Source: Candidatus Bathyarchaeia archaeon (GTDB lineage Archaea; Thermoproteota; Bathyarchaeia; Bathyarchaeales; Bathycorpusculaceae). From it: a stretch of 64,000 bases of DNA. The stretch covers positions 256,001 to 320,000 of the forward strand of contig JBEKHN010000001.1 in NCBI GenBank assembly GCA_050012255.1, written 5' to 3'. Positions within the stretch are counted from its first letter, which is position 1, and each line of letters begins with the position of its first letter. Below the pieces are notes generated by a model. It searched no databases and had not been told where the DNA came from. It saw only the letters and a list, made by a program, of their open reading frames with translations. Positions 1 to 64,000 of the stretch are shown piece by piece. Both the position numbers and the translations under genes were made by a program.

Positions 1-84
1 CTCAAGTGCCCTAGCCTTTGCAAGAACTTCGAACGCTGTTTCTGTTCCTAGAGTTTTCATCCTATCTGCGAAGATAGAGCTCAC
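1..84 (-). CDS. PLP-dependent aminotransferase class I/II (aspartate aminotransferase-like), 5' end only
   Basis: Hand translation MSSIFADRMKTLGTETAFEVLAKARALE runs off the window edge; typical AspAT-type N-terminus. Confidence 0.7.
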   Translation of the reverse strand, partial: MSSIFADRMKTLGTETAFEVLAKARALE

Positions 85-279
85 TCAAATCACCTAGTTT
101 TGAGAGGAAATTAGACGTAGAAGAGGATGAGTATTTAACCATTTTACTCTCCCTGCTTCAAATTCATGATCCGACCCTGCATCATAGCTTCGAAAAACCG
201 ATGAAAACATCAGAGAAAGGTGTGGAAAAGGGTTGATTTGAGCTATTGCTGACCCTATTTGCTGCGATGCCTAGAACTG

Positions 280-1272
280 TCATGTCAGTGGCCGAGTTTT
301 CATTACGTCTGGGTTGATCAGGTTCGGTGGTTTCTTTCCATCGAAGAACGCAACTAGGTTTTCTGCGACCATCTCGGCCATTTTGGAGCGGGTTTCGAGG
401 CTTGCGCTTGATATGTGTGGGGCTACGACGACGTTGTCGAGCTTGAGCAACGGGCTGTCGACCGGTATGGGTTCCTGTTCGAAAACGTCCAGTGCTGCGC
501 CGGCAATCCAACCCTCTTTTAATGCTTTGTACAATGCTTTCTCGTCTACGACGGGCCCTCGTGAATTGTTTATCAGATAAGCTGTTTTCTTCATCAGTCT
601 GAGCTTCTGCTCGTTTATCAGATGATGCGTCTCTTTCATCAGCGGGACATGGATGCTGACAAAGTCCGACTGTTTCAGCAGTGTGTCGAGGTCGGCTTTC
701 TTCGCTCCAAGCTTCTCTATCTCTGGTCTTGGCACAACATCGTAGAACAGGATTTTCATGTCGAATCCTGTTGCTCGTTTGGCCACAGCGTAGCCGATTC
801 TTCCCGCGCCCACAACGCCGATGGTTGCGCCGTAGACATCTCTGCCCGCCATCATGTTGGGGTGCCATCCGACCTTCCATTGCCCAGTGCGAACGTACTT
901 GTCTGCTTCAGCCACTCTTCTGGCAACCGCTAGTAGCAAGGCCCAAGCGAAGTCTGCAGTTGTGTCGGTTAGGACTTCCGGCGTGTTCGTTACGTAAATT
1001 CCTCTTTTCGTAGCTTCAGGGACGTCTATGTTGTCAAAGCCCACGGCTAATTGAGAAACGATCTTTAGTTTTGGTGCCGCATCAAAGACTTCACCGTCTA
1101 TCTTATCAGACAAAAGCGTGGCAAGTGCGTCCACGTTTCTTGCTTTCTCTATTATTGTTTTTTTCGGTGGTGGAGCGTACTCAGGCCAGACTTCGGTGTC
1201 GAAGTGCTGCCTTATTATTTTCAGGCCTCTTTCACCGATATCTCGGGTAACGTAAATCTTCGGTTTTGCCAT
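280..1272 (-). CDS. gyaR: Glyoxylate reductase / D-2-hydroxyacid dehydrogenase
   Basis: AVGFDNID, GAGRIG Rossmann motif, INNSRG, LDVFEQEP, APHISSAS; ATG at 1272 preferred. Confidence 0.9.
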   Translation of the reverse strand: MAKPKIYVTRDIGERGLKIIRQHFDTEVWPEYAPPPKKTIIEKARNVDALATLLSDKIDGEVFDAAPKLKIVSQLAVGFDNIDVPEATKRGIYVTNTPEVLTDTTADFAWALLLAVARRVAEADKYVRTGQWKVGWHPNMMAGRDVYGATIGVVGAGRIGYAVAKRATGFDMKILFYDVVPRPEIEKLGAKKADLDTLLKQSDFVSIHVPLMKETHHLINEQKLRLMKKTAYLINNSRGPVVDEKALYKALKEGWIAGAALDVFEQEPIPVDSPLLKLDNVVVAPHISSASLETRSKMAEMVAENLVAFFDGKKPPNLINPDVMKTRPLT

Positions 1273-1368
1273 GTAATTCACCGTGCAAATGTTTGCGCAA
1301 TTCTTTATTAGAGTTGACTTATTACACTTACGCAATCGTCTTTGAGGAAGGTCCGAGGAACTGCAGAG

Positions 1369-2745
1369 ATGGTGACAATAAGGAATAAGGAACAGTTGGT
1401 CAAAAACGGCGAGACCGAGCTTGTCAGAAGAGCGAGGGAGCTTGCCCTCGGAAGCCTCGAAGCTGCGCTGAACGCGGTCGACCCCAAAAAGATAATAGAA
1501 TCAAAAGTAGTCCTGAAAGATTGCACTCTGAAAGTTGATGACTATTCCTTTGACGTGAGAGAGTTCAAGAACATCTACGTCATAGGCGGCGGAAAAGCGA
1601 GTGGATCCATGGCAGAAGCCTTGGAGCAGGTTCTGGACGCGCGCATAACGGATGGGCTTGTGAACGTTCTCCATGAAAGCAGAAACAAGACTAGAATCAT
1701 AAAGCTTCACGGAGCAAATCACCCTGTTCCAGACGAGGCTGGAGTCGAAGGAACACGCAGGATGCTTGAGATAGCCGAAGGCGCAACCGCTGACGACCTG
1801 ATCATATGCCTGATCTCAGGCGGAGGCTCAAGCCTGATGCCTCTGCCAAGGGGAGACGTCACGCTTGCGGACAAGAGACAGGTAACAGATGCACTGCTCA
1901 AGAGCGGCGCCACAATAAACGAGGTCAACACGGTCCGAAAACACATTTCAGACTTCAAGGGTGGTTGGCTTGCGAAGAAAGCCTACCCAGCTACGATTTT
2001 GAATCTGATCCTTTCCGACGTCATAGGTGATCCGTTGGATTTCATCGCTTCAGGCCCGACTGTTCCAGACTCCACAACGTTCAGCGAGGCCATAGGAGTT
2101 CTGAAGAAGTACGATCTGTGGGCGGAGGCTCCGTCATCTATAAGGAGGCTCTTGTCTGAGGGGGAGAAGGGTCTAGCTCTTGAAACGCCAAAAGCCGGAG
2201 ATGAGGCTTTCAAGAAGGTTTACAGTTTTGTCGTTGGGAACAACCGGTTCGCAACTCAAGCGGCCTGCGGAGGTTTGAAGTCTGCCGGTTTGAACACGTT
2301 GATGCTAACTGCCATGCTGGAGGGGGAAGCCAGACAAGTAGGAATCGTGCTGGCTTCGATCGTACGTGAAGCTTCGGTTTCTGGAAACCCTGTTCCAAGG
2401 CCAGCGGGCATAGTTGCAGGAGGAGAAACAACCGTGTCTGTGGTTGGGAAGGGCATGGGAGGAAGAAACCAGGAGATTGCCTTAGCAGCCGCAATGAAGC
2501 TTGAAGGTCTGGACGGTGTGGCTGTGGCTTCCTTGAGCACGGACGGCGTCGACGGCCCGACGGATGCTGCCGGAGCAGTCGTCGACGGGCAATCGCTGGC
2601 CAGGGCAAAGAAGATCGGCCTAGCTCCTGAGAAGTTCTTGGCTGACAATGATTCGTACCACCTCTTTTCCAGGCTCGGCGACCTCATCTTCACAGGGCCC
2701 ACGGGCACAAACGTGAACGATGTTTCGGTAATGGTCATTCTGTAA
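1369..2745 (+). CDS. Glycerate 2-kinase (MOFRL family)
   Basis: GGGKA, ISGGGSSL, GGETTV, GGRNQE, TDGVDG, TGTNVND motifs. Confidence 0.9.
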   Translation: MVTIRNKEQLVKNGETELVRRARELALGSLEAALNAVDPKKIIESKVVLKDCTLKVDDYSFDVREFKNIYVIGGGKASGSMAEALEQVLDARITDGLVNVLHESRNKTRIIKLHGANHPVPDEAGVEGTRRMLEIAEGATADDLIICLISGGGSSLMPLPRGDVTLADKRQVTDALLKSGATINEVNTVRKHISDFKGGWLAKKAYPATILNLILSDVIGDPLDFIASGPTVPDSTTFSEAIGVLKKYDLWAEAPSSIRRLLSEGEKGLALETPKAGDEAFKKVYSFVVGNNRFATQAACGGLKSAGLNTLMLTAMLEGEARQVGIVLASIVREASVSGNPVPRPAGIVAGGETTVSVVGKGMGGRNQEIALAAAMKLEGLDGVAVASLSTDGVDGPTDAAGAVVDGQSLARAKKIGLAPEKFLADNDSYHLFSRLGDLIFTGPTGTNVNDVSVMVIL

Positions 2746-2761
2746 GACGGGAAGGAAAGCT

Positions 2762-3049
2762 GTGATGATTGTAAGCGTGAAGTTCGTCGGATCTTTTCGA
2801 GGCATCTCAGGCAAAGACAAGCTAACACTCAAGTTTGGACGGCCCGTTTCGCTTACGGCCCTCGTGAAGAAGACTGTTGAACAGCTGCCTAAACTCAAAT
2901 CTTCTCTGATCGACCCCGAGTCCGGAGAGCCTAGAAGGAGCATGCTGGTGCTCGTGAACGGAAAGGAAATCAGTGTTTTGAACGGTTTGGAGACGCGCGT
3001 GAATGATGAGGATGAAGTGATTTTTGTTCCCGTCGTGCACGGAGGTTGA
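2762..3049 (+). CDS. MoaD/ThiS/SAMP ubiquitin-like sulfur carrier
   Basis: 95 aa, VLVNG motif, C-terminal PVVHGG. Confidence 0.88.
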   Translation: MMIVSVKFVGSFRGISGKDKLTLKFGRPVSLTALVKKTVEQLPKLKSSLIDPESGEPRRSMLVLVNGKEISVLNGLETRVNDEDEVIFVPVVHGG

Positions 3050-3055
3050 GCTCGC

Positions 3056-3844
3056 TTGAGGCTCATTGCCGTCAAGACACGTGTCGTTAAGACTGGAGAT
3101 GACTTGGTCGAGTTGGTTCTCAGGTCTTTGAAGGCTAAAGGCTTGCAGCTGGAAGATAACGATGTGTTGGCGTTGACTTCGAAGGTTGTGTCCTGTTCAG
3201 AAGGACGCGTAGTTAAGCTAAGTGAGGTGAAACCCTCGGAAGAGGCCAAGAGACTGGCAAAGGAATACTCGTTGAAGCCAGAATTTGCCGAGCTGATCCT
3301 GCGAGAAGCAGACAGGATCTGCGGAGGAGTTGAGAAAGCCGTTTTGACGCTCAAGAACGGAGTCATGGCTGCCAACGCGGGCATAGACAACAAGAACGCG
3401 CCCTCTGATTACGCTGTCCTGTGGCCCAAGAACCCTGCGGCTTCTGCAAGAGAGGTCAAGGACCGAATCAAACGCAGAACTGGCAAAGATGTCGCCGTTA
3501 TGATAGTTGACAGCGGTCTGGTTCCTCTCAGAATCGGAACGACCGGCTTGGCCTTGGCAGTTGCAGGGTTTAAACCCATAAGGGACAACAGAGGCTGCAA
3601 GGACCTCTTCGGAAAGTCCATCGTGATCACGCGACAGGCAGTTGCGGATGATCTGGCGTCAGCAGCCCACTTGCTGATGGGCGAGGCGACTGAGAAAACT
3701 CCCCTAGTGCTGATCAAGGGTGCTCCTGTGGATTTTGATGATGGCGTTTACGGTTCCGCTGACATGATGATGCCCTTCAAAGAATGCATATTCATGAACA
3801 CCTTGGGAACGCAATCAAGCGTAAAGAGAAAGGCCAGAGCATGA
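3056..3844 (+). CDS. cofE: Coenzyme F420-0:L-glutamate ligase family protein
   Basis: TSKVVS.SEGR, ANAGIDNKN, DLFG, AVADDLASAAHLLMGE motifs. Confidence 0.85.
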   Translation: MRLIAVKTRVVKTGDDLVELVLRSLKAKGLQLEDNDVLALTSKVVSCSEGRVVKLSEVKPSEEAKRLAKEYSLKPEFAELILREADRICGGVEKAVLTLKNGVMAANAGIDNKNAPSDYAVLWPKNPAASAREVKDRIKRRTGKDVAVMIVDSGLVPLRIGTTGLALAVAGFKPIRDNRGCKDLFGKSIVITRQAVADDLASAAHLLMGEATEKTPLVLIKGAPVDFDDGVYGSADMMMPFKECIFMNTLGTQSSVKRKARA

Positions 3845-4674
3845 TCGTTGCCCTTCATGAGGCTCCGAAAGGGTTTTTCAAAACAAGCCCGCCGCACGGC
3901 AACGACGAACTCTTGAGGCTTGTGCGGAAAACAGCTGTGCTAGGTTTCAGGGCTCTCGAGGTCGGCCCGCTTGCCGACTATGCGTCGATCAATGGTGGAC
4001 TTTTGAAACAGGTCCTTGACGAGCTGGACATGAGGAGAAGTATGCATGTTGGAGGGCTGTTCGACGCTTCGAAGTTCGCTTCGTCCGAAGCAGAGTATAA
4101 TAGAATGATACAGCAGGTGCGCCGTGGAGTTACGTTGGGCAGTGAGATAGGTGCGACTTTGGTGTCAGTTCATCCGCCGTTTTTTTCGATGGGAGACGAA
4201 TCGGCCGAGTTGTGGTTGGAGGCGAGGGCACGTTTCCTGAGACTGTTGAAGGAGCAGGTGGATTTTGCACGTAGCAAAAACATCAAGCTGGCTTTGGAAT
4301 CATTCTGCTACAGGCCTTTCATCTTTGAAGGCTTGACTGATTTTGTTCGGTTTGTTTCGGATTTTCCGTCGGAAGGGCTCGGCGTTCTCTTAGAAGCTGG
4401 TCACTTGCACCAAGTGGATATCAGTCTTTCCGAAGCGGTTCACATGTTTAAAGGCAGACTTGTGGATGTTCACGTTCATGATGCTACGTTGGAGAAGGAT
4501 TACCGAAAAGCGACTCATCTTGCACTCGGAAAGGACAATATAGATTTTCGAAGTCTTGTCAAGTGCTTGCGAGAGGTTCATTATGATGGCTGGCTCACGT
4601 TGGAAATTCGGGCAGGTGAGAAGGAGATCGAGGAAAGCAGGAAGTATCTGGAAGGCTTACTCGCCGAGACGTGA
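3841..4674 (+). CDS. Sugar phosphate isomerase/epimerase (xylose isomerase-like TIM barrel)
   Basis: LALE, EAGH, VHVHD, HLALG, LTLEI metal-binding pattern; ATGA overlap with cofE. Confidence 0.8.
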   Translation: MIVALHEAPKGFFKTSPPHGNDELLRLVRKTAVLGFRALEVGPLADYASINGGLLKQVLDELDMRRSMHVGGLFDASKFASSEAEYNRMIQQVRRGVTLGSEIGATLVSVHPPFFSMGDESAELWLEARARFLRLLKEQVDFARSKNIKLALESFCYRPFIFEGLTDFVRFVSDFPSEGLGVLLEAGHLHQVDISLSEAVHMFKGRLVDVHVHDATLEKDYRKATHLALGKDNIDFRSLVKCLREVHYDGWLTLEIRAGEKEIEESRKYLEGLLAET

Positions 4675-4709
4675 GCTTGTGGAGCATAATCTAGTTCTTG
4701 TTTCGCTTT

Positions 4710-4925
4710 TTGCCACAGATACAACATTCCCTCTTTCGCGTTTTGCCTCGTCTAACACGTCTACCCCTTCCCCCTCGTTTTTTTCTCTAGACGGTACTGT
4801 TGATGTAGCCCTTTGGTGGAAGCTGGCGGGGGCTTTTCGCTGATCGGGACGCTTTCTTAACATAGAGTTCAGAACGCGCTCTCTCGATCGAATAGCCTGG
4901 TCCCCTTGCACGAGCCACGTGCGAA
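4710..4925. repeat. Dispersed non-coding element, copy 1 (homologous to 25134-25380)
   Basis: Shares blocks such as ACAT(T)CCCT, TTCGCGTTTTG, CGTCTA, a poly-C tract and CTAG..GGTACT with the 25.1-kb copy. Confidence 0.6.
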
Positions 4926-4986
4926 TCATGCGTAAAGCCTTTTATGAAGTATGAATTATGTGAAATATGCAAAAAGTGGAATAGCT

Positions 4987-5217
4987 ATGAGTGCACGTGA
5001 CGAAGGTATGTCTGTTTATGGGACGGTGAAAGTCGGCGACCGAGGCCAAGTCGTCATTCCCGTCAAGGCTCGAAAAGACTTCAACATAAAGCCAGGAGAC
5101 CTGTTGCTCGTGGTGGCGGGCAAGAAGAGGCGCGGCATCGCGATGGTCAAGGCAGATGCGATGAGGGAGTTCGCGTCAAGAGTCCTGAAAGGTCTAGAGC
5201 AGACCGCAGACGAGTAA
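4987..5217 (+). CDS. AbrB/MazE/SpoVT-family DNA-binding protein
   Basis: VKVGDRGQVVIP..ARKDFNIKPGD signature. Confidence 0.85.
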   Translation: MSARDEGMSVYGTVKVGDRGQVVIPVKARKDFNIKPGDLLLVVAGKKRRGIAMVKADAMREFASRVLKGLEQTADE

Positions 5218-5247
5218 CGAGCACGGTGTCCACGGGGTTGGAATGTC

Positions 5248-5712
5248 ATGTTCGAAAGGCGTGAACGGATCGAAAGATGGTTCCACGATGTCGTCGAGAA
5301 GTTTCGCCAGAAGGGAGCGATCAGTCCTGACAAGGCGATGACGGCTGAGGAGCTCGGTCTTCCGCCGAGGTTCGAAGAGGCGATGAAGAGGCGTCTCGGT
5401 CGCTTAGGCGTCTTCGTGGAAGTGAACGGCAAGTACTATCTTTCAGAAGAAAGGTTAAAGCAAGTAGAAGAACTGCGATCTGCGCGAGGCGGGGCATGGA
5501 ATCCAAGAAACAGAATCATAACGCTAAGACTAGTTCAGTTGGTCACTATTGCTCTCTTCGTTACTCTTTTCCTTGTGAACCTCTTCGTTCAGAGTTGGGA
5601 GCTGAGAATAGTATCCGCCGTCCTTTTGGTTGTTTGGCTAGTGATAGCCATGCTGCAGATATACTTTCTGTCACGGGTCCGAAAGAGATACTCTTCTCAG
5701 CAGGTCAGCTAG
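5248..5712 (+). CDS. Hypothetical membrane protein (two C-terminal TM helices)
   Basis: 154-aa ORF with charged N-terminus and two hydrophobic segments, co-oriented with the AbrB gene. Confidence 0.7.
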   Translation: MFERRERIERWFHDVVEKFRQKGAISPDKAMTAEELGLPPRFEEAMKRRLGRLGVFVEVNGKYYLSEERLKQVEELRSARGGAWNPRNRIITLRLVQLVTIALFVTLFLVNLFVQSWELRIVSAVLLVVWLVIAMLQIYFLSRVRKRYSSQQVS

Positions 5713-5846
5713 GCACGGACGGCTATGTGTGCCTCGCCCGTCGACGGAAGTCGCGACATTCAACGGCACTCTCGTCTCTGTCTGGAGCATAGAATCCGTC
5801 ACTTATGACGAAGCATCTGCCACTTTGAACCTCTTGCAGCAGCTGT

Positions 5847-6563
5847 TCAACGCTTCCGTGGACCGGGCCAGAGATTGGTTGATTTCAGAACTTTTGACAA
5901 CGAAGCTCCGATGGACATCGCACCTAATGCGATGACAATTCGCTCTACAGGATAAAGAACCGTGAGTGTTTGCCAAGTCGGCAACAGAGTTGTCGCATTC
6001 GGTGTCAAGGCTTCGAAGATTAATGACCCGGCAATCTGACCTGCGAGCGTGGACGTCAGACAAGTGATGAAAAATCCGAGGAGCAGTTTCAGGTTGCTTC
6101 CAGATTCTAGAGACCTTGCAGCCGCGGACTGCAGGGGCGAGACCAGAATGATGAGACCCGCTATCTGGAACCACAGTTCTAAGGGGAACAGCCATGCAGG
6201 TCCGACAATTGGATAGAACGCAAAAAGCAGTAGCAGAGAAAGGTAGGCTAGTATGCTGATTATTCTTTTTCCACTTTTGACCATTCCGGCACAGAATGCT
6301 GCAGCAACGCCTGAGGCGAAGCTCAGGTAGGAGAGGGCGCCCAGAAAAAACCCGATCGTTCCCCCCAGAAACGCGGATAGAGTTCCTATGTAGGGGCCGA
6401 GCAGTATTCCAATGATCGGCGCTATGATCGCAGCAGCAGTGATTGCTTGCCCTGGTAGGCCGATTATCGGAGAGATCTTTATGAATCCGAAAACAGCGTA
6501 CAAAGCCGTGAAAGTCACCGTCAACGCAGTGTCCTTGGTCGTCAGTTTTCCGTAGTGCTTCAT
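5847..6563 (-). CDS. ECF-transporter S-component-like membrane protein
   Basis: Multiple TM helices, ALYAV..., GILLGPYIG motif, C-terminal YPVER. Confidence 0.65.
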   Translation of the reverse strand: MKHYGKLTTKDTALTVTFTALYAVFGFIKISPIIGLPGQAITAAAIIAPIIGILLGPYIGTLSAFLGGTIGFFLGALSYLSFASGVAAAFCAGMVKSGKRIISILAYLSLLLLFAFYPIVGPAWLFPLELWFQIAGLIILVSPLQSAAARSLESGSNLKLLLGFFITCLTSTLAGQIAGSLIFEALTPNATTLLPTWQTLTVLYPVERIVIALGAMSIGASLSKVLKSTNLWPGPRKR

Positions 6564-6629
6564 TCTTGCAGTCCTTCGGTGCTTACGCGTGGAAACTTAA
6601 TTATTGGGTGTTGTTTATAAAAGAATGAC

Positions 6630-7424
6630 ATGGCTCGGCGCATAATCACTCTGACGACTGATTTTGGCTTGAAGGACCCATATGTGGCAGAGATGAAAGC
6701 TGTGATTCTGAACATATGCCTCGGCGCCATGATCGTGGACGTATCTCATCAGGTCGAAAAATTCAACGTAAGGATGGGGGCATACATCTTAGCGTCAGCA
6801 GCTCCGTATTTTCCAGAAGGCACCATCAACGTTGCGGTTGTCGACCCTGGAGTTGGAACCAAGAGGCGTCCGCTGTGTATACGAACGAGACACGGTTATT
6901 TCATTGGGCCAGACAACGGAGTGCTTGTTCTGGCGGCGAAAGCCCAGGGAATAGAGCACGTTTACGAGTTAACGAACTCAAGGTTCATGATGCCAAACGT
7001 CTCCGACACGTTTCATGGACGGGACATCTTCTCGCCAGCAGCAGCCCACCTAGCAAACGGAAAACCCCCGTCAGACTTTGGGCGAGAAACAAGAAAGATG
7101 ACAGCCCCTGAATTTACGAAAGTCGTCAGGAGGAAGGCAGGGCTTGTTGGTGAGGTGATTCACGTGGACGACTTTGGAAACATAATAACAAACATTGGAG
7201 AAAAAGAGCTTGCGCCGATGCGAACTATAAAGGCTGTGAAGGTCAAGGTGAAAAACACTTGGTTTACATTGAGGTTCTGCAGGGCCTACGGGGAAGTTGA
7301 GGCGCAGGAACCGCTAGCACTGATTGGAAGTCACAATTTCCTTGAACTCTCAATAAACCAAGGCAACGCATCAAAAGCGTTCAAGGTAAAGAACGGAGAC
7401 AAGGTCCTCCTTCATCGATCTTAG
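6630..7424 (+). CDS. SAM hydroxide adenosyltransferase (DUF62 family)
   Basis: TLTTDFG, VVDPGVGT, GPDNG, TFHGRDIF, DDFGN motifs. Confidence 0.92.
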   Translation: MARRIITLTTDFGLKDPYVAEMKAVILNICLGAMIVDVSHQVEKFNVRMGAYILASAAPYFPEGTINVAVVDPGVGTKRRPLCIRTRHGYFIGPDNGVLVLAAKAQGIEHVYELTNSRFMMPNVSDTFHGRDIFSPAAAHLANGKPPSDFGRETRKMTAPEFTKVVRRKAGLVGEVIHVDDFGNIITNIGEKELAPMRTIKAVKVKVKNTWFTLRFCRAYGEVEAQEPLALIGSHNFLELSINQGNASKAFKVKNGDKVLLHRS

Positions 7425-7860
7425 CCTCGGCCATCAGTCCAGACGGTCGTTCTATATGTCGGTTTCTTGAATATGAGTGCCCGCTACCTATTTCAAGCGT
7501 GGAAATCCTGCTTTTAGGCTGAGATGAGAACGTATTCTTGACCAGAAATGTTCGAGGAAATATTCGTCAACGCTACCCAGACGTTGATACTTCTCTTTCT
7601 GTCTCAATTGTCTGTGATCGTAATCGCAGGCGCGATCTGGGCGGGGAGAAGGCAGTGAGGCTTTTCAGAAATCGAGGAAAGGCTGTAAGAAAATGGCGCA
7701 TGAGAGCGCTTTTTGTTGATCTTCACAAGACGAGGATAACGATTTGGACGCCTCTAGGAAAGCATTTACCTCCTTGGATTTTTAAACGGTCGACACCTTG
7801 CGAGAAGGAGAGCAATCATTCATAATCTGTGAGTGTGCAAGGTCTCTTTATCGAATGCCG

Positions 7861-8385
7861 TTAGACTTTGTCGCTCTTGCTCAGGTCTTTGAGCCTGTTG
7901 ATTCCGTCTATTTCTCTTATAAAAGCTACCACGCTTTTGGGCACGAGGTTTTCCCAGTTTTCGTCCTTGACCATTCTCTCTCTGATCTCGGTCGAAGAGT
8001 ATAGCTTTCTGTCAAAGAAACGAATGGGCTTCACCTTGTATCTAGCCTCAGTGAAGAGACGACGCGTCAACGGTTCGTTAGAGTAGACAACGTCAAAGCG
8101 GGGAGTATAGCCCTCTAAGGAAGAGACCCACATCATGTGCAAGTGCACATCCGGAACGGGCACGATCCAAACCCGTCTATAGTCTACTTCGCATTCCTCC
8201 AACGCTTCACGAACCATAACCAGCCTTTCTCCTGCGGTAAACGGGTTGCTAAGGTTGTGGCTGTACTGCGCGCTGCCGATGACGATTACCGTTTCGTCAA
8301 CCTCTTTCAGAACTTCCTTTATCGCGCTGAGGTGCCCCAGATGAAAAGGTTGAAACCTTCCTACGTAAAGACCCCGCTTGCTCAT
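7861..8385 (-). CDS. nadM: Nicotinamide-nucleotide adenylyltransferase (archaeal NMNAT)
   Basis: GRFQPFHLGH, GSAQ, NPFTAGER, SSTEIR motifs. Confidence 0.92.
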   Translation of the reverse strand: MSKRGLYVGRFQPFHLGHLSAIKEVLKEVDETVIVIGSAQYSHNLSNPFTAGERLVMVREALEECEVDYRRVWIVPVPDVHLHMMWVSSLEGYTPRFDVVYSNEPLTRRLFTEARYKVKPIRFFDRKLYSSTEIRERMVKDENWENLVPKSVVAFIREIDGINRLKDLSKSDKV

Positions 8386-8431
8386 TCGGATCGTCTCTTG
8401 GAACATGTTATCTGTGGAAGAGAATTAACAT

Positions 8432-9019
8432 TTACCCCTGCTGAGCTTTCCTGATCGCAAGCTCGACTGGAAACACTCGCAATTTCTTGCCGTCCACTGG
8501 AATTTCGCGTTCATCAGGGTATCCGCGCCTTTCACGCTTCAGAAAAGCAAGCTTGACGTCCAAGCCGCCTCCGTACCCACCCAGTGTGAAGTCCGCTCTT
8601 ACAACTCGATGGCACGGGCAGACCGGTGCGAAGGGGTTTGAAGCCATGATCTGCCCAACAGCTCTTGGCCCTCCTCCGACGGCTTTGGCAACTTCACCGT
8701 ACGTGGTTACGTAACCCAGCGGTACCTTGCAAACGGTTTCGATTACCTTCTTAGTGTACTTTGGCAGATGCTCCTCGGCCAGGGAGAAGCTGTGAGAAAC
8801 GTCTTTTCCATCGTAAATCTCCTTCAACGCTTCGATCACAGAGTGGGCAAACTCGGTTTTCTTTGGGTTTTCCGCAGAAACATGAAAGGGGACACTTTCT
8901 CTCAATCCTCGCAAAGCATTGTTCTGAGTTGAGGCAAACGTTGTCGCGTAGACAGATTCTCCTTCAAAGGCGACTCCAAACCAGACATTTCCGACCTTCT
9001 CGATGTAAACGCTTATCAT
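8432..9019 (-). CDS. ogt: Methylated-DNA--protein-cysteine methyltransferase
   Basis: TYGEVA, RAVG, PCHRV active-site motif, GGYGGG. Confidence 0.9.
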   Translation of the reverse strand: MISVYIEKVGNVWFGVAFEGESVYATTFASTQNNALRGLRESVPFHVSAENPKKTEFAHSVIEALKEIYDGKDVSHSFSLAEEHLPKYTKKVIETVCKVPLGYVTTYGEVAKAVGGGPRAVGQIMASNPFAPVCPCHRVVRADFTLGGYGGGLDVKLAFLKRERRGYPDEREIPVDGKKLRVFPVELAIRKAQQG

Positions 9020-9534
9020 GCTTGCTTCCTCTCGTAGAACTATCGCCGCATCAAGTTTTATTTCTTGCTCCTCTTGTTCACTCTTGCACATACGCGCTCT
9101 ATTAAGAAAACCGCGCACACACTTGCCGAGGCATCGTCATCCGCGCGCGGAAGGCAGATTAGGAATGGCATTATTCATGCGGACAAATTTTTCAGCGGTA
9201 AAAAACGACGGGGTAGAGGAACGTTGCGGGCTCGTGTACCTTACAACGTTCTGATGCACGGTATTTCTTAGCTCCTAGCGGTAGGCTCTTTTTGGTTGCT
9301 CACACGAAAAAAGAATTATTTTCTTGTCATTCAGCGCCGGCTTCTATGGTCACCGCAAACACGAACCCTACAATGGTCTCAGCAAAAAGGGGCCCCAGCT
9401 CTCGTAGTAAACGAGAAGAGAAAAAACAGGGATCGTGCGGGAGAAGTCTCCAGCGCAGAACCACAAATCGTAAACTCTTTTATGGCACAACCCTACATAT
9501 AATCTAATAGTCAGCCTCAAGAACAGGGAAGACA

Positions 9535-9699
9535 ATGGCAGAAACAGTTACGAAGAAAGATTGGATACTATTTTTGCTTACCATTGCTTTCGTCATTTTT
9601 CTTGCCATTGCAATCTTCATCATATTGACTGGCCCAACTGGAAACCCGCCAGAAGGGCGGATGAGGCCATTGGTAACATTACTACGTACTTGGTTGTAG
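9535..9699 (+). CDS. Small single-TM hypothetical protein (54 aa)
   Basis: Hand translation MAETVTKKDWILFLLTIAFVIFLAIAIFIILTGPTG...; below the ORF-track cutoff. Confidence 0.45.
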   Translation: MAETVTKKDWILFLLTIAFVIFLAIAIFIILTGPTGNPPEGRMRPLVTLLRTWL

Positions 9700-9739
9700 A
9701 CTTATCCGACGATTTTTTAAATGGAATCTAATCAGACGC

Positions 9740-9754
9740 AGACTTGACAGAACC
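9740..9754. repeat. Orphan IS6-type terminal inverted repeat of an older element
   Basis: AGACTTGACAGAACC matches the last 15 nt of the right IR (AGAGTTAACAGAACC) at 13/15 and abuts the CTTTATCA target. Confidence 0.6.
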
Positions 9755-9833
9755 CTTTATCAGGTTCTGTTAACTCTTAGGGTCTTAAAGAAGTTTGTTA
9801 ACTGTCGGGGCTTTTTATTAACTAAAAACCTTA

Positions 9834-10046
9834 TTAATTAGGTGTTTCTATTCTGGCAAAATCAGTGGTAAATGAATGAACTGCCCACGTTGCAACGCGG
9901 AGATTAACGTTAAGCATAAAAAGGAATGGAAATACCGTCAGGGTTACTATCTTGTGCGACAATATAAATGCCCAAAGTGCAGGAAACCATTTCGTACCTA
10001 TTTCCATGACAACAAGCTTTGTTTTACTATCCCTAAACCGAGCCAA
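9834..10046 (-). CDS. Small hypothetical hydrophobic protein (transposon passenger)
   Basis: 70-aa ORF with a hydrophobic stretch; may be spurious. Confidence 0.3.
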   Translation of the reverse strand: MARFRDSKTKLVVMEIGTKWFPALWAFILSHKIVTLTVFPFLFMLNVNLRVATWAVHSFTTDFARIETPN

Positions 10047-10081
10047 AGATGTTAAAAAGATAGACCGTACATTAAGACAAC

Positions 10082-13000
10082 ATGGCTAACAGCACCGATT
10101 TCTTCGAAAAAGCCCAAAGAGCTATCGAAAAATGCGAGCAAAAACGCGAGACGAAACTGGAAATAGAATTTGAGCATGTTCTCAAAAACTATTTTGAATG
10201 GCTAGGTTTCTCAAACATTGAAGGGCAATATGAACAAAAAGCAGGAAACATCTTTGTCGTTTCTAAGAAAAGACAGGATGCTACATATGGAAAAGTAATC
10301 ATAGAGTATGAGTCGGTCGGCAAACTCCTATCACATGCGGGAAAAGAACACGCACTAAATCAAATTAAAGATGACTATTTGGGTGCTTATCCTTCAGCGC
10401 AACGAGAAAAACTCGTTGGAATAGTCTTTGATGGCAAATTGATTATTTTTGTGCGTTGGATTGAAAGCGAGTGGGATTATGACGAAAGAGAGTTTACTAG
10501 GCAAAGTTTTGAGATGATGGTAAACTATCTTGTAGGTTTGTATAAGATTTCGTTCATTGAGTTACCCTCACAGTTTGGTTTCAATAAAGCAAAAACAAGA
10601 GAATCTTTGAAAACATTGTACTCAAAATCTGTCTGCAAGAATGAGAGGGCAAAGATGCTTTTTGACGAATGGAATTTGAGGTTTAGCTCGATATACGGCA
10701 ACTCTTTTAACAAGCAGAAAATTAAAGAACATTTCAAGGAATTTGCGAAACTAGTCGGTATAGAGGAAGCCGAAGAAAGCAGACTCATTTTTGCAATTCA
10801 TACATACTACGCTTTTATCGTTAAAATTGTCGCTTCTGAAGTAGCAAAAAACCTGTTTAATTATGCTACGGCTCAATCCCACATGAAAACCCTTTTGGAA
10901 TCGGAAAAGTTGGAAAAGGAACTAAAAGAGATAGAAGACGGGAAGTTCTTTCGGGATATTGGCATAGATAATTTTATAGAAGGAACTTTTCTTTCTTGGT
11001 ACTTAGATGTTTGGGATAAGGAAATAGAAGAGATCGCCAAAGACATAATTACACGCCTAGATTGGTTTGACTTCGCTGAGTTCATAACCAAACCAGAATA
11101 CGTTGTTGATTACTTGAAGAACTTTTACCAAGAAGTCTTTCCTAAACAGCTTAGACATGACCTGGGCGAGTTCTATACTCCAGATTGGTTAGCAAAATAT
11201 CTTGTTCGCCTTGCTGGTTTCGATGGCAATGTGAACACACGAGCACTCGATCCAGCATGTGGATCGGGAACATTCCTTGTGGCTATTATCAATAGGATTT
11301 TTGAAAAGTATAAAAAAGAACAACATAAGGAAAGACTAGTTGCGGATATTTCGAAAAACATAGTTGGCTTTGACATAAACCCAATAGCAGTCTTAACAGC
11401 AAGAACCAATTATCTAATAGCATTATCTCGCTTTAATTTGGTAAAAACACAAGTGACCATTCCAATATACCTCACCGATTCAATCGTTTTACCAGAACTT
11501 GAAAAACAGAAAAAATTAACAGACAAAGTAAACTTGTATAATATCAAAACAACAAAAGGGATTTTTCGCATACCCGCTGAAGCAAAGACTCGCATATCAG
11601 AAATCATGTATTTTCTAAAAAGCAATATTGACAAACAAATTGATGCAAAGCATACAAAAGAACAGTTAGAAAGCCAATTTGGGTACAACGACAAAGTGAT
11701 CTATCATCTATTAGAATTGTACGATAAGCTACTGGAGCTAAGCAACCAGAATCAAAACAAAATTTGGTGCGACATCATAATCAATCAGTTCTCCACTCTC
11801 TTCCAAGAACGATTTGATTTCGTAATTGGGAACCCTCCTTGGGTCAACTGGGAATTCTTGAACGACGAATACCAAAAACACATGATGGCAATCAATGATG
11901 AGTACGGTATGTACTTCACGAAAGGTTTAGAATCAAGATTGGGAAAAGTCAAGCGAGACATATCTGCCATATTCTTTTACGTGTGTTCGGATGTTTATTT
12001 GAAGAATCATGGTTCGATTGCTTTTCTCATAAAACCCATGTATCAAATTCCGTCTGGTAGAGGGTTCAGAAACTTCAACAGATTGCCTAAAGACGTGGAA
12101 ATTTCCAAACTCAAAAATCCGCTTAAGATTATTATTGTTGAAGATGTTAGCAAAGAAAACCCATTCGAGATTGGTAACGCAGTATCGCTGATCGTAGCGA
12201 AGAAAGGAGAAAAGACAGATTATCCTATAAAATACAGAAAGTGGGCTGGTAAGCGAACCCATGAGCTGGAAGATTATAAAGCAGACCCATCAGATGATAC
12301 TGATCCGCTCTCCACTTGGGCTATATACAAAGGCCAAAAACAGCTTAATGCTTCAGGAGAGTTTGACTACAAAATCAGGACAGGAGTTTATCATGGATTA
12401 AAAGAGCCATTTTTTGGCTTAGAATTGTTGATAGATAAGGGAACTCTTGTCCAGATACGAAACTGTGAAAGCAAAGTGAAAGACCTCGAAAAGGATAGAA
12501 TTTATCCATTGATTATGTCACGCCATATCAACAGATGGAAATTGGGGGATGTCAACGGAGAAAAATACACTTACTGTATTCTTCCACAGTCGCGCCTAGG
12601 TGAGAATAACGAAAATGAAATGAAAATGGATACGCCAAATACTTATGAATGGTTAGCCGATTTCAAAGAGAAACTATTAGATAGAAAGATTTTCTTGAAA
12701 ATGTTTCACAAGGGCAAAAACCCATTTTACTCGATCTATGATCTAAATGATTGGGATTCAAAATACAAAGTTGTTTGGAAGAACATGGGCTTCTATCCTG
12801 ATTTCTTAGTTGTGTCTTCTGTGGATGATAAAAAATTAGGCAAGAAACTAGTTCTTCCCGAACATGTCGTTTCGTATATTCCTCTGAACACTAGAAAAGA
12901 AGCTCATTACGTGTGTGCTATTCTCAATTCGTCTGTTGTCAGAACAAACCTTAGCACTTTATCTTCTGGTGGGAAATCTGGTCTATCCGCTTCGATTGTT

Positions 13001-13198
13001 GGAAAAGTACGACTAGACAAGTTCAACCCAAAAATCCCTTTACATGAAACGCTTGCGCTATTATCGATGTCAGCCCATTCATTGGCTGAACAAGATGATA
13101 CTGAGAGACTCAAGAAAGTTGAAAAGAGAATAGATGATTTTGTTGAGGCATTTTATAAGAACAAACGACAAAAAAACAGCCTCTTGAACAACCAATAA
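10082..13198 (+). CDS. Type IIG/Eco57I-like fused restriction endonuclease-N6-adenine methyltransferase
   Basis: N-terminal D..IIEYE nuclease-like motif; GEFYTP, DPACGSGTFL (motif I), GNPPW (motif IV); C-terminal TRD-like region with ILNS. Confidence 0.88.
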   Translation: MANSTDFFEKAQRAIEKCEQKRETKLEIEFEHVLKNYFEWLGFSNIEGQYEQKAGNIFVVSKKRQDATYGKVIIEYESVGKLLSHAGKEHALNQIKDDYLGAYPSAQREKLVGIVFDGKLIIFVRWIESEWDYDEREFTRQSFEMMVNYLVGLYKISFIELPSQFGFNKAKTRESLKTLYSKSVCKNERAKMLFDEWNLRFSSIYGNSFNKQKIKEHFKEFAKLVGIEEAEESRLIFAIHTYYAFIVKIVASEVAKNLFNYATAQSHMKTLLESEKLEKELKEIEDGKFFRDIGIDNFIEGTFLSWYLDVWDKEIEEIAKDIITRLDWFDFAEFITKPEYVVDYLKNFYQEVFPKQLRHDLGEFYTPDWLAKYLVRLAGFDGNVNTRALDPACGSGTFLVAIINRIFEKYKKEQHKERLVADISKNIVGFDINPIAVLTARTNYLIALSRFNLVKTQVTIPIYLTDSIVLPELEKQKKLTDKVNLYNIKTTKGIFRIPAEAKTRISEIMYFLKSNIDKQIDAKHTKEQLESQFGYNDKVIYHLLELYDKLLELSNQNQNKIWCDIIINQFSTLFQERFDFVIGNPPWVNWEFLNDEYQKHMMAINDEYGMYFTKGLESRLGKVKRDISAIFFYVCSDVYLKNHGSIAFLIKPMYQIPSGRGFRNFNRLPKDVEISKLKNPLKIIIVEDVSKENPFEIGNAVSLIVAKKGEKTDYPIKYRKWAGKRTHELEDYKADPSDDTDPLSTWAIYKGQKQLNASGEFDYKIRTGVYHGLKEPFFGLELLIDKGTLVQIRNCESKVKDLEKDRIYPLIMSRHINRWKLGDVNGEKYTYCILPQSRLGENNENEMKMDTPNTYEWLADFKEKLLDRKIFLKMFHKGKNPFYSIYDLNDWDSKYKVVWKNMGFYPDFLVVSSVDDKKLGKKLVLPEHVVSYIPLNTRKEAHYVCAILNSSVVRTNLSTLSSGGKSGLSASIVGKVRLDKFNPKIPLHETLALLSMSAHSLAEQDDTERLKKVEKRIDDFVEAFYKNKRQKNSLLNNQ

Positions 13199-13304
13199 TT
13201 TCCCCGATAAATGCCAAGACTTGGCTCTCCAACTTAAATGACAACTTGGCATTATCTTGTTTGATAACTTGTATGTTGAAATTTCAAAAATCAAAGAAAC
13301 TAAC

Positions 13305-14477
13305 TTAGAGAGGTTTTTGGACTTTTGTTGCTTTCTTGATTAGTGACTTCCAATTCTCAGGTGTTGAACTATCAGCAATTTTCGCTTGTTGTGCAGGAGT
13401 TTTTCCTCCTAGTGCTATGTGAGGTCTCATGAAGTTGTAGTAGATTCTCAGGCCATCCATCATTGTCTGTGCTGTCTCTTCATCATCGAGCCCGCGCATA
13501 ACCTTGTTTCTCTGCCTAATCGTTCCGTGAAGTCTTTCAATCATGTTGTTGTTTGAACGGTCTCTGATGTTGGGTATTCTAACGTGTTCTGTCCTCGGTG
13601 CTTTCATTGTGTAGAACTCTTTCGCTATCGCATCCTGATAGGATCTTAATCCATCTGTCACTATTGCCATTGGTCTGGTCTTTGAAAGGCTTGAGGCTTG
13701 AGCTAGAACTTGTCTTGCGTCTGCAATTTCTCTTTTCTCCGTTATTTGAGAGGCAAGCCAGAATCGGCTTTCGTTGTCGATTACGTTCCAAGCCCATCTC
13801 AGGTTTTCGTGATTGTCTAAGTCTTTTATGTTCAATGTCATTTCATCGCTATGCCAAATTCCGCTCACTTTTGGAACTAGCTGATCGCAATATTTCTTCA
13901 TCATGGAAACGTACTTTCTTATCCACTTGTAAATCGCTACATGGCTAACCTCTACCCCGTAGAACTGCTTTATGTGGTCAACTATCGCTCTCATGCTGAT
14001 TCCTTTGAAGTAAAGGTCAAGGGCTACGGTGACAGTTTCAGGAGTAGCCTTCATTCTCTCAAACCCTTCGTCAATAATGAATTTTCTCTTACAGTCTTTG
14101 CAGAAAAACCGTTGAACCTTTCCATTCTGAGTGTTTCGGTATCCTCTCTTCACGATATTTTGAGAGCCACAGAATTTACAAACCTGTTCTGGTGATTCTA
14201 CTTCTTTGCATAGGTTCTCACCCTCTTTCTCAAGAGGAAATGCAACCTGCTCATTTAACCTGATCTGTTGAACCGCATGAATGTGCTTGCATGCTACATG
14301 ATTAAGGACAAAATCGGGGCATTCGCATTTCCACTCAAGTCCCTCTCTTACCACGATGTAGTGTTTGCCTTCTTCAGTCTGAGACCAAACTCGATAAGTT
14401 GAATCGCTTATCTTGTCAACCTTACCGTGAGCCAGAAGAGAGTACGCACGGAGTTTGCGTGTGTTTGAGGTTTTCAT
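13305..14477 (-). CDS. IS6-family DDE transposase with N-terminal SWIM finger and zinc ribbon
   Basis: CECPD..CKH (SWIM), CKFC..CKDC, WHSDE, IVTDG, NNMIERLH, YNFMRPH motifs. Confidence 0.9.
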   Translation of the reverse strand: MKTSNTRKLRAYSLLAHGKVDKISDSTYRVWSQTEEGKHYIVVREGLEWKCECPDFVLNHVACKHIHAVQQIRLNEQVAFPLEKEGENLCKEVESPEQVCKFCGSQNIVKRGYRNTQNGKVQRFFCKDCKRKFIIDEGFERMKATPETVTVALDLYFKGISMRAIVDHIKQFYGVEVSHVAIYKWIRKYVSMMKKYCDQLVPKVSGIWHSDEMTLNIKDLDNHENLRWAWNVIDNESRFWLASQITEKREIADARQVLAQASSLSKTRPMAIVTDGLRSYQDAIAKEFYTMKAPRTEHVRIPNIRDRSNNNMIERLHGTIRQRNKVMRGLDDEETAQTMMDGLRIYYNFMRPHIALGGKTPAQQAKIADSSTPENWKSLIKKATKVQKPL

Positions 14478-14600
14478 CGGTCTACACCTTGGTATATACT
14501 AATGTACACACAGGTATATAAGAGTTTCCACACCTATGTTTAGACCGTAGTATAAACCTTAAATACATGGTTCGTCTAAGTATATGCAGAGGTGTAGAAA

Positions 14601-14774
14601 TTGGCAGGTCAAGTTAAAACAAAGATCAACAAAGTCGGGTCACGACACACTATCTACCTCAAAACGGACCTAATCAACGATAGCAATTTCCCCTTCCATG
14701 TGGGTGAATCACTCATAGTGAGAATAGAAGGCGATAAACTGATCATTGAAAAAGAAAGCAAGAACGTGCGTTAA
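14601..14774 (+). CDS. Small AbrB-like protein divergent from the transposase
   Basis: Hand translation MAGQVKTKINKVGSRHTIYLKTDLINDSNFPFHVGESLIVRIEGDKLIIEK...; GAGGTG RBS. Confidence 0.7.
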   Translation: MAGQVKTKINKVGSRHTIYLKTDLINDSNFPFHVGESLIVRIEGDKLIIEKESKNVR

Positions 14775-14793
14775 GGGAATATAAGCAAAAAAG

Positions 14794-15741
14794 CTAACCT
14801 AGAGGTGGAGTATGCTCTAGACCTGCTGCTATATTTTGTCTAACATCATTCGCTTTAGGTAGTCTTTTGAAAGCTGGTTTGAACACGTTCTCGTAGACTT
14901 TCTGATACAGTTGCTCAAAGGATTTAGATTCCTTCGCGAAGTAGGTTACGCTTTGACCAATTTCCTCTTCTATTAATGTCTCTCTTAATGCTTCTTCAAA
15001 TCTCTGAGCCACTATTTTGTTATCCGCTAGCGTGCCAACGAAGAAACTTTGTCTTAATGGTCCAAGTTTTTCACGTACATCTGCTTCGCCTTGTTCGCTG
15101 AGAGCTGAATAGAAAAAGTCATATAGATACCGTCTGCTAGAGCAATGGATACCTCTGATGTTCTTGACCACTCCTTTTTCAGGGATTCCGACGGTGCAAA
15201 ATACTTCATGCGGAATAACGCTCTGTCCTTTTGCTGCATTATTCAGGGTTCTGATGATTTCTTTGAATATGCCTTTTGCATCGTCCCGTTTCCAAATTGT
15301 ATCTACCAAATCTTCTGTTTCGCCCTTTCCATAGGCATCGATCTCTATGTCGCGGTAGACCTCACGCCAGCTTGGACTATTGTTGATAGAGAAGAAACCT
15401 GAAAGCCGATCGCCATCTAAGTCCCAATAGCCTTCTATTCTCACAACTGTTGAAACTAGCAGCTCAAATGGAAAGAACTTGCTATCAGAGAATTGCTGTT
15501 TCAGCTTAGCCATATCTCGGAAAAATTCTGAGACTTTCACTTCTGGAAACAACCGTTCTCCCCCTAAAGCCTCTGAAGGTCGATTGTGCCAGACACTTAT
15601 CCCTTGAGGTTCGAACACATGCCCATTGACAAAGGAAAGTGCTATTTCTGTTGCATAGTGGAGCCGATTTAAAGCTACGTCTCTGAAGGTAGTTGCTTCA
15701 GGTCTTTTCAGAGTTATGTATATGCCCATTTCACCGATCAC
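14794..15741 (-). CDS. Hypothetical protein (transposon passenger)
   Basis: 315-aa ORF coupled to the upstream 153-aa gene; no family recognised. Confidence 0.75.
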   Translation of the reverse strand: MIGEMGIYITLKRPEATTFRDVALNRLHYATEIALSFVNGHVFEPQGISVWHNRPSEALGGERLFPEVKVSEFFRDMAKLKQQFSDSKFFPFELLVSTVVRIEGYWDLDGDRLSGFFSINNSPSWREVYRDIEIDAYGKGETEDLVDTIWKRDDAKGIFKEIIRTLNNAAKGQSVIPHEVFCTVGIPEKGVVKNIRGIHCSSRRYLYDFFYSALSEQGEADVREKLGPLRQSFFVGTLADNKIVAQRFEEALRETLIEEEIGQSVTYFAKESKSFEQLYQKVYENVFKPAFKRLPKANDVRQNIAAGLEHTPPLG

Positions 15742-16192
15742 CCGAAAGATTCTTATACATACGATACATGTTATCCACTTGTTCCTCGTAAAAAATCAGT
15801 AACTCCCAAGAAAACGGTGCAACCTTAACCCGATAAGGTTCATCATTTCTGCTTGGGTCAACTAGTCTATGTGTTCTAAGTTCTTGCTTAAAAAACCTAC
15901 TCTCGGTTCTGCTTAACCCGTCGGAGACAACTATGAGGAAATCCACTGGATTTTTGGGAACTAAGAGATGAGCTGAGGAGTCTAGTTGCTCTACTGCTTT
16001 GTGCATGTTTGACCTTTTGAACTCGATAATGGCACGCTTGCCATTGCTGTAGATGGTATATCTATCGGAAATTTTGCACGGATGTGCTGGGTCGCCCTTT
16101 GAGATCCCAAGTTCATGTTGGGCACTAGGGTCATCAAGATCGTACTCCTTGACGGGTTTCGCAGTGTCAATAAGAGGAGTTCTCTTCCCCAT
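15731..16192 (-). CDS. Putative PD-(D/E)XK nuclease-like protein
   Basis: SD...IIEFK followed by an AVEQL helix motif. Confidence 0.55.
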   Translation of the reverse strand: MGKRTPLIDTAKPVKEYDLDDPSAQHELGISKGDPAHPCKISDRYTIYSNGKRAIIEFKRSNMHKAVEQLDSSAHLLVPKNPVDFLIVVSDGLSRTESRFFKQELRTHRLVDPSRNDEPYRVKVAPFSWELLIFYEEQVDNMYRMYKNLSGDR

Positions 16193-16388
16193 TTTGAAAA
16201 CAGAACCTCGACGGTTCTTGTGGGTTGAACTTCTATTTAGGGTTTAAGACAAAACAAGAAACTTGCTAAAAGCCCCTCTGGTTAACATGGATAAACATTT
16301 ATCCATAAAAGACCCGAAGAGTTAACAGAACCCTTTATCATTAAGTTTAATAGTTTGTCCGTGCATAAAACGGGAAAGGTGTTGTCAT

Positions 16389-17006
16389 ATGGAAAAGCAA
16401 GCACAGAATGGTTACATGTTTATTCCAGGGGCCACAACTGTGGGCGTAATCTTCAAAGATGGTGCTATTCTGGCCTCTGAGAAGCGGGTTTCATATGGTT
16501 ATCTGATTGTGAGCAAGACAGGGAAGAAGGTTTTCAGAATCACGGACCACATAGGCGCAGCTTGTGCTGGACTGGTTTCAGATATGCAGGTTCTCATCAG
16601 AGAAGTCGAAGCCTACGGAAACCTGTTTAACCTGGATGTTGGCCGACCCATATCGGTCAGATCGGTCGCTAAGCTCATGTCCAGTCTACTCTTCAGCCGT
16701 CGGTTGGCACCTCTCATCACGCAGACAATCGTCGGGGGAGTGGACAAAGAGGGTCCCTCACTGTACTCGCTAGACCCACTGGGTTCAGTGCTTCCTGACA
16801 GGTATACGGTCGTTGGGTCGGGAACAGAGATTGCGATGGGAGTCGTTGAGGAAGGATACAAGGACAACATGGGGATGGATGAAGCGAAGGACCTGGTCAT
16901 GAGGGCAATGAAGTCTGCCGTGAGCAGAGACGTAATGAGCGGAGACGGGATAGATTTTCTGATAATAACTAAGGATGGAATACGCGAAGAATCAATGAAA
17001 TTTTAG
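16389..17006 (+). CDS. psmB: Proteasome subunit beta
   Basis: TTVG, LASEKR, AGLVSD, GSG, RDVMSGDG Ntn-hydrolase motifs. Confidence 0.93.
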   Translation: MEKQAQNGYMFIPGATTVGVIFKDGAILASEKRVSYGYLIVSKTGKKVFRITDHIGAACAGLVSDMQVLIREVEAYGNLFNLDVGRPISVRSVAKLMSSLLFSRRLAPLITQTIVGGVDKEGPSLYSLDPLGSVLPDRYTVVGSGTEIAMGVVEEGYKDNMGMDEAKDLVMRAMKSAVSRDVMSGDGIDFLIITKDGIREESMKF

Positions 17007-17083
17007 ACCTTCCATTCTCAGCAAAGATTTAAACTTTGATCTCTGCACACTAGTATTCTCCGTGACGCGGGGAGTATTCAAAA

Positions 17084-17728
17084 TTGTCGTTTCAGCTTAG
17101 TCAGGATGAAGGCAGTTTTCTCGTGAAGCTGGCACGGAAGGCGGTTGAAGAGTATTTGAAAACTGGGAAGCACGCGAAGATTCCGATGGGTGTCTCGGAA
17201 GAACTGCTAAGACCATGCGGGGTCTTCGTTACGATAAATAAGCTTGAGGGTGACCAGAAAGCTCTCAGGGGATGCATTGGCTTTCCGTACCCGACGACGC
17301 CGCTGGTTGAAGCAGTTGTAGAGTCTGCGATAAGCGCGGCAACTCAGGACCTAAGGTTTCCGCCCGTTTCTCTTGGTGAACTTGATCACGTTGTCTTCGA
17401 GGTGAGCGTGCTCACACCTCCTGAGACAGTGGAGGTGAAGAACCCGAAGGAATACTGCGCGCAGATCAAGGTGGGCGAAGACGGTTTGATCGTTGAAAGA
17501 GGCGTCTGCAAGGGGCTGCTCCTGCCTCAAGTGCCTGTCGAATGGGAATGGGATGAGGAGACTTTCTTGTGCCAATGCTGCCTCAAGGCTGGCTTGCCTC
17601 CAGATTCTTGGCTTGTGAAAGGCACGAAGATTTACAAGTTCAGTTCCATCATTGCTGAAGAGCTTTCACCCAAAGGCGAAGTAGTGATGGTCGATATGCG
17701 AAAGAAAACGAGGACCAAGAAGCTCTAG
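17084..17728 (+). CDS. AMMECR1 / AmmeMemoRadiSam protein A
   Basis: GVFVT, LRGCIG, EVSVLT, GLLLPQV, CLKAG motifs. Confidence 0.92.
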   Translation: MSFQLSQDEGSFLVKLARKAVEEYLKTGKHAKIPMGVSEELLRPCGVFVTINKLEGDQKALRGCIGFPYPTTPLVEAVVESAISAATQDLRFPPVSLGELDHVVFEVSVLTPPETVEVKNPKEYCAQIKVGEDGLIVERGVCKGLLLPQVPVEWEWDEETFLCQCCLKAGLPPDSWLVKGTKIYKFSSIIAEELSPKGEVVMVDMRKKTRTKKL

Positions 17729-17810
17729 AGTCCTGCGCGCAAAGTTTTTCATTTGCTCGTGACGTAGGAAATTATGGTCATAGAGAAAAACGTGAGAGAC
17801 AAGATGTGAG

Positions 17811-18146
17811 CTACACGTATTTTTTGTCTCTGTCGCACCACCATCTCTGGTACTGCTCAATGTACCGTACCGGCCCGCCGCACGTGGGGCAGGTCGGTGC
17901 CGTCCTCTGTGTGTCTTGAACTTGGGCCTGTGCAGGCTTCAACACTATGAAGTCTCCTATGGCTTGGACTTCTTCCCATGATATGTCTCGACCTTCGCCT
18001 TTCTTTCCCTCAACGCGCAAAGACAAGCCCATCTTGCCAACCACGAAAGCTACATCTTTAACGGTTCCGACAGAACGACCATTAGAATCCACGACCGCCA
18101 TGCCAACGAGCATGTCCTTCGTGACAGCCTTTTCCTGTTTGGCCAT
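17811..18146 (-). CDS. PRC-barrel protein with C-terminal zinc ribbon
   Basis: GMAVVDSNG..VGTVKD, IGDFIVL; CPTCG...YQRWWC. Confidence 0.8.
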   Translation of the reverse strand: MAKQEKAVTKDMLVGMAVVDSNGRSVGTVKDVAFVVGKMGLSLRVEGKKGEGRDISWEEVQAIGDFIVLKPAQAQVQDTQRTAPTCPTCGGPVRYIEQYQRWWCDRDKKYV

Positions 18147-18366
18147 ACTTACCCTCCTTTTCGTTGGTAAGTGCGTGTGCACAGCTTAAGAGTTTTACCT
18201 AAACGCTCTGCGAGTCCCCAAAAAGTTAAGAACCGCTCGGCATCCATTTGCGCTTAGCGGCGCATCTTTACGTCTTCGACTTTCAACAAGACTCTCGGGC
18301 TGATCTTTGATAAAGAACGATTAAGAGAAGAGATATGGCGCAAGGCTGTTGGCGGGAAATAGCGGT

Positions 18367-19542
18367 ATGAAAGTCTATTTTGCTCCTAACGGGATCGGTT
18401 TGGGACATGTTGGAAGATGCGTGCCCGTTGCGAGGAGGCTCAAGGAAAACGGTGCTGAAGTGGTTTTTTCAACTTACCGAGAAGGCATAGGATACGTTGA
18501 GCGCGAGAATTTTCCACTCATAAAGGCTCCTCCAATTGGGTTCCAAGTCAAACCCGACGGGAGCGTTGATTTCACGCAGACTGCGATCAATCCGGGCCCG
18601 TTTTTGGCCACGTTCACTCTTCTAAAACAGCTCAACGCAGAAATCAGAACGATTGAGGGTTTCAAGCCGGATGTCGTTGTTTCAGACTCGCGTGCCTCAC
18701 CTTTGCTGGCGGGTAGACTTTTAAGGATTCCCAGAATCTGCATACTAAACCAGTTCCAGCCTATAGTTCCAAGGAGAAAGCGTCTTCTACATTTGTCAAG
18801 GTTCGCAGACGCAGTCACTTTGACTCTTGTTGGTAAAATTTGGACAGGGGGAAACACAGTTCTAATTCCGGATTTTCCGCAACCATACACAATAGCAATC
18901 GGCAATCTCACCATCCCAAAACCCTACCGAAAAAATGTGAAGCTTATAGGACCGATACTCCCGACGAAACCAGAAGAATTACCGGCTAGAGAGGAAATAT
19001 GCGAAAAATTGAACCTGCCAACAGACAGGCCAATAATATTTGCCGCAGTGAGCGGCCCAACGTCAGAGAAGGCTTTCGTAACCGGAGTTCTGAGAAGAAT
19101 CCTGCTGGAGTTTCCAGAAGATTATGAAATCATAATGTCCCTTGGCTATCCAAGCGCAGACAGCAAGCCCACACGCCATAATAACGTTACGATTTACAAG
19201 TGGGTTCCTAACCGTTTTGAATACCTGAAAGCGTGCGACTTGGTCATAGGACGCGCTGGACATGGAACGATAACTCAGTGTATGTGCTATGGCAAGCCCA
19301 TGATACTCGTACCCACACCTAGTCACACCGAGCAGATCAGCAATGCAAAACAGGCAGAGAACATCGGTGTTGCAAAAATCATCTTACAGAATCGCTTGAG
19401 CAAAGAAAAACTACTGCAAAACGTCAAAGCGACTTTGCAGGGTAAAATGGCTCAGAGAGCTGCTGAGGTTCAAGAAGAAGTCCTGAAGTATGACGGATTG
19501 GAAAACGCTGTTCAGAACGTGATTGAAGCGGCTGGAAAATAG
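18367..19542 (+). CDS. GT-B glycosyltransferase (GT28/MurG-like)
   Basis: GIGLGH, DVVVSD, RAGHGT, PTPSHTEQISNA motifs. Confidence 0.85.
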   Translation: MKVYFAPNGIGLGHVGRCVPVARRLKENGAEVVFSTYREGIGYVERENFPLIKAPPIGFQVKPDGSVDFTQTAINPGPFLATFTLLKQLNAEIRTIEGFKPDVVVSDSRASPLLAGRLLRIPRICILNQFQPIVPRRKRLLHLSRFADAVTLTLVGKIWTGGNTVLIPDFPQPYTIAIGNLTIPKPYRKNVKLIGPILPTKPEELPAREEICEKLNLPTDRPIIFAAVSGPTSEKAFVTGVLRRILLEFPEDYEIIMSLGYPSADSKPTRHNNVTIYKWVPNRFEYLKACDLVIGRAGHGTITQCMCYGKPMILVPTPSHTEQISNAKQAENIGVAKIILQNRLSKEKLLQNVKATLQGKMAQRAAEVQEEVLKYDGLENAVQNVIEAAGK

Positions 19543-19589
19543 AAGACTGCAACAAGTGTTTTAAGCCGAATAGCTGAGAACTTAGAAGC

Positions 19590-20444
19590 ATGTTCTTGCC
19601 GCGCAAGATTCTAGAAGAGAAGCTTCGAGCATTGCTGGCCGAGGACATAGGACAAGGAGACATAACCACATCGCTGATAATTCCCGCAGACACAAATGTG
19701 AAGGCCTCAGTGGTAGCAAAACAGCTGGGGATCGTTGCTGGAATTGAAGAAGCAAAGATCTTTCTGCAGAGTTTAGGACTCGAAGTCAAAGCTTCAGTGA
19801 ATGACGGGAAAGAAGTGAGACCAGGTGAAGCTCTGCTCAGAATCTCCGGAGATGCTCGCACGCTTCTGGCGGCAGAACGGACCCTGGTTAATCTTCTTTC
19901 GCGCATGAGTGGCATAGCGACAGCGACGAGGAACTTGGTTGAGAAGCTTCGAAAGGCCAAGGTTAAGACTAGGGTTGCGTGCACCCGAAAGACTGCGCCT
20001 GGGCTCCTGTACTTCGACAAGAAAGCCGTGCTGATAGGCGGCGGAGACACGCATAGGCTTCATCTTGATGATATGATCCTGATAAAAGACAATCACGTAG
20101 CCCTGGCAGGAAGTGTCGAAAAAGCCGTTGAAAAAGCTAGGAAACACGCTTCCTTCAGCAAGAAGATTGAGGTTGAAGTAACCAAAACCGAGGAAGTTCT
20201 GCCCGCTGTTCGAGCTGGAGCTGACATCGTGATGCTGGACAACTTTTCTCCGAAACAGATAGAGAAGGCAATGACGTTGCTCAAAAGAGAGAAGTATTAT
20301 GGAAAAGTTTTGGTAGAAGCCAGTGGCGGAATAACGACGGAGAACATCACAAGATTTGCCTCAACAGGGGTCGATGTCGTGAGTCTGGGCGAAATAACTC
20401 AGAGCCCAAAAGCCTTAGACATGAGTCTGGAAATCAACAAATAG
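19590..20444 (+). CDS. nadC: Quinolinate phosphoribosyltransferase
   Basis: EDIGQGDITT, TRKT, HR, KDNH, EVEV, MLDN, EASGGI motifs. Confidence 0.95.
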   Translation: MFLPRKILEEKLRALLAEDIGQGDITTSLIIPADTNVKASVVAKQLGIVAGIEEAKIFLQSLGLEVKASVNDGKEVRPGEALLRISGDARTLLAAERTLVNLLSRMSGIATATRNLVEKLRKAKVKTRVACTRKTAPGLLYFDKKAVLIGGGDTHRLHLDDMILIKDNHVALAGSVEKAVEKARKHASFSKKIEVEVTKTEEVLPAVRAGADIVMLDNFSPKQIEKAMTLLKREKYYGKVLVEASGGITTENITRFASTGVDVVSLGEITQSPKALDMSLEINK

Positions 20445-20469
20445 CGAAAAGTTGATCAATGGGATGGTA

Positions 20470-21015
20470 TTAGCCGCTAGCTGCATTTATCAGGGCGATT
20501 TCTGTGATTGCAGATACTAACAATATCAAAGTTACAATGGCGATGAGGACAGCGGCGTTTCTAAGCTCTCTCTTGCCGTAGCCTTGCATGGTCCTTCGAA
20601 TGAGCCAGACGCTTTCTGCTAGGCCTATGGACATCGAGATGTTCTCTAACCAATAGACCGGGATTAGAAAGTATGCGAGGAGAAACAGCAGCGGCGTTAA
20701 TCCCTGTGCCTTCGGAGACATGGAAAATGCGACCAATACGACGCCTGAGCTGTAGCTTGAAAAGAAGCCAAAGATTGGTCCGCCAATGGGCACGAATGTT
20801 GCTAGACAGAGAATGAGGTTGTGTCCGAAGATGTTTTCGACACTGGCTGCGGTCCGCTCCTGATCTATTTCCTGGTTTATACTGTTGGCGTCTTGTTGAC
20901 TTAGGTGCGTCAGAAGTCCTACACCGGTGGCGACCTGCCACAGCAATAGGAAGACCGCGACGGTGATAATGCGCTTCCTTCTTGATGAGGACCCTTTCCA
21001 AAAACTGGGCATCAA
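20470..21015 (-). CDS. SpoIIM/DUF95-family membrane protein
   Basis: IFGHN, four or more TM helices, C-terminal SAITE. Confidence 0.7.
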   Translation of the reverse strand: MMPSFWKGSSSRRKRIITVAVFLLLWQVATGVGLLTHLSQQDANSINQEIDQERTAASVENIFGHNLILCLATFVPIGGPIFGFFSSYSSGVVLVAFSMSPKAQGLTPLLFLLAYFLIPVYWLENISMSIGLAESVWLIRRTMQGYGKRELRNAAVLIAIVTLILLVSAITEIALINAASG

Positions 21016-21714
21016 TCACTTTGCCTCCTTTGGGCTTATTCTTAATGCTCTGAAACCCCTTGCCACGGGGTTTAATACTTCTGTGATATTGACCTTTTTG
21101 AGAACTTCTCCTGTGTCCTCCCCGTCACCTCTTACGTCGTGCTCTGCAGGCATCAACGAGTATAGGTAAACGTTGTTTTCCGTTAGCCTTGGCTGGCATC
21201 TGGAAGGTAAACCTAGCAGGACAGTTTGTTTCTCATCGATAGCTCTTGCGCTTGCATAGAGTATCGCGTGTGCGCCCGATGTTAACTCGGCGATCCTTAC
21301 TGGCACGCTTTCTTTGCCTATGGCCAGCATTTCGACCCCGTACTTTTGCATTATTTCGTTGGCGATTTTTCTGAGCCTCGGCAACACCTTCAACAGGTGT
21401 CGTTTGGCATTTGCAGAAATTTTCATGTTGGTGAATTCTATCGGGGAGAGCTGTTCAAGCGTAACCGACCCCAAGGACATGTCGAGGTGCACAACGTCAG
21501 CCTTTGCTTTTGCGATTAGGTCTCTGCAGAGTTCTGCTTCGTGTATTATGACTTCGTGGCCGTTTTCAGCGTTGGCGAAGATGGGTTCGGTCAGAAAAGC
21601 GCTTGCTTCCCTGTATGGTGGGAGGGTCAGGACTGATGCGGCTGCAACGATCGACACCGGTTCAAACTTGTCGTTGAGTATGGCTGCTGAGGAATCTGCT
21701 GCGATTACTCTCAA
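21016..21714 (-). CDS. Conserved archaeal protein (DUF4152-like)
   Basis: IAADS, VHLDMSLG, AIGKESVPVRIAEL motifs. Confidence 0.65.
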   Translation of the reverse strand: MRVIAADSSAAILNDKFEPVSIVAAASVLTLPPYREASAFLTEPIFANAENGHEVIIHEAELCRDLIAKAKADVVHLDMSLGSVTLEQLSPIEFTNMKISANAKRHLLKVLPRLRKIANEIMQKYGVEMLAIGKESVPVRIAELTSGAHAILYASARAIDEKQTVLLGLPSRCQPRLTENNVYLYSLMPAEHDVRGDGEDTGEVLKKVNITEVLNPVARGFRALRISPKEAK

Positions 21715-21753
21715 CCTTTCACCTTGCTTGTCAATTAGCGCGGTGACGAGGAT

Positions 21754-22383
21754 TTATGTTTGCTGTTCTAAGCCTTGCTTCTTTAGGTGTGTTCCCAGAA
21801 TGAACATTTCTGAGCTTTTGGCTCTGCTGGCTTTCGGTTTTACCACGACTATGGTTTCGAAACAGTGTTCCACCTTGTGCACGAAGTCGTCAAGCATGTC
21901 TCCTTGGAAGACCTTGACGAAAAAGTTTCCAGAAGGTCTCAATGTCTGCAGCGCTATTTCGAGTGCGCATTGTGCTAGGTCTATTTGGCGAGCATGGTCA
22001 ACTTCCCATATTCCTGAGATGTTCGAGGAAGCATCGGAGATTATTGCATCGGCTTTTCTTGGGAGCATTTCCAGAATCTGTTGAACTGCTTCTTCTTCTG
22101 TTATGTCGCAAACTATCGTTCTCACGTAGGGTTGTGGAAACGGTTCGATGTGTTTCAGGTCGACGCCTAGGACAAAGCCTTTTTTGCCGACGGTTTTTCG
22201 TGCCGCTTGGATCCAGCCGCCTGGCGCTGCGCCCAGGTCGACGACAACGTCGCCGTACTCTATGAAATGATATTTCCCTATGGCTTCAAAAAGTTTGTAG
22301 GCTGCTCTTGAGCGGTATTTTTCCAGCTTTGCCTTCTTGTAGTAGTAGTCTCTTTTTCTGTCCTGAATCCATGCCTTAGGCAA
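21754..22383 (-). CDS. rlmE: 23S rRNA Um2552 methyltransferase
   Basis: YRSRAAYKL, DLGAAPGGW, KVFQG, KPKASRAKSSE motifs. Confidence 0.93.
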   Translation of the reverse strand: MPKAWIQDRKRDYYYKKAKLEKYRSRAAYKLFEAIGKYHFIEYGDVVVDLGAAPGGWIQAARKTVGKKGFVLGVDLKHIEPFPQPYVRTIVCDITEEEAVQQILEMLPRKADAIISDASSNISGIWEVDHARQIDLAQCALEIALQTLRPSGNFFVKVFQGDMLDDFVHKVEHCFETIVVVKPKASRAKSSEMFILGTHLKKQGLEQQT

Positions 22384-22385
22384 GA

Positions 22386-22778
22386 CTAGCTGTCACCAAC
22401 AGCGCCCAGCTCGTCTTGAGAAATATAATGAAGCCACTCTGTGAGCTTTTCACAATCCTGCGGTGAAATGGCACTTGATGGGTCACATCGAGCGTTGTCT
22501 GGGCACATCAAGCATGGGCAGTCAGCTATAGAGTCTATTGATGCTGGCAGCCTTTTGGGAAACAGTCTGTACGTCCATCTTCCCTCTCGGAGTTCTTTCT
22601 CTCTCCGGATGAGTCCTTTGTTCTCGAGTTTAAGGGCTATTCTGGAGCCTTCGCGGCTGCTGGCGTCCAATTCATGCCACAGGTCAGATTGGAGCACACC
22701 CTCAAAGCCTGTGGTCATTATGAACTGCAGAGCCCTTTGCTCCAAGTCATTGCGCTTCGGCATCTTCATCAATTCCAA
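22386..22778 (-). CDS. TFE-beta / Rpc34-like transcription factor (wHTH plus Fe-S cysteines)
   Basis: GVLQSDLW..L..SSREGSR wHTH and CPCLMC...C...ISPQDCEKLTEW cluster. Confidence 0.8.
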   Translation of the reverse strand: MELMKMPKRNDLEQRALQFIMTTGFEGVLQSDLWHELDASSREGSRIALKLENKGLIRREKELREGRWTYRLFPKRLPASIDSIADCPCLMCPDNARCDPSSAISPQDCEKLTEWLHYISQDELGAVGDS

Positions 22779-22842
22779 ATCTTCCTCTTTAATATGTGCA
22801 GCTTTTAAATAAAAAGCTGTATGTTTAAGATCGACAAAAACT

Positions 22843-23880
22843 ATGTTGAAAGATGGGAAAATGAAGGATAAGGCACGAAGAGGCTACTGCTTGGGAATCG
22901 AATCAACGGCTGACGACTTCAGCGTTGGTGTGTCGACGTTTGACGGTGAAATACTAGCGAACGCAATAGACGCTTACGTGCCGCCTGAAGGTGGCATCCA
23001 TCCGCGAGAGGCGGCTAGACACCATGCTGATGTGGCGAGTAAAGTTCTCCGAGAGGCTTTCACAAAATCTGGGATAAGGCCAAAAAGCTTGTCTGTCTTG
23101 GCGTTTTCTCAGGGTCCAGGCTTGGGTCCTTGTCTGCGCACTGGAGCGACTGTGGCCCGGGCTTTAGCGTCCTACTTGGGCATTCCGCTTGTGGGAGTAA
23201 ACCACTGCATAGCGCATATTGAGATAGGTAAGCTTAGAGCAGGTGCCAAGAACCCTGTGACACTGTATGTTTCTGGCGGCAACACGATGGTTGCAGCCTT
23301 TGAATCTGGGCGTTACCGAGTTTTCGGCGAGACGCTGGACATTGCTCTCGGAAATTGCCTTGATGTTTTCGCCAGGGAAAGTGGGCTACGTCAAAAGGTA
23401 GGTATGCCGTTTGGTGCTGTGATAGAGAAGCTCGCGTTAGGTGGCAAGAAGTTGATTCCGTTGCCTTACTCGGTCAAGGGCATGGATGTGTCCCTGAGTG
23501 GTCTGTTAACGGCGTCCGTTGCTCTGCTTAAGAAGGGAGACTGCAGGCTTGAGGACCTGTGCTACAGTCTTCAGGAGACGGCTTTTTCAATGGTAACCGA
23601 AGTGACTGAAAGGGCTCTTGCTCACACTGGGAAGGAAGAGCTTCTCTTGACTGGCGGCGTGGCTGCTAACAGAAGGTTGCAGTCAATGATCAGAGCCGTG
23701 GCAGAAGAGCATGGCGTCAAGTTCGAAACGGTGGAGACGCAGTTTGCGGTGGACAACGGCGCGATGATTGCTTGGACTGGGGCTCTTGCTTACAATCACG
23801 GGGTCGTTACGCCGGTGGAGAAGAGTTTTGTCAGGCTGAGGTGGCGCCCTGAAGAGGTTGAAGTTCCGTGGGCAGAGTGA
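22843..23880 (+). CDS. kae1: KEOPS t6A synthase Kae1
   Basis: GIESTA, GGIHP, GPGLGPCL, NHCIAHIE, VSGGNT, GETLD, DNGAMIA motifs. Confidence 0.95.
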   Translation: MLKDGKMKDKARRGYCLGIESTADDFSVGVSTFDGEILANAIDAYVPPEGGIHPREAARHHADVASKVLREAFTKSGIRPKSLSVLAFSQGPGLGPCLRTGATVARALASYLGIPLVGVNHCIAHIEIGKLRAGAKNPVTLYVSGGNTMVAAFESGRYRVFGETLDIALGNCLDVFARESGLRQKVGMPFGAVIEKLALGGKKLIPLPYSVKGMDVSLSGLLTASVALLKKGDCRLEDLCYSLQETAFSMVTEVTERALAHTGKEELLLTGGVAANRRLQSMIRAVAEEHGVKFETVETQFAVDNGAMIAWTGALAYNHGVVTPVEKSFVRLRWRPEEVEVPWAE

Positions 23881-24542
23881 GTTCGCCAGTGCTGATCAAG
23901 AAGGGGGCTGAGGCTAACCTTTACCTTGCAGACTGGCATGGCAGAAGGGCAGTGATGAAGAAACGCCTGCGCAAAGAGTACAGACCGTGGAAGCTTGATG
24001 AGCAGATTCGCAAGTACAGAACGGTTCATGAGCCGCAGTTGATGCATGAGGCAAAGAGGGCTGGCGTGCCAACGCCGATGATCTTTCTGGTCGACGTGAA
24101 GAACACGACGATAATCATGGAGTACATCGATGGAAAACAGGTGAAACAGCTGCTGAGTGCGATTTCTGAGGGTGAGAGGCAACGCTTGTGCTTCAGGATT
24201 GGCCAGTTGATAGCGCGGCTTCACGAGTGCGGCTTGATTCATGGCGATTTGACCACGTCGAACATGATTGTGGGTTTGGGGGGAAGGGTTTTCTTCGTGG
24301 ATTTCGGGCTTGGCGACAGGAGCGGGGAGGTTGAGGCGAGGGGGGTTGACCTGCACTTGATGAAGAGGGCCCTTGAAAGTACGCATTACGAATTCGCTGG
24401 GACTTGTTTTGAGTCTGTTTTGGCGGGTTACGGAAGCGTGTTGGGCGCGGGAGCGGTGAAAAGTGTTTTAGATAAAGTCAGGGAAATAGAGAGGAGGGGA
24501 CGCTATGTCGCGGAGAGGAAACAGGAAGAGTCTTCAGTTTAA
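23868..24542 (+). CDS. bud32: KEOPS kinase Bud32
   Basis: KGAEA, HGDLTTSN, DFGL, RGRY motifs; follows kae1. Confidence 0.93.
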   Translation: MGRVSSPVLIKKGAEANLYLADWHGRRAVMKKRLRKEYRPWKLDEQIRKYRTVHEPQLMHEAKRAGVPTPMIFLVDVKNTTIIMEYIDGKQVKQLLSAISEGERQRLCFRIGQLIARLHECGLIHGDLTTSNMIVGLGGRVFFVDFGLGDRSGEVEARGVDLHLMKRALESTHYEFAGTCFESVLAGYGSVLGAGAVKSVLDKVREIERRGRYVAERKQEESSV

Positions 24543-25110
24543 GGGTCGCGTCATATTCTTTGCAACGAACAACGTTAACAAGTTCGATGAAGCCCGCCAG
24601 GTTCTAGCCGAATACAGCGTGGCGGTTGGCATGCTGAGAGTGAAGTCGCTTGAGATTCAGAGTGAGAGCCTCGAAGAGATTGCTAGGGCAAGCGTTTTGG
24701 ATGCTTTTGAGAAGTGTCGTTTGCCAGTCATGGTGGAGGATGCCGGGTTGTTTATAGACGCTCTGAATGGTTTTCCAGGCCCCTACGCCGCTTACGTGTA
24801 CAAGACTGTTGGAAATCAAGGTCTGTTGAGACTGATGAAGAACGTCAAGGCCAGAAGGGCACGCTTTGAGTCCGCAGTTGCGTACTTCTCAGCGGAGCTA
24901 CAGTCGCCAGTATGTTTTCACGGCGAAGTGATCGGAGAAATAGCGGATGAGGAGAGAAAGGGAAGCGAAAGGTCTGGTTTCGGTTTCGACCCGATCTTCA
25001 AGCCGCTGAATAGCAGTAAGACTTTCGCTGAGATGACCATCGCAGAGAAGAACGAGCATTCACATCGGGCAAGAGCTTTCCGAAAATTCGCAGAGTGGTA
25101 CAAGAGCTAG
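24505..25110 (+). CDS. rdgB: Non-canonical purine NTP pyrophosphatase (RdgB/HAM1)
   Basis: EIQ, EDAGL, GFPGPY, GFGFDPIF, SHRARA motifs. Confidence 0.93.
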   Translation: MSRRGNRKSLQFKGRVIFFATNNVNKFDEARQVLAEYSVAVGMLRVKSLEIQSESLEEIARASVLDAFEKCRLPVMVEDAGLFIDALNGFPGPYAAYVYKTVGNQGLLRLMKNVKARRARFESAVAYFSAELQSPVCFHGEVIGEIADEERKGSERSGFGFDPIFKPLNSSKTFAEMTIAEKNEHSHRARAFRKFAEWYKS

Positions 25111-25133
25111 AGTCCTCCAGCCTCAGCCCACGA

Positions 25134-25405
25134 TTGACCAGAACGCTACATCCCTGTATTCGCGTTTTGGCCCCGTCTATTCCACCCTCCCCCTCCCCCC
25201 TAGGGTACTAGTACTGCACGTAGGCGCTGGAGAAGGCCCTACTGACTCGGCATGGGCCTGAAGCCGAGTATATGCAGAGGGCTTGGCGGATAGTCACGGC
25301 AAGGGCGGTGACTTTTCAATGCGCTCGACCATCACGCGATCTTCTGGTTCCATCCTTCCTTCACTGAGCTTGCGTGTGCGTTTGTCCTTCCCCTAAGGGC
25401 GTCAG
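25134..25405 (+). ncRNA. Candidate structured non-coding element (copy 2 of the 4710 family)
   Basis: Hairpins CCAGAACGC/GCGTTTTGG (with a G-U pair on +), CTCGGC/GCCGAG and AGTCAC/GTGACT; homologous to 4710-4925; no long ORF. Confidence 0.4.
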
Positions 25406-25560
25406 TCCTCATAACAGGTATAGGCTTGACTTTCTTTGAACTGAGAAATTGAGGCTTGAGCACTTTGCAGCAGTGATTCTCGCCCGGTCTCGAACGTTAA
25501 GCTTAGACAGTAAAAGAGAAAGAGTTTCGAAAGAGCCCGCCCGCCACTTTCATGCTTGCC

Positions 25561-25765
25561 GCGCGCTAGCGTGTTCCTAAATTCTTTTGGGAAGTAGCTT
25601 GTACTGCTTATTCTGCTCTTCAACCATATTTGGGTCATGTAGAATACCCTGAGGGGGGAGGGTGTGAGCACGCAAGCACGCAGCTTGAACCGTGACAGTA
25701 ATCGTCGACCATGGGAAAACGCCATGCCTCCCTCTTGAGCATAATTTAGGAACAAGCACGCGCGC
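25561..25765. mobile_element. MITE-like element A, copy 1 (GCGCGC-ended TIRs)
   Basis: Ends GCGCGCTAGCGTGTTCCTAAATT ... AATTTAGGAACAAGCACGCGCGC; close inverted copy at 34248-34451. Confidence 0.8.
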
Positions 25766-25934
25766 TAATACCCAAAGTTTAAAACCAGTCTTTTGCAGAG
25801 TAGCATCTATAGCGCATGCTAAGACATACAAAGGAACTAACCCCACTGGGCCTAATGGTGAAATGGATGCGTAAAGGGTTGTTAGCGTTAGGAACGCGCG
25901 CGTGCTTATGGCAGAAAGACATGTCTGGAACAGA

Positions 25935-26232
25935 GCGCGCATGCCTGTTCCGAAAATGGTTAAAAATGGTCTTAATTCGCCTTTTGCGATTTAGAGGCAT
26001 TTTTGGGCTTCGCGTCTGTCTTCGTGCTTCTTTCAGTGCCCACGCTTCTCGAAATGTGCGGGCAGCCCGAAGGTGTTGGCCTGTGCGCTGTGATCCACTT
26101 ATCGTCAACACCCATGATTTTCCATCCTCACCACGGCTGAGACTGGCCTATCAGAGAAGCCCGAATCGGACGCAAAAAGGCAAAAGAAGAATAAAAACCA
26201 TTTTTGACCAATTTAGGAACACGCATGCGCGC
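25935..26232. mobile_element. MITE-like element B (about 44-bp imperfect TIRs, same terminal consensus as A)
   Basis: GCGCGCATGCCTGTTCCGAAAATGGTTAAAAATGG ... CCATTTTTGACCAATTTAGGAACACGCATGCGCGC. Confidence 0.8.
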
Positions 26233-26254
26233 TACTGTAAAGGAGGATGTATCT

Positions 26255-26827
26255 TTGAAGGACGTTGAGTTGAAGCTTATTTCTGAACTTATGAAGAACA
26301 GTCGCAGAAGCGACAGAGACTTGGCTAAAGCAATAGGAGTTTCTCAACCCACCGTATCGAGGATGATCAAAAAGCTGGAGAAAGAGGGCGTCATAAGGGA
26401 ATACACGATGATCCCTGATTTTAGCAAACTCGGATTCGAACTAATGTCTTTGGTAACCACAAAGGAGAATAGATTGCTCAGCGAAGAAGAAACTGAAGAA
26501 GCATGGAAGAAAGCTCGTGAAATGGCGAAGAAAATGCCCACGCCATTCCTTTTCGTCCTAAGCACTAAACCCTCAGCCGCTGACACAACCGCTCTTGCTT
26601 TGCACGAAAACTACTCGGATTACATCACATATATTAAGGGAATCAGGGAAAATCCGCTCGTAGGTATTGATGGTGTTGCGGGTTTCATCGCAGAGACGAA
26701 ACTCAAGAATCATTTTGTTCCCTTGACTCTATCTGAAGTGGCGAACTTCATAAAGAGAAGAGGACTAGCGAACAAGACCAAGAGCGTCCCCACAATCAAA
26801 GCAGGCAAGAGGGCAAAGGCTCCCTGA
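26255..26827 (+). CDS. Lrp/AsnC-family transcriptional regulator
   Basis: LMKNSRRSDRDLAKAIGVSQPTVSR..KKLEKEGVI HTH; GGAGG RBS before TTG. Confidence 0.88.
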   Translation: MKDVELKLISELMKNSRRSDRDLAKAIGVSQPTVSRMIKKLEKEGVIREYTMIPDFSKLGFELMSLVTTKENRLLSEEETEEAWKKAREMAKKMPTPFLFVLSTKPSAADTTALALHENYSDYITYIKGIRENPLVGIDGVAGFIAETKLKNHFVPLTLSEVANFIKRRGLANKTKSVPTIKAGKRAKAP

Positions 26828-26885
26828 CTACAGAGGTCTGGGCAGAAAGCGCGAAGGCAATAACTAAGGTTTCTGCGTGTTCAAA

Positions 26886-26921
26886 GTGTCTTGGGGTTTT
26901 GAAGATAAAACTTTACCCCAA
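26886..26921. repeat. Quasi-palindromic site, inverted copy at 40161-40207
   Basis: GATAAAACTTTACCCCAA (26904-26921) is the exact reverse complement of 40167-40184. Confidence 0.65.
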
Positions 26922-27232
26922 CCAACCATAACGACACCCTAGTTGGAAGAATTGGGGACCTAACAGAGGCGCGCGCGCTATCGCTGTGGCCGAAAAGGTG
27001 CTAAACCATGTCCAAATGTTGTTTCCCGGTTTGGAAAGCAAGACGGTGAAATCAAAGTTACCTTCAATTTCGCCGGTTGATTAGAAAGTGTGAAAAGGAA
27101 TGACAAGGAACGGTGAGCATCATAACTGTGTACCTCTTATTCCTGAGCGCGCGCAAACTAAATGTGAAACCACTGCAACAATACTGTTGGGTGAGCTTTG
27201 CGAAGGCAAGAAGAAACGAGACCGTCTAAAGG

Positions 27233-27420
27233 GCGCATGCGTGTTCCCAAAACGTTGAAAATGGTGTTTGTTCCTCTTTCATGATTTGATGGCAGTTTTG
27301 GGCCGCATATCTGTTCTGCGGGCGTGTTTGGGCGGAAATCCTATGCCTCTTATCATCCCTCAACACGGCCAAGAGTAGCCTATCAAACAAACCTGCACCA
27401 GACCCAGACAGGCAAAAGCA
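27233..27420. mobile_element. Degenerate, internally deleted copy of MITE B
   Basis: GCGCATGCGTGTTCCCAAAACGTTGAAAATGGT start; shares CATCC..CA.CACGGC, GCCTATCA and GGCAAAAG blocks with 25935-26232. Confidence 0.6.
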
Positions 27421-27531
27421 AGCGACTCACGAAGCAAAGGGTAAGCAACAATCTATCGGTAGTAGGACTTTCCTGCAATAGAGGTAGTCAACGCGGCTTA
27501 CAAGAATGAGAGTACGGTAAGAGTTATCTTC

Positions 27532-27630
27532 CTATCTTCTCTTCTGTTTCTTTCCGCCGCGAGCTCTTCTCGCCTGATGCCCCTTCTGCCTATCGATTGA
27601 TTTTCCCATAGGCTTACTTCTCCTACTCAT
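27532..27630 (-). CDS. Tiny basic protein (32 aa)
   Basis: MSRRSKPMGKSIDRQKGHQARRARGGKKQKRR with GGAGGTGA RBS, overlapping the upstream stop. Confidence 0.5.
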   Translation of the reverse strand: MSRRSKPMGKSIDRQKGHQARRARGGKKQKRR

Positions 27631-27910
27631 TTTCGTCACCTCCGCCTGAAGTTTGCTCGAGAACTGATTCCGCTCCTCTCGGATGCTTCTCCATCCAATT
27701 CAACGCATAGGCTTCTGCTTTCGATGCAGTCGCATACGCTGGTGATATAGCCTCTCCTTTATCATCAACCCTTACCCTGGGAAACAGCAGCACGACGTAT
27801 TGCGCTCCAAACTCTTTCTTTGTGACGACCAGATTCTGTCCCGTGGTCTCATTCACGAATCCTCGCTGTCGGTCCATTTTTCTCCAGCCTTCTACTATTT
27901 TCAATGACAA
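27623..27910 (-). CDS. Hypothetical protein (about 95 aa)
   Basis: TTG start with GAGG RBS, downstream of the RPA gene. Confidence 0.6.
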   Translation of the reverse strand: MSLKIVEGWRKMDRQRGFVNETTGQNLVVTKKEFGAQYVVLLFPRVRVDDKGEAISPAYATASKAEAYALNWMEKHPRGAESVLEQTSGGGDENE

Positions 27911-27942
27911 TTCCTCAGTCGTTCTTCTTTGGCCAGCAGGCC

Positions 27943-28587
27943 CTAAGAGCTGATCACGGCTTTCACCTGACAGCTTGACTCGTCGACGCTGCTGAGCAAG
28001 CTCTTTTTTCCAATGTTCAATTGCCTTTGGCCTTTGAACGTAGAAGCCCTTGCATTCTCGATCTGAATGGTGTCTCCAGCAGAAATGCAACGTATCTGCT
28101 CGTTCCAAAGACACAGTCTGATCGTTCCGGTTTCATCTGCTATCAGGGCATTTGCCACGCTCGCATAGTTTCCATAGCGCGTGTAGACCATGGTTGGCTT
28201 CGGAATCTCCAAGACCTTGGCCTTCAGACAAACCTGCGTCATCCCACTCCGCAGATCTCTGATTGGAAGAAGCGATGATTGCCTAGCCTTCTTGGCCAGG
28301 AATCTGCGTATCTTGTCAGTTTCCATGAAGTCTCTAATGGGGTGGCCTTTCTCCAAGAGGAATTCCTTAAATACTGAAAGCTGTGCAACAACTTTGGAAC
28401 TCGTCAGAATTAGAAACATGACCTTGTCCCGTGTTTCGCCCCGCCACTCGATTGAAAGGTCTCCGCACCTGGATTTTTCACTTTCTTCTGCCAAGATCAA
28501 CGCGTTGAAGAGCCTGTCGGGGTCGACATCATATTTTGCTGAAAGAAACGCGAGGTATTCGTTGGTTGATGTATTTTTCCTTCTCAA
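27943..28587 (-). CDS. RPA/SSB OB-fold single-stranded DNA-binding protein, paralogue 1
   Basis: IRDLRSGM..V.LKAKVLEI, ADETGTIRLCLWNEQ, FKGQRQLNIG. Confidence 0.85.
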   Translation of the reverse strand: MRRKNTSTNEYLAFLSAKYDVDPDRLFNALILAEESEKSRCGDLSIEWRGETRDKVMFLILTSSKVVAQLSVFKEFLLEKGHPIRDFMETDKIRRFLAKKARQSSLLPIRDLRSGMTQVCLKAKVLEIPKPTMVYTRYGNYASVANALIADETGTIRLCLWNEQIRCISAGDTIQIENARASTFKGQRQLNIGKKSLLSSVDESSCQVKAVISS

Positions 28588-28661
28588 ACCCTTTCACTCA
28601 TTCCCCAATGCTGAACATATTTCGGAAATACGGGTCAATTTCAAAGTAGACCTCAGATTGG

Positions 28662-28967
28662 CTACATCGTGAGGTAGCCTTTGAGTCTCAATTGTTCAGT
28701 CTGGTTCTTCCTGTACCGCCAGAATATGTCTCCTCGAGTGTCTGACTGGAAGTCCCAGGGGGAGACTAGCACGATGTCTCCGTCTCTGATCCACACGCGT
28801 CTCTTTAACTTGCCTCGGACTCTGCATAATCGTTCCTTTCCGTCTTGACACTTGACCATGATTCGGTCGAAGCCAAGCATTTTGACCGCCACGCCTAACA
28901 CGTCATTTTTGCTTGGGAACAACATGTTTTCCAAGTTTTCTTCGTTTATGACTTTTCTTTTACCCAA
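28662..28967 (-). CDS. eif1a: Translation initiation factor aIF-1A
   Basis: MLG.DR, CQDGKERLCRVRGKLKRRVWIRDGDIVLVSPWDFQ. Confidence 0.93.
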   Translation of the reverse strand: MGKRKVINEENLENMLFPSKNDVLGVAVKMLGFDRIMVKCQDGKERLCRVRGKLKRRVWIRDGDIVLVSPWDFQSDTRGDIFWRYRKNQTEQLRLKGYLTM

Positions 28968-29238
28968 TTTTTCCACCTCCAAACCATGAGAACATGATTC
29001 CATGATAGCTAGACTAGTCAGAACGATCAGAGAAAAAGCGTACTTCGCGATTAGACTCTTCCTCTAGAGAATCCCAACTGCTGCTAAAGGATGCGTCGCC
29101 AAGTATATAGGTCTATGCAGGCAGATTTGTGAAAGTGTCATCTGACACACACATCGTGCTCAGACCAGCGAGTTTCTCGAGTCTTTCGGCCTTTGGTCTG
29201 GGCGCGCTCAGACTCGTTTTTCGCTGGAAAGCATCATA

Positions 29239-29466
29239 TTACCGGCAGAAGACATTAGTGGGCTCTAGCTCCTTTCTTCCTTTCCAGTCTTCTCCTCGTC
29301 GTGCCCATGCCTGTTTCGGATCAAAATTGAAGCTCGTACTCTTATTTTCTGATCGCTTGAGCATGCGTTTCGAGAAGCAGGTTCTACAGTAAACTGGTTT
29401 GCTTACCGTAGGCTCGAAAGACACAGCGTTGCCGTTGCCACAGTCCGTACAAATGACTTCGAACAT
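29239..29466 (-). CDS. CxxC-x17-CxxC zinc-finger protein
   Basis: CTDCG...FEP...PVYCRTCF. Confidence 0.8.
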   Translation of the reverse strand: MFEVICTDCGNGNAVSFEPTVSKPVYCRTCFSKRMLKRSENKSTSFNFDPKQAWARRGEDWKGRKELEPTNVFCR

Positions 29467-29567
29467 TCCTTTTTGGAACGCGTAAATCACCCCTGTTGGT
29501 GTTGAGCGCAATTGGAAAATGTGAAAAATAGAAAAAAACGATGCTAAGCTAGAGTTGTTGGCTTAGC

Positions 29568-29708
29568 TTAGAATCTTCTTCTTGGTGGTCCTCGTTTCGA
29601 ATAGCAATCTCGACAGTAAACAGGTCTGCTTGGGTCAGGCTTGAATGGAACTTCACAGTCTTTTCCACAATCAGCACAGACTGCCTTATGCATTTCTTTC
29701 TCTGCCAT
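29568..29708 (-). CDS. CxxC-x17-CxxC zinc-finger protein (46 aa)
   Basis: Hand translation MAEKEMHKAVCADCGKDCEVPFKPDPSRPVYCRDCYSKRGPPRRRF. Confidence 0.85.
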   Translation of the reverse strand: MAEKEMHKAVCADCGKDCEVPFKPDPSRPVYCRDCYSKRGPPRRRF

Positions 29709-29870
29709 ATACTATTTCAACTCCTGATATGCTGCTGTGCAAAAATCGCTTCTTACACGCTGCGCTAAGATTCGCGTCGGGGCTTATAAACAGAGCACCC
29801 TCAAATCGAGAAGTTATACATGTTTAAGAGCGAGACATGCGTTAGAAGGGTGTTGCAGTGGGGTATGCTT

Positions 29871-30140
29871 ATGTCTCAACCTGTTTATGGAACAATAGTG
29901 AACTATCGAATAGGCATCAGAACACAGATGCCAAAATGGTGCCTCATCCAAATCATGGGTGAAAATACAGTATCTAACGCAGGCCAGCTAGTTGGGCGAA
30001 AAATGATCTTGAAATTCGGAAAGAAAAGCTTCATCGGCAGAATCATGGACTTGCACGGCAAGAAAGGCGTTGTCAAAGTCAAATTCCGCGAAGGCGTACC
30101 TGGACAAGCACTAGGGGCAAGAGTCGAACTGCTTGGCTAG
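29871..30140 (+). CDS. rpl35ae: 50S ribosomal protein eL33 (L35Ae)
   Basis: GTIVNYRIG..TQ, LVGRK, GRI..LHGKKG.V..KF..G.PGQALG. Confidence 0.85.
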   Translation: MSQPVYGTIVNYRIGIRTQMPKWCLIQIMGENTVSNAGQLVGRKMILKFGKKSFIGRIMDLHGKKGVVKVKFREGVPGQALGARVELLG

Positions 30141-30453
30141 CGCGCGCCTTGCATTAAACTTGCTTGTTTCCGTTTGAACGTAAAGTACGCTTCTTAGACT
30201 AGAGCACGGGCCCTTTCCCCAGCACCATATGGCGTGCTGACACCATAGTGGCGATATCTCCCGCCAATCCCTCTTTTTTATACCACACGCACGCTCCACA
30301 TTAGCGCCCGCGACGACTTCAATAACTATAGACAGGTATGCCTAGCAGCTAAGCTATATAAGTGATGTTGAGAATATTGAGATGCACATTCCAGATCTAT
30401 TATTTTAGCGATAGATTTGTCGAGTGAAAAAAAGCAGAGTGGAAACAAGCTAG

Positions 30454-31143
30454 ATGGCTAAGCAGATTTGGAGAGCTAGAGGCAGGCCTCTTAACAGCAT
30501 GCCTTCATACAAAGATGGAAGGATTCTGGAGAACCTTGCCAGAATCGCGATGCAGCATAAGGTTGATTCGAGTGAATTCTTCAATCGCGTTGTCGAAGCT
30601 TGGAATCACGACGGGTCAGAATGTGCGCAGTTGGCTATAAAATGTCGTAAGAAGACGAAAAATTCAGCGATTTTTCTCTTTACCAACGGTCGGAAGCGCG
30701 CGCGGAAGGTTATAGCTCAATTTCCGATATCGATTGCCATCTTGCAAGGAAAGAATCAGCTCGAAAGCTACACAGAAACAATTTTGGCCAGAACTTCCTC
30801 AGTCAAGAATTTCGAGGGGGTAACCTCGAAGATTGGTAACTTGAAAGTCGGAATGAGAAAAGTCAGCCTGAAAGCAGAAGTGCTCGAGATTCCAGAATCT
30901 AAAATCGTCTACACGAGATATGGAACGACGGCTTGTATATCAAATGCACTTATCAAAGACGAAACTGGTTCAATGAAAATGAGTTTATGGAACCACCAGA
31001 TCAGCATGGTGCATAAGGGCGACGTAGTTGACATCAAAAATGGCAAAGTAACCTGGTTCAGCGGCGAAAGGCAGTTGCGACTGGGGAGAAGCGGAAGCTT
31101 AAGCGTCATCGAATGCGCGCGCACTATAAGAAGTGATTTTTAA
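30454..31143 (+). CDS. RPA/SSB OB-fold protein, paralogue 2
   Basis: IGNLKVGM..V.LKAEVLEIP, KDETGSMKMSLWN; similar to 27943-28587. Confidence 0.82.
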   Translation: MAKQIWRARGRPLNSMPSYKDGRILENLARIAMQHKVDSSEFFNRVVEAWNHDGSECAQLAIKCRKKTKNSAIFLFTNGRKRARKVIAQFPISIAILQGKNQLESYTETILARTSSVKNFEGVTSKIGNLKVGMRKVSLKAEVLEIPESKIVYTRYGTTACISNALIKDETGSMKMSLWNHQISMVHKGDVVDIKNGKVTWFSGERQLRLGRSGSLSVIECARTIRSDF

Positions 31144-31703
31144 TGCCGAAGACTAAAGCCATAGTACACATTCAAAACGTTGTTGCTTCTGCTACATTAG
31201 ACCAGAAGGTTGACTTGAACGCTGTGGTGAAGAGTTTCCCAGGAGTTGAGTATCGTCCAGAACAGTTCCCAGGACTTGTGTTTAGGCTTAAGAGACCGAA
31301 GACCGCCACGCTGATCTTCAACTCTGGAAAAATGGTGTGCACTGGAGCGAAATCGGAAAAAGAAGCGCGCAGGGCAGTTATGACAGTTGTTAAAGAGCTG
31401 AAAAGGAGTGGAATAATCATCATCAGCAAACCCGAGCTTAAAATTCAGAACATTGTTGCCTCCGTAAGCTTAGGCGGAAAGGTAGATTTGGAACAGGCAG
31501 TTGGCAAGCTTGGAAAAACCATGTATGAACCGGAGCAGTTTCCAGGATTGATCTACAGGATGGACGAGCCTAAGGTGGTCATACTGATATTCGCAAGCGG
31601 AAACCTTGTCTGCACCGGAGCGAAGAAAGAACAGGACGTTTACGACGCAGTGCAAAAGCTTCACGAAAGCTTAGAGGAACAAAACCTCATATTCTACGAA
31701 TAG
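31143..31703 (+). CDS. tbp: TATA-box-binding protein
   Basis: Two repeats IQN(V/I)VAS...Y.PEQFPGL...LIF.SG..VCTGAK. Confidence 0.97.
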   Translation: MPKTKAIVHIQNVVASATLDQKVDLNAVVKSFPGVEYRPEQFPGLVFRLKRPKTATLIFNSGKMVCTGAKSEKEARRAVMTVVKELKRSGIIIISKPELKIQNIVASVSLGGKVDLEQAVGKLGKTMYEPEQFPGLIYRMDEPKVVILIFASGNLVCTGAKKEQDVYDAVQKLHESLEEQNLIFYE

Positions 31704-31775
31704 AACTTCATACGTTAATGGCCTAGCGCACGCTAAGATCCTAAAACCCAAGAAAGGTCCATGTTGAAGCAGGAG

Positions 31776-31950
31776 TTACTTGAACGATCGATCGACTTCA
31801 AGGTTTGTTGGCATAAAATGAAGCCTAAATGATTTTGCAGCCTTCAACTTGGCTTGTTCGTACTCCTTCTCAACTCCATAGTAAAGTAGATTGGCCGCTT
31901 CTCTCGCAATTCTTTTTCTTGAACTGATAGAATCGACTGTCACGAATTCA
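31776..31950 (-). pseudogene. Truncated N-terminal fragment of an archaeal nucleotidyltransferase-type protein
   Basis: RKRIAREAANLLYYGVEKEY.QAKLKAA...PTNLEV, then a premature end; family call from memory. Confidence 0.5.
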
Positions 31951-31993
31951 CCGAAAAACTCCGGGATAGACGTCGGACTACCCCGCTCCAAGC

Positions 31994-33244
31994 TTAGCGT
32001 TTGATGATCTGTTCATAAAGCCCCAGTGTTTTTTCAGCTATCTTGTCCCACGTGAACTCGTTCAGGACTCTGCGTCTGCCGTTTTTGCCCAGCCACTTTC
32101 TTTTCTCATCGTTTTCCAAGACGCTGTTTATGCCCCAAGCTATGTCTGATGGGTTGCTTGGATCTATGTGATAACCGCACTGTTCTTCGCCGTAATACAC
32201 GACTATCTCCCGCATACCGCTGATGCCAGCTGCACCGATGACAACTGGTCGGCCCATACTCATTGCCTCCAGAACGACTATTCCGAAGGGTTCATAGAAG
32301 CTTGGGAAAACAGCGACATCGCAGGCTGCATAGTGAAGGATTCGTTCTTCCTCAGGTATGAATTCAAACCTGAGCTTCACGTAGTCACTCATTTTCGTGG
32401 CCTTGACCAAATTCATTAGGTATTCTTGCAAGTCGCCTAGACCCACAATTACAAGCTTCGTCTTTGGATTTTTCTGCAGAACGTGGGGTAACGCCATGAT
32501 AAGCTTGTCAACGCCTTTGACGCCACTGAGTCTGCCTATGAAAAGAATCATGTAGTCATCGTCTCTGATATCATACATCGCCCTGATTTTCTTGATCTGC
32601 TCAGATGTAACTGTTGCTGGATCGTATTTCTTTGGGTCGACCCCGTTGTAAGCAACTTGGATCTTTTCTTTCTGGCAGCCTAAGCCTACCAGCTCATCCT
32701 TCATCGCATAAGAAACTGTCACGACAAGGTCAGCCGCCCTGGTGGCGGCGAGTTCAATGTTGCTCACCGTAACCGAGCCCTTTCCAAGCGTTCTTCCTTT
32801 CTCTGTTGAGTGAACGTGGAACGCAAAAGGCAATCCTGCCTCTTTCTTAACAGCCATTCCCCCTATAGCTGAAAGCCAGTCATGAGCAACTACGAGGTCG
32901 TATTTGATACCTTCCTTTCTTATGAGTTCATTTACGAGTTTTGCAGCGCTCAGACAATTGTACACGAGCATTTTTGAGAACCACTGTATCCCACTACCCC
33001 ACTTCTTTATGTCTTCTGCAACTACGTCGGGCAACGAGTCAGAAATGTCAAGGTGCAGCGGCCGGTGGATTTCGATACCTCGCCAAATCTCACGCGTCGG
33101 TAGGCCATTTGCATCATCATTCATGGTGAAAACTGTAACGTCATTGTCCATGAGAACAAACTGGCGAGTTATTTCAGCCGAGTAGGTTCCCAAGCCACCG
33201 ACGATCGTTGGGGGATACTCGTAGACCAGAACAGCAAGCTTCAC
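31994..33244 (-). CDS. GT4 glycosyltransferase (glycogen-synthase-like)
   Basis: EYPP.IVGGLG, AHDW, HSTE, GRL..KG, PSFYEPFGIVVLEAM motifs. Confidence 0.9.
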   Translation of the reverse strand: MKLAVLVYEYPPTIVGGLGTYSAEITRQFVLMDNDVTVFTMNDDANGLPTREIWRGIEIHRPLHLDISDSLPDVVAEDIKKWGSGIQWFSKMLVYNCLSAAKLVNELIRKEGIKYDLVVAHDWLSAIGGMAVKKEAGLPFAFHVHSTEKGRTLGKGSVTVSNIELAATRAADLVVTVSYAMKDELVGLGCQKEKIQVAYNGVDPKKYDPATVTSEQIKKIRAMYDIRDDDYMILFIGRLSGVKGVDKLIMALPHVLQKNPKTKLVIVGLGDLQEYLMNLVKATKMSDYVKLRFEFIPEEERILHYAACDVAVFPSFYEPFGIVVLEAMSMGRPVVIGAAGISGMREIVVYYGEEQCGYHIDPSNPSDIAWGINSVLENDEKRKWLGKNGRRRVLNEFTWDKIAEKTLGLYEQIIKR

Positions 33245-33316
33245 TGTTTCTCATCGTTGCCCGTTTCTTAATAGTCCCTTACTGATTATCACGCGCGCGT
33301 GTTTCGCAAGGTTTTC

Positions 33317-33604
33317 CTACTCTTTTGCGAGGGTTATTTCCATTGTTGAAACCATCCGTGCTCTGTTTTCGCCTTCTCTTGCTGGCATCTCCTCCGTTCC
33401 GATAGCGATTTTGCTCACTTTTAGGTCTTTTAGGAAGCGATTTCTGGTTATTTCAGCTACGTCAACAGCTGTAGTGATCGCTTGTCCTCTTGCTTTCAAA
33501 ACTACTTCCTTAGCATCGCCAGCCGATAGTCTTGTCATGACTGCCAGAACATAGTCCATTGGTGGTTTACTTCCAATGAAAACAATTGCCGATTTTTCCG
33601 ACAT
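33317..33604 (-). CDS. albA: DNA/RNA-binding protein Alba
   Basis: [34 protein letters not shown] motifs. Confidence 0.95.
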
Positions 33605-33861
33605 TTCAAATCACTCCTTTCATCATTAATTGTAACGTGCAACGTTGTTGTGTTCTTCCGGTCTCTCAACAACAGAACGCTGTTGCCCTTATACTACGCA
33701 TACTTCCTTATAAAGCGAAAAGACAACAGAGTAGCCTAAGGATATTTTCACAGCTCCCAAATCCTAGATTCCGGCCTTAGACGCAGCATTCACTTCGCAT
33801 TTAGGTGAAAGTTATAATCCTTGTTTGTTGTTACTATTTGATTCTAGGAAGGAAGATTTGT

Positions 33862-34011
33862 TTGAAACGATCGAGGAAAAAGCAGGCGAAAAGAGAACGA
33901 TTGTTGAAAAGAATGAAAAGTCGAGGGAAATGGAAACATGGAAAGAGTAACGTTAAGAAAGTAAGGAGACTTGAAGAAGCGCAGGCTCGTCTAGCCAATG
34001 CGTCTCCATAG
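33862..34011 (+). CDS. Small very basic protein (49 aa)
   Basis: MKRSRKKQAKRERLLKRMKSRGKWKHGK...; divergent from alba. Confidence 0.5.
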   Translation: MKRSRKKQAKRERLLKRMKSRGKWKHGKSNVKKVRRLEEAQARLANASP

Positions 34012-34247
34012 GTGAAGGCGTCCGTAGCTTACGAAACATGCTTATTCTTTACTAGTTCCTTTCTCTTCGCTTGAACAAAGGAATTATGACATAGTCTGAA
34101 CGCCTAGTCCAGCGTTTTTCGTGATGTTTCTAAGGTCTATCTACGTAGAATAAGGCATTATAGCTATTGCTTTCTCAGCCTTCCTAATATTGGGTGGACA
34201 TCGCCATTGCGCCCTTCCTTCTATGAGGTTGACCCAGCAATTAAATG

Positions 34248-34451
34248 GCGCGCATACTTGTTCCTAAATTCCGTTCACGAGGGGTGCATGGCGTTTTCCG
34301 ATGGTCGATGGTCACTGTCACGGTTCAGCTGGGTGCTTGCGTGCTCACACCCTCCCCCCTCAGGGTATTCTACATGACCCAAATATGGTTGAAGAGCAAA
34401 ATGAGGAGCACAAGCCACTTCCCAAAAGAATTCAGGAACACGCTAGCGCGC
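34248..34451. mobile_element. MITE-like element A, copy 2 (inverted relative to copy 1)
   Basis: Reverse complement aligns with 25561-25765 end to end, including an identical core GTGCTTGCGTGCTCACACCCTCCCCCCTCAGGGTATTCTACATGACCCAAATATGGTTGAAGAGCA. Confidence 0.85.
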
Positions 34452-34616
34452 GGAAGAAGCGCGAAGAAACTGAAGAGAACGCAAAAAAGCGACTTTTAGC
34501 CTCTCATCCTTATAAGCTGGGCTGATAATGTATATTGCAAGAAAGGCGTGCTAACTAACTTATCGCAACATCATTTGCCGTAGGACTAGCTTGCTTTTTC
34601 TGAAGGGTATTACAAC

Positions 34617-34916
34617 ATGTTAAATGTGGGGAAGGTATCTAACGGAAACCGCAGCAGATTACAGATCATAACGGAGATTCTGAGGCAGCTGCGAATACCG
34701 GGAGGAAAGGCGAACATCATGTCCCATTGTAACATGAGCACCGCACAATCAGGGCAATACTTGAATCTTATGACGTCAAGTAGTCTCATTCGGATGGGTG
34801 CTGATGCAGGAAAAGTGACGTACCAGAGAACAGAAGCTGGCCTAGAGTTTCTAGAATTATACAAGAAGATGGCTCTGCTACTTGATACTGGCATTTCTTC
34901 ACCTTTTCTAGTTTAG
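34617..34916 (+). CDS. Archaeal winged-helix transcriptional regulator
   Basis: NRSRLQIITEIL...KANIM..CNMS...YL..M...LI...Y.RTEAG.EFL pattern. Confidence 0.8.
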   Translation: MLNVGKVSNGNRSRLQIITEILRQLRIPGGKANIMSHCNMSTAQSGQYLNLMTSSSLIRMGADAGKVTYQRTEAGLEFLELYKKMALLLDTGISSPFLV

Positions 34917-34944
34917 CCAAGACGGAGGAAATAATCAAGGAGAG

Positions 34945-35127
34945 GTGATGTTGTTGCTGAATATTAGGGATGTCAGGAAGTGCAGGAACTCTTTGGAGCT
35001 AAACGACTTCATCGAGAAGTACATTGCCGAGGGGAACTCGCAAAACGAGAGTGTCGACAGTACATACTGGAGTCTGTTCGAAGAATGGAAAAGGACTCTG
35101 AAGAAGAAGCCCACGAGCATGCTTTAA
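34945..35127 (+). CDS. Small hypothetical protein
   Basis: 60-aa ORF with GGAGAGGTG RBS; stop abuts CGCGCGC. Confidence 0.5.
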   Translation: MMLLLNIRDVRKCRNSLELNDFIEKYIAEGNSQNESVDSTYWSLFEEWKRTLKKKPTSML

Positions 35128-35398
35128 CGCGCGCTTAATGAAGGGCAACTGCCTATTTTTAGGCGTCGATCTGCAAGCGCTTCTTACACTTGGCCGGGAT
35201 TCGAATGAAGAAGAGTGAAGAGAAAATCAGTAATTGGGCGTTCACCTCGCACGCATTGGGAATCACAGAGGAATGCTCGAAGAAAGCCTGAAGAAATTCA
35301 GGTCATTAGAGGATATATCCAATGAGCAGAGAAGGAAAGATGCAAGTCTACCCCCTCTACTTGTACCGATATGAGTAGCGGGCAGATATTGAAACGCA

Positions 35399-35626
35399 TT
35401 ATCCGAGCAGGACTTCCAATATCAATTTGTGACGCAAGACCTTAGCAAGGTCTGCTTGTTCTATAGCATCCTCCAAAGCATCAAGTTCTCTTTGCACAGA
35501 CTTTCTCATTTCTTCGCTAATTCTTTGATTGATCTCTTTCATTCGTTTCTGATAAAGTTCGTCCGCCTCTCCTCTAAGTCTCCAATAACGCTCCAGCAAA
35601 GATTCCTTTTTGGTTTGTTCCATCAT
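35399..35626 (-). CDS. Small coiled-coil hypothetical protein
   Basis: 75-aa helical charged ORF with AGGTG RBS. Confidence 0.55.
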   Translation of the reverse strand: MMEQTKKESLLERYWRLRGEADELYQKRMKEINQRISEEMRKSVQRELDALEDAIEQADLAKVLRHKLILEVLLG

Positions 35627-36117
35627 TCACACCTTTCTCATCTGTTTTTGTTTGTTACTTGGGTTGCCTCAGTTCATTGATTGTATCAACAGGCATTAAT
35701 AGTTTAAGCACCCACGAGAAAAGAAGACAAGCGTCTTTGTTCTCAAGTGAGAAGAAGGCAGTTACATGGGTTACACAAGAGGAAAAACAAGAGAAGAAGA
35801 TCTTAAAAAACCTAAGCCTCAGAAAAAGAAGGAGAGAGAAGAGAAGCGGAAGAAGAAAAAACTTGCCCGGGTCGAAAGACAACAGTCCAGATAGGCTCGT
35901 CTAGAGCACAAGCAAGAGAAACTTTCTGTTCGCACAGCACGCGCACATGGCGTGAGTCTGTTTCTCACCCAGCGATTGTCTTCTTTTCAGCGCTCGTTTT
36001 CGCACATAACGAGTTTACACAGGTTCTAGGCTATGCCATAAAGACTCACACAAGAGTTTACACATGCAAATGATTTATATCCGACTTTCCTAAACTCTTT
36101 CCTCCGAGAGTGCAAAT

Positions 36118-36435
36118 ATGCCAATATTTTTGATAATTTCCAGGCATTCCGCAGAGAACTGTCCGCTGAACAATGAGAAAATGAAGAAAATGACGTTAGA
36201 ATTGCCAGCCAAATTGGGCGGACTGGAGAAGAAACATGGAGTGAAGAGGATTGGAGCATGGACTGTTGTTCCGGAACATCTGCTGATTTGGGTCTATGAA
36301 GCCCAAAGCTCAGACGCTCTGCAAAAATTCTCACTGGAACCAGAAATCGTTAAATGGATGGCTTGGAACACGAGCGAAATCAAACTAGCAATGAGTCTCG
36401 AAGAAAGCCTGAAATTACTAAAACAAGCCAAATGA
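36118..36435 (+). CDS. Small conserved hypothetical protein (DUF3303/GYD-like)
   Basis: FLIISRHSAENCP...KKHGVK..GAW.V.PEH....VYEA pattern. Confidence 0.65.
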   Translation: MPIFLIISRHSAENCPLNNEKMKKMTLELPAKLGGLEKKHGVKRIGAWTVVPEHLLIWVYEAQSSDALQKFSLEPEIVKWMAWNTSEIKLAMSLEESLKLLKQAK

Positions 36436-36493
36436 AATCCCAACTTTTTTTCTCTGATTTTGCACCGGTCATTCAGCCAGCGTACGCTCGTAA

Positions 36494-36775
36494 TTAATCT
36501 CTGTGTTCGTGGGATTCCTCTTCAGACTCTTCTTCATTTTCTTCTTCTTCCTCAGCAGCTTCTTCTCCCACGGCTCTTGCTTCTTCTTCAACTTTTCCTT
36601 CTGCAGGATAAGCCTCATCTAACCAAATCCTGAACTGTTCTTTGCTCTCAGGATCGGAAAAGGCCCACTCACACAGTTGACTGACGACGGCGTTGAGATC
36701 GATGTCATGATCGTCTGCCAAATTCTTCAGAAACTGTTCCCACTTTGCAGGCAAAGATACCGGAGGCCCAACCAT
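36494..36775 (-). CDS. Hypothetical protein with acidic tail
   Basis: 93-aa ORF with Glu-rich C-terminus. Confidence 0.65.
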   Translation of the reverse strand: MVGPPVSLPAKWEQFLKNLADDHDIDLNAVVSQLCEWAFSDPESKEQFRIWLDEAYPAEGKVEEEARAVGEEAAEEEEENEEESEEESHEHRD

Positions 36776-36874
36776 CTTACTCTTTCACCATCACCTTTTA
36801 TGATTCAAGCCATATTTAAGCTTCAGACGTACTTGTTGCCCGAAACGTGCCAGCAATTAAGCACGCGCTTCAAG

Positions 36875-37505
36875 CTAGCGAGCGTTTTCGTAGAAAGAAT
36901 CAGGCATTGACCTTGACCATGCGTTCGGATTTTTGTAATTGACTGCTGGCGCCATATCTTCCGTCTGCTTTTCTTCTCCGGCAAAGATTTTTTTCATTTT
37001 TGACGAGTTCTCTGTGAGTCTCCTCATCTCTGATGATGGTTTCAAGAATGCCCTTTAGGTCTTCTAAGTCCACATTGTAGGTCTCGCGGATTTCTCTTGT
37101 CGTGTATTGAAGGGTCTTCAGCTGAATCAGAATATAATACTCTTCGCCAACAGTGCTCTCTAGGAGCATCAGCTTTTCAACCAACGATGACATGTGCTCT
37201 CTGGGTATTCTCTCCTTTCTGGAGATCTCTCCTGCAAGACGCTCAATTGCCGTCCAGGTTCCGCCAAAGAAGAGTTTCTTTTCGCAACCTCTGGGTTGCT
37301 TTTTTTGCTTAACTATGCTTTCGCTTATTCCTTTGAGGATTATGGAATGTTTCCGACTATCGAATGCTATGTGAAGCAGCAAGGAATTGATTAGCGGGAG
37401 ATTCACTTTGTCGGCAAGACTCTTGTAAAGTAGGTATGCCCTTTCTTCCAAAATGCTAGCGCAGCGCAGAAAGTCTGCAACGCTTTCCTGTTTGAGCTTT
37501 GTCAT
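36875..37505 (-). pseudogene. Ferritin-like/rubrerythrin-family gene with a frameshift near the 3' end
   Basis: EERAY..Y, DSRKH and DEETH ligand pattern; the alternate frame from about 37003 gives a plausible tail SKMKKIF...YKNPNAW...ENAR*. Confidence 0.65.
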
Positions 37506-37598
37506 CCATAGACTCCCTTCTGACTAAGGTAATCGCAAAATGATAAACAATTTATGAATCCGAAATCTAGACGCACACTAAAGGAAAGAGACTGGATT

Positions 37599-37751
37599 CT
37601 ATCTTTGTTCTTTTACCAACAACAGTCTCTTCGCGATCTCTTTAGAGATCTTTTCGAGACCCTCAGCTAATTCTGCACGGGTAACCTCGTCTAGTGGATA
37701 CACTTTCCCATTCTTATCGATGAATGCAAGTTCCAACTTCCTTTTTTCCAC
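37599..37751 (-). CDS. Small hypothetical protein (50 aa)
   Basis: MEKRKLELAFIDKNGKVYPLDEVTRAEL...; GGAGGTGA RBS. Confidence 0.55.
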   Translation of the reverse strand: MEKRKLELAFIDKNGKVYPLDEVTRAELAEGLEKISKEIAKRLLLVKEQR

Positions 37752-37840
37752 CGTTTCACCTCCTTCACACTCTATCATCTGCTACGGCGCGCGCTAACCT
37801 AAGAATGACAAGTTTCAATCCGCCACGTAGATCTAGTTTT

Positions 37841-38122
37841 TCAGTAGTTGCCGCGAGCGCGAGCGAGTTTGTATTTTCTATCTGACTCATCTGACTCTTG
37901 CTTGATCTTTCTATCTGACTCCTCGATCGCTCGATCGCGATCGAGCGACGCTTGCTTGATATAGTTGTGTTCGCTCAGGTAGGCCGTCACGATTGATCTG
38001 ACTATTTCTGCGTCTTTTGTTCCAAAGCCTTTCAACGACTGGATAATCTTCACTTGGTCTTCATCGAAGGTCACAAGAACCCGTTTACGCGAGCGTGCAC
38101 TTTGACTAATCACATTTGTCAT
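37841..38122 (-). CDS. CopG/ribbon-helix-helix-like regulator
   Basis: KRVLVTFDEDQ..II..LKGFG..DAEIVR.IV.AYL. Confidence 0.65.
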   Translation of the reverse strand: MTNVISQSARSRKRVLVTFDEDQVKIIQSLKGFGTKDAEIVRSIVTAYLSEHNYIKQASLDRDRAIEESDRKIKQESDESDRKYKLARARGNY

Positions 38123-38127
38123 ATTCT

Positions 38128-38285
38128 TTAATCTTCATGCTCTGTCATATACTCTTTGAGAGCCCTGGCTGCTTCCTCGCTTACTTTCCGACTTGATCCG
38201 TGCTTCTGAACAACAAAGAGGAACATTGTTTCCAGGTGTCTTCGCCCATGTTTAGGCTGATCTCCTTTTTCGGCATGTCCGTCAT
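38128..38285 (-). pseudogene. Frameshifted small RHH-like gene
   Basis: MTDMPKKEISLNMGEDTWKQ and FVVQKHGSSRKVSEEAARALKEYM lie in two different frames. Confidence 0.4.
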
Positions 38286-38359
38286 GCTTACCGTCACACA
38301 TTTATAAGTTTGCTCTCAGTGCGCGAAAATCTTAAAAACAGGCAAACGGAGTTATCTGT

Positions 38360-38713
38360 ATGGTCAAACTAGTTCCTGTTGTCTGCCCACAATGTGGTGC
38401 TGACCTCCAGATTCCTGGTCATCTCAAGAAGGCATACTGCACCTATTGTGGGGCACAAATAGTATTTGAGAAGGAAGTGGAGAAGACCAGACTGTGTCCA
38501 GAATGCGGAGGTACAGGAAAATGCCTGCCTCGCGCGACATCTGGAAAAATGGTGCCCACATGTCACGGAACGGGTAGATGCGCCGCTTGTGAAGGAACTG
38601 GAAAAATAGGGAACTTGCCGTGTGACCTATGCAAAGGGAGCGGAAAATGTTCGAGCTGCGGCGGGACAGGAAAATGCTCAAAATGTGGAGGCTCTGGTCG
38701 AGTAGTATCTTGA
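38360..38713 (+). CDS. Zinc-ribbon plus DnaJ-type CxxCxGxG repeat protein
   Basis: CPQCG..CTYCG, then several CxxCxGxG repeats. Confidence 0.8.
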   Translation: MVKLVPVVCPQCGADLQIPGHLKKAYCTYCGAQIVFEKEVEKTRLCPECGGTGKCLPRATSGKMVPTCHGTGRCAACEGTGKIGNLPCDLCKGSGKCSSCGGTGKCSKCGGSGRVVS

Positions 38714-38847
38714 CGCCCCGAGCACGCGCCCCAACTAGCCGATTTCTTTAAGACTGCGCTTTCTCAAGAACTATTGTTTTGCATTAGTAGACTAATGTAG
38801 AACCTGTTAAATCCTTGGAAGATAGCCAATGTACGGAAGGCGAAATC

Positions 38848-39027
38848 ATGGGCGATCACCGATGCGAGAATTGCGGGAAGATGTTCTACACCCGGTATGT
38901 GCAATACATAGGCAAGTGCTTATGTCCAGAATGTAGGCGCAAATCGGGAGCAGCCAAAAAAGAAAAGGAATACGGAGAGGCAAAAGAATACTGGGAAGCG
39001 AGGAAAAAGGAAGTGCGGGACTTTTGA
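38848..39027 (+). CDS. Small zinc-finger protein
   Basis: CENCG...CPEC. Confidence 0.55.
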   Translation: MGDHRCENCGKMFYTRYVQYIGKCLCPECRRKSGAAKKEKEYGEAKEYWEARKKEVRDF

Positions 39028-39187
39028 TTGCTTCTTTTGGCACAGGAGGGAGGAACGCAAGGGTAGCTACGACTAGACTTTTCCGAGCAGTTTCTGTTGA
39101 TAATCTCTCCATTGAGTCTTAGCATAGTTGACTCATGTAGAATGACTTAAAAACGCGGAACAGATACTGATAATAGGGTTGTAAACT

Positions 39188-39373
39188 ATGGTTCGGTGCT
39201 CATGTGGAACAGATAACTTGGAGAAGAAATTCTGCACGGACTGTGGTAAGCAATTACTGTATGATTGCGGAAAATGCAAGAAACTTGTAGCTATAACGGA
39301 GAAATTCTGCGGAACATGCGGGACTGAGAACCCTCATTATGACGCTAAGGCATATAGCACACGGCCGCGCTAA
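39188..39373 (+). CDS. Double zinc-ribbon protein
   Basis: CSCG..N...KFCTDCG...CGKC...KFCGTCG. Confidence 0.8.
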   Translation: MVRCSCGTDNLEKKFCTDCGKQLLYDCGKCKKLVAITEKFCGTCGTENPHYDAKAYSTRPR

Positions 39374-39600
39374 GCAGATTCTCTCTTTTTGCGTTATTGC
39401 CCCACCCAAGCAGCTTTTCTTGGTAGTCTCGCCATTGCGTTTTTACGTAAGGCCCTAGACTTTCTATATCGCTAGCCCCCACGAAGGTCAATCGATGTTG
39501 ACCCCCACTGCTAGATTAACTCAAGACATCGTGGCTATAGTATGTCTGCGTCCTGAAAGCGAAATTTCAACTGATTCGTTGCTTAATAACCTTAAAGGAA

Positions 39601-39865
39601 TCATGACCTATCCAATCGAGACATTGGAACCGACAAAGTTGTTGCGGAAAAAGCTGTTGTTGAAGGACCCAATCCCCTCATACACTCTCCATAGTTCAAC
39701 ATCGAAGTGGAAGTTGCTGAGATAGTTCTTGTGTATAGTATTGTTGGAAGAATCATAGAACCCATTGCCGATACTATTATCCTCGATTGTGTTTCTTTCA
39801 ATCTTGTTGTTTGTGACTCCTGCGAGACGAAACCCAATAGTGTTATTTTGGTTTTCTGAAAAGCA
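39601..39865 (-). pseudogene. Degraded NosD/parallel beta-helix fragment
   Basis: Hand frame NNTIGFRLAGVTNNKIERNTIEDNSIG.GFYDSSNNTIHKN; no intact start. Confidence 0.5.
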
Positions 39866-40160
39866 TCACATTATCGTCAATGAAAAAACCTTTCCATTTA
39901 ACGTCACACTTTTTGCGGGGAACCTTCAACCCTGCGATCGCGCCTTCTCCTGCAAAGAGACAAAAGCACCCTAATAACAGTAGCACGCGCGCAGTGACTA
40001 CGAGTGAAACATACGAGGTCAAACTGGCATTAAACATAAAAGAAATAACTAAAATGCTACGACAAACCAAATGGGCTTACATCTGGGCAAAAAACTCAAA
40101 ATCCCTCTTTTTCTCTTCATCGATGAGCATCAACATTTGTGATGGCGTGAATTGAGTAGC

Positions 40161-40207
40161 GTGTGTTTGGGGTAAAGTTTTATCCCAAAACCCAAACCCA
40201 AACACAC
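40161..40207. repeat. Palindromic site (possible recombinase/att site)
   Basis: GTGTGTTTGGG...CCCAAACACAC arms enclose TTTGGGGTA-AAGTTT-TATCCCAAA; inverted copy at 26886-26921. Confidence 0.6.
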
Positions 40208-40331
40208 ACAAACTGAGACACAGACAGACACGTAGCATAGAAAAAAGTCAGTCTATGATTTTGCGGAAAAGCTATAGCTGAACCGCATAGTTCAAAAAGA
40301 TTTTAGGTAGGAAAGACTGTCAATTGAATGT

Positions 40332-41000
40332 ATGAGCGACAGATTTGCAGATGTTTGGGAAAGAAGAAAGAACGTCCAATTGAATGTAACGAAATATTGG
40401 GTTGACAATGATTGGACTAAGGGAAGAAATCAATATCTGACTTTTCATGTAAGGATTAGAGATGCGGGACTGATTGAGAAGATAGTTGAGATTCAGAGTT
40501 GGCTATCCACTATTTCTTGTGTTGCCCCATTCCCCAAAGATTATTTTCACATATCTGTAGCGGAGCTTGGATTCTTGGCAAAATCAGAAGAATATGAAGA
40601 CGATATTTTGGTTGAGAACTTGCAGAGAATAATCAATCAAGCGAAAGAAGTCTTACAACAATTCAGCAAATTTGATGTATTCCTTTCTAAACTCAACATT
40701 TTCCCAGATGTTGTTTTTGTGGAGGTTCATGATGGGAACAAAATTGAAGAGATACATAGAAGACTGCAGGCAATACCCGAGATAAGAAAGAGGAAATTTG
40801 ACCATCCAAGTTTTTTGCCTCACATCAGCATAATGCATTTTCAGAAGAAAGAAGATTTCACCAGACTAATCAGCTACCTAGAAAAGCTGAGGGATACAGA
40901 GTTTGGAAAAATGACTGTTAATTCCATAGAGCTAGTGAACGCTCATTTATTCAAGAAACATCCAAAACTCAAGACCATCCATACTTTTGAGTTAAAATAA
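40332..41000 (+). CDS. 2H phosphoesterase (2'-5' RNA ligase family)
   Basis: Two HxS motifs (FHISV, PHISI). Confidence 0.85.
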   Translation: MSDRFADVWERRKNVQLNVTKYWVDNDWTKGRNQYLTFHVRIRDAGLIEKIVEIQSWLSTISCVAPFPKDYFHISVAELGFLAKSEEYEDDILVENLQRIINQAKEVLQQFSKFDVFLSKLNIFPDVVFVEVHDGNKIEEIHRRLQAIPEIRKRKFDHPSFLPHISIMHFQKKEDFTRLISYLEKLRDTEFGKMTVNSIELVNAHLFKKHPKLKTIHTFELK

Positions 41001-41280
41001 CAGCTTAATTGGGGAGCCTCAAACTTGTTGGAAATATACGAAGAACTGGGTGTTGTAAAATACACAGAAAAAGCAAAGGGAACTGCTTCCGAGTAAATGG
41101 GAAAAAACTGTAGAATTATCCTCTGTCGGTCCTTTTAAACCAGTTTGACCTTTCTTTTCTCAGAAGAAAACGGTCATGTGAAGACGGACTTCGGGAGAAC
41201 TCCCACACTTCTTGTGGTTTCGTGCAAAAACTGATATACCTGAACCATATAGGGAGTGTGATCAAGAAGTGGCAGTAGAA

Positions 41281-42639
41281 ATGAGCGTCGAACAGTTTTT
41301 GGAGTCGGTGACGAATCCCCTCACTAGGAAGGAGTATCGTCATGGACTCAAGAAGTGGGTAGAATACTATGGCAAAACGGCTGAACAAACGCTGCAGGAG
41401 AGAAAAGACGACCTCACTCAGAGAGCTAACGAAAACCTGATTGACTACAAGAACAGGGCTGCAAGGTTTGAGAAGGAGATAGAGAAATTTCACGGATGGA
41501 TGCGAGAGCATGGCTCTGCAATCAACTCAGCGAGAACCCTGACTCTAGGAATAAGACAGCTTTTCTCATACTATCAGATGCCTGTCACTCTGAGGAACGG
41601 ATCCAAAGCAACCAAGACAGAGAAGACCACACGTAGCTTTCCTTTGGCAATCGAACACGACAGGAAAATGTTTGCAGTGGCAGACTTGAGAGAAAGAGTC
41701 ATCCTGAGTATGGCAACGGATCTAGGGCTAAGGATGGAAGACTTCATTTCTCTCAAGAAGGCTGATCTGCCTGACTTGTCTCAGGAAGCTCCAATCAGCT
41801 TTGACATCATGACAAGCAAAGAGAATGTTGTGGCACATGGCTTCCTGAGTGCTGAGTCTCTGGAATTGCTGAAGACCTACCTGCAAACAATGGAGCAAAA
41901 GGCAGAGAAGAAGACTCAAGAGAAGGGAGAGAAGTATGATAACCCCTTCCTTTTTGCTTCCAACGGAGAAAGCCATATCTCAGACGAAACGGTGAATCGG
42001 ATCCTGAAAGGTTTGGCAGAGAAAGCAAAGATACCTCTGAACGGCAAAGACCTGAGCTTTCATTGCTTCCGCAAAATGTTTTTGGCTGCCTCTGTTGACT
42101 CAGGAGCAGGGCTAGTGGCAGGGAAGATCATCTGTGGAAAGAGTGTCCCTCAGTCTGACGACACGTATCTAGGCACTGTGAATCTCAGGGAGAAGTTCAA
42201 GACCATAAAGAAGTTCCTGACCATCACCGAAACGACCAACAAGGAAGAGGTAAACAAGATTGAGGACTTGAAGGCTGCAGTGGTCAGGCTTCAAGAGCAG
42301 CTCTCGACACAGCAGGTCATAACACAGACAATCCAACAGCAGAACGACAAACTGAAGTCCTTGACCGTCTTGGCAGACTACCTTTCAAGTCTCGACAGCA
42401 CAGGAGAAATACAGACCTATTTCATGGACTTGGACTCTGCTAAAGGCCACATGAAAGGAGTCTACGTCGGAAAGGTGGAAGGACAGACCTCACAACTCGT
42501 TGACAAGGCCATACATATGACAGTCAAAAGGCACAAGAGAGAATATGACAAAGGCGAGACTGCTAAAGCAATTCGCTCCGTAGACTCTGCTTTAAAAGAG
42601 CATAGGAAAACTGCAAAGGCTTCCAAGGCAGAAGCCTGA
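41281..42639 (+). CDS. Tyrosine recombinase/integrase with C-terminal coiled coil
   Basis: LGLRMED (R), TSKE (K), FHCFRK (HxxR), CGKSV...DTY (Y). Confidence 0.85.
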   Translation: MSVEQFLESVTNPLTRKEYRHGLKKWVEYYGKTAEQTLQERKDDLTQRANENLIDYKNRAARFEKEIEKFHGWMREHGSAINSARTLTLGIRQLFSYYQMPVTLRNGSKATKTEKTTRSFPLAIEHDRKMFAVADLRERVILSMATDLGLRMEDFISLKKADLPDLSQEAPISFDIMTSKENVVAHGFLSAESLELLKTYLQTMEQKAEKKTQEKGEKYDNPFLFASNGESHISDETVNRILKGLAEKAKIPLNGKDLSFHCFRKMFLAASVDSGAGLVAGKIICGKSVPQSDDTYLGTVNLREKFKTIKKFLTITETTNKEEVNKIEDLKAAVVRLQEQLSTQQVITQTIQQQNDKLKSLTVLADYLSSLDSTGEIQTYFMDLDSAKGHMKGVYVGKVEGQTSQLVDKAIHMTVKRHKREYDKGETAKAIRSVDSALKEHRKTAKASKAEA

Positions 42640-42641
42640 AC

Positions 42642-42908
42642 CTATTTCCTTCTTTTTCTCTGTCGTCTGTCTATTTCCGACTGAGTGCCCAGAACCAAGT
42701 TCTTCCAACTGTTTCTGAAGATGTGGAGATTGGGTTTCTTGTCAAAAATAGCTGCTGCCACATCAATCTGTCTCTTTTGAATAGCCTCTCTCAACTTCCT
42801 TTGCTTTTCTCTCTGAAATTCACGATATTGCCGTTTGTATTCAGTCCCAAACCTTTTGTGATACTCTTTCAGGTATGCCTTCTGCTTTTCTTTATCTTTG
42901 AATGGCAT
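42642..42908 (-). CDS. Small basic hypothetical protein
   Basis: MPFKDKEKQKAYLKEY..., an N-terminus type seen in viral/plasmid proteins. Confidence 0.6.
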   Translation of the reverse strand: MPFKDKEKQKAYLKEYHKRFGTEYKRQYREFQREKQRKLREAIQKRQIDVAAAIFDKKPNLHIFRNSWKNLVLGTQSEIDRRQRKRRK

Positions 42909-43031
42909 GATCGATCACAATCGCATTCTTATTGAACAAGTATTTTACTCACTTAGTTTATCTGTCCAAAACCGTTATATATCTCTTATGCTTAAAGGTT
43001 TTTCTGTCTAAAACTTAAGGAGAAGGGTGTA

Positions 43032-43826
43032 GTGGCTGACAAACCTGAGCTGAAGGGTTATCAGGGATTTCAGGATACTCTCAAGGCCAAAGCCTATGAG
43101 TGGCTCAGGCAGCATCTCCACGAAAAACCCAGGGGAAAGATCGTCAAATTAGCATCATTTCTTGGCATAGACTACAAGGCAAACAAGCAATATCTTTGGC
43201 AGATCAGCAGTGACTTCAAAACTGATGTCAGAAATAGGCAAGGGCTAAAACCCCCAAATTGGCATAATTGGCTTGGCAGGATTAAGGCATTTGAGGGTTT
43301 GAGTAGAGAGGAAGCTGTTAAGAAGGATTGGGTTCAGACCAAAGCCAAGAATCATTATTTGTTGTTTGTCGATCCTAGAGGGCTTGGTAGGCTTGAGTGG
43401 CATATTGATGGCACTGTCAAGGTTTGGGTGAAGAAGCCTGTTTCCGATGCGAAGAAGCTGCAGCTTTTGGCTGATGCCTTCTTCAATACTTATCTGATCA
43501 CTGACATCAAGGTTTTCACTGAATGGGCTAAGACTCTGAGGCAGAAAGGTGAAGATTGTGCTGTCCATGTGGGCTTTGATGTGTCTTACTTCAAGATTGA
43601 CTTGTTCCAAGAGTCCAATGGCATCACGATTGTTGGTGGTGACAAGTCTCACAGAGATTGCATAGAGGCTAGGCTCCGAGTGCCTGAGTGGGCAGAGGAA
43701 TACAGAGAGAAAGCAGACTTCATCATTCAGGGCTACAAGACGATGATTGAGCAAATCAGCAAGCCCTTGCAGGACTTGTCAGCTCCCAAGCCTAAACTTG
43801 CACAGGACAGGGAGATGGTTGTTTGA
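43032..43826 (+). CDS. Hypothetical protein of an integrated element
   Basis: 264-aa ORF, first gene of an operon between two integrases; no family recognised. Confidence 0.7.
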   Translation: MADKPELKGYQGFQDTLKAKAYEWLRQHLHEKPRGKIVKLASFLGIDYKANKQYLWQISSDFKTDVRNRQGLKPPNWHNWLGRIKAFEGLSREEAVKKDWVQTKAKNHYLLFVDPRGLGRLEWHIDGTVKVWVKKPVSDAKKLQLLADAFFNTYLITDIKVFTEWAKTLRQKGEDCAVHVGFDVSYFKIDLFQESNGITIVGGDKSHRDCIEARLRVPEWAEEYREKADFIIQGYKTMIEQISKPLQDLSAPKPKLAQDREMVV

Positions 43827-43880
43827 TGGAGCAGACGACTGAGAGAAAGCGAGAGCCTGCTCAGGTGTCAAGCATTGAAG

Positions 43881-44012
43881 ATGGCTGATGTGATGCGAGA
43901 CGGAGAGAAGGAACTTGCTGAGTTGTTAGTTCCACAACCTGATAGGCTTCAGAAAGTAGATGAGGTTCTTAGGTGGATTGAGGAACAGGAGAAGAAGGAG
44001 AAGAGAAAGTGA
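43881..44012 (+). CDS. Small hypothetical protein (43 aa)
   Basis: MADVMRDGEKELAELLVPQPDRLQKVDEVLRWIEEQEKKEKRK; stop overlaps the next start. Confidence 0.4.
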   Translation: MADVMRDGEKELAELLVPQPDRLQKVDEVLRWIEEQEKKEKRK

Positions 44013-44227
44013 CAGGGCTTCTTGACCCTTTTCGGAATTGGAGAAACAAAAGGAAATGGCATGAGTATGTTGATGAGGAAAGTCTCAGGATGCTTTTTGA
44101 ATATCAGTGCCTTATTATTCAACGGAAGATCCTGATGCCCGACCTACAGAAAGCCAGCATGTGTCTGAATGGACATTCTAGGATGATTTTGTATGTTCCT
44201 TGGAAGCATGGAAAGGATATGCTATGA
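44009..44227 (+). CDS. Small hypothetical protein
   Basis: 72-aa ORF with GTGA/ATGA overlaps on both sides. Confidence 0.55.
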   Translation: MTGLLDPFRNWRNKRKWHEYVDEESLRMLFEYQCLIIQRKILMPDLQKASMCLNGHSRMILYVPWKHGKDML

Positions 44228-44499
44228 CCATCAAGAGGCATGCCCACTTTTCTGAGAAATTCTCAATCAGCAATTGGGAGAAGGTAGGCAACCTGAAGGT
44301 TATGACGCTTCTATCTGTGTCATCAAGAGGCAACAGTCTGTGCATCATTGTTCCCAAAGACCTTGTGGACATTAACGGCATCATTTCAGGTGACAGGATC
44401 AGGGTTTGGTTCCTAGACCACTACCGTAAGAAGAGGGAAGACTCTTCTGAACCTAGCAGGACAGACGACAAAACAGGGTTCACTGAGGAAAGAGAGTGA
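44224..44499 (+). CDS. AbrB-like DNA-binding protein
   Basis: SSRGNSLCIIVPKDLV...GI..GDRI. Confidence 0.7.
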   Translation: MTIKRHAHFSEKFSISNWEKVGNLKVMTLLSVSSRGNSLCIIVPKDLVDINGIISGDRIRVWFLDHYRKKREDSSEPSRTDDKTGFTEERE

Positions 44500-44675
44500 A
44501 GAGAAGTTACAGACTGCCTAGAGGAGATCTCTCAGAGGAACAGAGCTCATGAGCTGAGTCAAGAAGAGCGTCTTAGGCAGGTTGAGCAAGTGCTGAAGAA
44601 AATAGAAAGTCTGAGAGTTTTTGAAAGGGCAGAACCTAGCTGCTGCCATCATACTTTTTGACTTGCAGGAGTCAT

Positions 44676-45542
44676 TCACAACACATCTGCCAACGGTTGC
44701 AGGAGTGCGTCGGCGTAGTCTCTCCATGAAAGATGCGAGTAAACATCAATGTTGGAGCTGACCTTTTGACCGCGTGATTGCTCTTCATTCTTTATGCTCC
44801 ATCCTGTGAACGCACATACTTGAATGGGCTGAAACCGATAGTTCATTCTCAAGTGATCACATCTCCAATGCCTCAAAACGTGCGGATGAACCTTCTTGAT
44901 TTTCGGGTCAAGCTGCATGATGTCTGACAGGTTCTTGCGAACTACGATTTGGAAGTTTTCTTCACACATATCGAAGCTGAGCTTTGCCTTGCCGTTCTGC
45001 AGTTTGTTTTCGTTCCGCATCTTCTGCACCCATTTCGCAATATCGTAACTCCAAGGCTCTATTCTCGGATCCATAGGAATGCCCACGTCTTTTGTTGGCA
45101 CTCCAGTGTAGGTAATGGTCTGTGGAGCAGGGGAAGGGCTTGTCTGGGTCGTCTCACCTGCTTGAGCTACCTGACTGACAGGAGTTGGCTCTTCTTTCTC
45201 AATCCTCATTTTGGCAATGGCAGTTGTCACTATGAGAAGTTTCGTATCCTCTACCTTGCTGCCATCTGGGAATTCAATGTGTTTCTTCCAAGTCGCAAGC
45301 TCGTGTCGCATCATTGTTCCGTAGGGCTTGGAAAGTCCATGCTTGAGTTGATAGGGAGTTGTGCGAGTTAAGATTTCACAGGCTCTTGCTCCGAGAAGAT
45401 AGGCAAGTTTGCAGAGAACCTCGTCTCTCTGGGAAGTCCAATGGTGGTTGTCCATGTATTCTCTGAACAATCTGAAGTCAGGAGTATGGACTCTTTCTTT
45501 CTCTTTGAACACGACCTGTTGAATCGCACCCAAGTTTTCCAT
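44676..45542 (-). CDS. Tyrosine recombinase (catalytic domain only)
   Basis: LGARACE (R), HPHVLRHWR (HxxR), FTGW, DVYSH (Y). Confidence 0.8.
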   Translation of the reverse strand: MENLGAIQQVVFKEKERVHTPDFRLFREYMDNHHWTSQRDEVLCKLAYLLGARACEILTRTTPYQLKHGLSKPYGTMMRHELATWKKHIEFPDGSKVEDTKLLIVTTAIAKMRIEKEEPTPVSQVAQAGETTQTSPSPAPQTITYTGVPTKDVGIPMDPRIEPWSYDIAKWVQKMRNENKLQNGKAKLSFDMCEENFQIVVRKNLSDIMQLDPKIKKVHPHVLRHWRCDHLRMNYRFQPIQVCAFTGWSIKNEEQSRGQKVSSNIDVYSHLSWRDYADALLQPLADVL

Positions 45543-45816
45543 GTTGAGTCGCCTACGCTCTATCTATTAGCCATTGGAGTGAAAAAGCTTTTTGCGATTT
45601 CCTACAAAGATCGCAAAGTCTATGGACAATAAAAGAGAGTCGCAAGAAAAGCTCCTCAGTTCTAGTTCGCTCTGAAAATTATGAACTAATAATCAATGCT
45701 TAGGAAATAGAAGGAATCTTCGAGCATTGGTTCAGTTCTCTGAAGAGTTCAGGCAGAGAGGCGAGTGCTAAGATAGTGTTGTGATTTTCATTCTTGGCCT
45801 GCAGTGTGTGAGGCAG

Positions 45817-45995
45817 TTAGCGTTGAGCTGTCAGTGAAAAGTAAGAACTTGTGGAGACGACACCGCAGATCTCAAAGAAGTCAGAAATCTTGTCGGCTGT
45901 CTGTGCAAAGTCATACTCGCTTGTTGCTAAGAGTCCTGAGTCATCTTGATACGAGACTGTGAATACAATGCTTCTGATGGCAGTGTCAGGCAACA
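45817..45995 (-). pseudogene. 3' fragment of an unknown gene, cut at the (GC)n junction
   Basis: VLPDTAIRSIVFTVSY...SLTAQR* reads open from the junction at 45996. Confidence 0.4.
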
Positions 45996-46004
45996 CGCGC
46001 GCGC

Positions 46005-46459
46005 TAGGCCAAGGATACTCCGGTAACATAACTGTAACAGCTGAAAACCTAGGCGGCTACACTGAAACCTTCAACATCACAGCATACGCCAACACAACCA
46101 TCATAGCATCAGAAAGCGTTACCTTACCAGCCGGCAACTCTACGACAGTCACGTTCGTTTGGAACAGTACTGGCTTTGCTTACGGCAATTACACCATAAG
46201 CGCTTATGCTCTGCCTGTACTAGGCGAGACAAACACGGCGAACAACAATTTCACAGGCGGCGTGGTGACAGTTACTTTTCCAGGCGACGTCAACGGCGAC
46301 GGCACTGTTGACATCTATGACGCCATACTGCTATCTGGCGCCTTCGGTTCCAGTCCAGGCAGTCCAAAGTGGAACCCCAACGCAGACCTAAACAACGACG
46401 GCATCGTAGACATCTACGACGCAATCATACTCGCAGGCAACTATGCAAGAACAGCCTAG
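46005..46459 (+). pseudogene. 3' fragment of a surface protein (CARDB-like Ig domain plus dockerin)
   Basis: GQGYS.NITVT.EN.G...ETFN, GDVNGDGTVDIYD and ADLNNDGIVDIYD; no signal peptide; begins at the (GC)n junction. Confidence 0.8.
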
Positions 46460-46621
46460 TGTTTGCCCTTGACTTGTTCTATTCATTTATTTAGTAGCGC
46501 ACGCGGGCCAAAGTGGATTTCTTCAAAATTTAGGTATTTCACTAGTTTATGACGTTACAGAGGGGAAGTTGGCCTGGACAACAAGCGCGAGGAGCTAGGA
46601 CGCCGTTTAAGCCGGTTCTAT

Positions 46622-47154
46622 TTGCGTGACTGCGAGAGAAGTCGCAGTGTACTCCAGCCATCGATCTTGATTTTTATAATTGCATTTGCAGTTGTGGTCC
46701 TGCCTTCACATTCTATTGCAGAAGTGGACTGGTGGTCGACGTTTCATCATGATCCGTTACATACTGGCTATTCGACTTCGGCAGTTCCATCTACGAATAG
46801 AACCATTTGGAACTTCACGACTGGCAGCGTGCTGGAATCTTGTCCCGCAATCGTCGGCGACGAACTGTTTTTCGGTTCTGGCGACGGCAACTTCTACGCA
46901 TTAAACGCTTCAACCGATACTCAGATATGGAACTATGCGACAGGAGGCGTATTGTTTCCTCCCCAGCATTCTTCAATGATATGGTCTTCTTCGGTTCAGG
47001 AGATGCGAACGTCTATGCTTTAGACTGTTCAAGTGGAAGTCTTCTGTGGAACTATAGAACCGCACGCAGAGTTATCTCATCTCCAACGTTTTCCGACGGT
47101 GTTGTCTACGTCGGCTCCTATGACCATAATGTCTATGCTCTGAACGCTTCACGG
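46622..47154 (+). pseudogene. PQQ-like beta-propeller surface protein, frameshifted and truncated
   Basis: Signal peptide, WSTFHHD..HTG, GS.D.N.YAL repeats; frameshift near 46949; ends at GCGCGCGC 47155. Confidence 0.8.
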
Positions 47155-47291
47155 GCGCGCGCATCTTTGAATATGGACCGTCGCTATTCGATGCATGAAT
47201 CTTAAATTCTCACTAGTCGCCCGTTTCCGACTATGCACCAGTTTAATGCATTAAACGCGGTGCGCGATAGTGTTTCGCGCGCGAGTGCAAT

Positions 47292-48557
47292 CTACAACGT
47301 AGTTGTGTGAACTCCATTGGAATGATCACGGGATTGATTCAGTGCTTCTTGTGTTAGGACTTCTTCGGGGTCCAGTTCCCATATGCGGATGATTCTTATT
47401 AGGTCGACTATTTTGCTGGCTTTGGTCCTTGGTTGTATGCTGAGGCCAGATGCTACGTAGATTCCTCGCAGGAAATCGACCCCTTTCATCTTGACGTCGT
47501 GGTAGACGCTCAAGGTGTGACCCATCATGTACTCGACGTAGTCGCGTTCTGTGCCCGTTGAGATCATTTGAGTTAGGAAGAATTTTCGGAGGCTGTGAGC
47601 CGTTAGATCGTATCTTTTGATTTTTGGGGTCCTAGTCAATACACCGGCTCTGACGTAGAGCGTGTTGACTATATCCTGAATTGTCGCCGCGTCTAAAGGT
47701 TTGATCCCACGATAACTGCTGATCAAAGGCGATTCGTCATCGAGACGCTCTCGTGGTCCTATTTTCCCGTTTTTCCGGGCGTCTAGGTAGGCTTTTAGGT
47801 ATTCTGAAGCCTCGCTGTTTAGAAAAGTGTCGTAACCATGGTGTTTACCCTTTGTTATTTCTGGTTCAACGTGAACGTGGATGGGAATTGTTCCTTTTTC
47901 TAGGTCTTGTTTAACGTGGCGATATTTGAGTTGAACTAGGGTTCCGTTTCGAAATCCGCCGACCGCCATCAGAGCGATTATGACCTTACCGCGGATGTCT
48001 GCTACCTTCAAGGTCTTCTGGAGTTCATCAGGTGTGGGTGCACGTTCCTCGTAAATGCTCCATTTGGATCTCCGACAGGGTTTATTGAATCTTACTCCGT
48101 TAAGTTGGAAGAAGAACTGTATCCCTTTTGCCATGTTGTAGACCGTGGCTGGGGCCATGCCTTTCTCTTCTTGCAGATTGTCGGCGAAGTCTGCGAGGAG
48201 ACGCTCCATTTGAATGACGACCTTAGGTATTGGAACTTGATCCTTTCCTTTGCAGTCGTTCAGAAGCTCATCGGGACTTTTTTGTAGCCATCTGCTGAAG
48301 CGATATATGTCATATATCTGATTGCGAAGCGTGTGCAGACTGCCTGTTCGGTGACGTAACAGATGTTTCGCGACCTCTATGGTTGTGGAGTTTTCGAAGG
48401 TGAATGGCGCCAACTTAGGATGCCATCTAATGAAGGTGTTTATAACATATTGGCGAAGTTTTCTGTCGGCTACACTTTCTGTTTCAGGGATCTCGAGGGT
48501 GAAAGGCTGTTTAAGTCTGCGTCCACTGGGGCCCCTGGTTATGGTAAGGGATTTCAT
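47292..48557 (-). CDS. Tyrosine recombinase (tandem pair, gene 2)
   Basis: GGFRNGT, TKGK, AHSLRKFF, YMMGH..SVYH motifs. Confidence 0.9.
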   Translation of the reverse strand: MKSLTITRGPSGRRLKQPFTLEIPETESVADRKLRQYVINTFIRWHPKLAPFTFENSTTIEVAKHLLRHRTGSLHTLRNQIYDIYRFSRWLQKSPDELLNDCKGKDQVPIPKVVIQMERLLADFADNLQEEKGMAPATVYNMAKGIQFFFQLNGVRFNKPCRRSKWSIYEERAPTPDELQKTLKVADIRGKVIIALMAVGGFRNGTLVQLKYRHVKQDLEKGTIPIHVHVEPEITKGKHHGYDTFLNSEASEYLKAYLDARKNGKIGPRERLDDESPLISSYRGIKPLDAATIQDIVNTLYVRAGVLTRTPKIKRYDLTAHSLRKFFLTQMISTGTERDYVEYMMGHTLSVYHDVKMKGVDFLRGIYVASGLSIQPRTKASKIVDLIRIIRIWELDPEEVLTQEALNQSRDHSNGVHTTTL

Positions 48558-49909
48558 TCATACGCACCCGTTGACTCTGGCAGAGAACCACTCCGCTGAT
48601 AATTTTGCGAAGCCTTTGATGAGATTAGAGTATCTCTATTATCGGCTTGCTCCTGCTTTGTAGTCGGAGTGATTTGCGTCAGGGCTTCACGGGTGAGGAT
48701 TTTCTGCGGGTTTAGCCCCCACGTTTGAAGTATTTCTTTCAAGGCATCGATTTTGTTCATTTTGATTCTCGGTCTTATGCGTATTCCGGATGTCGTGTAC
48801 ACGCCGCGTAGATATTCGACACCCTTCATCCTAACATCATGGTATCGATCTTTCACTGCGCGGCCCATCATGAAATCAATGCAGTCTGGATCAACTTCAA
48901 GCGAGGCCATTTGGGTTCGGAAAAACCTCCTGAAGCTGTGGGTTCTCAATTCATATCTTCTGCGCAAAGAATTCTTTTCTAGTAAGCCGGTTCTAACATA
49001 GAGATTGTGAATCATCTGGTGAACCGTCGTAACAGCCACCGTTTTAACTTGTTTGCAGCGGCACGTCCTGATCAAAGGTGATTCATCCCGTATTTGCTCT
49101 GGCGGAATTTTCTTTGTGCCTATTTTGCGAGCTTTAAAGTAGGCTCTAAGGCACTCTGATGCTTCATCGTTCAAGAAAGTGTCGTAACTGCGCCGTTTGC
49201 CCTTTATCAGTTCCGACTCGACGTGAATGTGAATTGGGATGATGTCTCGTTCAAGGTCATCCTTCACGTGTCGATACTGAAGTCTTAGAAGGGTGCCTAC
49301 GCGGAGGCCGCTGACTGCCAACGTTGTGATTATGACTCTTTCACGAAGGTCTGCCAAATCTAGAATCTTTATGAGCTCCTCGCGTGAAGGGGCTCGCTCA
49401 TTGTACAAATTCCAAACGCTCAACCCGTAGGGTAATCTAAGTCCTACGCCATTGATACGGAAGACGCTTGTGATGTTTTTCAAGCGACTCCTTATAGTGG
49501 TCGGCGATAGGTTCTTTGCTTGCAGTTGGTCAATGTATTCGTCAAGTGCGCTTGTCATCCTAGCTATTCCTTTTGGGTTGGCATCTCCATTCGACTTTCG
49601 GCACCTGCTCATAAGCTGGTCAGGCTCGGCCTTAATCCATCTGCAGAAACAATTGAAGTCGTCAACGTATTCGTAAAGAGTGAACTGGCTCCCTGTTCTG
49701 TTGAATAGCAGATGTCTCGCAACCTCCATTGTGGAGAAGTTCTTGAGAGTAAAAGGTATTAGAGGGGACCTTCTGCTCAACGATTCCCAAATGTACCGTA
49801 AGAGTTTCTTTTCTGCCCCATTCTGTCTTTCTGGGACTCTTAGCGTCAACGGTTTCTTGAACCTCCCGCCACGAACCCCTCTTTCTATGACTAAGGTTTT
49901 GTATTTCAT
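48554..49909 (-). CDS. Tyrosine recombinase (tandem pair, gene 1)
   Basis: SGLRVGT, IKGK, THSFRRFF, FMMGR...RYH motifs; ATGA overlap with gene 2. Confidence 0.9.
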   Translation of the reverse strand: MKYKTLVIERGVRGGRFKKPLTLRVPERQNGAEKKLLRYIWESLSRRSPLIPFTLKNFSTMEVARHLLFNRTGSQFTLYEYVDDFNCFCRWIKAEPDQLMSRCRKSNGDANPKGIARMTSALDEYIDQLQAKNLSPTTIRSRLKNITSVFRINGVGLRLPYGLSVWNLYNERAPSREELIKILDLADLRERVIITTLAVSGLRVGTLLRLQYRHVKDDLERDIIPIHIHVESELIKGKRRSYDTFLNDEASECLRAYFKARKIGTKKIPPEQIRDESPLIRTCRCKQVKTVAVTTVHQMIHNLYVRTGLLEKNSLRRRYELRTHSFRRFFRTQMASLEVDPDCIDFMMGRAVKDRYHDVRMKGVEYLRGVYTTSGIRIRPRIKMNKIDALKEILQTWGLNPQKILTREALTQITPTTKQEQADNRDTLISSKASQNYQRSGSLPESTGAYE

Positions 49910-50088
49910 TTCCACAATTCTCCGATTCTCAGAATCTTCGGACTTCAGATTTAAAAAACCATGGTTGGCGCCGAACATTAACATAACTCGAAAACAGCTA
50001 TTTCCTCCGACTTCCGAACACAAATTCAAATGCGCGCGCTAAGTTTGTTTAGAGGCTCCCCCTGAGTACGCGCGCGCTAAGAATTTTG

Positions 50089-50322
50089 TCAAGGAAGCGG
50101 GTAGACCTTCTCTTCTTTCAAGATTTCAGTTGCGTACTTCAAGACTACAGTTATGTCTTCTTTTTTGAGCTGCGGATAATTCTCCAGTATTGTTTCAGCT
50201 GTCCAGCCGTTGGCGAGAAGGTCCAAGATGAATTCAACGGATATTCTGGCGCCCTTTATTACTGGTTTTCCAGCTAGTACGTTTGGGTTCAGTGTTATTC
50301 TGTTTCTCCACTCGTCCATCAC
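50089..50322 (-). CDS. DUF433-family antitoxin
   Basis: RITLNPNVLAGKPVIKGARISVEFILDLLA.GW...ILENYPQL. Confidence 0.9.
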   Translation of the reverse strand: MMDEWRNRITLNPNVLAGKPVIKGARISVEFILDLLANGWTAETILENYPQLKKEDITVVLKYATEILKEEKVYPLP

Positions 50323-50478
50323 TTGATCACCGATGTACTGGTTAAGTGCAGAGGTTATATGTCTTCTTGATGTTCTTGGTATGCGTGTGCTCCAGCGCTC
50401 GCGGTTTTTGAAAAAAAAATATTTTTTTGTGTACGTTGAGGCCTAACTTAGATTCTCTTTGGATGGTGTTTCATGGGG

Positions 50479-50673
50479 TCATCTTGAGACGTTCGAATTC
50501 AGTCTTGTTTGCGAAGCCCTAGCGCGCTCTCTCCTTTTCAACCTTGAAACCCAACCCCCGAGAGCTTCTTCCGCAGCCTTGCTCAATGCTCCCTTTCCAT
50601 AGCTGAACCTCTTCATTGCGAGTTTCCTGAACCTGCGCTCAAGCTTTTGGCTAACGTGAACCCTCAAGGACAT
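50479..50673 (-). CDS. RHH-type antitoxin-like protein, C-terminus possibly truncated
   Basis: LRVHVS..LERRFR.LAMKRF.YGKGALSKAAEEAL; GCGCGC at about 50522. Confidence 0.6.
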   Translation of the reverse strand: MSLRVHVSQKLERRFRKLAMKRFSYGKGALSKAAEEALGGWVSRLKRRERARASQTRLNSNVSR

Positions 50674-50863
50674 GCTTGTTACCTAATTATCTTAGTGTCA
50701 AAACTCCACATATCCTTTTTCACCATGCTTTTATGCTTAGCCCATTCCAGTGTCCATGTGCATTCTTGTTCGACAGCTACACAATAAGATTTATTAAGAT
50801 ATCAGATATTCCCTCACTAGACATTCACAGACAAACCTAACTCTAAGCTTAGGAGAGCAACAC

Positions 50864-52828
50864 TTGAAAGGCCCCAATCGTCGCGGAAGATTCCTCTCAG
50901 TAATGAAGGCAAGCACCTTCTGGATTCTCACAGCTCTAGCCGCCCTGACTCTTGTCTCATCAGTGATCACGCGCAACGCCTACGGCGCATCGGCGGGGCT
51001 TGAGAACCTTCCAGGACCGTTTGTTTCTCCCAACGGAACTTTGAACTGCACGGTTGTTGTTGCTTCGAGTGTTGGGCATGGTCCTTGTGGCGGTGCGCAC
51101 ACGATGGACGTGATGGGCGCGATACTCGTAGGGGGCGAATTGGGCTTGAAAACCAACAACGGCAACGGCACATTGGAGGCAACAATGGACGACTACATTT
51201 CAACCTACAACTTCACTACTGCGACAGTTCAGCTTGGGGATCTTTCGTCAAATCTGATTGTGATCGGTGGCCCAGGTGTCAACCAGATAACGTGGTACTA
51301 CAACAACCTGAGGAACAGTAGCGGGGACAGAGTGTTACCTGTTTACTTCGGCAAGTTTCCCAACGGAACCGACTACATCTACGTAGTTGCTACTAACCAT
51401 TCCTACGCAATCGAACGCGACGGCCTGGGCAGGGTAGTAGCTGACTATGGTGTCATTTTGATGTTTCAGGACGGGAGTCGCTTTGTGCTTATCCTCGCCG
51501 GACTAGGCGGATCTGGCACCGCGGCTGCCTGCCAAATCATCTCGTCGTATGACAGTTGGAACCTTCACGGAGGCGCGGCGATCGTGAAGTACAGCGACAC
51601 GAACGGTGACGGATTGCTGGACACTCTTTCAGTCGTGGAAGAGACTTCTGGATCAATAAACTTGTATAATGTGGCTAACATCATGTCGTTCGGACTATTT
51701 TCGGCCGTGCTGCTGCCTAAATTGAAGGCTCTAGGGCGCAGGTTTCCATCCAAGCGTCGACTGTCGAGGCTTTTGATTGTGCTCTTCTTGTTGGCGGTAT
51801 CGCAGATCGCATTAATCGCTTTCTCAGATAGCTCGAGCCCTGATTTCTACACATTCAAGGAATTCTCACATCCATTCGTTTCCTCTGGTGGTTTGATGAA
51901 CTGCACCGCTGTTGTTGCTTCGAGTGTTGGGCATGGTCCTTGTGGCGGTGCGCACACGATGGACGTGATGGGCGCCATCATGGTCGGCGCTCGGTTCGGG
52001 ATGGATGCAACCGGAGGATCTTTGGCTTCAACTCTAGACGATTATATTTCATCCTACGATATCAACACGGGACAAATGAACTTCTCTTCTCTGACAAGCA
52101 ACCTCCTGGTCGTTGGCGGCCCAGGTGTCAACCAGATAACGTGGTACTACAACAACCTGAGGAACAGTAGCGGGGACAGAGTGTTACCTGTTTACTTCGG
52201 CAAGTTTCTTAACGGAACCGACTACATCTACGTGCCTTCAAGTGGTCACTACTACACGGTTGAGTATGACGCCTTAGGAAGAGTGAGTGCAGATTACGGA
52301 GTGGTAACCCTTTTTTACGACTCCACCCACGGCTGGTGGGTGCTGATTGCTGCAGGTCTAGGAGGAGCAGGGACCCTTGCGGCATCGAGTCTGCTGGCAA
52401 ACTATAGGAGTTGGAGCCTTTTTGGCCAGGCTGTTGTGGTCAAATATTCCGACACTAACGGAGACGGTTACCTGGACACCATAAGCCTTCCAGAGTTCGT
52501 GGGGGTTGGAAATAGTATAGACGTTTTCTGGGATTCTAATTGCCAAAACGCAGTTCAATCAATAGCGTGGGGAACTCTCACTCCAGGAGACACGAAGAGC
52601 GTGATAGTATATGTCAGGAATGAAGGGCAAGGAGGCACTGTTCTTGGCTTCAATCTCTCTGGCTGGACTCCGCTGACGGCTTCAAACTACCTGAGCATAG
52701 GATGGAACTATTCAGGAACCGTCGTCCAGTCTGGACAAATTGTGCCTGTCATGTTCACGTTGACAGTGAACTCGAGCGTTACAGGTGTTACTGACTTCGG
52801 AGTTAACATCACCATTAGTTCTGGTTGA
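50864..52828 (+). CDS. S-layer-like membrane/surface protein with an internally duplicated domain
   Basis: Signal peptide; two copies of NL(I/L)V(I/V)GGPGVN...DYGV...L(I/L)AGLGG.GT.AA; central TM-basic-TM segment. Confidence 0.75.
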   Translation: MKGPNRRGRFLSVMKASTFWILTALAALTLVSSVITRNAYGASAGLENLPGPFVSPNGTLNCTVVVASSVGHGPCGGAHTMDVMGAILVGGELGLKTNNGNGTLEATMDDYISTYNFTTATVQLGDLSSNLIVIGGPGVNQITWYYNNLRNSSGDRVLPVYFGKFPNGTDYIYVVATNHSYAIERDGLGRVVADYGVILMFQDGSRFVLILAGLGGSGTAAACQIISSYDSWNLHGGAAIVKYSDTNGDGLLDTLSVVEETSGSINLYNVANIMSFGLFSAVLLPKLKALGRRFPSKRRLSRLLIVLFLLAVSQIALIAFSDSSSPDFYTFKEFSHPFVSSGGLMNCTAVVASSVGHGPCGGAHTMDVMGAIMVGARFGMDATGGSLASTLDDYISSYDINTGQMNFSSLTSNLLVVGGPGVNQITWYYNNLRNSSGDRVLPVYFGKFLNGTDYIYVPSSGHYYTVEYDALGRVSADYGVVTLFYDSTHGWWVLIAAGLGGAGTLAASSLLANYRSWSLFGQAVVVKYSDTNGDGYLDTISLPEFVGVGNSIDVFWDSNCQNAVQSIAWGTLTPGDTKSVIVYVRNEGQGGTVLGFNLSGWTPLTASNYLSIGWNYSGTVVQSGQIVPVMFTLTVNSSVTGVTDFGVNITISSG

Positions 52829-52919
52829 TACGCGTTAGAATTGGTATCATGATTCGTGATACATAATATTTAATACTCTTCTAGATGGAAAACGCTAGTG
52901 AACAGAGAGAACCTGCGGC

Positions 52920-54269
52920 TTGATTCACATGTTTCAACTGCGTCGATTGGCAATTAACATTCCAAAACGAGGCTATTTTGTGGCAGGATTGCTGCTTCGA
53001 CTGGTTCTAGCGCCCTTCCTGAGTCATCCATTTGATATGAGAGTCTTCATGGCGGTCGGTGTCGCCGTGTCTAGAGGGATGACTCCTTACGGTCAGTATG
53101 TCCTTCAAGACTTGTTCGCCGCAACGCCACATGTTCATCTCTATGGGACGTTTCAAGGCATAGGATACCCGCCACTTTGGGGTCTGATGAGCGGTGGCAT
53201 GTACATGCTGTCTTCAATCTTTGCTCCGAACAACCTGTATGCATACGTTCTTGCCCTGAAGCTTCCTGTAATAGTGGGAGAGTTGGCACTCGCCGTCTTA
53301 GTCTACAACATTCTGAAGACTCAGACCAACGACAAGATTGCCACGGCGGCCTTTCTCTTGTTCATCTTCTGCCCTTTCATAATGGTTGTGGGCACCGTTT
53401 GGGGCATGTTTGATGTCATTGCACTCGTTTTCGCTCTACTGTCTGCTTACGTTCTTCAACACGATTGGAAACTGTCTTCAGTTTTCTTGTCATTATCTTC
53501 TCTCCTCAAGCTCTTTCCCCTTGTCCTCGCCCCATTGTACTCCATTTTTCTCTACAAATCCACCAGGAGCCTGAAGCTTGCTGTCAGTTTCCTCGTATCC
53601 ACTGTTGCTATCACCGCTGTTTTCACACTTCTTCCGATGATCTTGTTCAATTGGCCAATTTCCAATATGTACAACGCTCTCACTTATCAATTAACGACAA
53701 CCAATCCTTCATATGACAACGCCGCCTCTTTTCCCTACGGGGCTGCGAGTCCGTTCAACGTTTTCACTCTTCTAAACAATCTGGCACGCAGCAGCATACA
53801 ACCGCTCGCGCTGTTGGTCTACATCTGGATCCCGGCATGCGTTGCGGTCTACATACTTCTTCTCCGTTCTCAGATGTCTGTTACGGTTAAGGAAGTGGGC
53901 GTAAGCACGGATTTTGCCATGATTGTGCAGTGGTCGCTGCTTCTTTTTCTAGCGTTGTTCACTACGCGGGCTTGGGTTTCTGAACAGAACCTCATCTTTC
54001 TTTTTGTCTTCTTCTCCCTAAGCGTTTTTCTACAGTATCGTAGGGAGTTGTACAAAGTACAACTGTTATGGGTGCTTCTGTTCATTTTTGTGCTGGTTCA
54101 TGTTGCCGCGATATCCTTCTTGTGGCTTCCGTTGCCTTGGACACTCAACGCAGCCAGCGCCTTCGCCGACGGCCCATTCGGATGGACTAGACTGCTTCTT
54201 ATGACTGTGTTAACCTTCAGTTGGCTTGCTCTGTGCTGGCACTACGTTGCCAAGAAATTGAGGTGGTAG
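52920..54269 (+). CDS. Polytopic GT-C-like membrane glycosyltransferase
   Basis: LRLVLAP...HPFD, YPPLW, KLP, WGMFD motifs; many TM helices. Confidence 0.7.
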   Translation: MIHMFQLRRLAINIPKRGYFVAGLLLRLVLAPFLSHPFDMRVFMAVGVAVSRGMTPYGQYVLQDLFAATPHVHLYGTFQGIGYPPLWGLMSGGMYMLSSIFAPNNLYAYVLALKLPVIVGELALAVLVYNILKTQTNDKIATAAFLLFIFCPFIMVVGTVWGMFDVIALVFALLSAYVLQHDWKLSSVFLSLSSLLKLFPLVLAPLYSIFLYKSTRSLKLAVSFLVSTVAITAVFTLLPMILFNWPISNMYNALTYQLTTTNPSYDNAASFPYGAASPFNVFTLLNNLARSSIQPLALLVYIWIPACVAVYILLLRSQMSVTVKEVGVSTDFAMIVQWSLLLFLALFTTRAWVSEQNLIFLFVFFSLSVFLQYRRELYKVQLLWVLLFIFVLVHVAAISFLWLPLPWTLNAASAFADGPFGWTRLLLMTVLTFSWLALCWHYVAKKLRW

Positions 54270-55426
54270 TGACGAGGGCCTTAACGCTTCTTTTGCATGA
54301 TGAGCGTTTCAGCGGATGGACGCCGAAAGACAAGCTTGTTCGCCAGCACTTTTCAACGCAGTATCTGCGCTTTTACAGGCAAAAAGGCGCAGACCCGATG
54401 CTATACACTTTTCACGAGCATGTCAAGTCTATTCAGGTTCACGAGCTGGATCGCGTAGGCTTGGTCAAGATTTTCCCTGTGAAGTTCCGCTTTCCGCCGT
54501 TTCTACGTTTCGGCAACGATCATAATCCAGAGTCTATAATGCGAGAAATGCTTCGTGACAAGCCAGATCTGGTGCACTTCCACCACTATTATCTGTTCTC
54601 GTTCCCTTACTTGGCCATATTTGTCAAGAAAAGGTTGAGACGACCTTTAATCGTACAACTTCACGGAGTCAACGACAATTGCACTCGAAAATGGTTCTAT
54701 CTACCATGTCTATTGGCGCTAAAGAACGCTGATAGGGTTCTCTACAGCTATGAGCCTGAGAAGCTCATCTACGAGAAGCTAGGGATTACGGATAAAGTTG
54801 TCAAGCTGCCTTTTCCAGGTGTTGATCCTGAAGTCTTCAAACCGCAGAAACGGTGCAGTTCGAATAGGTTACTTTATGTTGGAAGAATCCCAGATGCCGA
54901 AGCTGCTAGGGGTGAAAAGTCTCCATTTCTGCTAATTCGCATTTTTAAGAGACTGCTGCGACATGATAAGAATGTCTTGTTGGACATAGTAGGAGATGGC
55001 CCTGGTCTCTTTCGCAGTCGCGAGCTGGCCCAAAGTCTAGGGGTAGCTGACCGCATATCTTTCCACGGCTATGTTGATCACGATGATTTGCCCAAGTACT
55101 ATCATGCTTCAGCGTTGACTTTCTCTCCTATTCAGCTCTACGATGTCGATGGATGGATTGATGGTTCAATACAAGAGAGCCTTGCTTGTGGCACGCCAGT
55201 TGTAGCGCTAAGGGCATCAGCCAAAGCACGGCTGCGAGGAAAGTACGGGTTTCTGCTTTCGAACAACACAGAGAAAGCAGCCGAGGAACTTCACGGACTT
55301 TTGAAGGCTCCTGAAGAAATGAACCAAGTTGCGAGTGACGCGTCAAAGTTTGTGCGTGAAAACTGTTCCTGTGACCGAGTCGTCTCGGAATTAGATAGAG
55401 CGTTGGAGGGTGTGGTCAGAAATTGA
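54263..55426 (+). CDS. GT4 glycosyltransferase
   Basis: PGVD...F.P, LLYVGR, IVGDGP, ESLACGTPVV motifs. Confidence 0.85.
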   Translation: MVVTRALTLLLHDERFSGWTPKDKLVRQHFSTQYLRFYRQKGADPMLYTFHEHVKSIQVHELDRVGLVKIFPVKFRFPPFLRFGNDHNPESIMREMLRDKPDLVHFHHYYLFSFPYLAIFVKKRLRRPLIVQLHGVNDNCTRKWFYLPCLLALKNADRVLYSYEPEKLIYEKLGITDKVVKLPFPGVDPEVFKPQKRCSSNRLLYVGRIPDAEAARGEKSPFLLIRIFKRLLRHDKNVLLDIVGDGPGLFRSRELAQSLGVADRISFHGYVDHDDLPKYYHASALTFSPIQLYDVDGWIDGSIQESLACGTPVVALRASAKARLRGKYGFLLSNNTEKAAEELHGLLKAPEEMNQVASDASKFVRENCSCDRVVSELDRALEGVVRN

Positions 55427-56343
55427 AGTTGAGCATAGCTGTTTGTGCTTATAACGAAGAAAAATCGATCGGGCCTTTGCTGCAGAACCTGATGGGTCAA
55501 AGAACCCCGGCTGAGGTTACTGATCGTGAAATCATAGTTGTAGCGTCAGGATGCACGGACAGAACTGTCGAAGTTGTCAAAGAACACATGAAGACTAATA
55601 CGAAGATTGTTCTCATTGAGGAGGAGAACAGGTTGGGAAAGGCGTCGGCGTTGAACAAGGCTTTTGAGGCTTCGTCCGGTGACTACATCGCCTTGGTTCC
55701 AGCAGATGTTATGCTTGCTGAGGGTGCCATGTTTAACCTGCTTGTTCCGTTCAGAGACAGCAGTGTGTCGGCGGTGAGCGGTCGTCCGATGCAGAATCCT
55801 TGGAAAGTGCCCAAGGGTTTTTCGGGCTACTTGGCCAAGATGACGTATAGGCTTTGGTCTAGGTTGATGAGGAGGCTAAATGATAGTGGTGAGATGGCTC
55901 ACTGCAGTGGCGAATTCATGGCTATAAGAAGCGGCGTCAAAACGGTCATCCCTGATGAATGTGCTGCCGACGATTCTTACATCGCCATCGCTGCCAAGAA
56001 AAAAGGTGTGATAAAGTTTGCTCCCAAAGCCGTCTGCTACAACCTTCTACCTTCGAACCTTGCGGATTACATAAACCAAAGAAGAAGATGGCTATACGGC
56101 CATTTTCAGACGAAGAAGATGACGGGCGAATATCCGACGGTGCTGGATACGATGGTCTTGTCAAAGCCCGGTGTCACTCTGCGAGTACTCGCTGAAGAGG
56201 TAGCTGAGCAGCCAAAGGACACGGGTTACTTAGCAACCGCCGTCATTGTCGAAGCGATCATATATCTGCTTTCCCTCTTAGACCGTCTGCTCTGTCGTCA
56301 ATGTGGCGTTTGGCCCGTAATCAGATCAACGAAGCCCGTTTAG
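55423..56343 (+). CDS. GT2 glycosyltransferase
   Basis: AYNEE, SGCTD.T, GKASALN, DD, QRRRW motifs. Confidence 0.88.
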   Translation: MKLSIAVCAYNEEKSIGPLLQNLMGQRTPAEVTDREIIVVASGCTDRTVEVVKEHMKTNTKIVLIEEENRLGKASALNKAFEASSGDYIALVPADVMLAEGAMFNLLVPFRDSSVSAVSGRPMQNPWKVPKGFSGYLAKMTYRLWSRLMRRLNDSGEMAHCSGEFMAIRSGVKTVIPDECAADDSYIAIAAKKKGVIKFAPKAVCYNLLPSNLADYINQRRRWLYGHFQTKKMTGEYPTVLDTMVLSKPGVTLRVLAEEVAEQPKDTGYLATAVIVEAIIYLLSLLDRLLCRQCGVWPVIRSTKPV

Positions 56344-56369
56344 ACTCGAAAGGTAATGGAGAGATCTGG

Positions 56370-57251
56370 ATGAGCAAAATCTGTGTGGTGATAGCCACAT
56401 ACAACGAGGCTGAAAACCTTCAGAGCCTGACTGCACAAATCGAGGAGGAACTGGGCAGCAGGAATTTCAGTCTCATAATTGTAGATGACAATAGTCCAGA
56501 CAAGACGGCGAGAGTCGCCGAAGAACAGAATCGCATTTATGGAAATGTCATCGTTAGAACTAGAGCGATAAAATGTGGCTTGGGATCCGCCATTCTAGAG
56601 GGGCTGAAGACAGCCCTTGATATGAAAGATGTCGAACAGGTAGTGACGCTAGACGGAGACTTATCCCACAATCCAAGGGAGATACCGAGATTGCTCCATG
56701 CCTCCCAAAAAAAGGGCTTGGTTCAAGGAAGCCGGTATGTTGAGCACGGAACGGTGATAGGCTGGGGCTTGAACAGAAGGCTGATCAGTTGCGGTGCAAA
56801 CTTAATCTGCAAATTGCTGTTGAGAACGTCGACCCAGGATTGCACCGGTAACTTCCGGGTCTATTCGCGGGAGTGTGCTGAGGCAATTGTGAATTCTACA
56901 GTAACCAAGGGTTTTGAATGGGTCGTTGAAGCCCTGCTGGTTGCCAAGAAGCATGGGTTTTTGGTCAGGGAGGTGCCCATCACGTTCGTGGGTCGTAGGG
57001 AGGGAAAGACAAAACTGAAAGCTTTGGAGATGCTGAGCTGGGCCATTTTCGCCACGAAAAGCTTGTTTTCCCTCAAACCTTTGAATCTAAACGCGTTGGC
57101 TCAGTCCAAGCATGCAATCCACAGGTCGTCAACCTTTACGGTAACTGCAGTTGCTCCTATCACTTCAGCTACGACATATACGCTTTCAAGAGCATCACCA
57201 GGCTTGAGTGACCAGGCCGAGTTGATGTGCTCAGTGAGATCCACTGAGTAG
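56370..57251 (+). CDS. Polyprenol-phosphate mannose synthase-like GT2
   Basis: TYNEAEN, VDDNSPD.T, DGDLSH.P, GSRY, D.TGNFR motifs. Confidence 0.85.
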   Translation: MSKICVVIATYNEAENLQSLTAQIEEELGSRNFSLIIVDDNSPDKTARVAEEQNRIYGNVIVRTRAIKCGLGSAILEGLKTALDMKDVEQVVTLDGDLSHNPREIPRLLHASQKKGLVQGSRYVEHGTVIGWGLNRRLISCGANLICKLLLRTSTQDCTGNFRVYSRECAEAIVNSTVTKGFEWVVEALLVAKKHGFLVREVPITFVGRREGKTKLKALEMLSWAIFATKSLFSLKPLNLNALAQSKHAIHRSSTFTVTAVAPITSATTYTLSRASPGLSDQAELMCSVRSTE

Positions 57252-57895
57252 TTCGTCCACTCGGCTAGATTCGCTTGACCCATTTTGTACTCGACTACGT
57301 CTCCGCCCTTGTAGACTATGTTGCTTCCAAACCTAGTGTTGCCGGATTGACACGCGAGTACCGTTGGGCTGTCCCAAAAATCCATTTCAGTGTACACGAC
57401 TGAACCGTTAGGCCGTTGGATTGCGCAGGCCAATGCGATCCGGAGCCATTCGAGACCCGACTCGCAATCGGCGGTGAGTACGTTGGCTCGGAAGCTCGCC
57501 GTAACCTGCAAGGGCTTTGACGTGTAAAGTGGAAGTTTCTCGTTTGATTTGAAGCTGGCTGTCCACCACGCACCGGTCGCAACGTGTCCCGCTTCGTTTG
57601 GGCCGGTTTTCAGGAATATCTCGGTCTCGTTATTGAAGGTGACTGTCCAGTTTGCGGTGTTCGTGAGCCCCGTCGAGTGGGTGTTCCAGTAGAGTCTGTT
57701 TTGTACTTCTGAAAGTGATACGTCTCCGTCGACGTTGATTATTCTGGCGGTGTCCACTGTTAAGGTTCGTTGCATGCGATTTCCCGTATCTGGGATTGGT
57801 TGGCTTGAAACCGAGCAGTTCACCAGTAGCAGAGCTGTCAACATTTCCAGAAGAATCACGATTGGGGTGTAATGCTTTCGCATTTTTCGTCCCAT
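57101..57895 (-). CDS. Exported hypothetical protein
   Basis: N-terminal hydrophobic segment; beta-rich, Trp-rich body. Confidence 0.65.
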   Translation of the reverse strand: MGRKMRKHYTPIVILLEMLTALLLVNCSVSSQPIPDTGNRMQRTLTVDTARIINVDGDVSLSEVQNRLYWNTHSTGLTNTANWTVTFNNETEIFLKTGPNEAGHVATGAWWTASFKSNEKLPLYTSKPLQVTASFRANVLTADCESGLEWLRIALACAIQRPNGSVVYTEMDFWDSPTVLACQSGNTRFGSNIVYKGGDVVEYKMGQANLAEWTNYSVDLTEHINSAWSLKPGDALESVYVVAEVIGATAVTVKVDDLWIACLD

Positions 57896-58351
57896 CAGTG
57901 TTTTTGCGTTGTACTGTACTCAGGTTGTACGGACATACAATATGTCCTAGGGCGAACCTATTCTACAACTAACAATGGTGAAAAGTGCCAATTAAACATT
58001 ATGTAAGCGTGTTGAACACATGTAGAGTTTAAACTCTTGGGAGGGTGCGCGGGCGAAATCACATCATAGATGGCCACTGCGCCGTGTCAGTCAAAGCTTA
58101 AGTCAGTGTTCAGCCTAGTGTTTTGTCTTGTACTGGCGTGTGCTTTATGCAATCGGCTTAGCGCGCGCGTACAGTCGCGTAGCGGATTGCGTAGAACAGC
58201 TGGAATATTGTTCTAGAACAGTCTACCGTATGTTTTATACTGTATCGTTTAAATATCGGAAGCCTGAAGACTAGTTGGGGTGGAGAAGAGAGAACGCGCT
58301 CATTGCGGTCTTGAGAATTCTTATCTGCTCCTAGTGAGGAGGGATTGACTA

Positions 58352-58738
58352 ATGGAAAGTGTGTTGAGCGAGGATGTGGTTTCGGAGGTTAGGAGTCAGT
58401 GGAAGCGGATGTGGAGGGAGCGGATTGATGATCGTGTTCGGGCGGAGGGTATCGCGCTTACGGATTATGATAAGTTGTTTGTTGAAAGGGGCACTGTGGT
58501 TTTGGCAACGAGGAGCTTTAAATTGCTGACCTTGCGCGAGATATTTGAGATGCACAAGGTTGAGAATATTGACCGCCTTGTTCAGCCGAGCCCGGAGGTG
58601 GGTGGATGGGGCAAGTTCGTACGGACTCATATCACAAGCGTCAAACTCGCACGTCAGAAAAGGGCTCAGTCGTTTGATTTGGACGAGAAGAAGCCGCAAC
58701 AGCTTAAGAAGGGCGGGCGCGGTTGGCTGCACATTTAG
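58352..58738 (+). CDS. Hypothetical protein
   Basis: 128-aa ORF with GAGGAGG RBS. Confidence 0.7.
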   Translation: MESVLSEDVVSEVRSQWKRMWRERIDDRVRAEGIALTDYDKLFVERGTVVLATRSFKLLTLREIFEMHKVENIDRLVQPSPEVGGWGKFVRTHITSVKLARQKRAQSFDLDEKKPQQLKKGGRGWLHI

Positions 58739-58820
58739 ATCAAGTGTTTGATTTTTAGCTTGTCGTGGTTCTAGGTTACGTTCTCTTGTTCAGCGTAAAC
58801 CTGATTTAGGAGAGAGGATT

Positions 58821-59177
58821 TTGGCCAAGTATAGACGCAGGTTCGACATCATAGCGGACATGGTTCGCGTTGCCAGCTCCGGTGCAAAGAAGACAAAGAT
58901 CATGTATTTTGCTAATCTAAGCTATCTTCTGTTGAACAGGTATTTGGACGATGCTTTGCACACGGGGCTCTTGCGTTTCAACGGAGAAAAGTATACGACG
59001 ACGAGAAAGGGCGGAGCTTTCTTGGAGCGGTACAATGATTTTCAAAGCAGATATTCTCGAGTGAACGCTGATTTGGAAGAATTGAAGTCCGAGGCTGAGA
59101 CGTTGGAGAGGATGTGTCGTTCGCGGCGCTTGAACAATAGGAACGCGAAGAAGAGTAGGTCTACGGCGCTGGTTTAG
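58821..59177 (+). CDS. Archaeal winged-helix transcriptional regulator
   Basis: YRRRFDIIAD...GAKKTKIMYFANLSY.LL.RYL...Y..T.KG..FL. Confidence 0.85.
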   Translation: MAKYRRRFDIIADMVRVASSGAKKTKIMYFANLSYLLLNRYLDDALHTGLLRFNGEKYTTTRKGGAFLERYNDFQSRYSRVNADLEELKSEAETLERMCRSRRLNNRNAKKSRSTALV

Positions 59178-59351
59178 CTTGTTTACACCTTATGCTCGGA
59201 TTTTTTGCGGTGAGGGTCTTTGGCTCAATTTTGCGTAAAGTTTAAGTTAGGCTTCAGGCAAGGTAGAAGATTTTTATAGAACAAGATTCCTGATTGATTT
59301 AAATTGGTCGCAGTGAGGAGTATCCATAGAATTTGAGCAGCTGTAGCGGTA

Positions 59352-60065
59352 TTGGTGAATCAATTGTTAGGGGAAGGCCATCGAGGCGCTGTGCTAGCGA
59401 TTATTGCCGCTCTCAACGAGGAAGAGGGCATCGGGTTTACGATAGCGGAGCTGCGCCAGTATTTGGAAAATGTGCCTGTTCTTGTAGTTGATGGGCACAG
59501 TGTGGATCGTACTGTTGAGGTGGCCAAGAAGTTCGATGCTGAGGTTGTTTTTCAGGAAGGAAGGGGCAAGGGGAATGCTGTTGCCAAGGCGATTGAAGAA
59601 GTTGATTATGATCCGCGTTATGTTATTCTCACTGATGCAGACTTCACTTATCCTGCTGAGTATGTTCCGAAAATGTTGAGTGTTCTGGAAGAGAACTCGG
59701 ACGTGGGTATGGTGGCTGGAAACAGATTCAACTCACATTTTCACTTGAAAGGGATGAGGAACAGATTCTACGTTGGAAACAGGCTCTTGGCTTTCACGCA
59801 TAACCTTTTCAACGGAGTTGGCATGCGTGATCCCCTGACCGGGTTAAGAGTGCTTCGCTGGGAAGTTCTAAAGGGTTGGAAGCCTAAGTCCAAGGGTTTT
59901 GATGTTGAGGTTGAGTTGAACCATCTCGTCGAGAACAAGGGCTTCACAATCGCCGAGGTGCCGATTCATTATAGGGATCGGCTTGGCGAGAAAAAGTTGA
60001 AGCTTAGGCATGGGTTCACGATTTTCAATAGAATACTTGCTGAGAGCGTGCGCGAACGAGTCTAA
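59352..60065 (+). CDS. GT2 glycosyltransferase (copy 1)
   Basis: ALNEEEG, VDG.S.D.T, GKG, TDADFTYP, DPLTG, GFDVEVE motifs. Confidence 0.9.
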   Translation: MVNQLLGEGHRGAVLAIIAALNEEEGIGFTIAELRQYLENVPVLVVDGHSVDRTVEVAKKFDAEVVFQEGRGKGNAVAKAIEEVDYDPRYVILTDADFTYPAEYVPKMLSVLEENSDVGMVAGNRFNSHFHLKGMRNRFYVGNRLLAFTHNLFNGVGMRDPLTGLRVLRWEVLKGWKPKSKGFDVEVELNHLVENKGFTIAEVPIHYRDRLGEKKLKLRHGFTIFNRILAESVRERV

Positions 60066-60268
60066 GAGACTCGAACTAAAAGAGCACGCGCGCCTAACCT
60101 CTTTGTCGTCCGGGACTTGATATAATGTGGCTATTTTTCGTTATCCTCGCAGAGGGTGCTAATTCTTGAACGGCCTGTCTGATCTGATGTTATGTTTCAA
60201 TTTGAGCCTTCAGCCATTCGAGAAGACTATTCCTTGCCATTCTTTGCCTTGGGCAATCATTTTTTCCT

Positions 60269-60475
60269 TTATTCTTCCAGAACCTTGGGATTCTCTGCGA
60301 CTATGACTGAGAAGATTGGAGCGGTTTTTTCTGGCGGTGGTTCCTTTCTTTGCAATGTGCTTTTGGAGCCCATGTAGACAAGGCTCCATCCGACTAGCCA
60401 GAAGAGCACTGCAGCGGGCAGGAGTAACAGAATGACCGCTTTGTTGCGAACGCGCATGTTTCTAGGCGGCCTCAA
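60269..60475 (-). CDS. Small membrane protein
   Basis: One strong TM helix (VILLLLPAAVLFWLVGWSLVYMG). Confidence 0.55.
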   Translation of the reverse strand: MRPPRNMRVRNKAVILLLLPAAVLFWLVGWSLVYMGSKSTLQRKEPPPEKTAPIFSVIVAENPKVLEE

Positions 60476-60971
60476 CGTAATGCCTGGCCAGAACTTCGCG
60501 GAACGAGGAAATAAGCGTTATTGACACGTAAATATGTCATTGCTCATTGAGAACGGTTTGTTTTCGTTTTTGGGTGAAAGGTTGATGTCTGAAGCGAAAC
60601 ATTTGGAGCTTTGCACGAAGGTTGGAGTTGAGGTGGTTGGGCGCGACAAATATGAAAGAGAAAACGGAGGCAAAGGATCCAAGACCAAGAAGTCTCGTGT
60701 CTTTCTAAAATTCATTCTGAAGGTGTTGCAAGTTCGCTATGTGCAATTCCGTACCATACTGGCCACCCAATACTATTTTATAAGCAAGGCTAATCATTTT
60801 AGGGGACGAAGGTTTAGGAAGGAGAAGGAAGGAGAAGAGAAATGAGTTTGAGCAAAGTTTTTGAATTGGATCCTGCAAACATGGACGATTGCCCTAGAAG
60901 CGCGCGCTAAATGAGTCGCTGTGAAGGTTAGATTCAGAGTTTGAGAAGCTCAAATGTTGCTGGTGCACTGA

Positions 60972-61664
60972 ATGTATGGAGAAGGCTCTGTCGTAGCTAT
61001 TATTGCCGCTCTCAACGAAGAGGAGGGTATTGGACTTACGATAGCGGAGCTACGGCAACATTTGGGGGACCTGCGTGTTCTGGTTGTTGACGGCAGAAGC
61101 ATCGACCGGACTGTTGAGCTGGCCAAGAACTCGGATGCAACCGTGGTTTTTCAAGAAGATGTGGGAAAAGGTGACGCGATAGCTAGAGGGATTCGAGAAG
61201 TCGATTGTGATGTGGAATATGTGGTTCTTACGGACGCGGATTACACTTATCCCGCAGAATACATCCCAATGATGTTGAAGATCTTGGATGAGAACCGAAA
61301 CGTCGGCATGGTCTGCGGAAACAGGTTCAATTCGCATTTTCATCTACGTGCAATGAACAATAGCTTCTACGCTGGCAACAGAATGCTGGCCTTAGCGCAT
61401 AACCTGTTTAACGGTGTCAGCCTGCGTGATCCACTGACCGGGCTGAGGGTTGTACGCTGGGAGATTTTGAAGGATTGGAAGCCTAAGTCCAAGGGTTTTG
61501 ATGTTGAGGTTGAGTTGAACCATCTCGTCGAGAACAAGGGCTTTACAATCGCCGAGGTGCCGATTCATTATAGGGATCGGCTTGGCGAGAAAAAGTTGAA
61601 GCTTAGGCATGGGTTCAGAATTTTCAATAGAATACTCGCTGAGAGCGTCCGCGAACGAGTCTAA
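60972..61664 (+). CDS. GT2 glycosyltransferase (copy 2)
   Basis: Same motifs as copy 1; the 3' about 200 nt are nearly identical. Confidence 0.9.
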   Translation: MYGEGSVVAIIAALNEEEGIGLTIAELRQHLGDLRVLVVDGRSIDRTVELAKNSDATVVFQEDVGKGDAIARGIREVDCDVEYVVLTDADYTYPAEYIPMMLKILDENRNVGMVCGNRFNSHFHLRAMNNSFYAGNRMLALAHNLFNGVSLRDPLTGLRVVRWEILKDWKPKSKGFDVEVELNHLVENKGFTIAEVPIHYRDRLGEKKLKLRHGFRIFNRILAESVRERV

Positions 61665-61733
61665 GAGACTCGAACTGTAAGATTAGCTCCAGCGCGCGTT
61701 GCCTAACTTCGTCGTTGTAGGAGACTCGATCCA

Positions 61734-62498
61734 ATGCGGTTATTCTTTGTCATCCTTGCAAGAGACTCTGCGGATGTCAAAAGCAAGATCGAAGAAATGG
61801 AAAGATTACACTATCCATATGTCATAGTCTGCGGCGAAAAGGCAGGTTTAGCCAACGTTGTTTACAGACCACCGCGGGGAAAGTATGATGCCATCAACTT
61901 TGGAATGAGTTTCATTCCTCCTGAGACGGATGTTGTTGCTTTCAATGACGTGGACGCTGAAATTCACAATCTTGCGCCAGCCCTTGACTTACTTCGAGAT
62001 TCCAGTGTTTCCATGGTTTTTGCTAGGGTTGACGTCGAGCGAGGACCGCAGCTGTCGTTTTATTCCCTTCTAGATTCTGTGAGGGATAAAATTCCAGTTG
62101 CGGCGAGCGGAGAATTGATGCTGATTAGATACCAAGCGCTGAAGAGTATATTGCCTCTGAAAGGGTGCAAGGCTGAGGACTCTTACATTATGTTCAGAAT
62201 CTTGGAGAAAGGCGGAAGAGCAGTGTTCTGTAAAGAGTGCTACGTGACGACTCGTCGAACCTCTCATCCCGAAGAAGAGGAGCGATACAAACGCAGAACT
62301 GTTGGCGGCATATACCAGGCTCTTTCATTGGCGAGGCCTCCTGCCATTGTGAGGTTTTTTTACACGCTTTTGCCGTTTCTCTCGCCGTGGATGCTTGTTT
62401 GGGGAAAGAAGGGGTACTACTGGACGAAGGGTATACTGCTGGGTTACGTGGATTATATGAGGGGAGACAAGACGGCGTCCTGGCGTCCAACGTATTGA
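61734..62498 (+). CDS. GT2-like glycosyltransferase
   Basis: GKYDAIN, NDVD, ASGEL, AED motifs. Confidence 0.75.
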   Translation: MRLFFVILARDSADVKSKIEEMERLHYPYVIVCGEKAGLANVVYRPPRGKYDAINFGMSFIPPETDVVAFNDVDAEIHNLAPALDLLRDSSVSMVFARVDVERGPQLSFYSLLDSVRDKIPVAASGELMLIRYQALKSILPLKGCKAEDSYIMFRILEKGGRAVFCKECYVTTRRTSHPEEEERYKRRTVGGIYQALSLARPPAIVRFFYTLLPFLSPWMLVWGKKGYYWTKGILLGYVDYMRGDKTASWRPTY

Positions 62499-62564
62499 TA
62501 ACGTCAACGATTCCAGCAGAGATCAGCCCGCGCTACTACACTTAAGCTGGTTGCGTATGTTCAT

Positions 62565-63647
62565 GTGGTGAATGGAGACATAATAGTGATGTACAATCTT
62601 GCTTTCATCGGTTTTGGAAACGTGGGGCAGGGATTAGCTCGCACACTGGTCGACAAGAAAGCCCTCCTTAAGGCTGAACATGGGTTCGAATTCAAAACGG
62701 TCGCCGTGTCAGACATAAGAATGGGGTCGATTCTTGATGAGGATGGGGTTGACCTCGAAAGGCTCCTGCAACTTGCCAAACAAACTGGCATGATCAAGAG
62801 TTACAGAGATGGGCAGAGAGACATATCAGGCATGGAGATCGTGGAGAAAAAGGTCGCCGACATAATCATCGAAGTGACCTGGACAAATCTGGAGACTGGG
62901 GAACCAGGTCTAACTCACATCAGAAAGGCTCTTGCCGCTGGCATGCACGTGGTCACAACGAACAAGGGGCCGATAGCCTTGGCCTATCGGGAACTGGAAC
63001 AGTTGGCGAAGGACCATGATGTTTTCTTGAGGTTTGAAGGAACCGTCTTGACTGGCACGCCTACGATCAATCTTGTTTCTGAAGGCTTGGCCGGGGCTCA
63101 CGTCAAGTCTATCAGAGGAATCCTCAACGGAACGACGAACTATGTGCTGACACAGATGGAGACGGGGATGTCGTATGAGAAGGCACTGGAGAAGGCACAG
63201 AAACTTGGCTACGCAGAAGCTGACCCAACGATGGATGTGGACGCATGGGACCCAGCAGCCAAGATCACGATTCTTTCTAATGTCGCGATGAACGCTGACA
63301 TGAAAGTTGGGGATGTAGAAAGGACCGGGATAAGAGGCGTGACTGTCGAAGAAATCAAGTCAGCGCAAAAACAGGGCAAAAGATTAAAACTCATAGCCAA
63401 AGCATGGCGACAAGGTGACAACGTATGCGCCAAAGTCGCGCCGGAGAGTGTCCCCTCAACCAATGCCCTTGCCAGAGTTGAAGGAGTGCTGAACGCCGTA
63501 ACGTTTGAGACCGACGTGTTGAAGGATGTCACGGTGATTGGACCTGGAGCGGGGGGACCAGAGGCCGGATATGCCCTGCTGAACGACATGCTTGCTATCA
63601 ACAGATACCTCAGTCGAGCGAAATACAGCGGCAAGGATGAGAAGTGA
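62565..63647 (+). CDS. hom: Homoserine dehydrogenase
   Basis: GFGNVG, VVTTNKGP, GILNGTTNY, GYAEADP, GPGAG motifs. Confidence 0.93.
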   Translation: MVNGDIIVMYNLAFIGFGNVGQGLARTLVDKKALLKAEHGFEFKTVAVSDIRMGSILDEDGVDLERLLQLAKQTGMIKSYRDGQRDISGMEIVEKKVADIIIEVTWTNLETGEPGLTHIRKALAAGMHVVTTNKGPIALAYRELEQLAKDHDVFLRFEGTVLTGTPTINLVSEGLAGAHVKSIRGILNGTTNYVLTQMETGMSYEKALEKAQKLGYAEADPTMDVDAWDPAAKITILSNVAMNADMKVGDVERTGIRGVTVEEIKSAQKQGKRLKLIAKAWRQGDNVCAKVAPESVPSTNALARVEGVLNAVTFETDVLKDVTVIGPGAGGPEAGYALLNDMLAINRYLSRAKYSGKDEK

Positions 63648-63696
63648 AATAGACAAGGAAAATTCCGGGAAGACACTACTGTTGAAAGAGACTGGC

Positions 63697-64000
63697 ATGC
63701 AGAAGGATTTCCTGGTGACGCACGCTCAAGATTCAGATAACATAGCTGACGTCGTGCAGAACGGTCTCTGCACCGGCTGTGGCACCTGTGTAGGGGTTTG
63801 CCCGGAAGCCGCTGTCACGATGCACGTTTCAGGCGCCTTGTTGCTGCCCAAAGTCAGAGAGGACGCGTGCACGCATTGCCGTCTTTGCCTTCAGTGTTGT
63901 GCTGGCTATTCTTTAGACTTTGACGAGTTGAACGCCGAGATCTTTGGAAAGAGGCCAGAGGACCGCCTCATAGGTAACTTCTTGGGATGTTATGTTGGGC
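63697..64000 (+). CDS. F420 hydrogenase/dehydrogenase beta-subunit-like 4Fe-4S protein, 5' part
   Basis: Hand translation ..VVQNGLCTGCGTCVGVCP...CTHCRLCLQCC..IG.F...YVG, running off the window. Confidence 0.75.
   Translation, partial: MQKDFLVTHAQDSDNIADVVQNGLCTGCGTCVGVCPEAAVTMHVSGALLLPKVREDACTHCRLCLQCCAGYSLDFDELNAEIFGKRPEDRLIGNFLGCYVG

Follow-up and report, generated by a model that had tools for sequence, protein, structure and literature searches.

Alternating-GC tracts as probable scars of illegitimate rearrangement in an archaeal genome

In a 2.35 Mb archaeal genome (G000), short (GC)n tracts, typically A(GC)3-5T, are probably scars, that is, short filler at illegitimate rearrangement joints. 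These tracts (hereafter runs) coincide with homology breakpoints, and the joints of short alleles carry runs where the long alleles have none. On this interpretation, deletions, insertions and translocations of gene-sized pieces would leave (GC)n filler at their joints genome-wide, across the genus as a whole and in several further lineages of the archaeal class. If true, broken ends are joined with one and the same small palindrome, which would make it a type of genomic scar not described before. The window analysed is a 64,000-nucleotide stretch of G000 (Table 1), and G001 is a complete, single-contig genome of the same genus.

Results and discussion

A first-pass annotation had listed (GC)n motifs in the window and proposed that they belong to a cassette-shuffling system. 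GCGCGCGC was found at 12 of the 12 places listed; since the run at 26969-26978 is a 10-mer with overlapping matches, this amounts to 13 matches against 0.6 expected (shuffles: mean 0.60, maximum 3). CGCGCGCG was found at 25895, 33292, 47276 and 9142, with nine matches including overlaps of longer runs (0.60 expected). The listed 6- and 7-mers at 25560, 25759, 25935, 26227, 34248, 34446, 35128, 39986, 60087 and 61692 are all present, and unlisted hexamers occur at 29202, 31365 and 50522. The first 25 kb, as described, are free of GCGCGCGC and hold just four 6-7-mers and one CGCGCGCG. GC content is 0.41-0.50 across 25-62 kb. Most sites are indeed intergenic: in 25.5-61.7 kb, crude ORF calls leave 19 of 28 runs outside ORFs.

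Table 1. Runs and associated features of the window
Feature	Position	Strand	Remarks
MITE copy A	25560..25765		~206 bp; ends CGCGCGC at 25560-25566 and 25759-25765; adjoins TGTTCCTAAAT-type inverted repeats; many copies in G001 and G007
CGCGCGCG run	25895..25902		in DNA without G001 alignment
MITE copy B	25935..26232		~298 bp; GCGCGC ends at 25935-25940 and 26227-26232; breaks or jumps at 25934, 26231 and 26234 in contigs of other metagenome runs
(GC)5 run	26969..26978		intergenic; unaligned DNA
(GC)4 run	27147..27154		intergenic; unaligned DNA
(GC)4 run	30140..30147		overlaps TAG stop of ribosomal protein L35Ae (29820-30140); re-used boundary: G009 homology stops at 30148 and metagenome run X7 joins 30148 to 33829; G001 counterpart kept as GGCGCGC
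Degenerate run GCGCCCGCG	30304..30312		within 11-base filler TTAGCGCCCGC, which separates shared flank from inserted module
3.46 kb module	30312..33771		not at same place in G001
Module gene: OB-fold Ssb-like protein	30454..31143		
Run in Ssb-like ORF	30696..30704		in 12-base in-frame insertion relative to G001 paralogue
(GC)4 run	31115..31122		28 bases ahead of ORF stop; length differs among populations; metagenome run X7 has GC inserted behind 31114
Module gene: TBP	31143..31703		
One-mismatch run GCGCACGC	31726..31733		start of 224-base insert (31714-31937) missing in G001
Module gene: GT4 glycosyltransferase	31994..33244	-	
CGCGCGCG run	33292..33299		upstream of GT4 gene; G009 homology restarts at 33300
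MITE copy C	34248..34452		~205 bp; GCGCGC ends; conserved in G001
CGCGCGC run	35128..35134		intergenic; G001 reads GGCGCGC
(GC)4 run	37787..37794		intergenic; identical in G001, hence an older, inherited run
CGCGCGC run	39986..39992		unaligned DNA
CARDB + dockerin C-terminal gene fragment	45959..46459	+	starts at run 45996-46004
PQQ-like beta-propeller fragment	46622..47205	+	two frames; ends at run 47155-47162
CGCGCGCG run	47276..47283		8 bases past stop of first tyrosine recombinase
Tandem pair of tyrosine recombinase genes (421 and 491 aa)	47292..50029	-	bracketed by runs
(GC)4 run	50032..50039		2 bases past start of second recombinase
CGCGCGCGC run	50069..50077		G001 homology starts at 50076
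GCGCGCGCG run	58161..58169		intergenic; glycosyltransferase region without G001 alignment
CGCGCGC run	60087..60093		between glycosyltransferase genes
(GC)4 run	60900..60907		between short ORFs
GCGCGCG run	61692..61698		between genes

The motif is not confined to the window. A genome-wide, first-order Markov-corrected count made GCGCGCGC the top octamer of G000 (434 sites, a 16x excess), with enrichment in intergenic and variable DNA, and runs of at least 6 bases number 919. The motif is abundant in 10 of 10 genus mates, nearly absent from 20 neighbouring genera, and present again in other families of the class. The same anatomy is seen in 390 kb of G111, a genome from a distant family: 68 of the 79 runs there are intergenic, with A before 57 and T after 66.

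Such a profile resembles that of HIP1 and the alternate highly iterated palindromes of cyanobacteria, where a GC-rich palindromic octamer is likewise the commonest word by far, and is lineage-specific, being replaced or absent in relatives. The runs could accordingly be a palindrome made and kept by a methyltransferase together with mismatch repair bias, and G000 does encode two cytosine C5 methyltransferases, one adjoining an HhH-GPD glycosylase. G001 and most genus mates, however, yielded neither enzyme, so that neither C5 methyltransferase tracks the motif; moreover, runs arise as insertions at rearrangement joints rather than by substitution, and they avoid gene bodies, lying mostly in intergenic, variable DNA. 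We regard this explanation as extremely improbable. Density differs as well, at ~185 per Mb here compared with 500-2500 per Mb for HIP1-type palindromes in the sections of Elhai 2015 (PMC4390886) cited here, which do not mention GCGCGCGC.

Runs in G000 are preceded by A in 62% and followed by T in 56% of cases, with no common flank further out. Those starting with G and ending with C have lengths of 6 (355), 8 (176), 10 (55) and 12 bases (2). In the scar model, a self-complementary GCGCGC unit on each DNA end would bridge both ends by pairing in different registers, so that products would measure 6, 8 or 10 bases and hardly ever 12. We infer the A...T flank preference and the idea of two hexamer tails from the length counts alone.

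Runs containing (GC)4 are concentrated outside genes, with 280 of 368 (~76%) in the 17.5% of G000 outside crude ORFs and 374 of 455 outside crude ORFs in G001 (989 runs in total). Of the ORF-internal runs, 47 of 93 are no more than 60 bases from an ORF end. The intergenic placement, together with a stop triplet after the run at 111 of 488 sites, could mark selected functional elements at gene ends, such as terminators, insulators or protein-binding sites. This we likewise consider most improbable, as run density is the same in tandem, divergent and convergent spacers, enrichment is in variable rather than core DNA, and runs appear together with deletions. Only 47 of 393 runs of at least 8 bases lie inside the 1.49 Mb alignable with G001; 28 of these are conserved and 14 differ by substitution, which counts against the scar model. 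Under that model, a joint that falls within a needed gene would be lost, leaving runs to accumulate in variable, non-coding DNA, and they would later decay by point mutation.

The claim that the motif marks module boundaries and gene breakpoints holds far beyond chance. In the alignment of G000 with G001, a run is found no further than 5 bases from 80 of 747 homology block ends, a frequency four times the 2.5% for random intergenic positions (binomial P ~7e-27); with runs of at least 8 bases only, the figures are 49 of 747 and 1.5%. An unbiased 6-mer comparison of block ends with intergenic background placed GCGCGC first (78 seen, 17 expected), the next ranks going to its overlaps and GCACGC. 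In family f26, where the genomes are too divergent for a proper replication, 3 of 26 ends lie within 3 bases of a run. The reported truncations at runs of a dockerin and a PQQ gene in the window were also found: G001 homology starts at 46007, beside the run at 45996-46004, and stops at 47159, inside that at 47155-47162.

Runs are mostly confined to one lineage. At the 747 block ends, a run is present in G001 only at 112, in G000 only at 57, in both at 21 and in neither at 557. Among the replacement junctions (204), a run occurs in one genome only at 46 and in both at 3. This rarity of shared runs makes them look like scars of illegitimate joining and not fixed crossover sites; just 21 of the 190 run-bearing block ends have the run in both genomes.

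These counts bear directly on an integron-like, site-specific cassette system with recombinase-mediated crossover inside (GC)n. Integron attC sites are recurring palindromic marks that bound gene-sized modules, and run-bounded modules do occur here in different contexts: the 3.46 kb module recurs at G001:870337-873576, with its end directly adjoining GCGCGCGC. The tyrosine recombinase pair is, as had been noted, bracketed by the runs at 47276-47283 and 50032-50039. Unlike attC, however, the sites are not shared between alleles (both-genome runs at 3/204 junctions, as above) and arise de novo, no flank consensus beyond A/T exists and thus no arm sites, and no recombinase is conserved. The tyrosine recombinase family, with ~5 copies in G000, does not track the motif and is missing from G001 despite its many runs, so these genes are passengers and not the cause. 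A cassette system is very improbable and largely refuted.

Clean indels point to de novo filler. Among 111 of these, 24 have a perfect run, A(GC)3-5T exactly at the joint, in the short allele, while both ends of the long allele are free of runs; in another six, the short-allele joint has a one-mismatch run. Pure 8-base insertions were seen twice in each direction. The long alleles correspond to real genes (UbiA, cohesin, GNAT, MFS, DUF996). At the DUF996 and MFS loci, genes are intact in G000 and G007 and the (GC)n joint occurs in G001 only; outgroups show a derived gene deletion with (GC)n filler in the run-bearing allele. At their joints, independent metagenome contigs carry the fillers CTTCGCGCGCGCT and ...GTGCGCGCT, and some join at 30148. 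In metagenome run X7, 30290 is joined to 33784 around the 3.46 kb module, 31730-31989 is replaced by CTTCGCGCGCGCT, and loose ends lie at 33293. Of two alternatives offered earlier, joining of BssHII-like restriction ends does not fit, because both ends of the long alleles lack a site. The other, an assembly artefact, is ruled out by the occurrence of runs in 11 genomes and four independent metagenome runs.

Not every indel follows this pattern. Neither allele has a run in 63 of the 111 (42 + 21), some being IS or integrative-element insertions of the ordinary kind, with direct repeats, and the deletion that arose independently at the DUF996 locus of G003 carries a 12-base filler but no run. 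In the other genus mates, UbiA and GNAT genes were found rarely or not at all. The UbiA scar has the same position in G001 and G007, which also agree in the boundaries of the joint at C1:151889-152422, so the run-bearing alleles at these loci may be old, or may have been exchanged by homologous recombination.

Existing (GC)n tracts could instead be fragile or recombination-prone, for instance as Z-DNA, and draw breaks at which rearrangements end. Alternating GC is generally avoided in prokaryotes according to the part of PMC4060949 cited here, which we count in favour of this idea. Re-use is apparent at 30140-30147, where G009, metagenome run X7 and the window all diverge; the 21 block ends with runs in both genomes point the same way, and some indels begin at a run retained by both alleles. 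Yet fragility leaves the origin of runs unexplained, the long allele has no run in 24 of the 111 indels, and selection alone can yield re-use beside essential genes such as L35Ae. Z-DNA fragility, also raised in the first-pass annotation, may add to re-use, but as a full explanation it is distinctly unlikely.

That the local MITEs end in GCGCGC was confirmed, which brings in cut-and-paste transposons. Excision of Tc1/mariner or hAT elements leaves short palindromic remnants between flanks, and runs could be such footprints of transposons with GCGCGC ends, of which a few bases remain from each end, with deletions resulting when excision is composite or aberrant. GCGCGC bounds MITE families and an IS5-type element (DUF772 + DDE_Tnp_1, G001:389080-390160), and TA often lies outside it; TA is also common outside runs. 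At C3:43055-43218 the occupied allele reads TA-GCGCGC..MITE..GCGCGC-TA and the other genome TA-GCGCGCGC-TA. In addition, a run lies within 300 bases of 24 of 76 contig ends. Against this, the repeat core TGTTCCTAAAT is at background in G009, G004 and G008 (0, 1 and 1 copies), which hold 82, 39 and 56 copies of AGCGCGCGCT. Several motif-rich genomes lack the sole run-linked element, the IS5-family IS with its MITEs: an IS5-like transposase occurs in 6 of 19 motif-rich genomes, in 0 of 5 in family f35, and in 27 of 50 in motif-poor f24. Repeat families hold only 157 of 1838 run flanks, and long alleles have no element at the future joints. We therefore think excision footprints unlikely.

IS5-type MITEs insert into pre-existing runs. 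Within the scar model, serving as insertion targets for IS5-family elements and MITEs would be a secondary use of runs. Of the roles first suggested for the motif, that of scar agrees with the data, that of target holds for IS5-type MITEs only, and that of crossover core does not hold. REP/REPIN sequences are similarly abundant extragenic palindromes and IS targets, but runs of 8-10 bases are too short for REP hairpins and have no longer consensus.

Ku/LigD non-homologous end joining, known from bacteria and Methanocella, produces deletions with short untemplated filler, as seen at our joints, and G000 has an operon encoding LigD polymerase, Ku, and a ligase with phosphoesterase. To our knowledge, Ku/LigD fillers are a few arbitrary bases and not a fixed palindrome. 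Nor does Ku/LigD track the motif over 201 genomes: Ku occurs in 55, mostly motif-poor ones, and Ku with LigD polymerase in only 5 of the 19 motif-rich genomes of the class sample. Searches of G000 for PolX and Prim-Pol, as for RVT_1, found none. Vertebrate interstitial telomeric repeats are fixed short repeats at the joints of repaired breaks, often with deletion and a few bases of microhomology. Whereas the filler described here is self-complementary, the organism archaeal and no RVT_1 reverse transcriptase was found in G000, the two have in common a fixed short repeat at joints.

Abundance and position of alternating GC runs

The GCGCGCGC places listed for the window in the first-pass annotation are all present (13 overlapping matches compared with 0.60 expected from dinucleotide-preserving shuffles), as are all of its 6- and 7-mers, to which three unlisted hexamers can be added. 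CGCGCGCG yields 9 matches where 0.60 are expected, and GCGCGCGC is indeed missing from the first 25 kb of the window. The idea of a local system did not hold, as alternating G/C tracts of at least 6 bases, here called runs (typically A(GC)3-5T), are found genome-wide in the genome under study (G000), in all 10 genus mates and in further families of the class. G000 comprises 2.35 Mb in 38 contigs with 48% GC and is 98.5% complete; the window corresponds to G000:C1:256001-320000. TBP (31143-31703) identifies the organism as an archaeon, and the nearest named relatives, about 50% identical, are Thermoproteota-type MAGs. Its commonest octamer is GCGCGCGC, with 434 sites or 16 times the first-order Markov expectation; a palindromic oligomer as the most over-represented genome word is also a hallmark of highly iterated palindromes (HIP) in Elhai's sense. 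A survey paper (PMC4060949) describes alternating GC as generally suppressed in prokaryotes. The octamers CCCTAGGG and GGGGAGGG/GGGGGAGG are over-represented in G000 as well under a maximal-order Markov model.

In total, G000 carries 919 runs, nearly all 6 to 10 bases long. Among those starting with G and ending with C, 355 have 6 bases, 176 have 8, 55 have 10 and 2 have 12. An A precedes 62% of runs and a T follows 56%; beyond that no common flank exists, which means that the runs are not the termini of a single repeat family. Repeat families account for only 157 of 1838 run flanks. Most runs holding (GC)4 lie outside crude ORFs (280 of 368 in G000, where the non-ORF share of the genome is 17.5%, and 374 of 455 in the complete genus mate G001). 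Within ORFs of G000, 47 of 93 runs are found at most 60 bases from an ORF end, with 6-7-mers being evenly spread instead. Run density is the same across tandem, divergent and convergent spacers, and a terminator or promoter role was rejected on this basis. Runs in G000 are clumped (variance/mean of 3.1 per 10 kb), their density drops with rising coding density (rho -0.48) and at 24 of 76 contig ends a run is found no more than 300 bases away. In the Ssb-like gene of the window, the run at 30696-30704 sits within a 12-base in-frame insertion relative to a G001 paralogue; runs can thus come to lie within coding sequence as long as the reading frame is preserved.

The distribution of the motif is patchy. 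AGCGCGCGCT is present in 74 copies in G000 and in 7-114 copies across 10 of 10 genus mates, compared with 0-1 copies in each of 20 genomes that share the family and order but belong to different genera (reversed control: 0-4). Of 201 genomes sampled across the class, 19 are motif-rich (at least 13 copies with a control of at most 5), and these are scattered over five families (f1, f26, f27, f29 and f35). Run anatomy in the f26 genome G111, of which 390 kb were looked at, is as in G000, with 68 of 79 runs intergenic, A before 57 and T after 66.

Coordinates of features discussed in the text (bare positions refer to the window; C1, C2 and so on are contigs of G000)
Feature	Position	Further copies or remarks
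Low-GC island	9480-16304	GC 0.37-0.42
MITE copies	25560-25765, 25935-26232, 34248-34452	
Ssb-like/TBP modules	27943-28587, 30454-31703	G001:872175-873576, 1416533-1417916, others
Module of Ssb-like protein, TBP and GT4	30312-33771	G001:870337-873576
TBP gene	31143-31703	
Tandem tyrosine recombinases	47292-50029	also C6, C7 and C8
IS5-family element	G001:389080-390160	1.08 kb, transposase split into two ORFs
End-joining operon (locus L137)	C10:11572-14468	outside the window; LigD primase-polymerase, Ku, ATP-dependent ligase fused to LigD phosphoesterase
DUF996 locus	C4:49508-50069	
MFS locus	C12:15367-17009	
Joint shared by G001 and G007	C1:151889-152422	
38-kb segment missing from G001	C6:4368-42749	

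Runs at breakpoints and indel joints

The single contig of G001 spans 2,346,764 bases and bears 989 runs; its identity to G000 is ca. 92.6% across 1.5 Mb. When the two genomes are aligned, the best blocks of at least 500 bases that do not overlap add up to 1.49 Mb and provide 747 block ends away from contig ends. We found 80 of these at most 5 bases from a run, compared with 2.5% of random intergenic positions (binomial tail ca. 7e-27); for runs of at least 8 bases the figures are 49 of 747 and 1.5% (ca. 3e-17). An unbiased test of all 6-mers, in which 20-base windows placed at block ends were compared with the full set of intergenic windows, ranked GCGCGC first (78 seen, 17 expected), followed by its overlaps and then by GCACGC, a one-step decay product. 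The earlier claim that the motif marks breakpoints is thus borne out. A run is present in G001 only at 112 block ends, in G000 only at 57, in both at 21 and in neither at 557. Run density is roughly tenfold higher in unaligned DNA than in aligned blocks, which hold just 47 of 393 runs of at least 8 bases; 28 of these are conserved and 14 carry substitutions, 2 are pure insertions and 3 are mixed cases. In case of the f26 pair G111 and G105, which is too divergent for a breakpoint test, 3 of 26 block ends lie at most 3 bases from a run.

Indels are more telling. The 213 colinear neighbouring block pairs include 111 clean indels, with the extra segment in G000 in 67 cases and in G001 in 44. In 24 of the 111 (17 + 7), the short allele has a perfect run exactly at the joint while both ends of the long allele are free of runs, and a further 6 have a one-mismatch run at the joint. 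The segments present in the long alleles are genuine genes (UbiA, a cohesin protein, GNAT, MFS and DUF996), with Pfam domains in 5 of 6 tested. The filler at the joint can be the bare consensus, as at G001:1529991-1530294 where aGCGCGCGCt stands in place of 302 bases; other fillers draw on GC-type microhomology in the flanks (2-5 bases) or contain as many as ca. 29 additional bases. Copying from elsewhere in the genome was rejected as the origin of the long fillers, since the tails of 19 and 25 bases, searched with up to 2 mismatches, occur only at their own places. No run is seen in either allele of 63 clean indels; some of these are regular insertions of IS or integrative elements, flanked by direct repeats.

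In the best-supported account, (GC)n is a scar left where unrelated DNA ends were joined, in line with the first-pass annotation, which had named a scar of a shuffling process among its readings. Two GCGCGC tails might pair in registers of 6, 4 or 2 bases, and the run lengths, with 6, 8 and 10 common and 12 nearly absent, would fit such pairing. In the same account, scars persist where harmless, decay through mutation and are exploited by IS5-type elements.

Rearranged segments of the window

Synteny with G001 holds for window positions 1-25,128 and is replaced by a mosaic from there on. The low-GC island likewise breaks synteny. Between 25.5 and 61.7 kb, 9 of 28 runs lie at most 8 bases from a block end in the G001 comparison alone. 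Two gene truncations that had been placed at runs are located there, as the dockerin fragment begins at a run and the PQQ fragment finishes at one. Positions 30301-33783, which contain the module of Ssb-like protein, TBP and GT4, are missing from the corresponding place in G001. The left joint of the module is TTAGCGCCCGC, and the end of its G001 copy abuts GCGCGCGC in a region with 29 runs in 20 kb and block ends at runs. Homology to the genus mate G009 stops at 30148 and resumes at 33300, both being edges of runs.

Independent metagenome contigs from four other public sequencing runs and four studies likewise show several of the window's joints (30148 to 33829 and 30290 to 33784). They also carry CTTCGCGCGCGCT in place of 31730-31989, a joint from 39201 to 39519 with the filler ...GTGCGCGCT, a GC length change at 31114 and loose ends at 25561, 25934, 26234 and 33293. 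Modules consisting of an OB-fold Ssb-like protein and a TBP paralogue, sometimes with a GT4 glycosyltransferase, are multi-copy and occupy variable regions in several genus members.

Direction of change at single loci

The genes at the DUF996 and MFS loci are intact in both G000 and the genus mate G007, with a (GC)n joint in G001 only. The two G001 joints are derived deletions. The genus mate G003 has an independent deletion at the DUF996 locus with a 12-base filler and no run. Altogether, G001, G003 and G009 show three independent deletions or replacements there, with nearly the same right boundary (within ca. 14 bases) beside the neighbouring gene, and a GC run is found in the G001 event only. 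The UbiA scar aGCGCGCGC occupies the same position in G001 and G007, and the boundaries of the C1 joint, which were compared as boundaries rather than letter by letter in G007, are identical in these two genomes. G007 is about equidistant from G000 and G001 (four loci). At the UbiA and C1 loci the scar is therefore probably old or exchanged. Few genus members carry UbiA or GNAT, and either loss or gain may have taken place there. As for the proposal that runs are Z-DNA-prone fragile sites, with breaks striking tracts already in place, some run boundaries are re-used and most runs are confined to one lineage.

Recombinases and mobile elements as source

One earlier reading of the runs was the crossover core of a cassette-shuffling system, with the local recombinases as candidates. 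In such a system, a conserved recombinase would accompany the sites in every genome, and the site would be kept on both alleles after exchange. The 102 replacement events provide 204 junctions; at 46 of these a single genome has a run, and at 3 both genomes do. Runs are thus not fixed sites, and the crossover-core reading fails. The family of paired tyrosine recombinases, with about 5 copies in G000, is absent from G001 with its 989 runs, and was rejected as the agent. This family is probably a mobile element of its own.

Several MITE families of 160-300 bases share the inverted repeats ..GCnTGTTCCTAAAT. Together with the IS5-family element (DUF772 + DDE_Tnp_1), they have GCGCGC at their boundaries and use existing runs as insertion sites; at three polymorphic sites, a (GC)4 of 8 bases became 6+6 or 8+6 bases of run. 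IS5 itself has a 4-base target habit. The transposase domains, terminal inverted repeats and short duplication at a palindromic target that define the IS5 family belong to the IS and MITEs, not to the runs. If runs were excision footprints, an element with matching ends should be present in each genome bearing them. In G009, G004 and G008 the IS5/MITE repeat core does not exceed background despite 82, 39 and 56 motif copies. An IS5-like transposase is encoded by 6 of 19 motif-rich genomes, by 0 of 5 genomes from f35 and by 27 of 50 from the motif-poor family f24. Given this dissociation, IS5-type elements were rejected as the source of the runs. None of the 25 largest gene families of G001 stood out as a multi-copy family near runs. 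Short tandem TTTTGCATATACG arrays lie beside one MITE family (e.g. C2:95436, C3:9013 and C1:14486), and GCATATAC is 5.7 times over-represented across G000. The 38-kb segment on C6, flanked by a direct repeat ending in tRNA-like sequence, is probably an integrated element; its cargo includes a tyrosine recombinase and a C5 methyltransferase next to a HhH-GPD glycosylase (locus L002).

Methyltransferases, end-joining and polymerases as source

According to the HIP paper (PMC4390886), a sequence-specific methyltransferase is present wherever HIP is frequent, and sites are gained via base substitution under repair bias. Our system differs in both respects, the first as judged by C5 methyltransferases. 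Of the two such enzymes that G000 encodes, neither turned up in G001, in G009 or in most genus mates, and both were rejected as the cause for being strain-specific. Runs are filler at indel joints, with substitution in only 14 of the 47 aligned runs. The first of the two enzymes has a catalytic core like M.HhaI while its target-recognition region does not align.

G000 encodes Ku and LigD, as expected if end-joining of this type left the mark. Locus L137 represents a complete bacterial-type end-joining operon in an archaeon. Among genus mates, 7 of 10 share the operon, compared with 1 of 20 neighbouring genomes outside the genus. This genus-level association is gone in the class-wide sample of 201, where Ku and LigD polymerase are present in just 5 of 19 motif-rich genomes and Ku is found in 55 genomes overall, mostly in families f24 and f34. 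The mark and the pathway therefore do not coincide, and Ku/LigD was rejected as the agent. Searches of G000 (98.5% complete) for RVT_1, PolX and Prim-Pol found none, and reverse transcriptase, PolX and Prim-Pol were rejected as sources for this reason.

A possible joining activity

The patchy distribution suggests that the agent is a transferable or repeatedly lost factor. We tentatively propose, with rather more doubt than belief, that several lineages of the class possess a patchily inherited and possibly horizontally spread end-joining activity which bridges any two broken ends by placing a self-complementary GCGCGC tail or adaptor on each, stamping each illegitimate joint with the same palindrome. 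If this is true, a defined-sequence filler new to prokaryotic repair would be driving gene-sized deletions and module shuffling while leaving a readable record of each event. A palindromic filler of constant sequence hints at joining chemistry as yet undescribed in bacteria and archaea. The obvious candidates (Ku/LigD, reverse transcriptase, transposase, recombinase and methyltransferase) do not account for it. Neither full-text literature searches (supplements aside) nor the HIP paper described an abundance of GCGCGCGC or GC fillers in archaea. With the motif spread patchily among families, phylogenetic profiling offers a clear route to the responsible gene, and an activity joining arbitrary ends via a defined adaptor would be of interest to builders of DNA tools. 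Further, if runs are joint scars, they mark gene losses, gains and moves, making loss and gain directly countable in uncultured archaea of peat, sediment and wetland. DNA resembling the window was found in metagenomes of peat, sediment, wetland and wastewater (10 studies).
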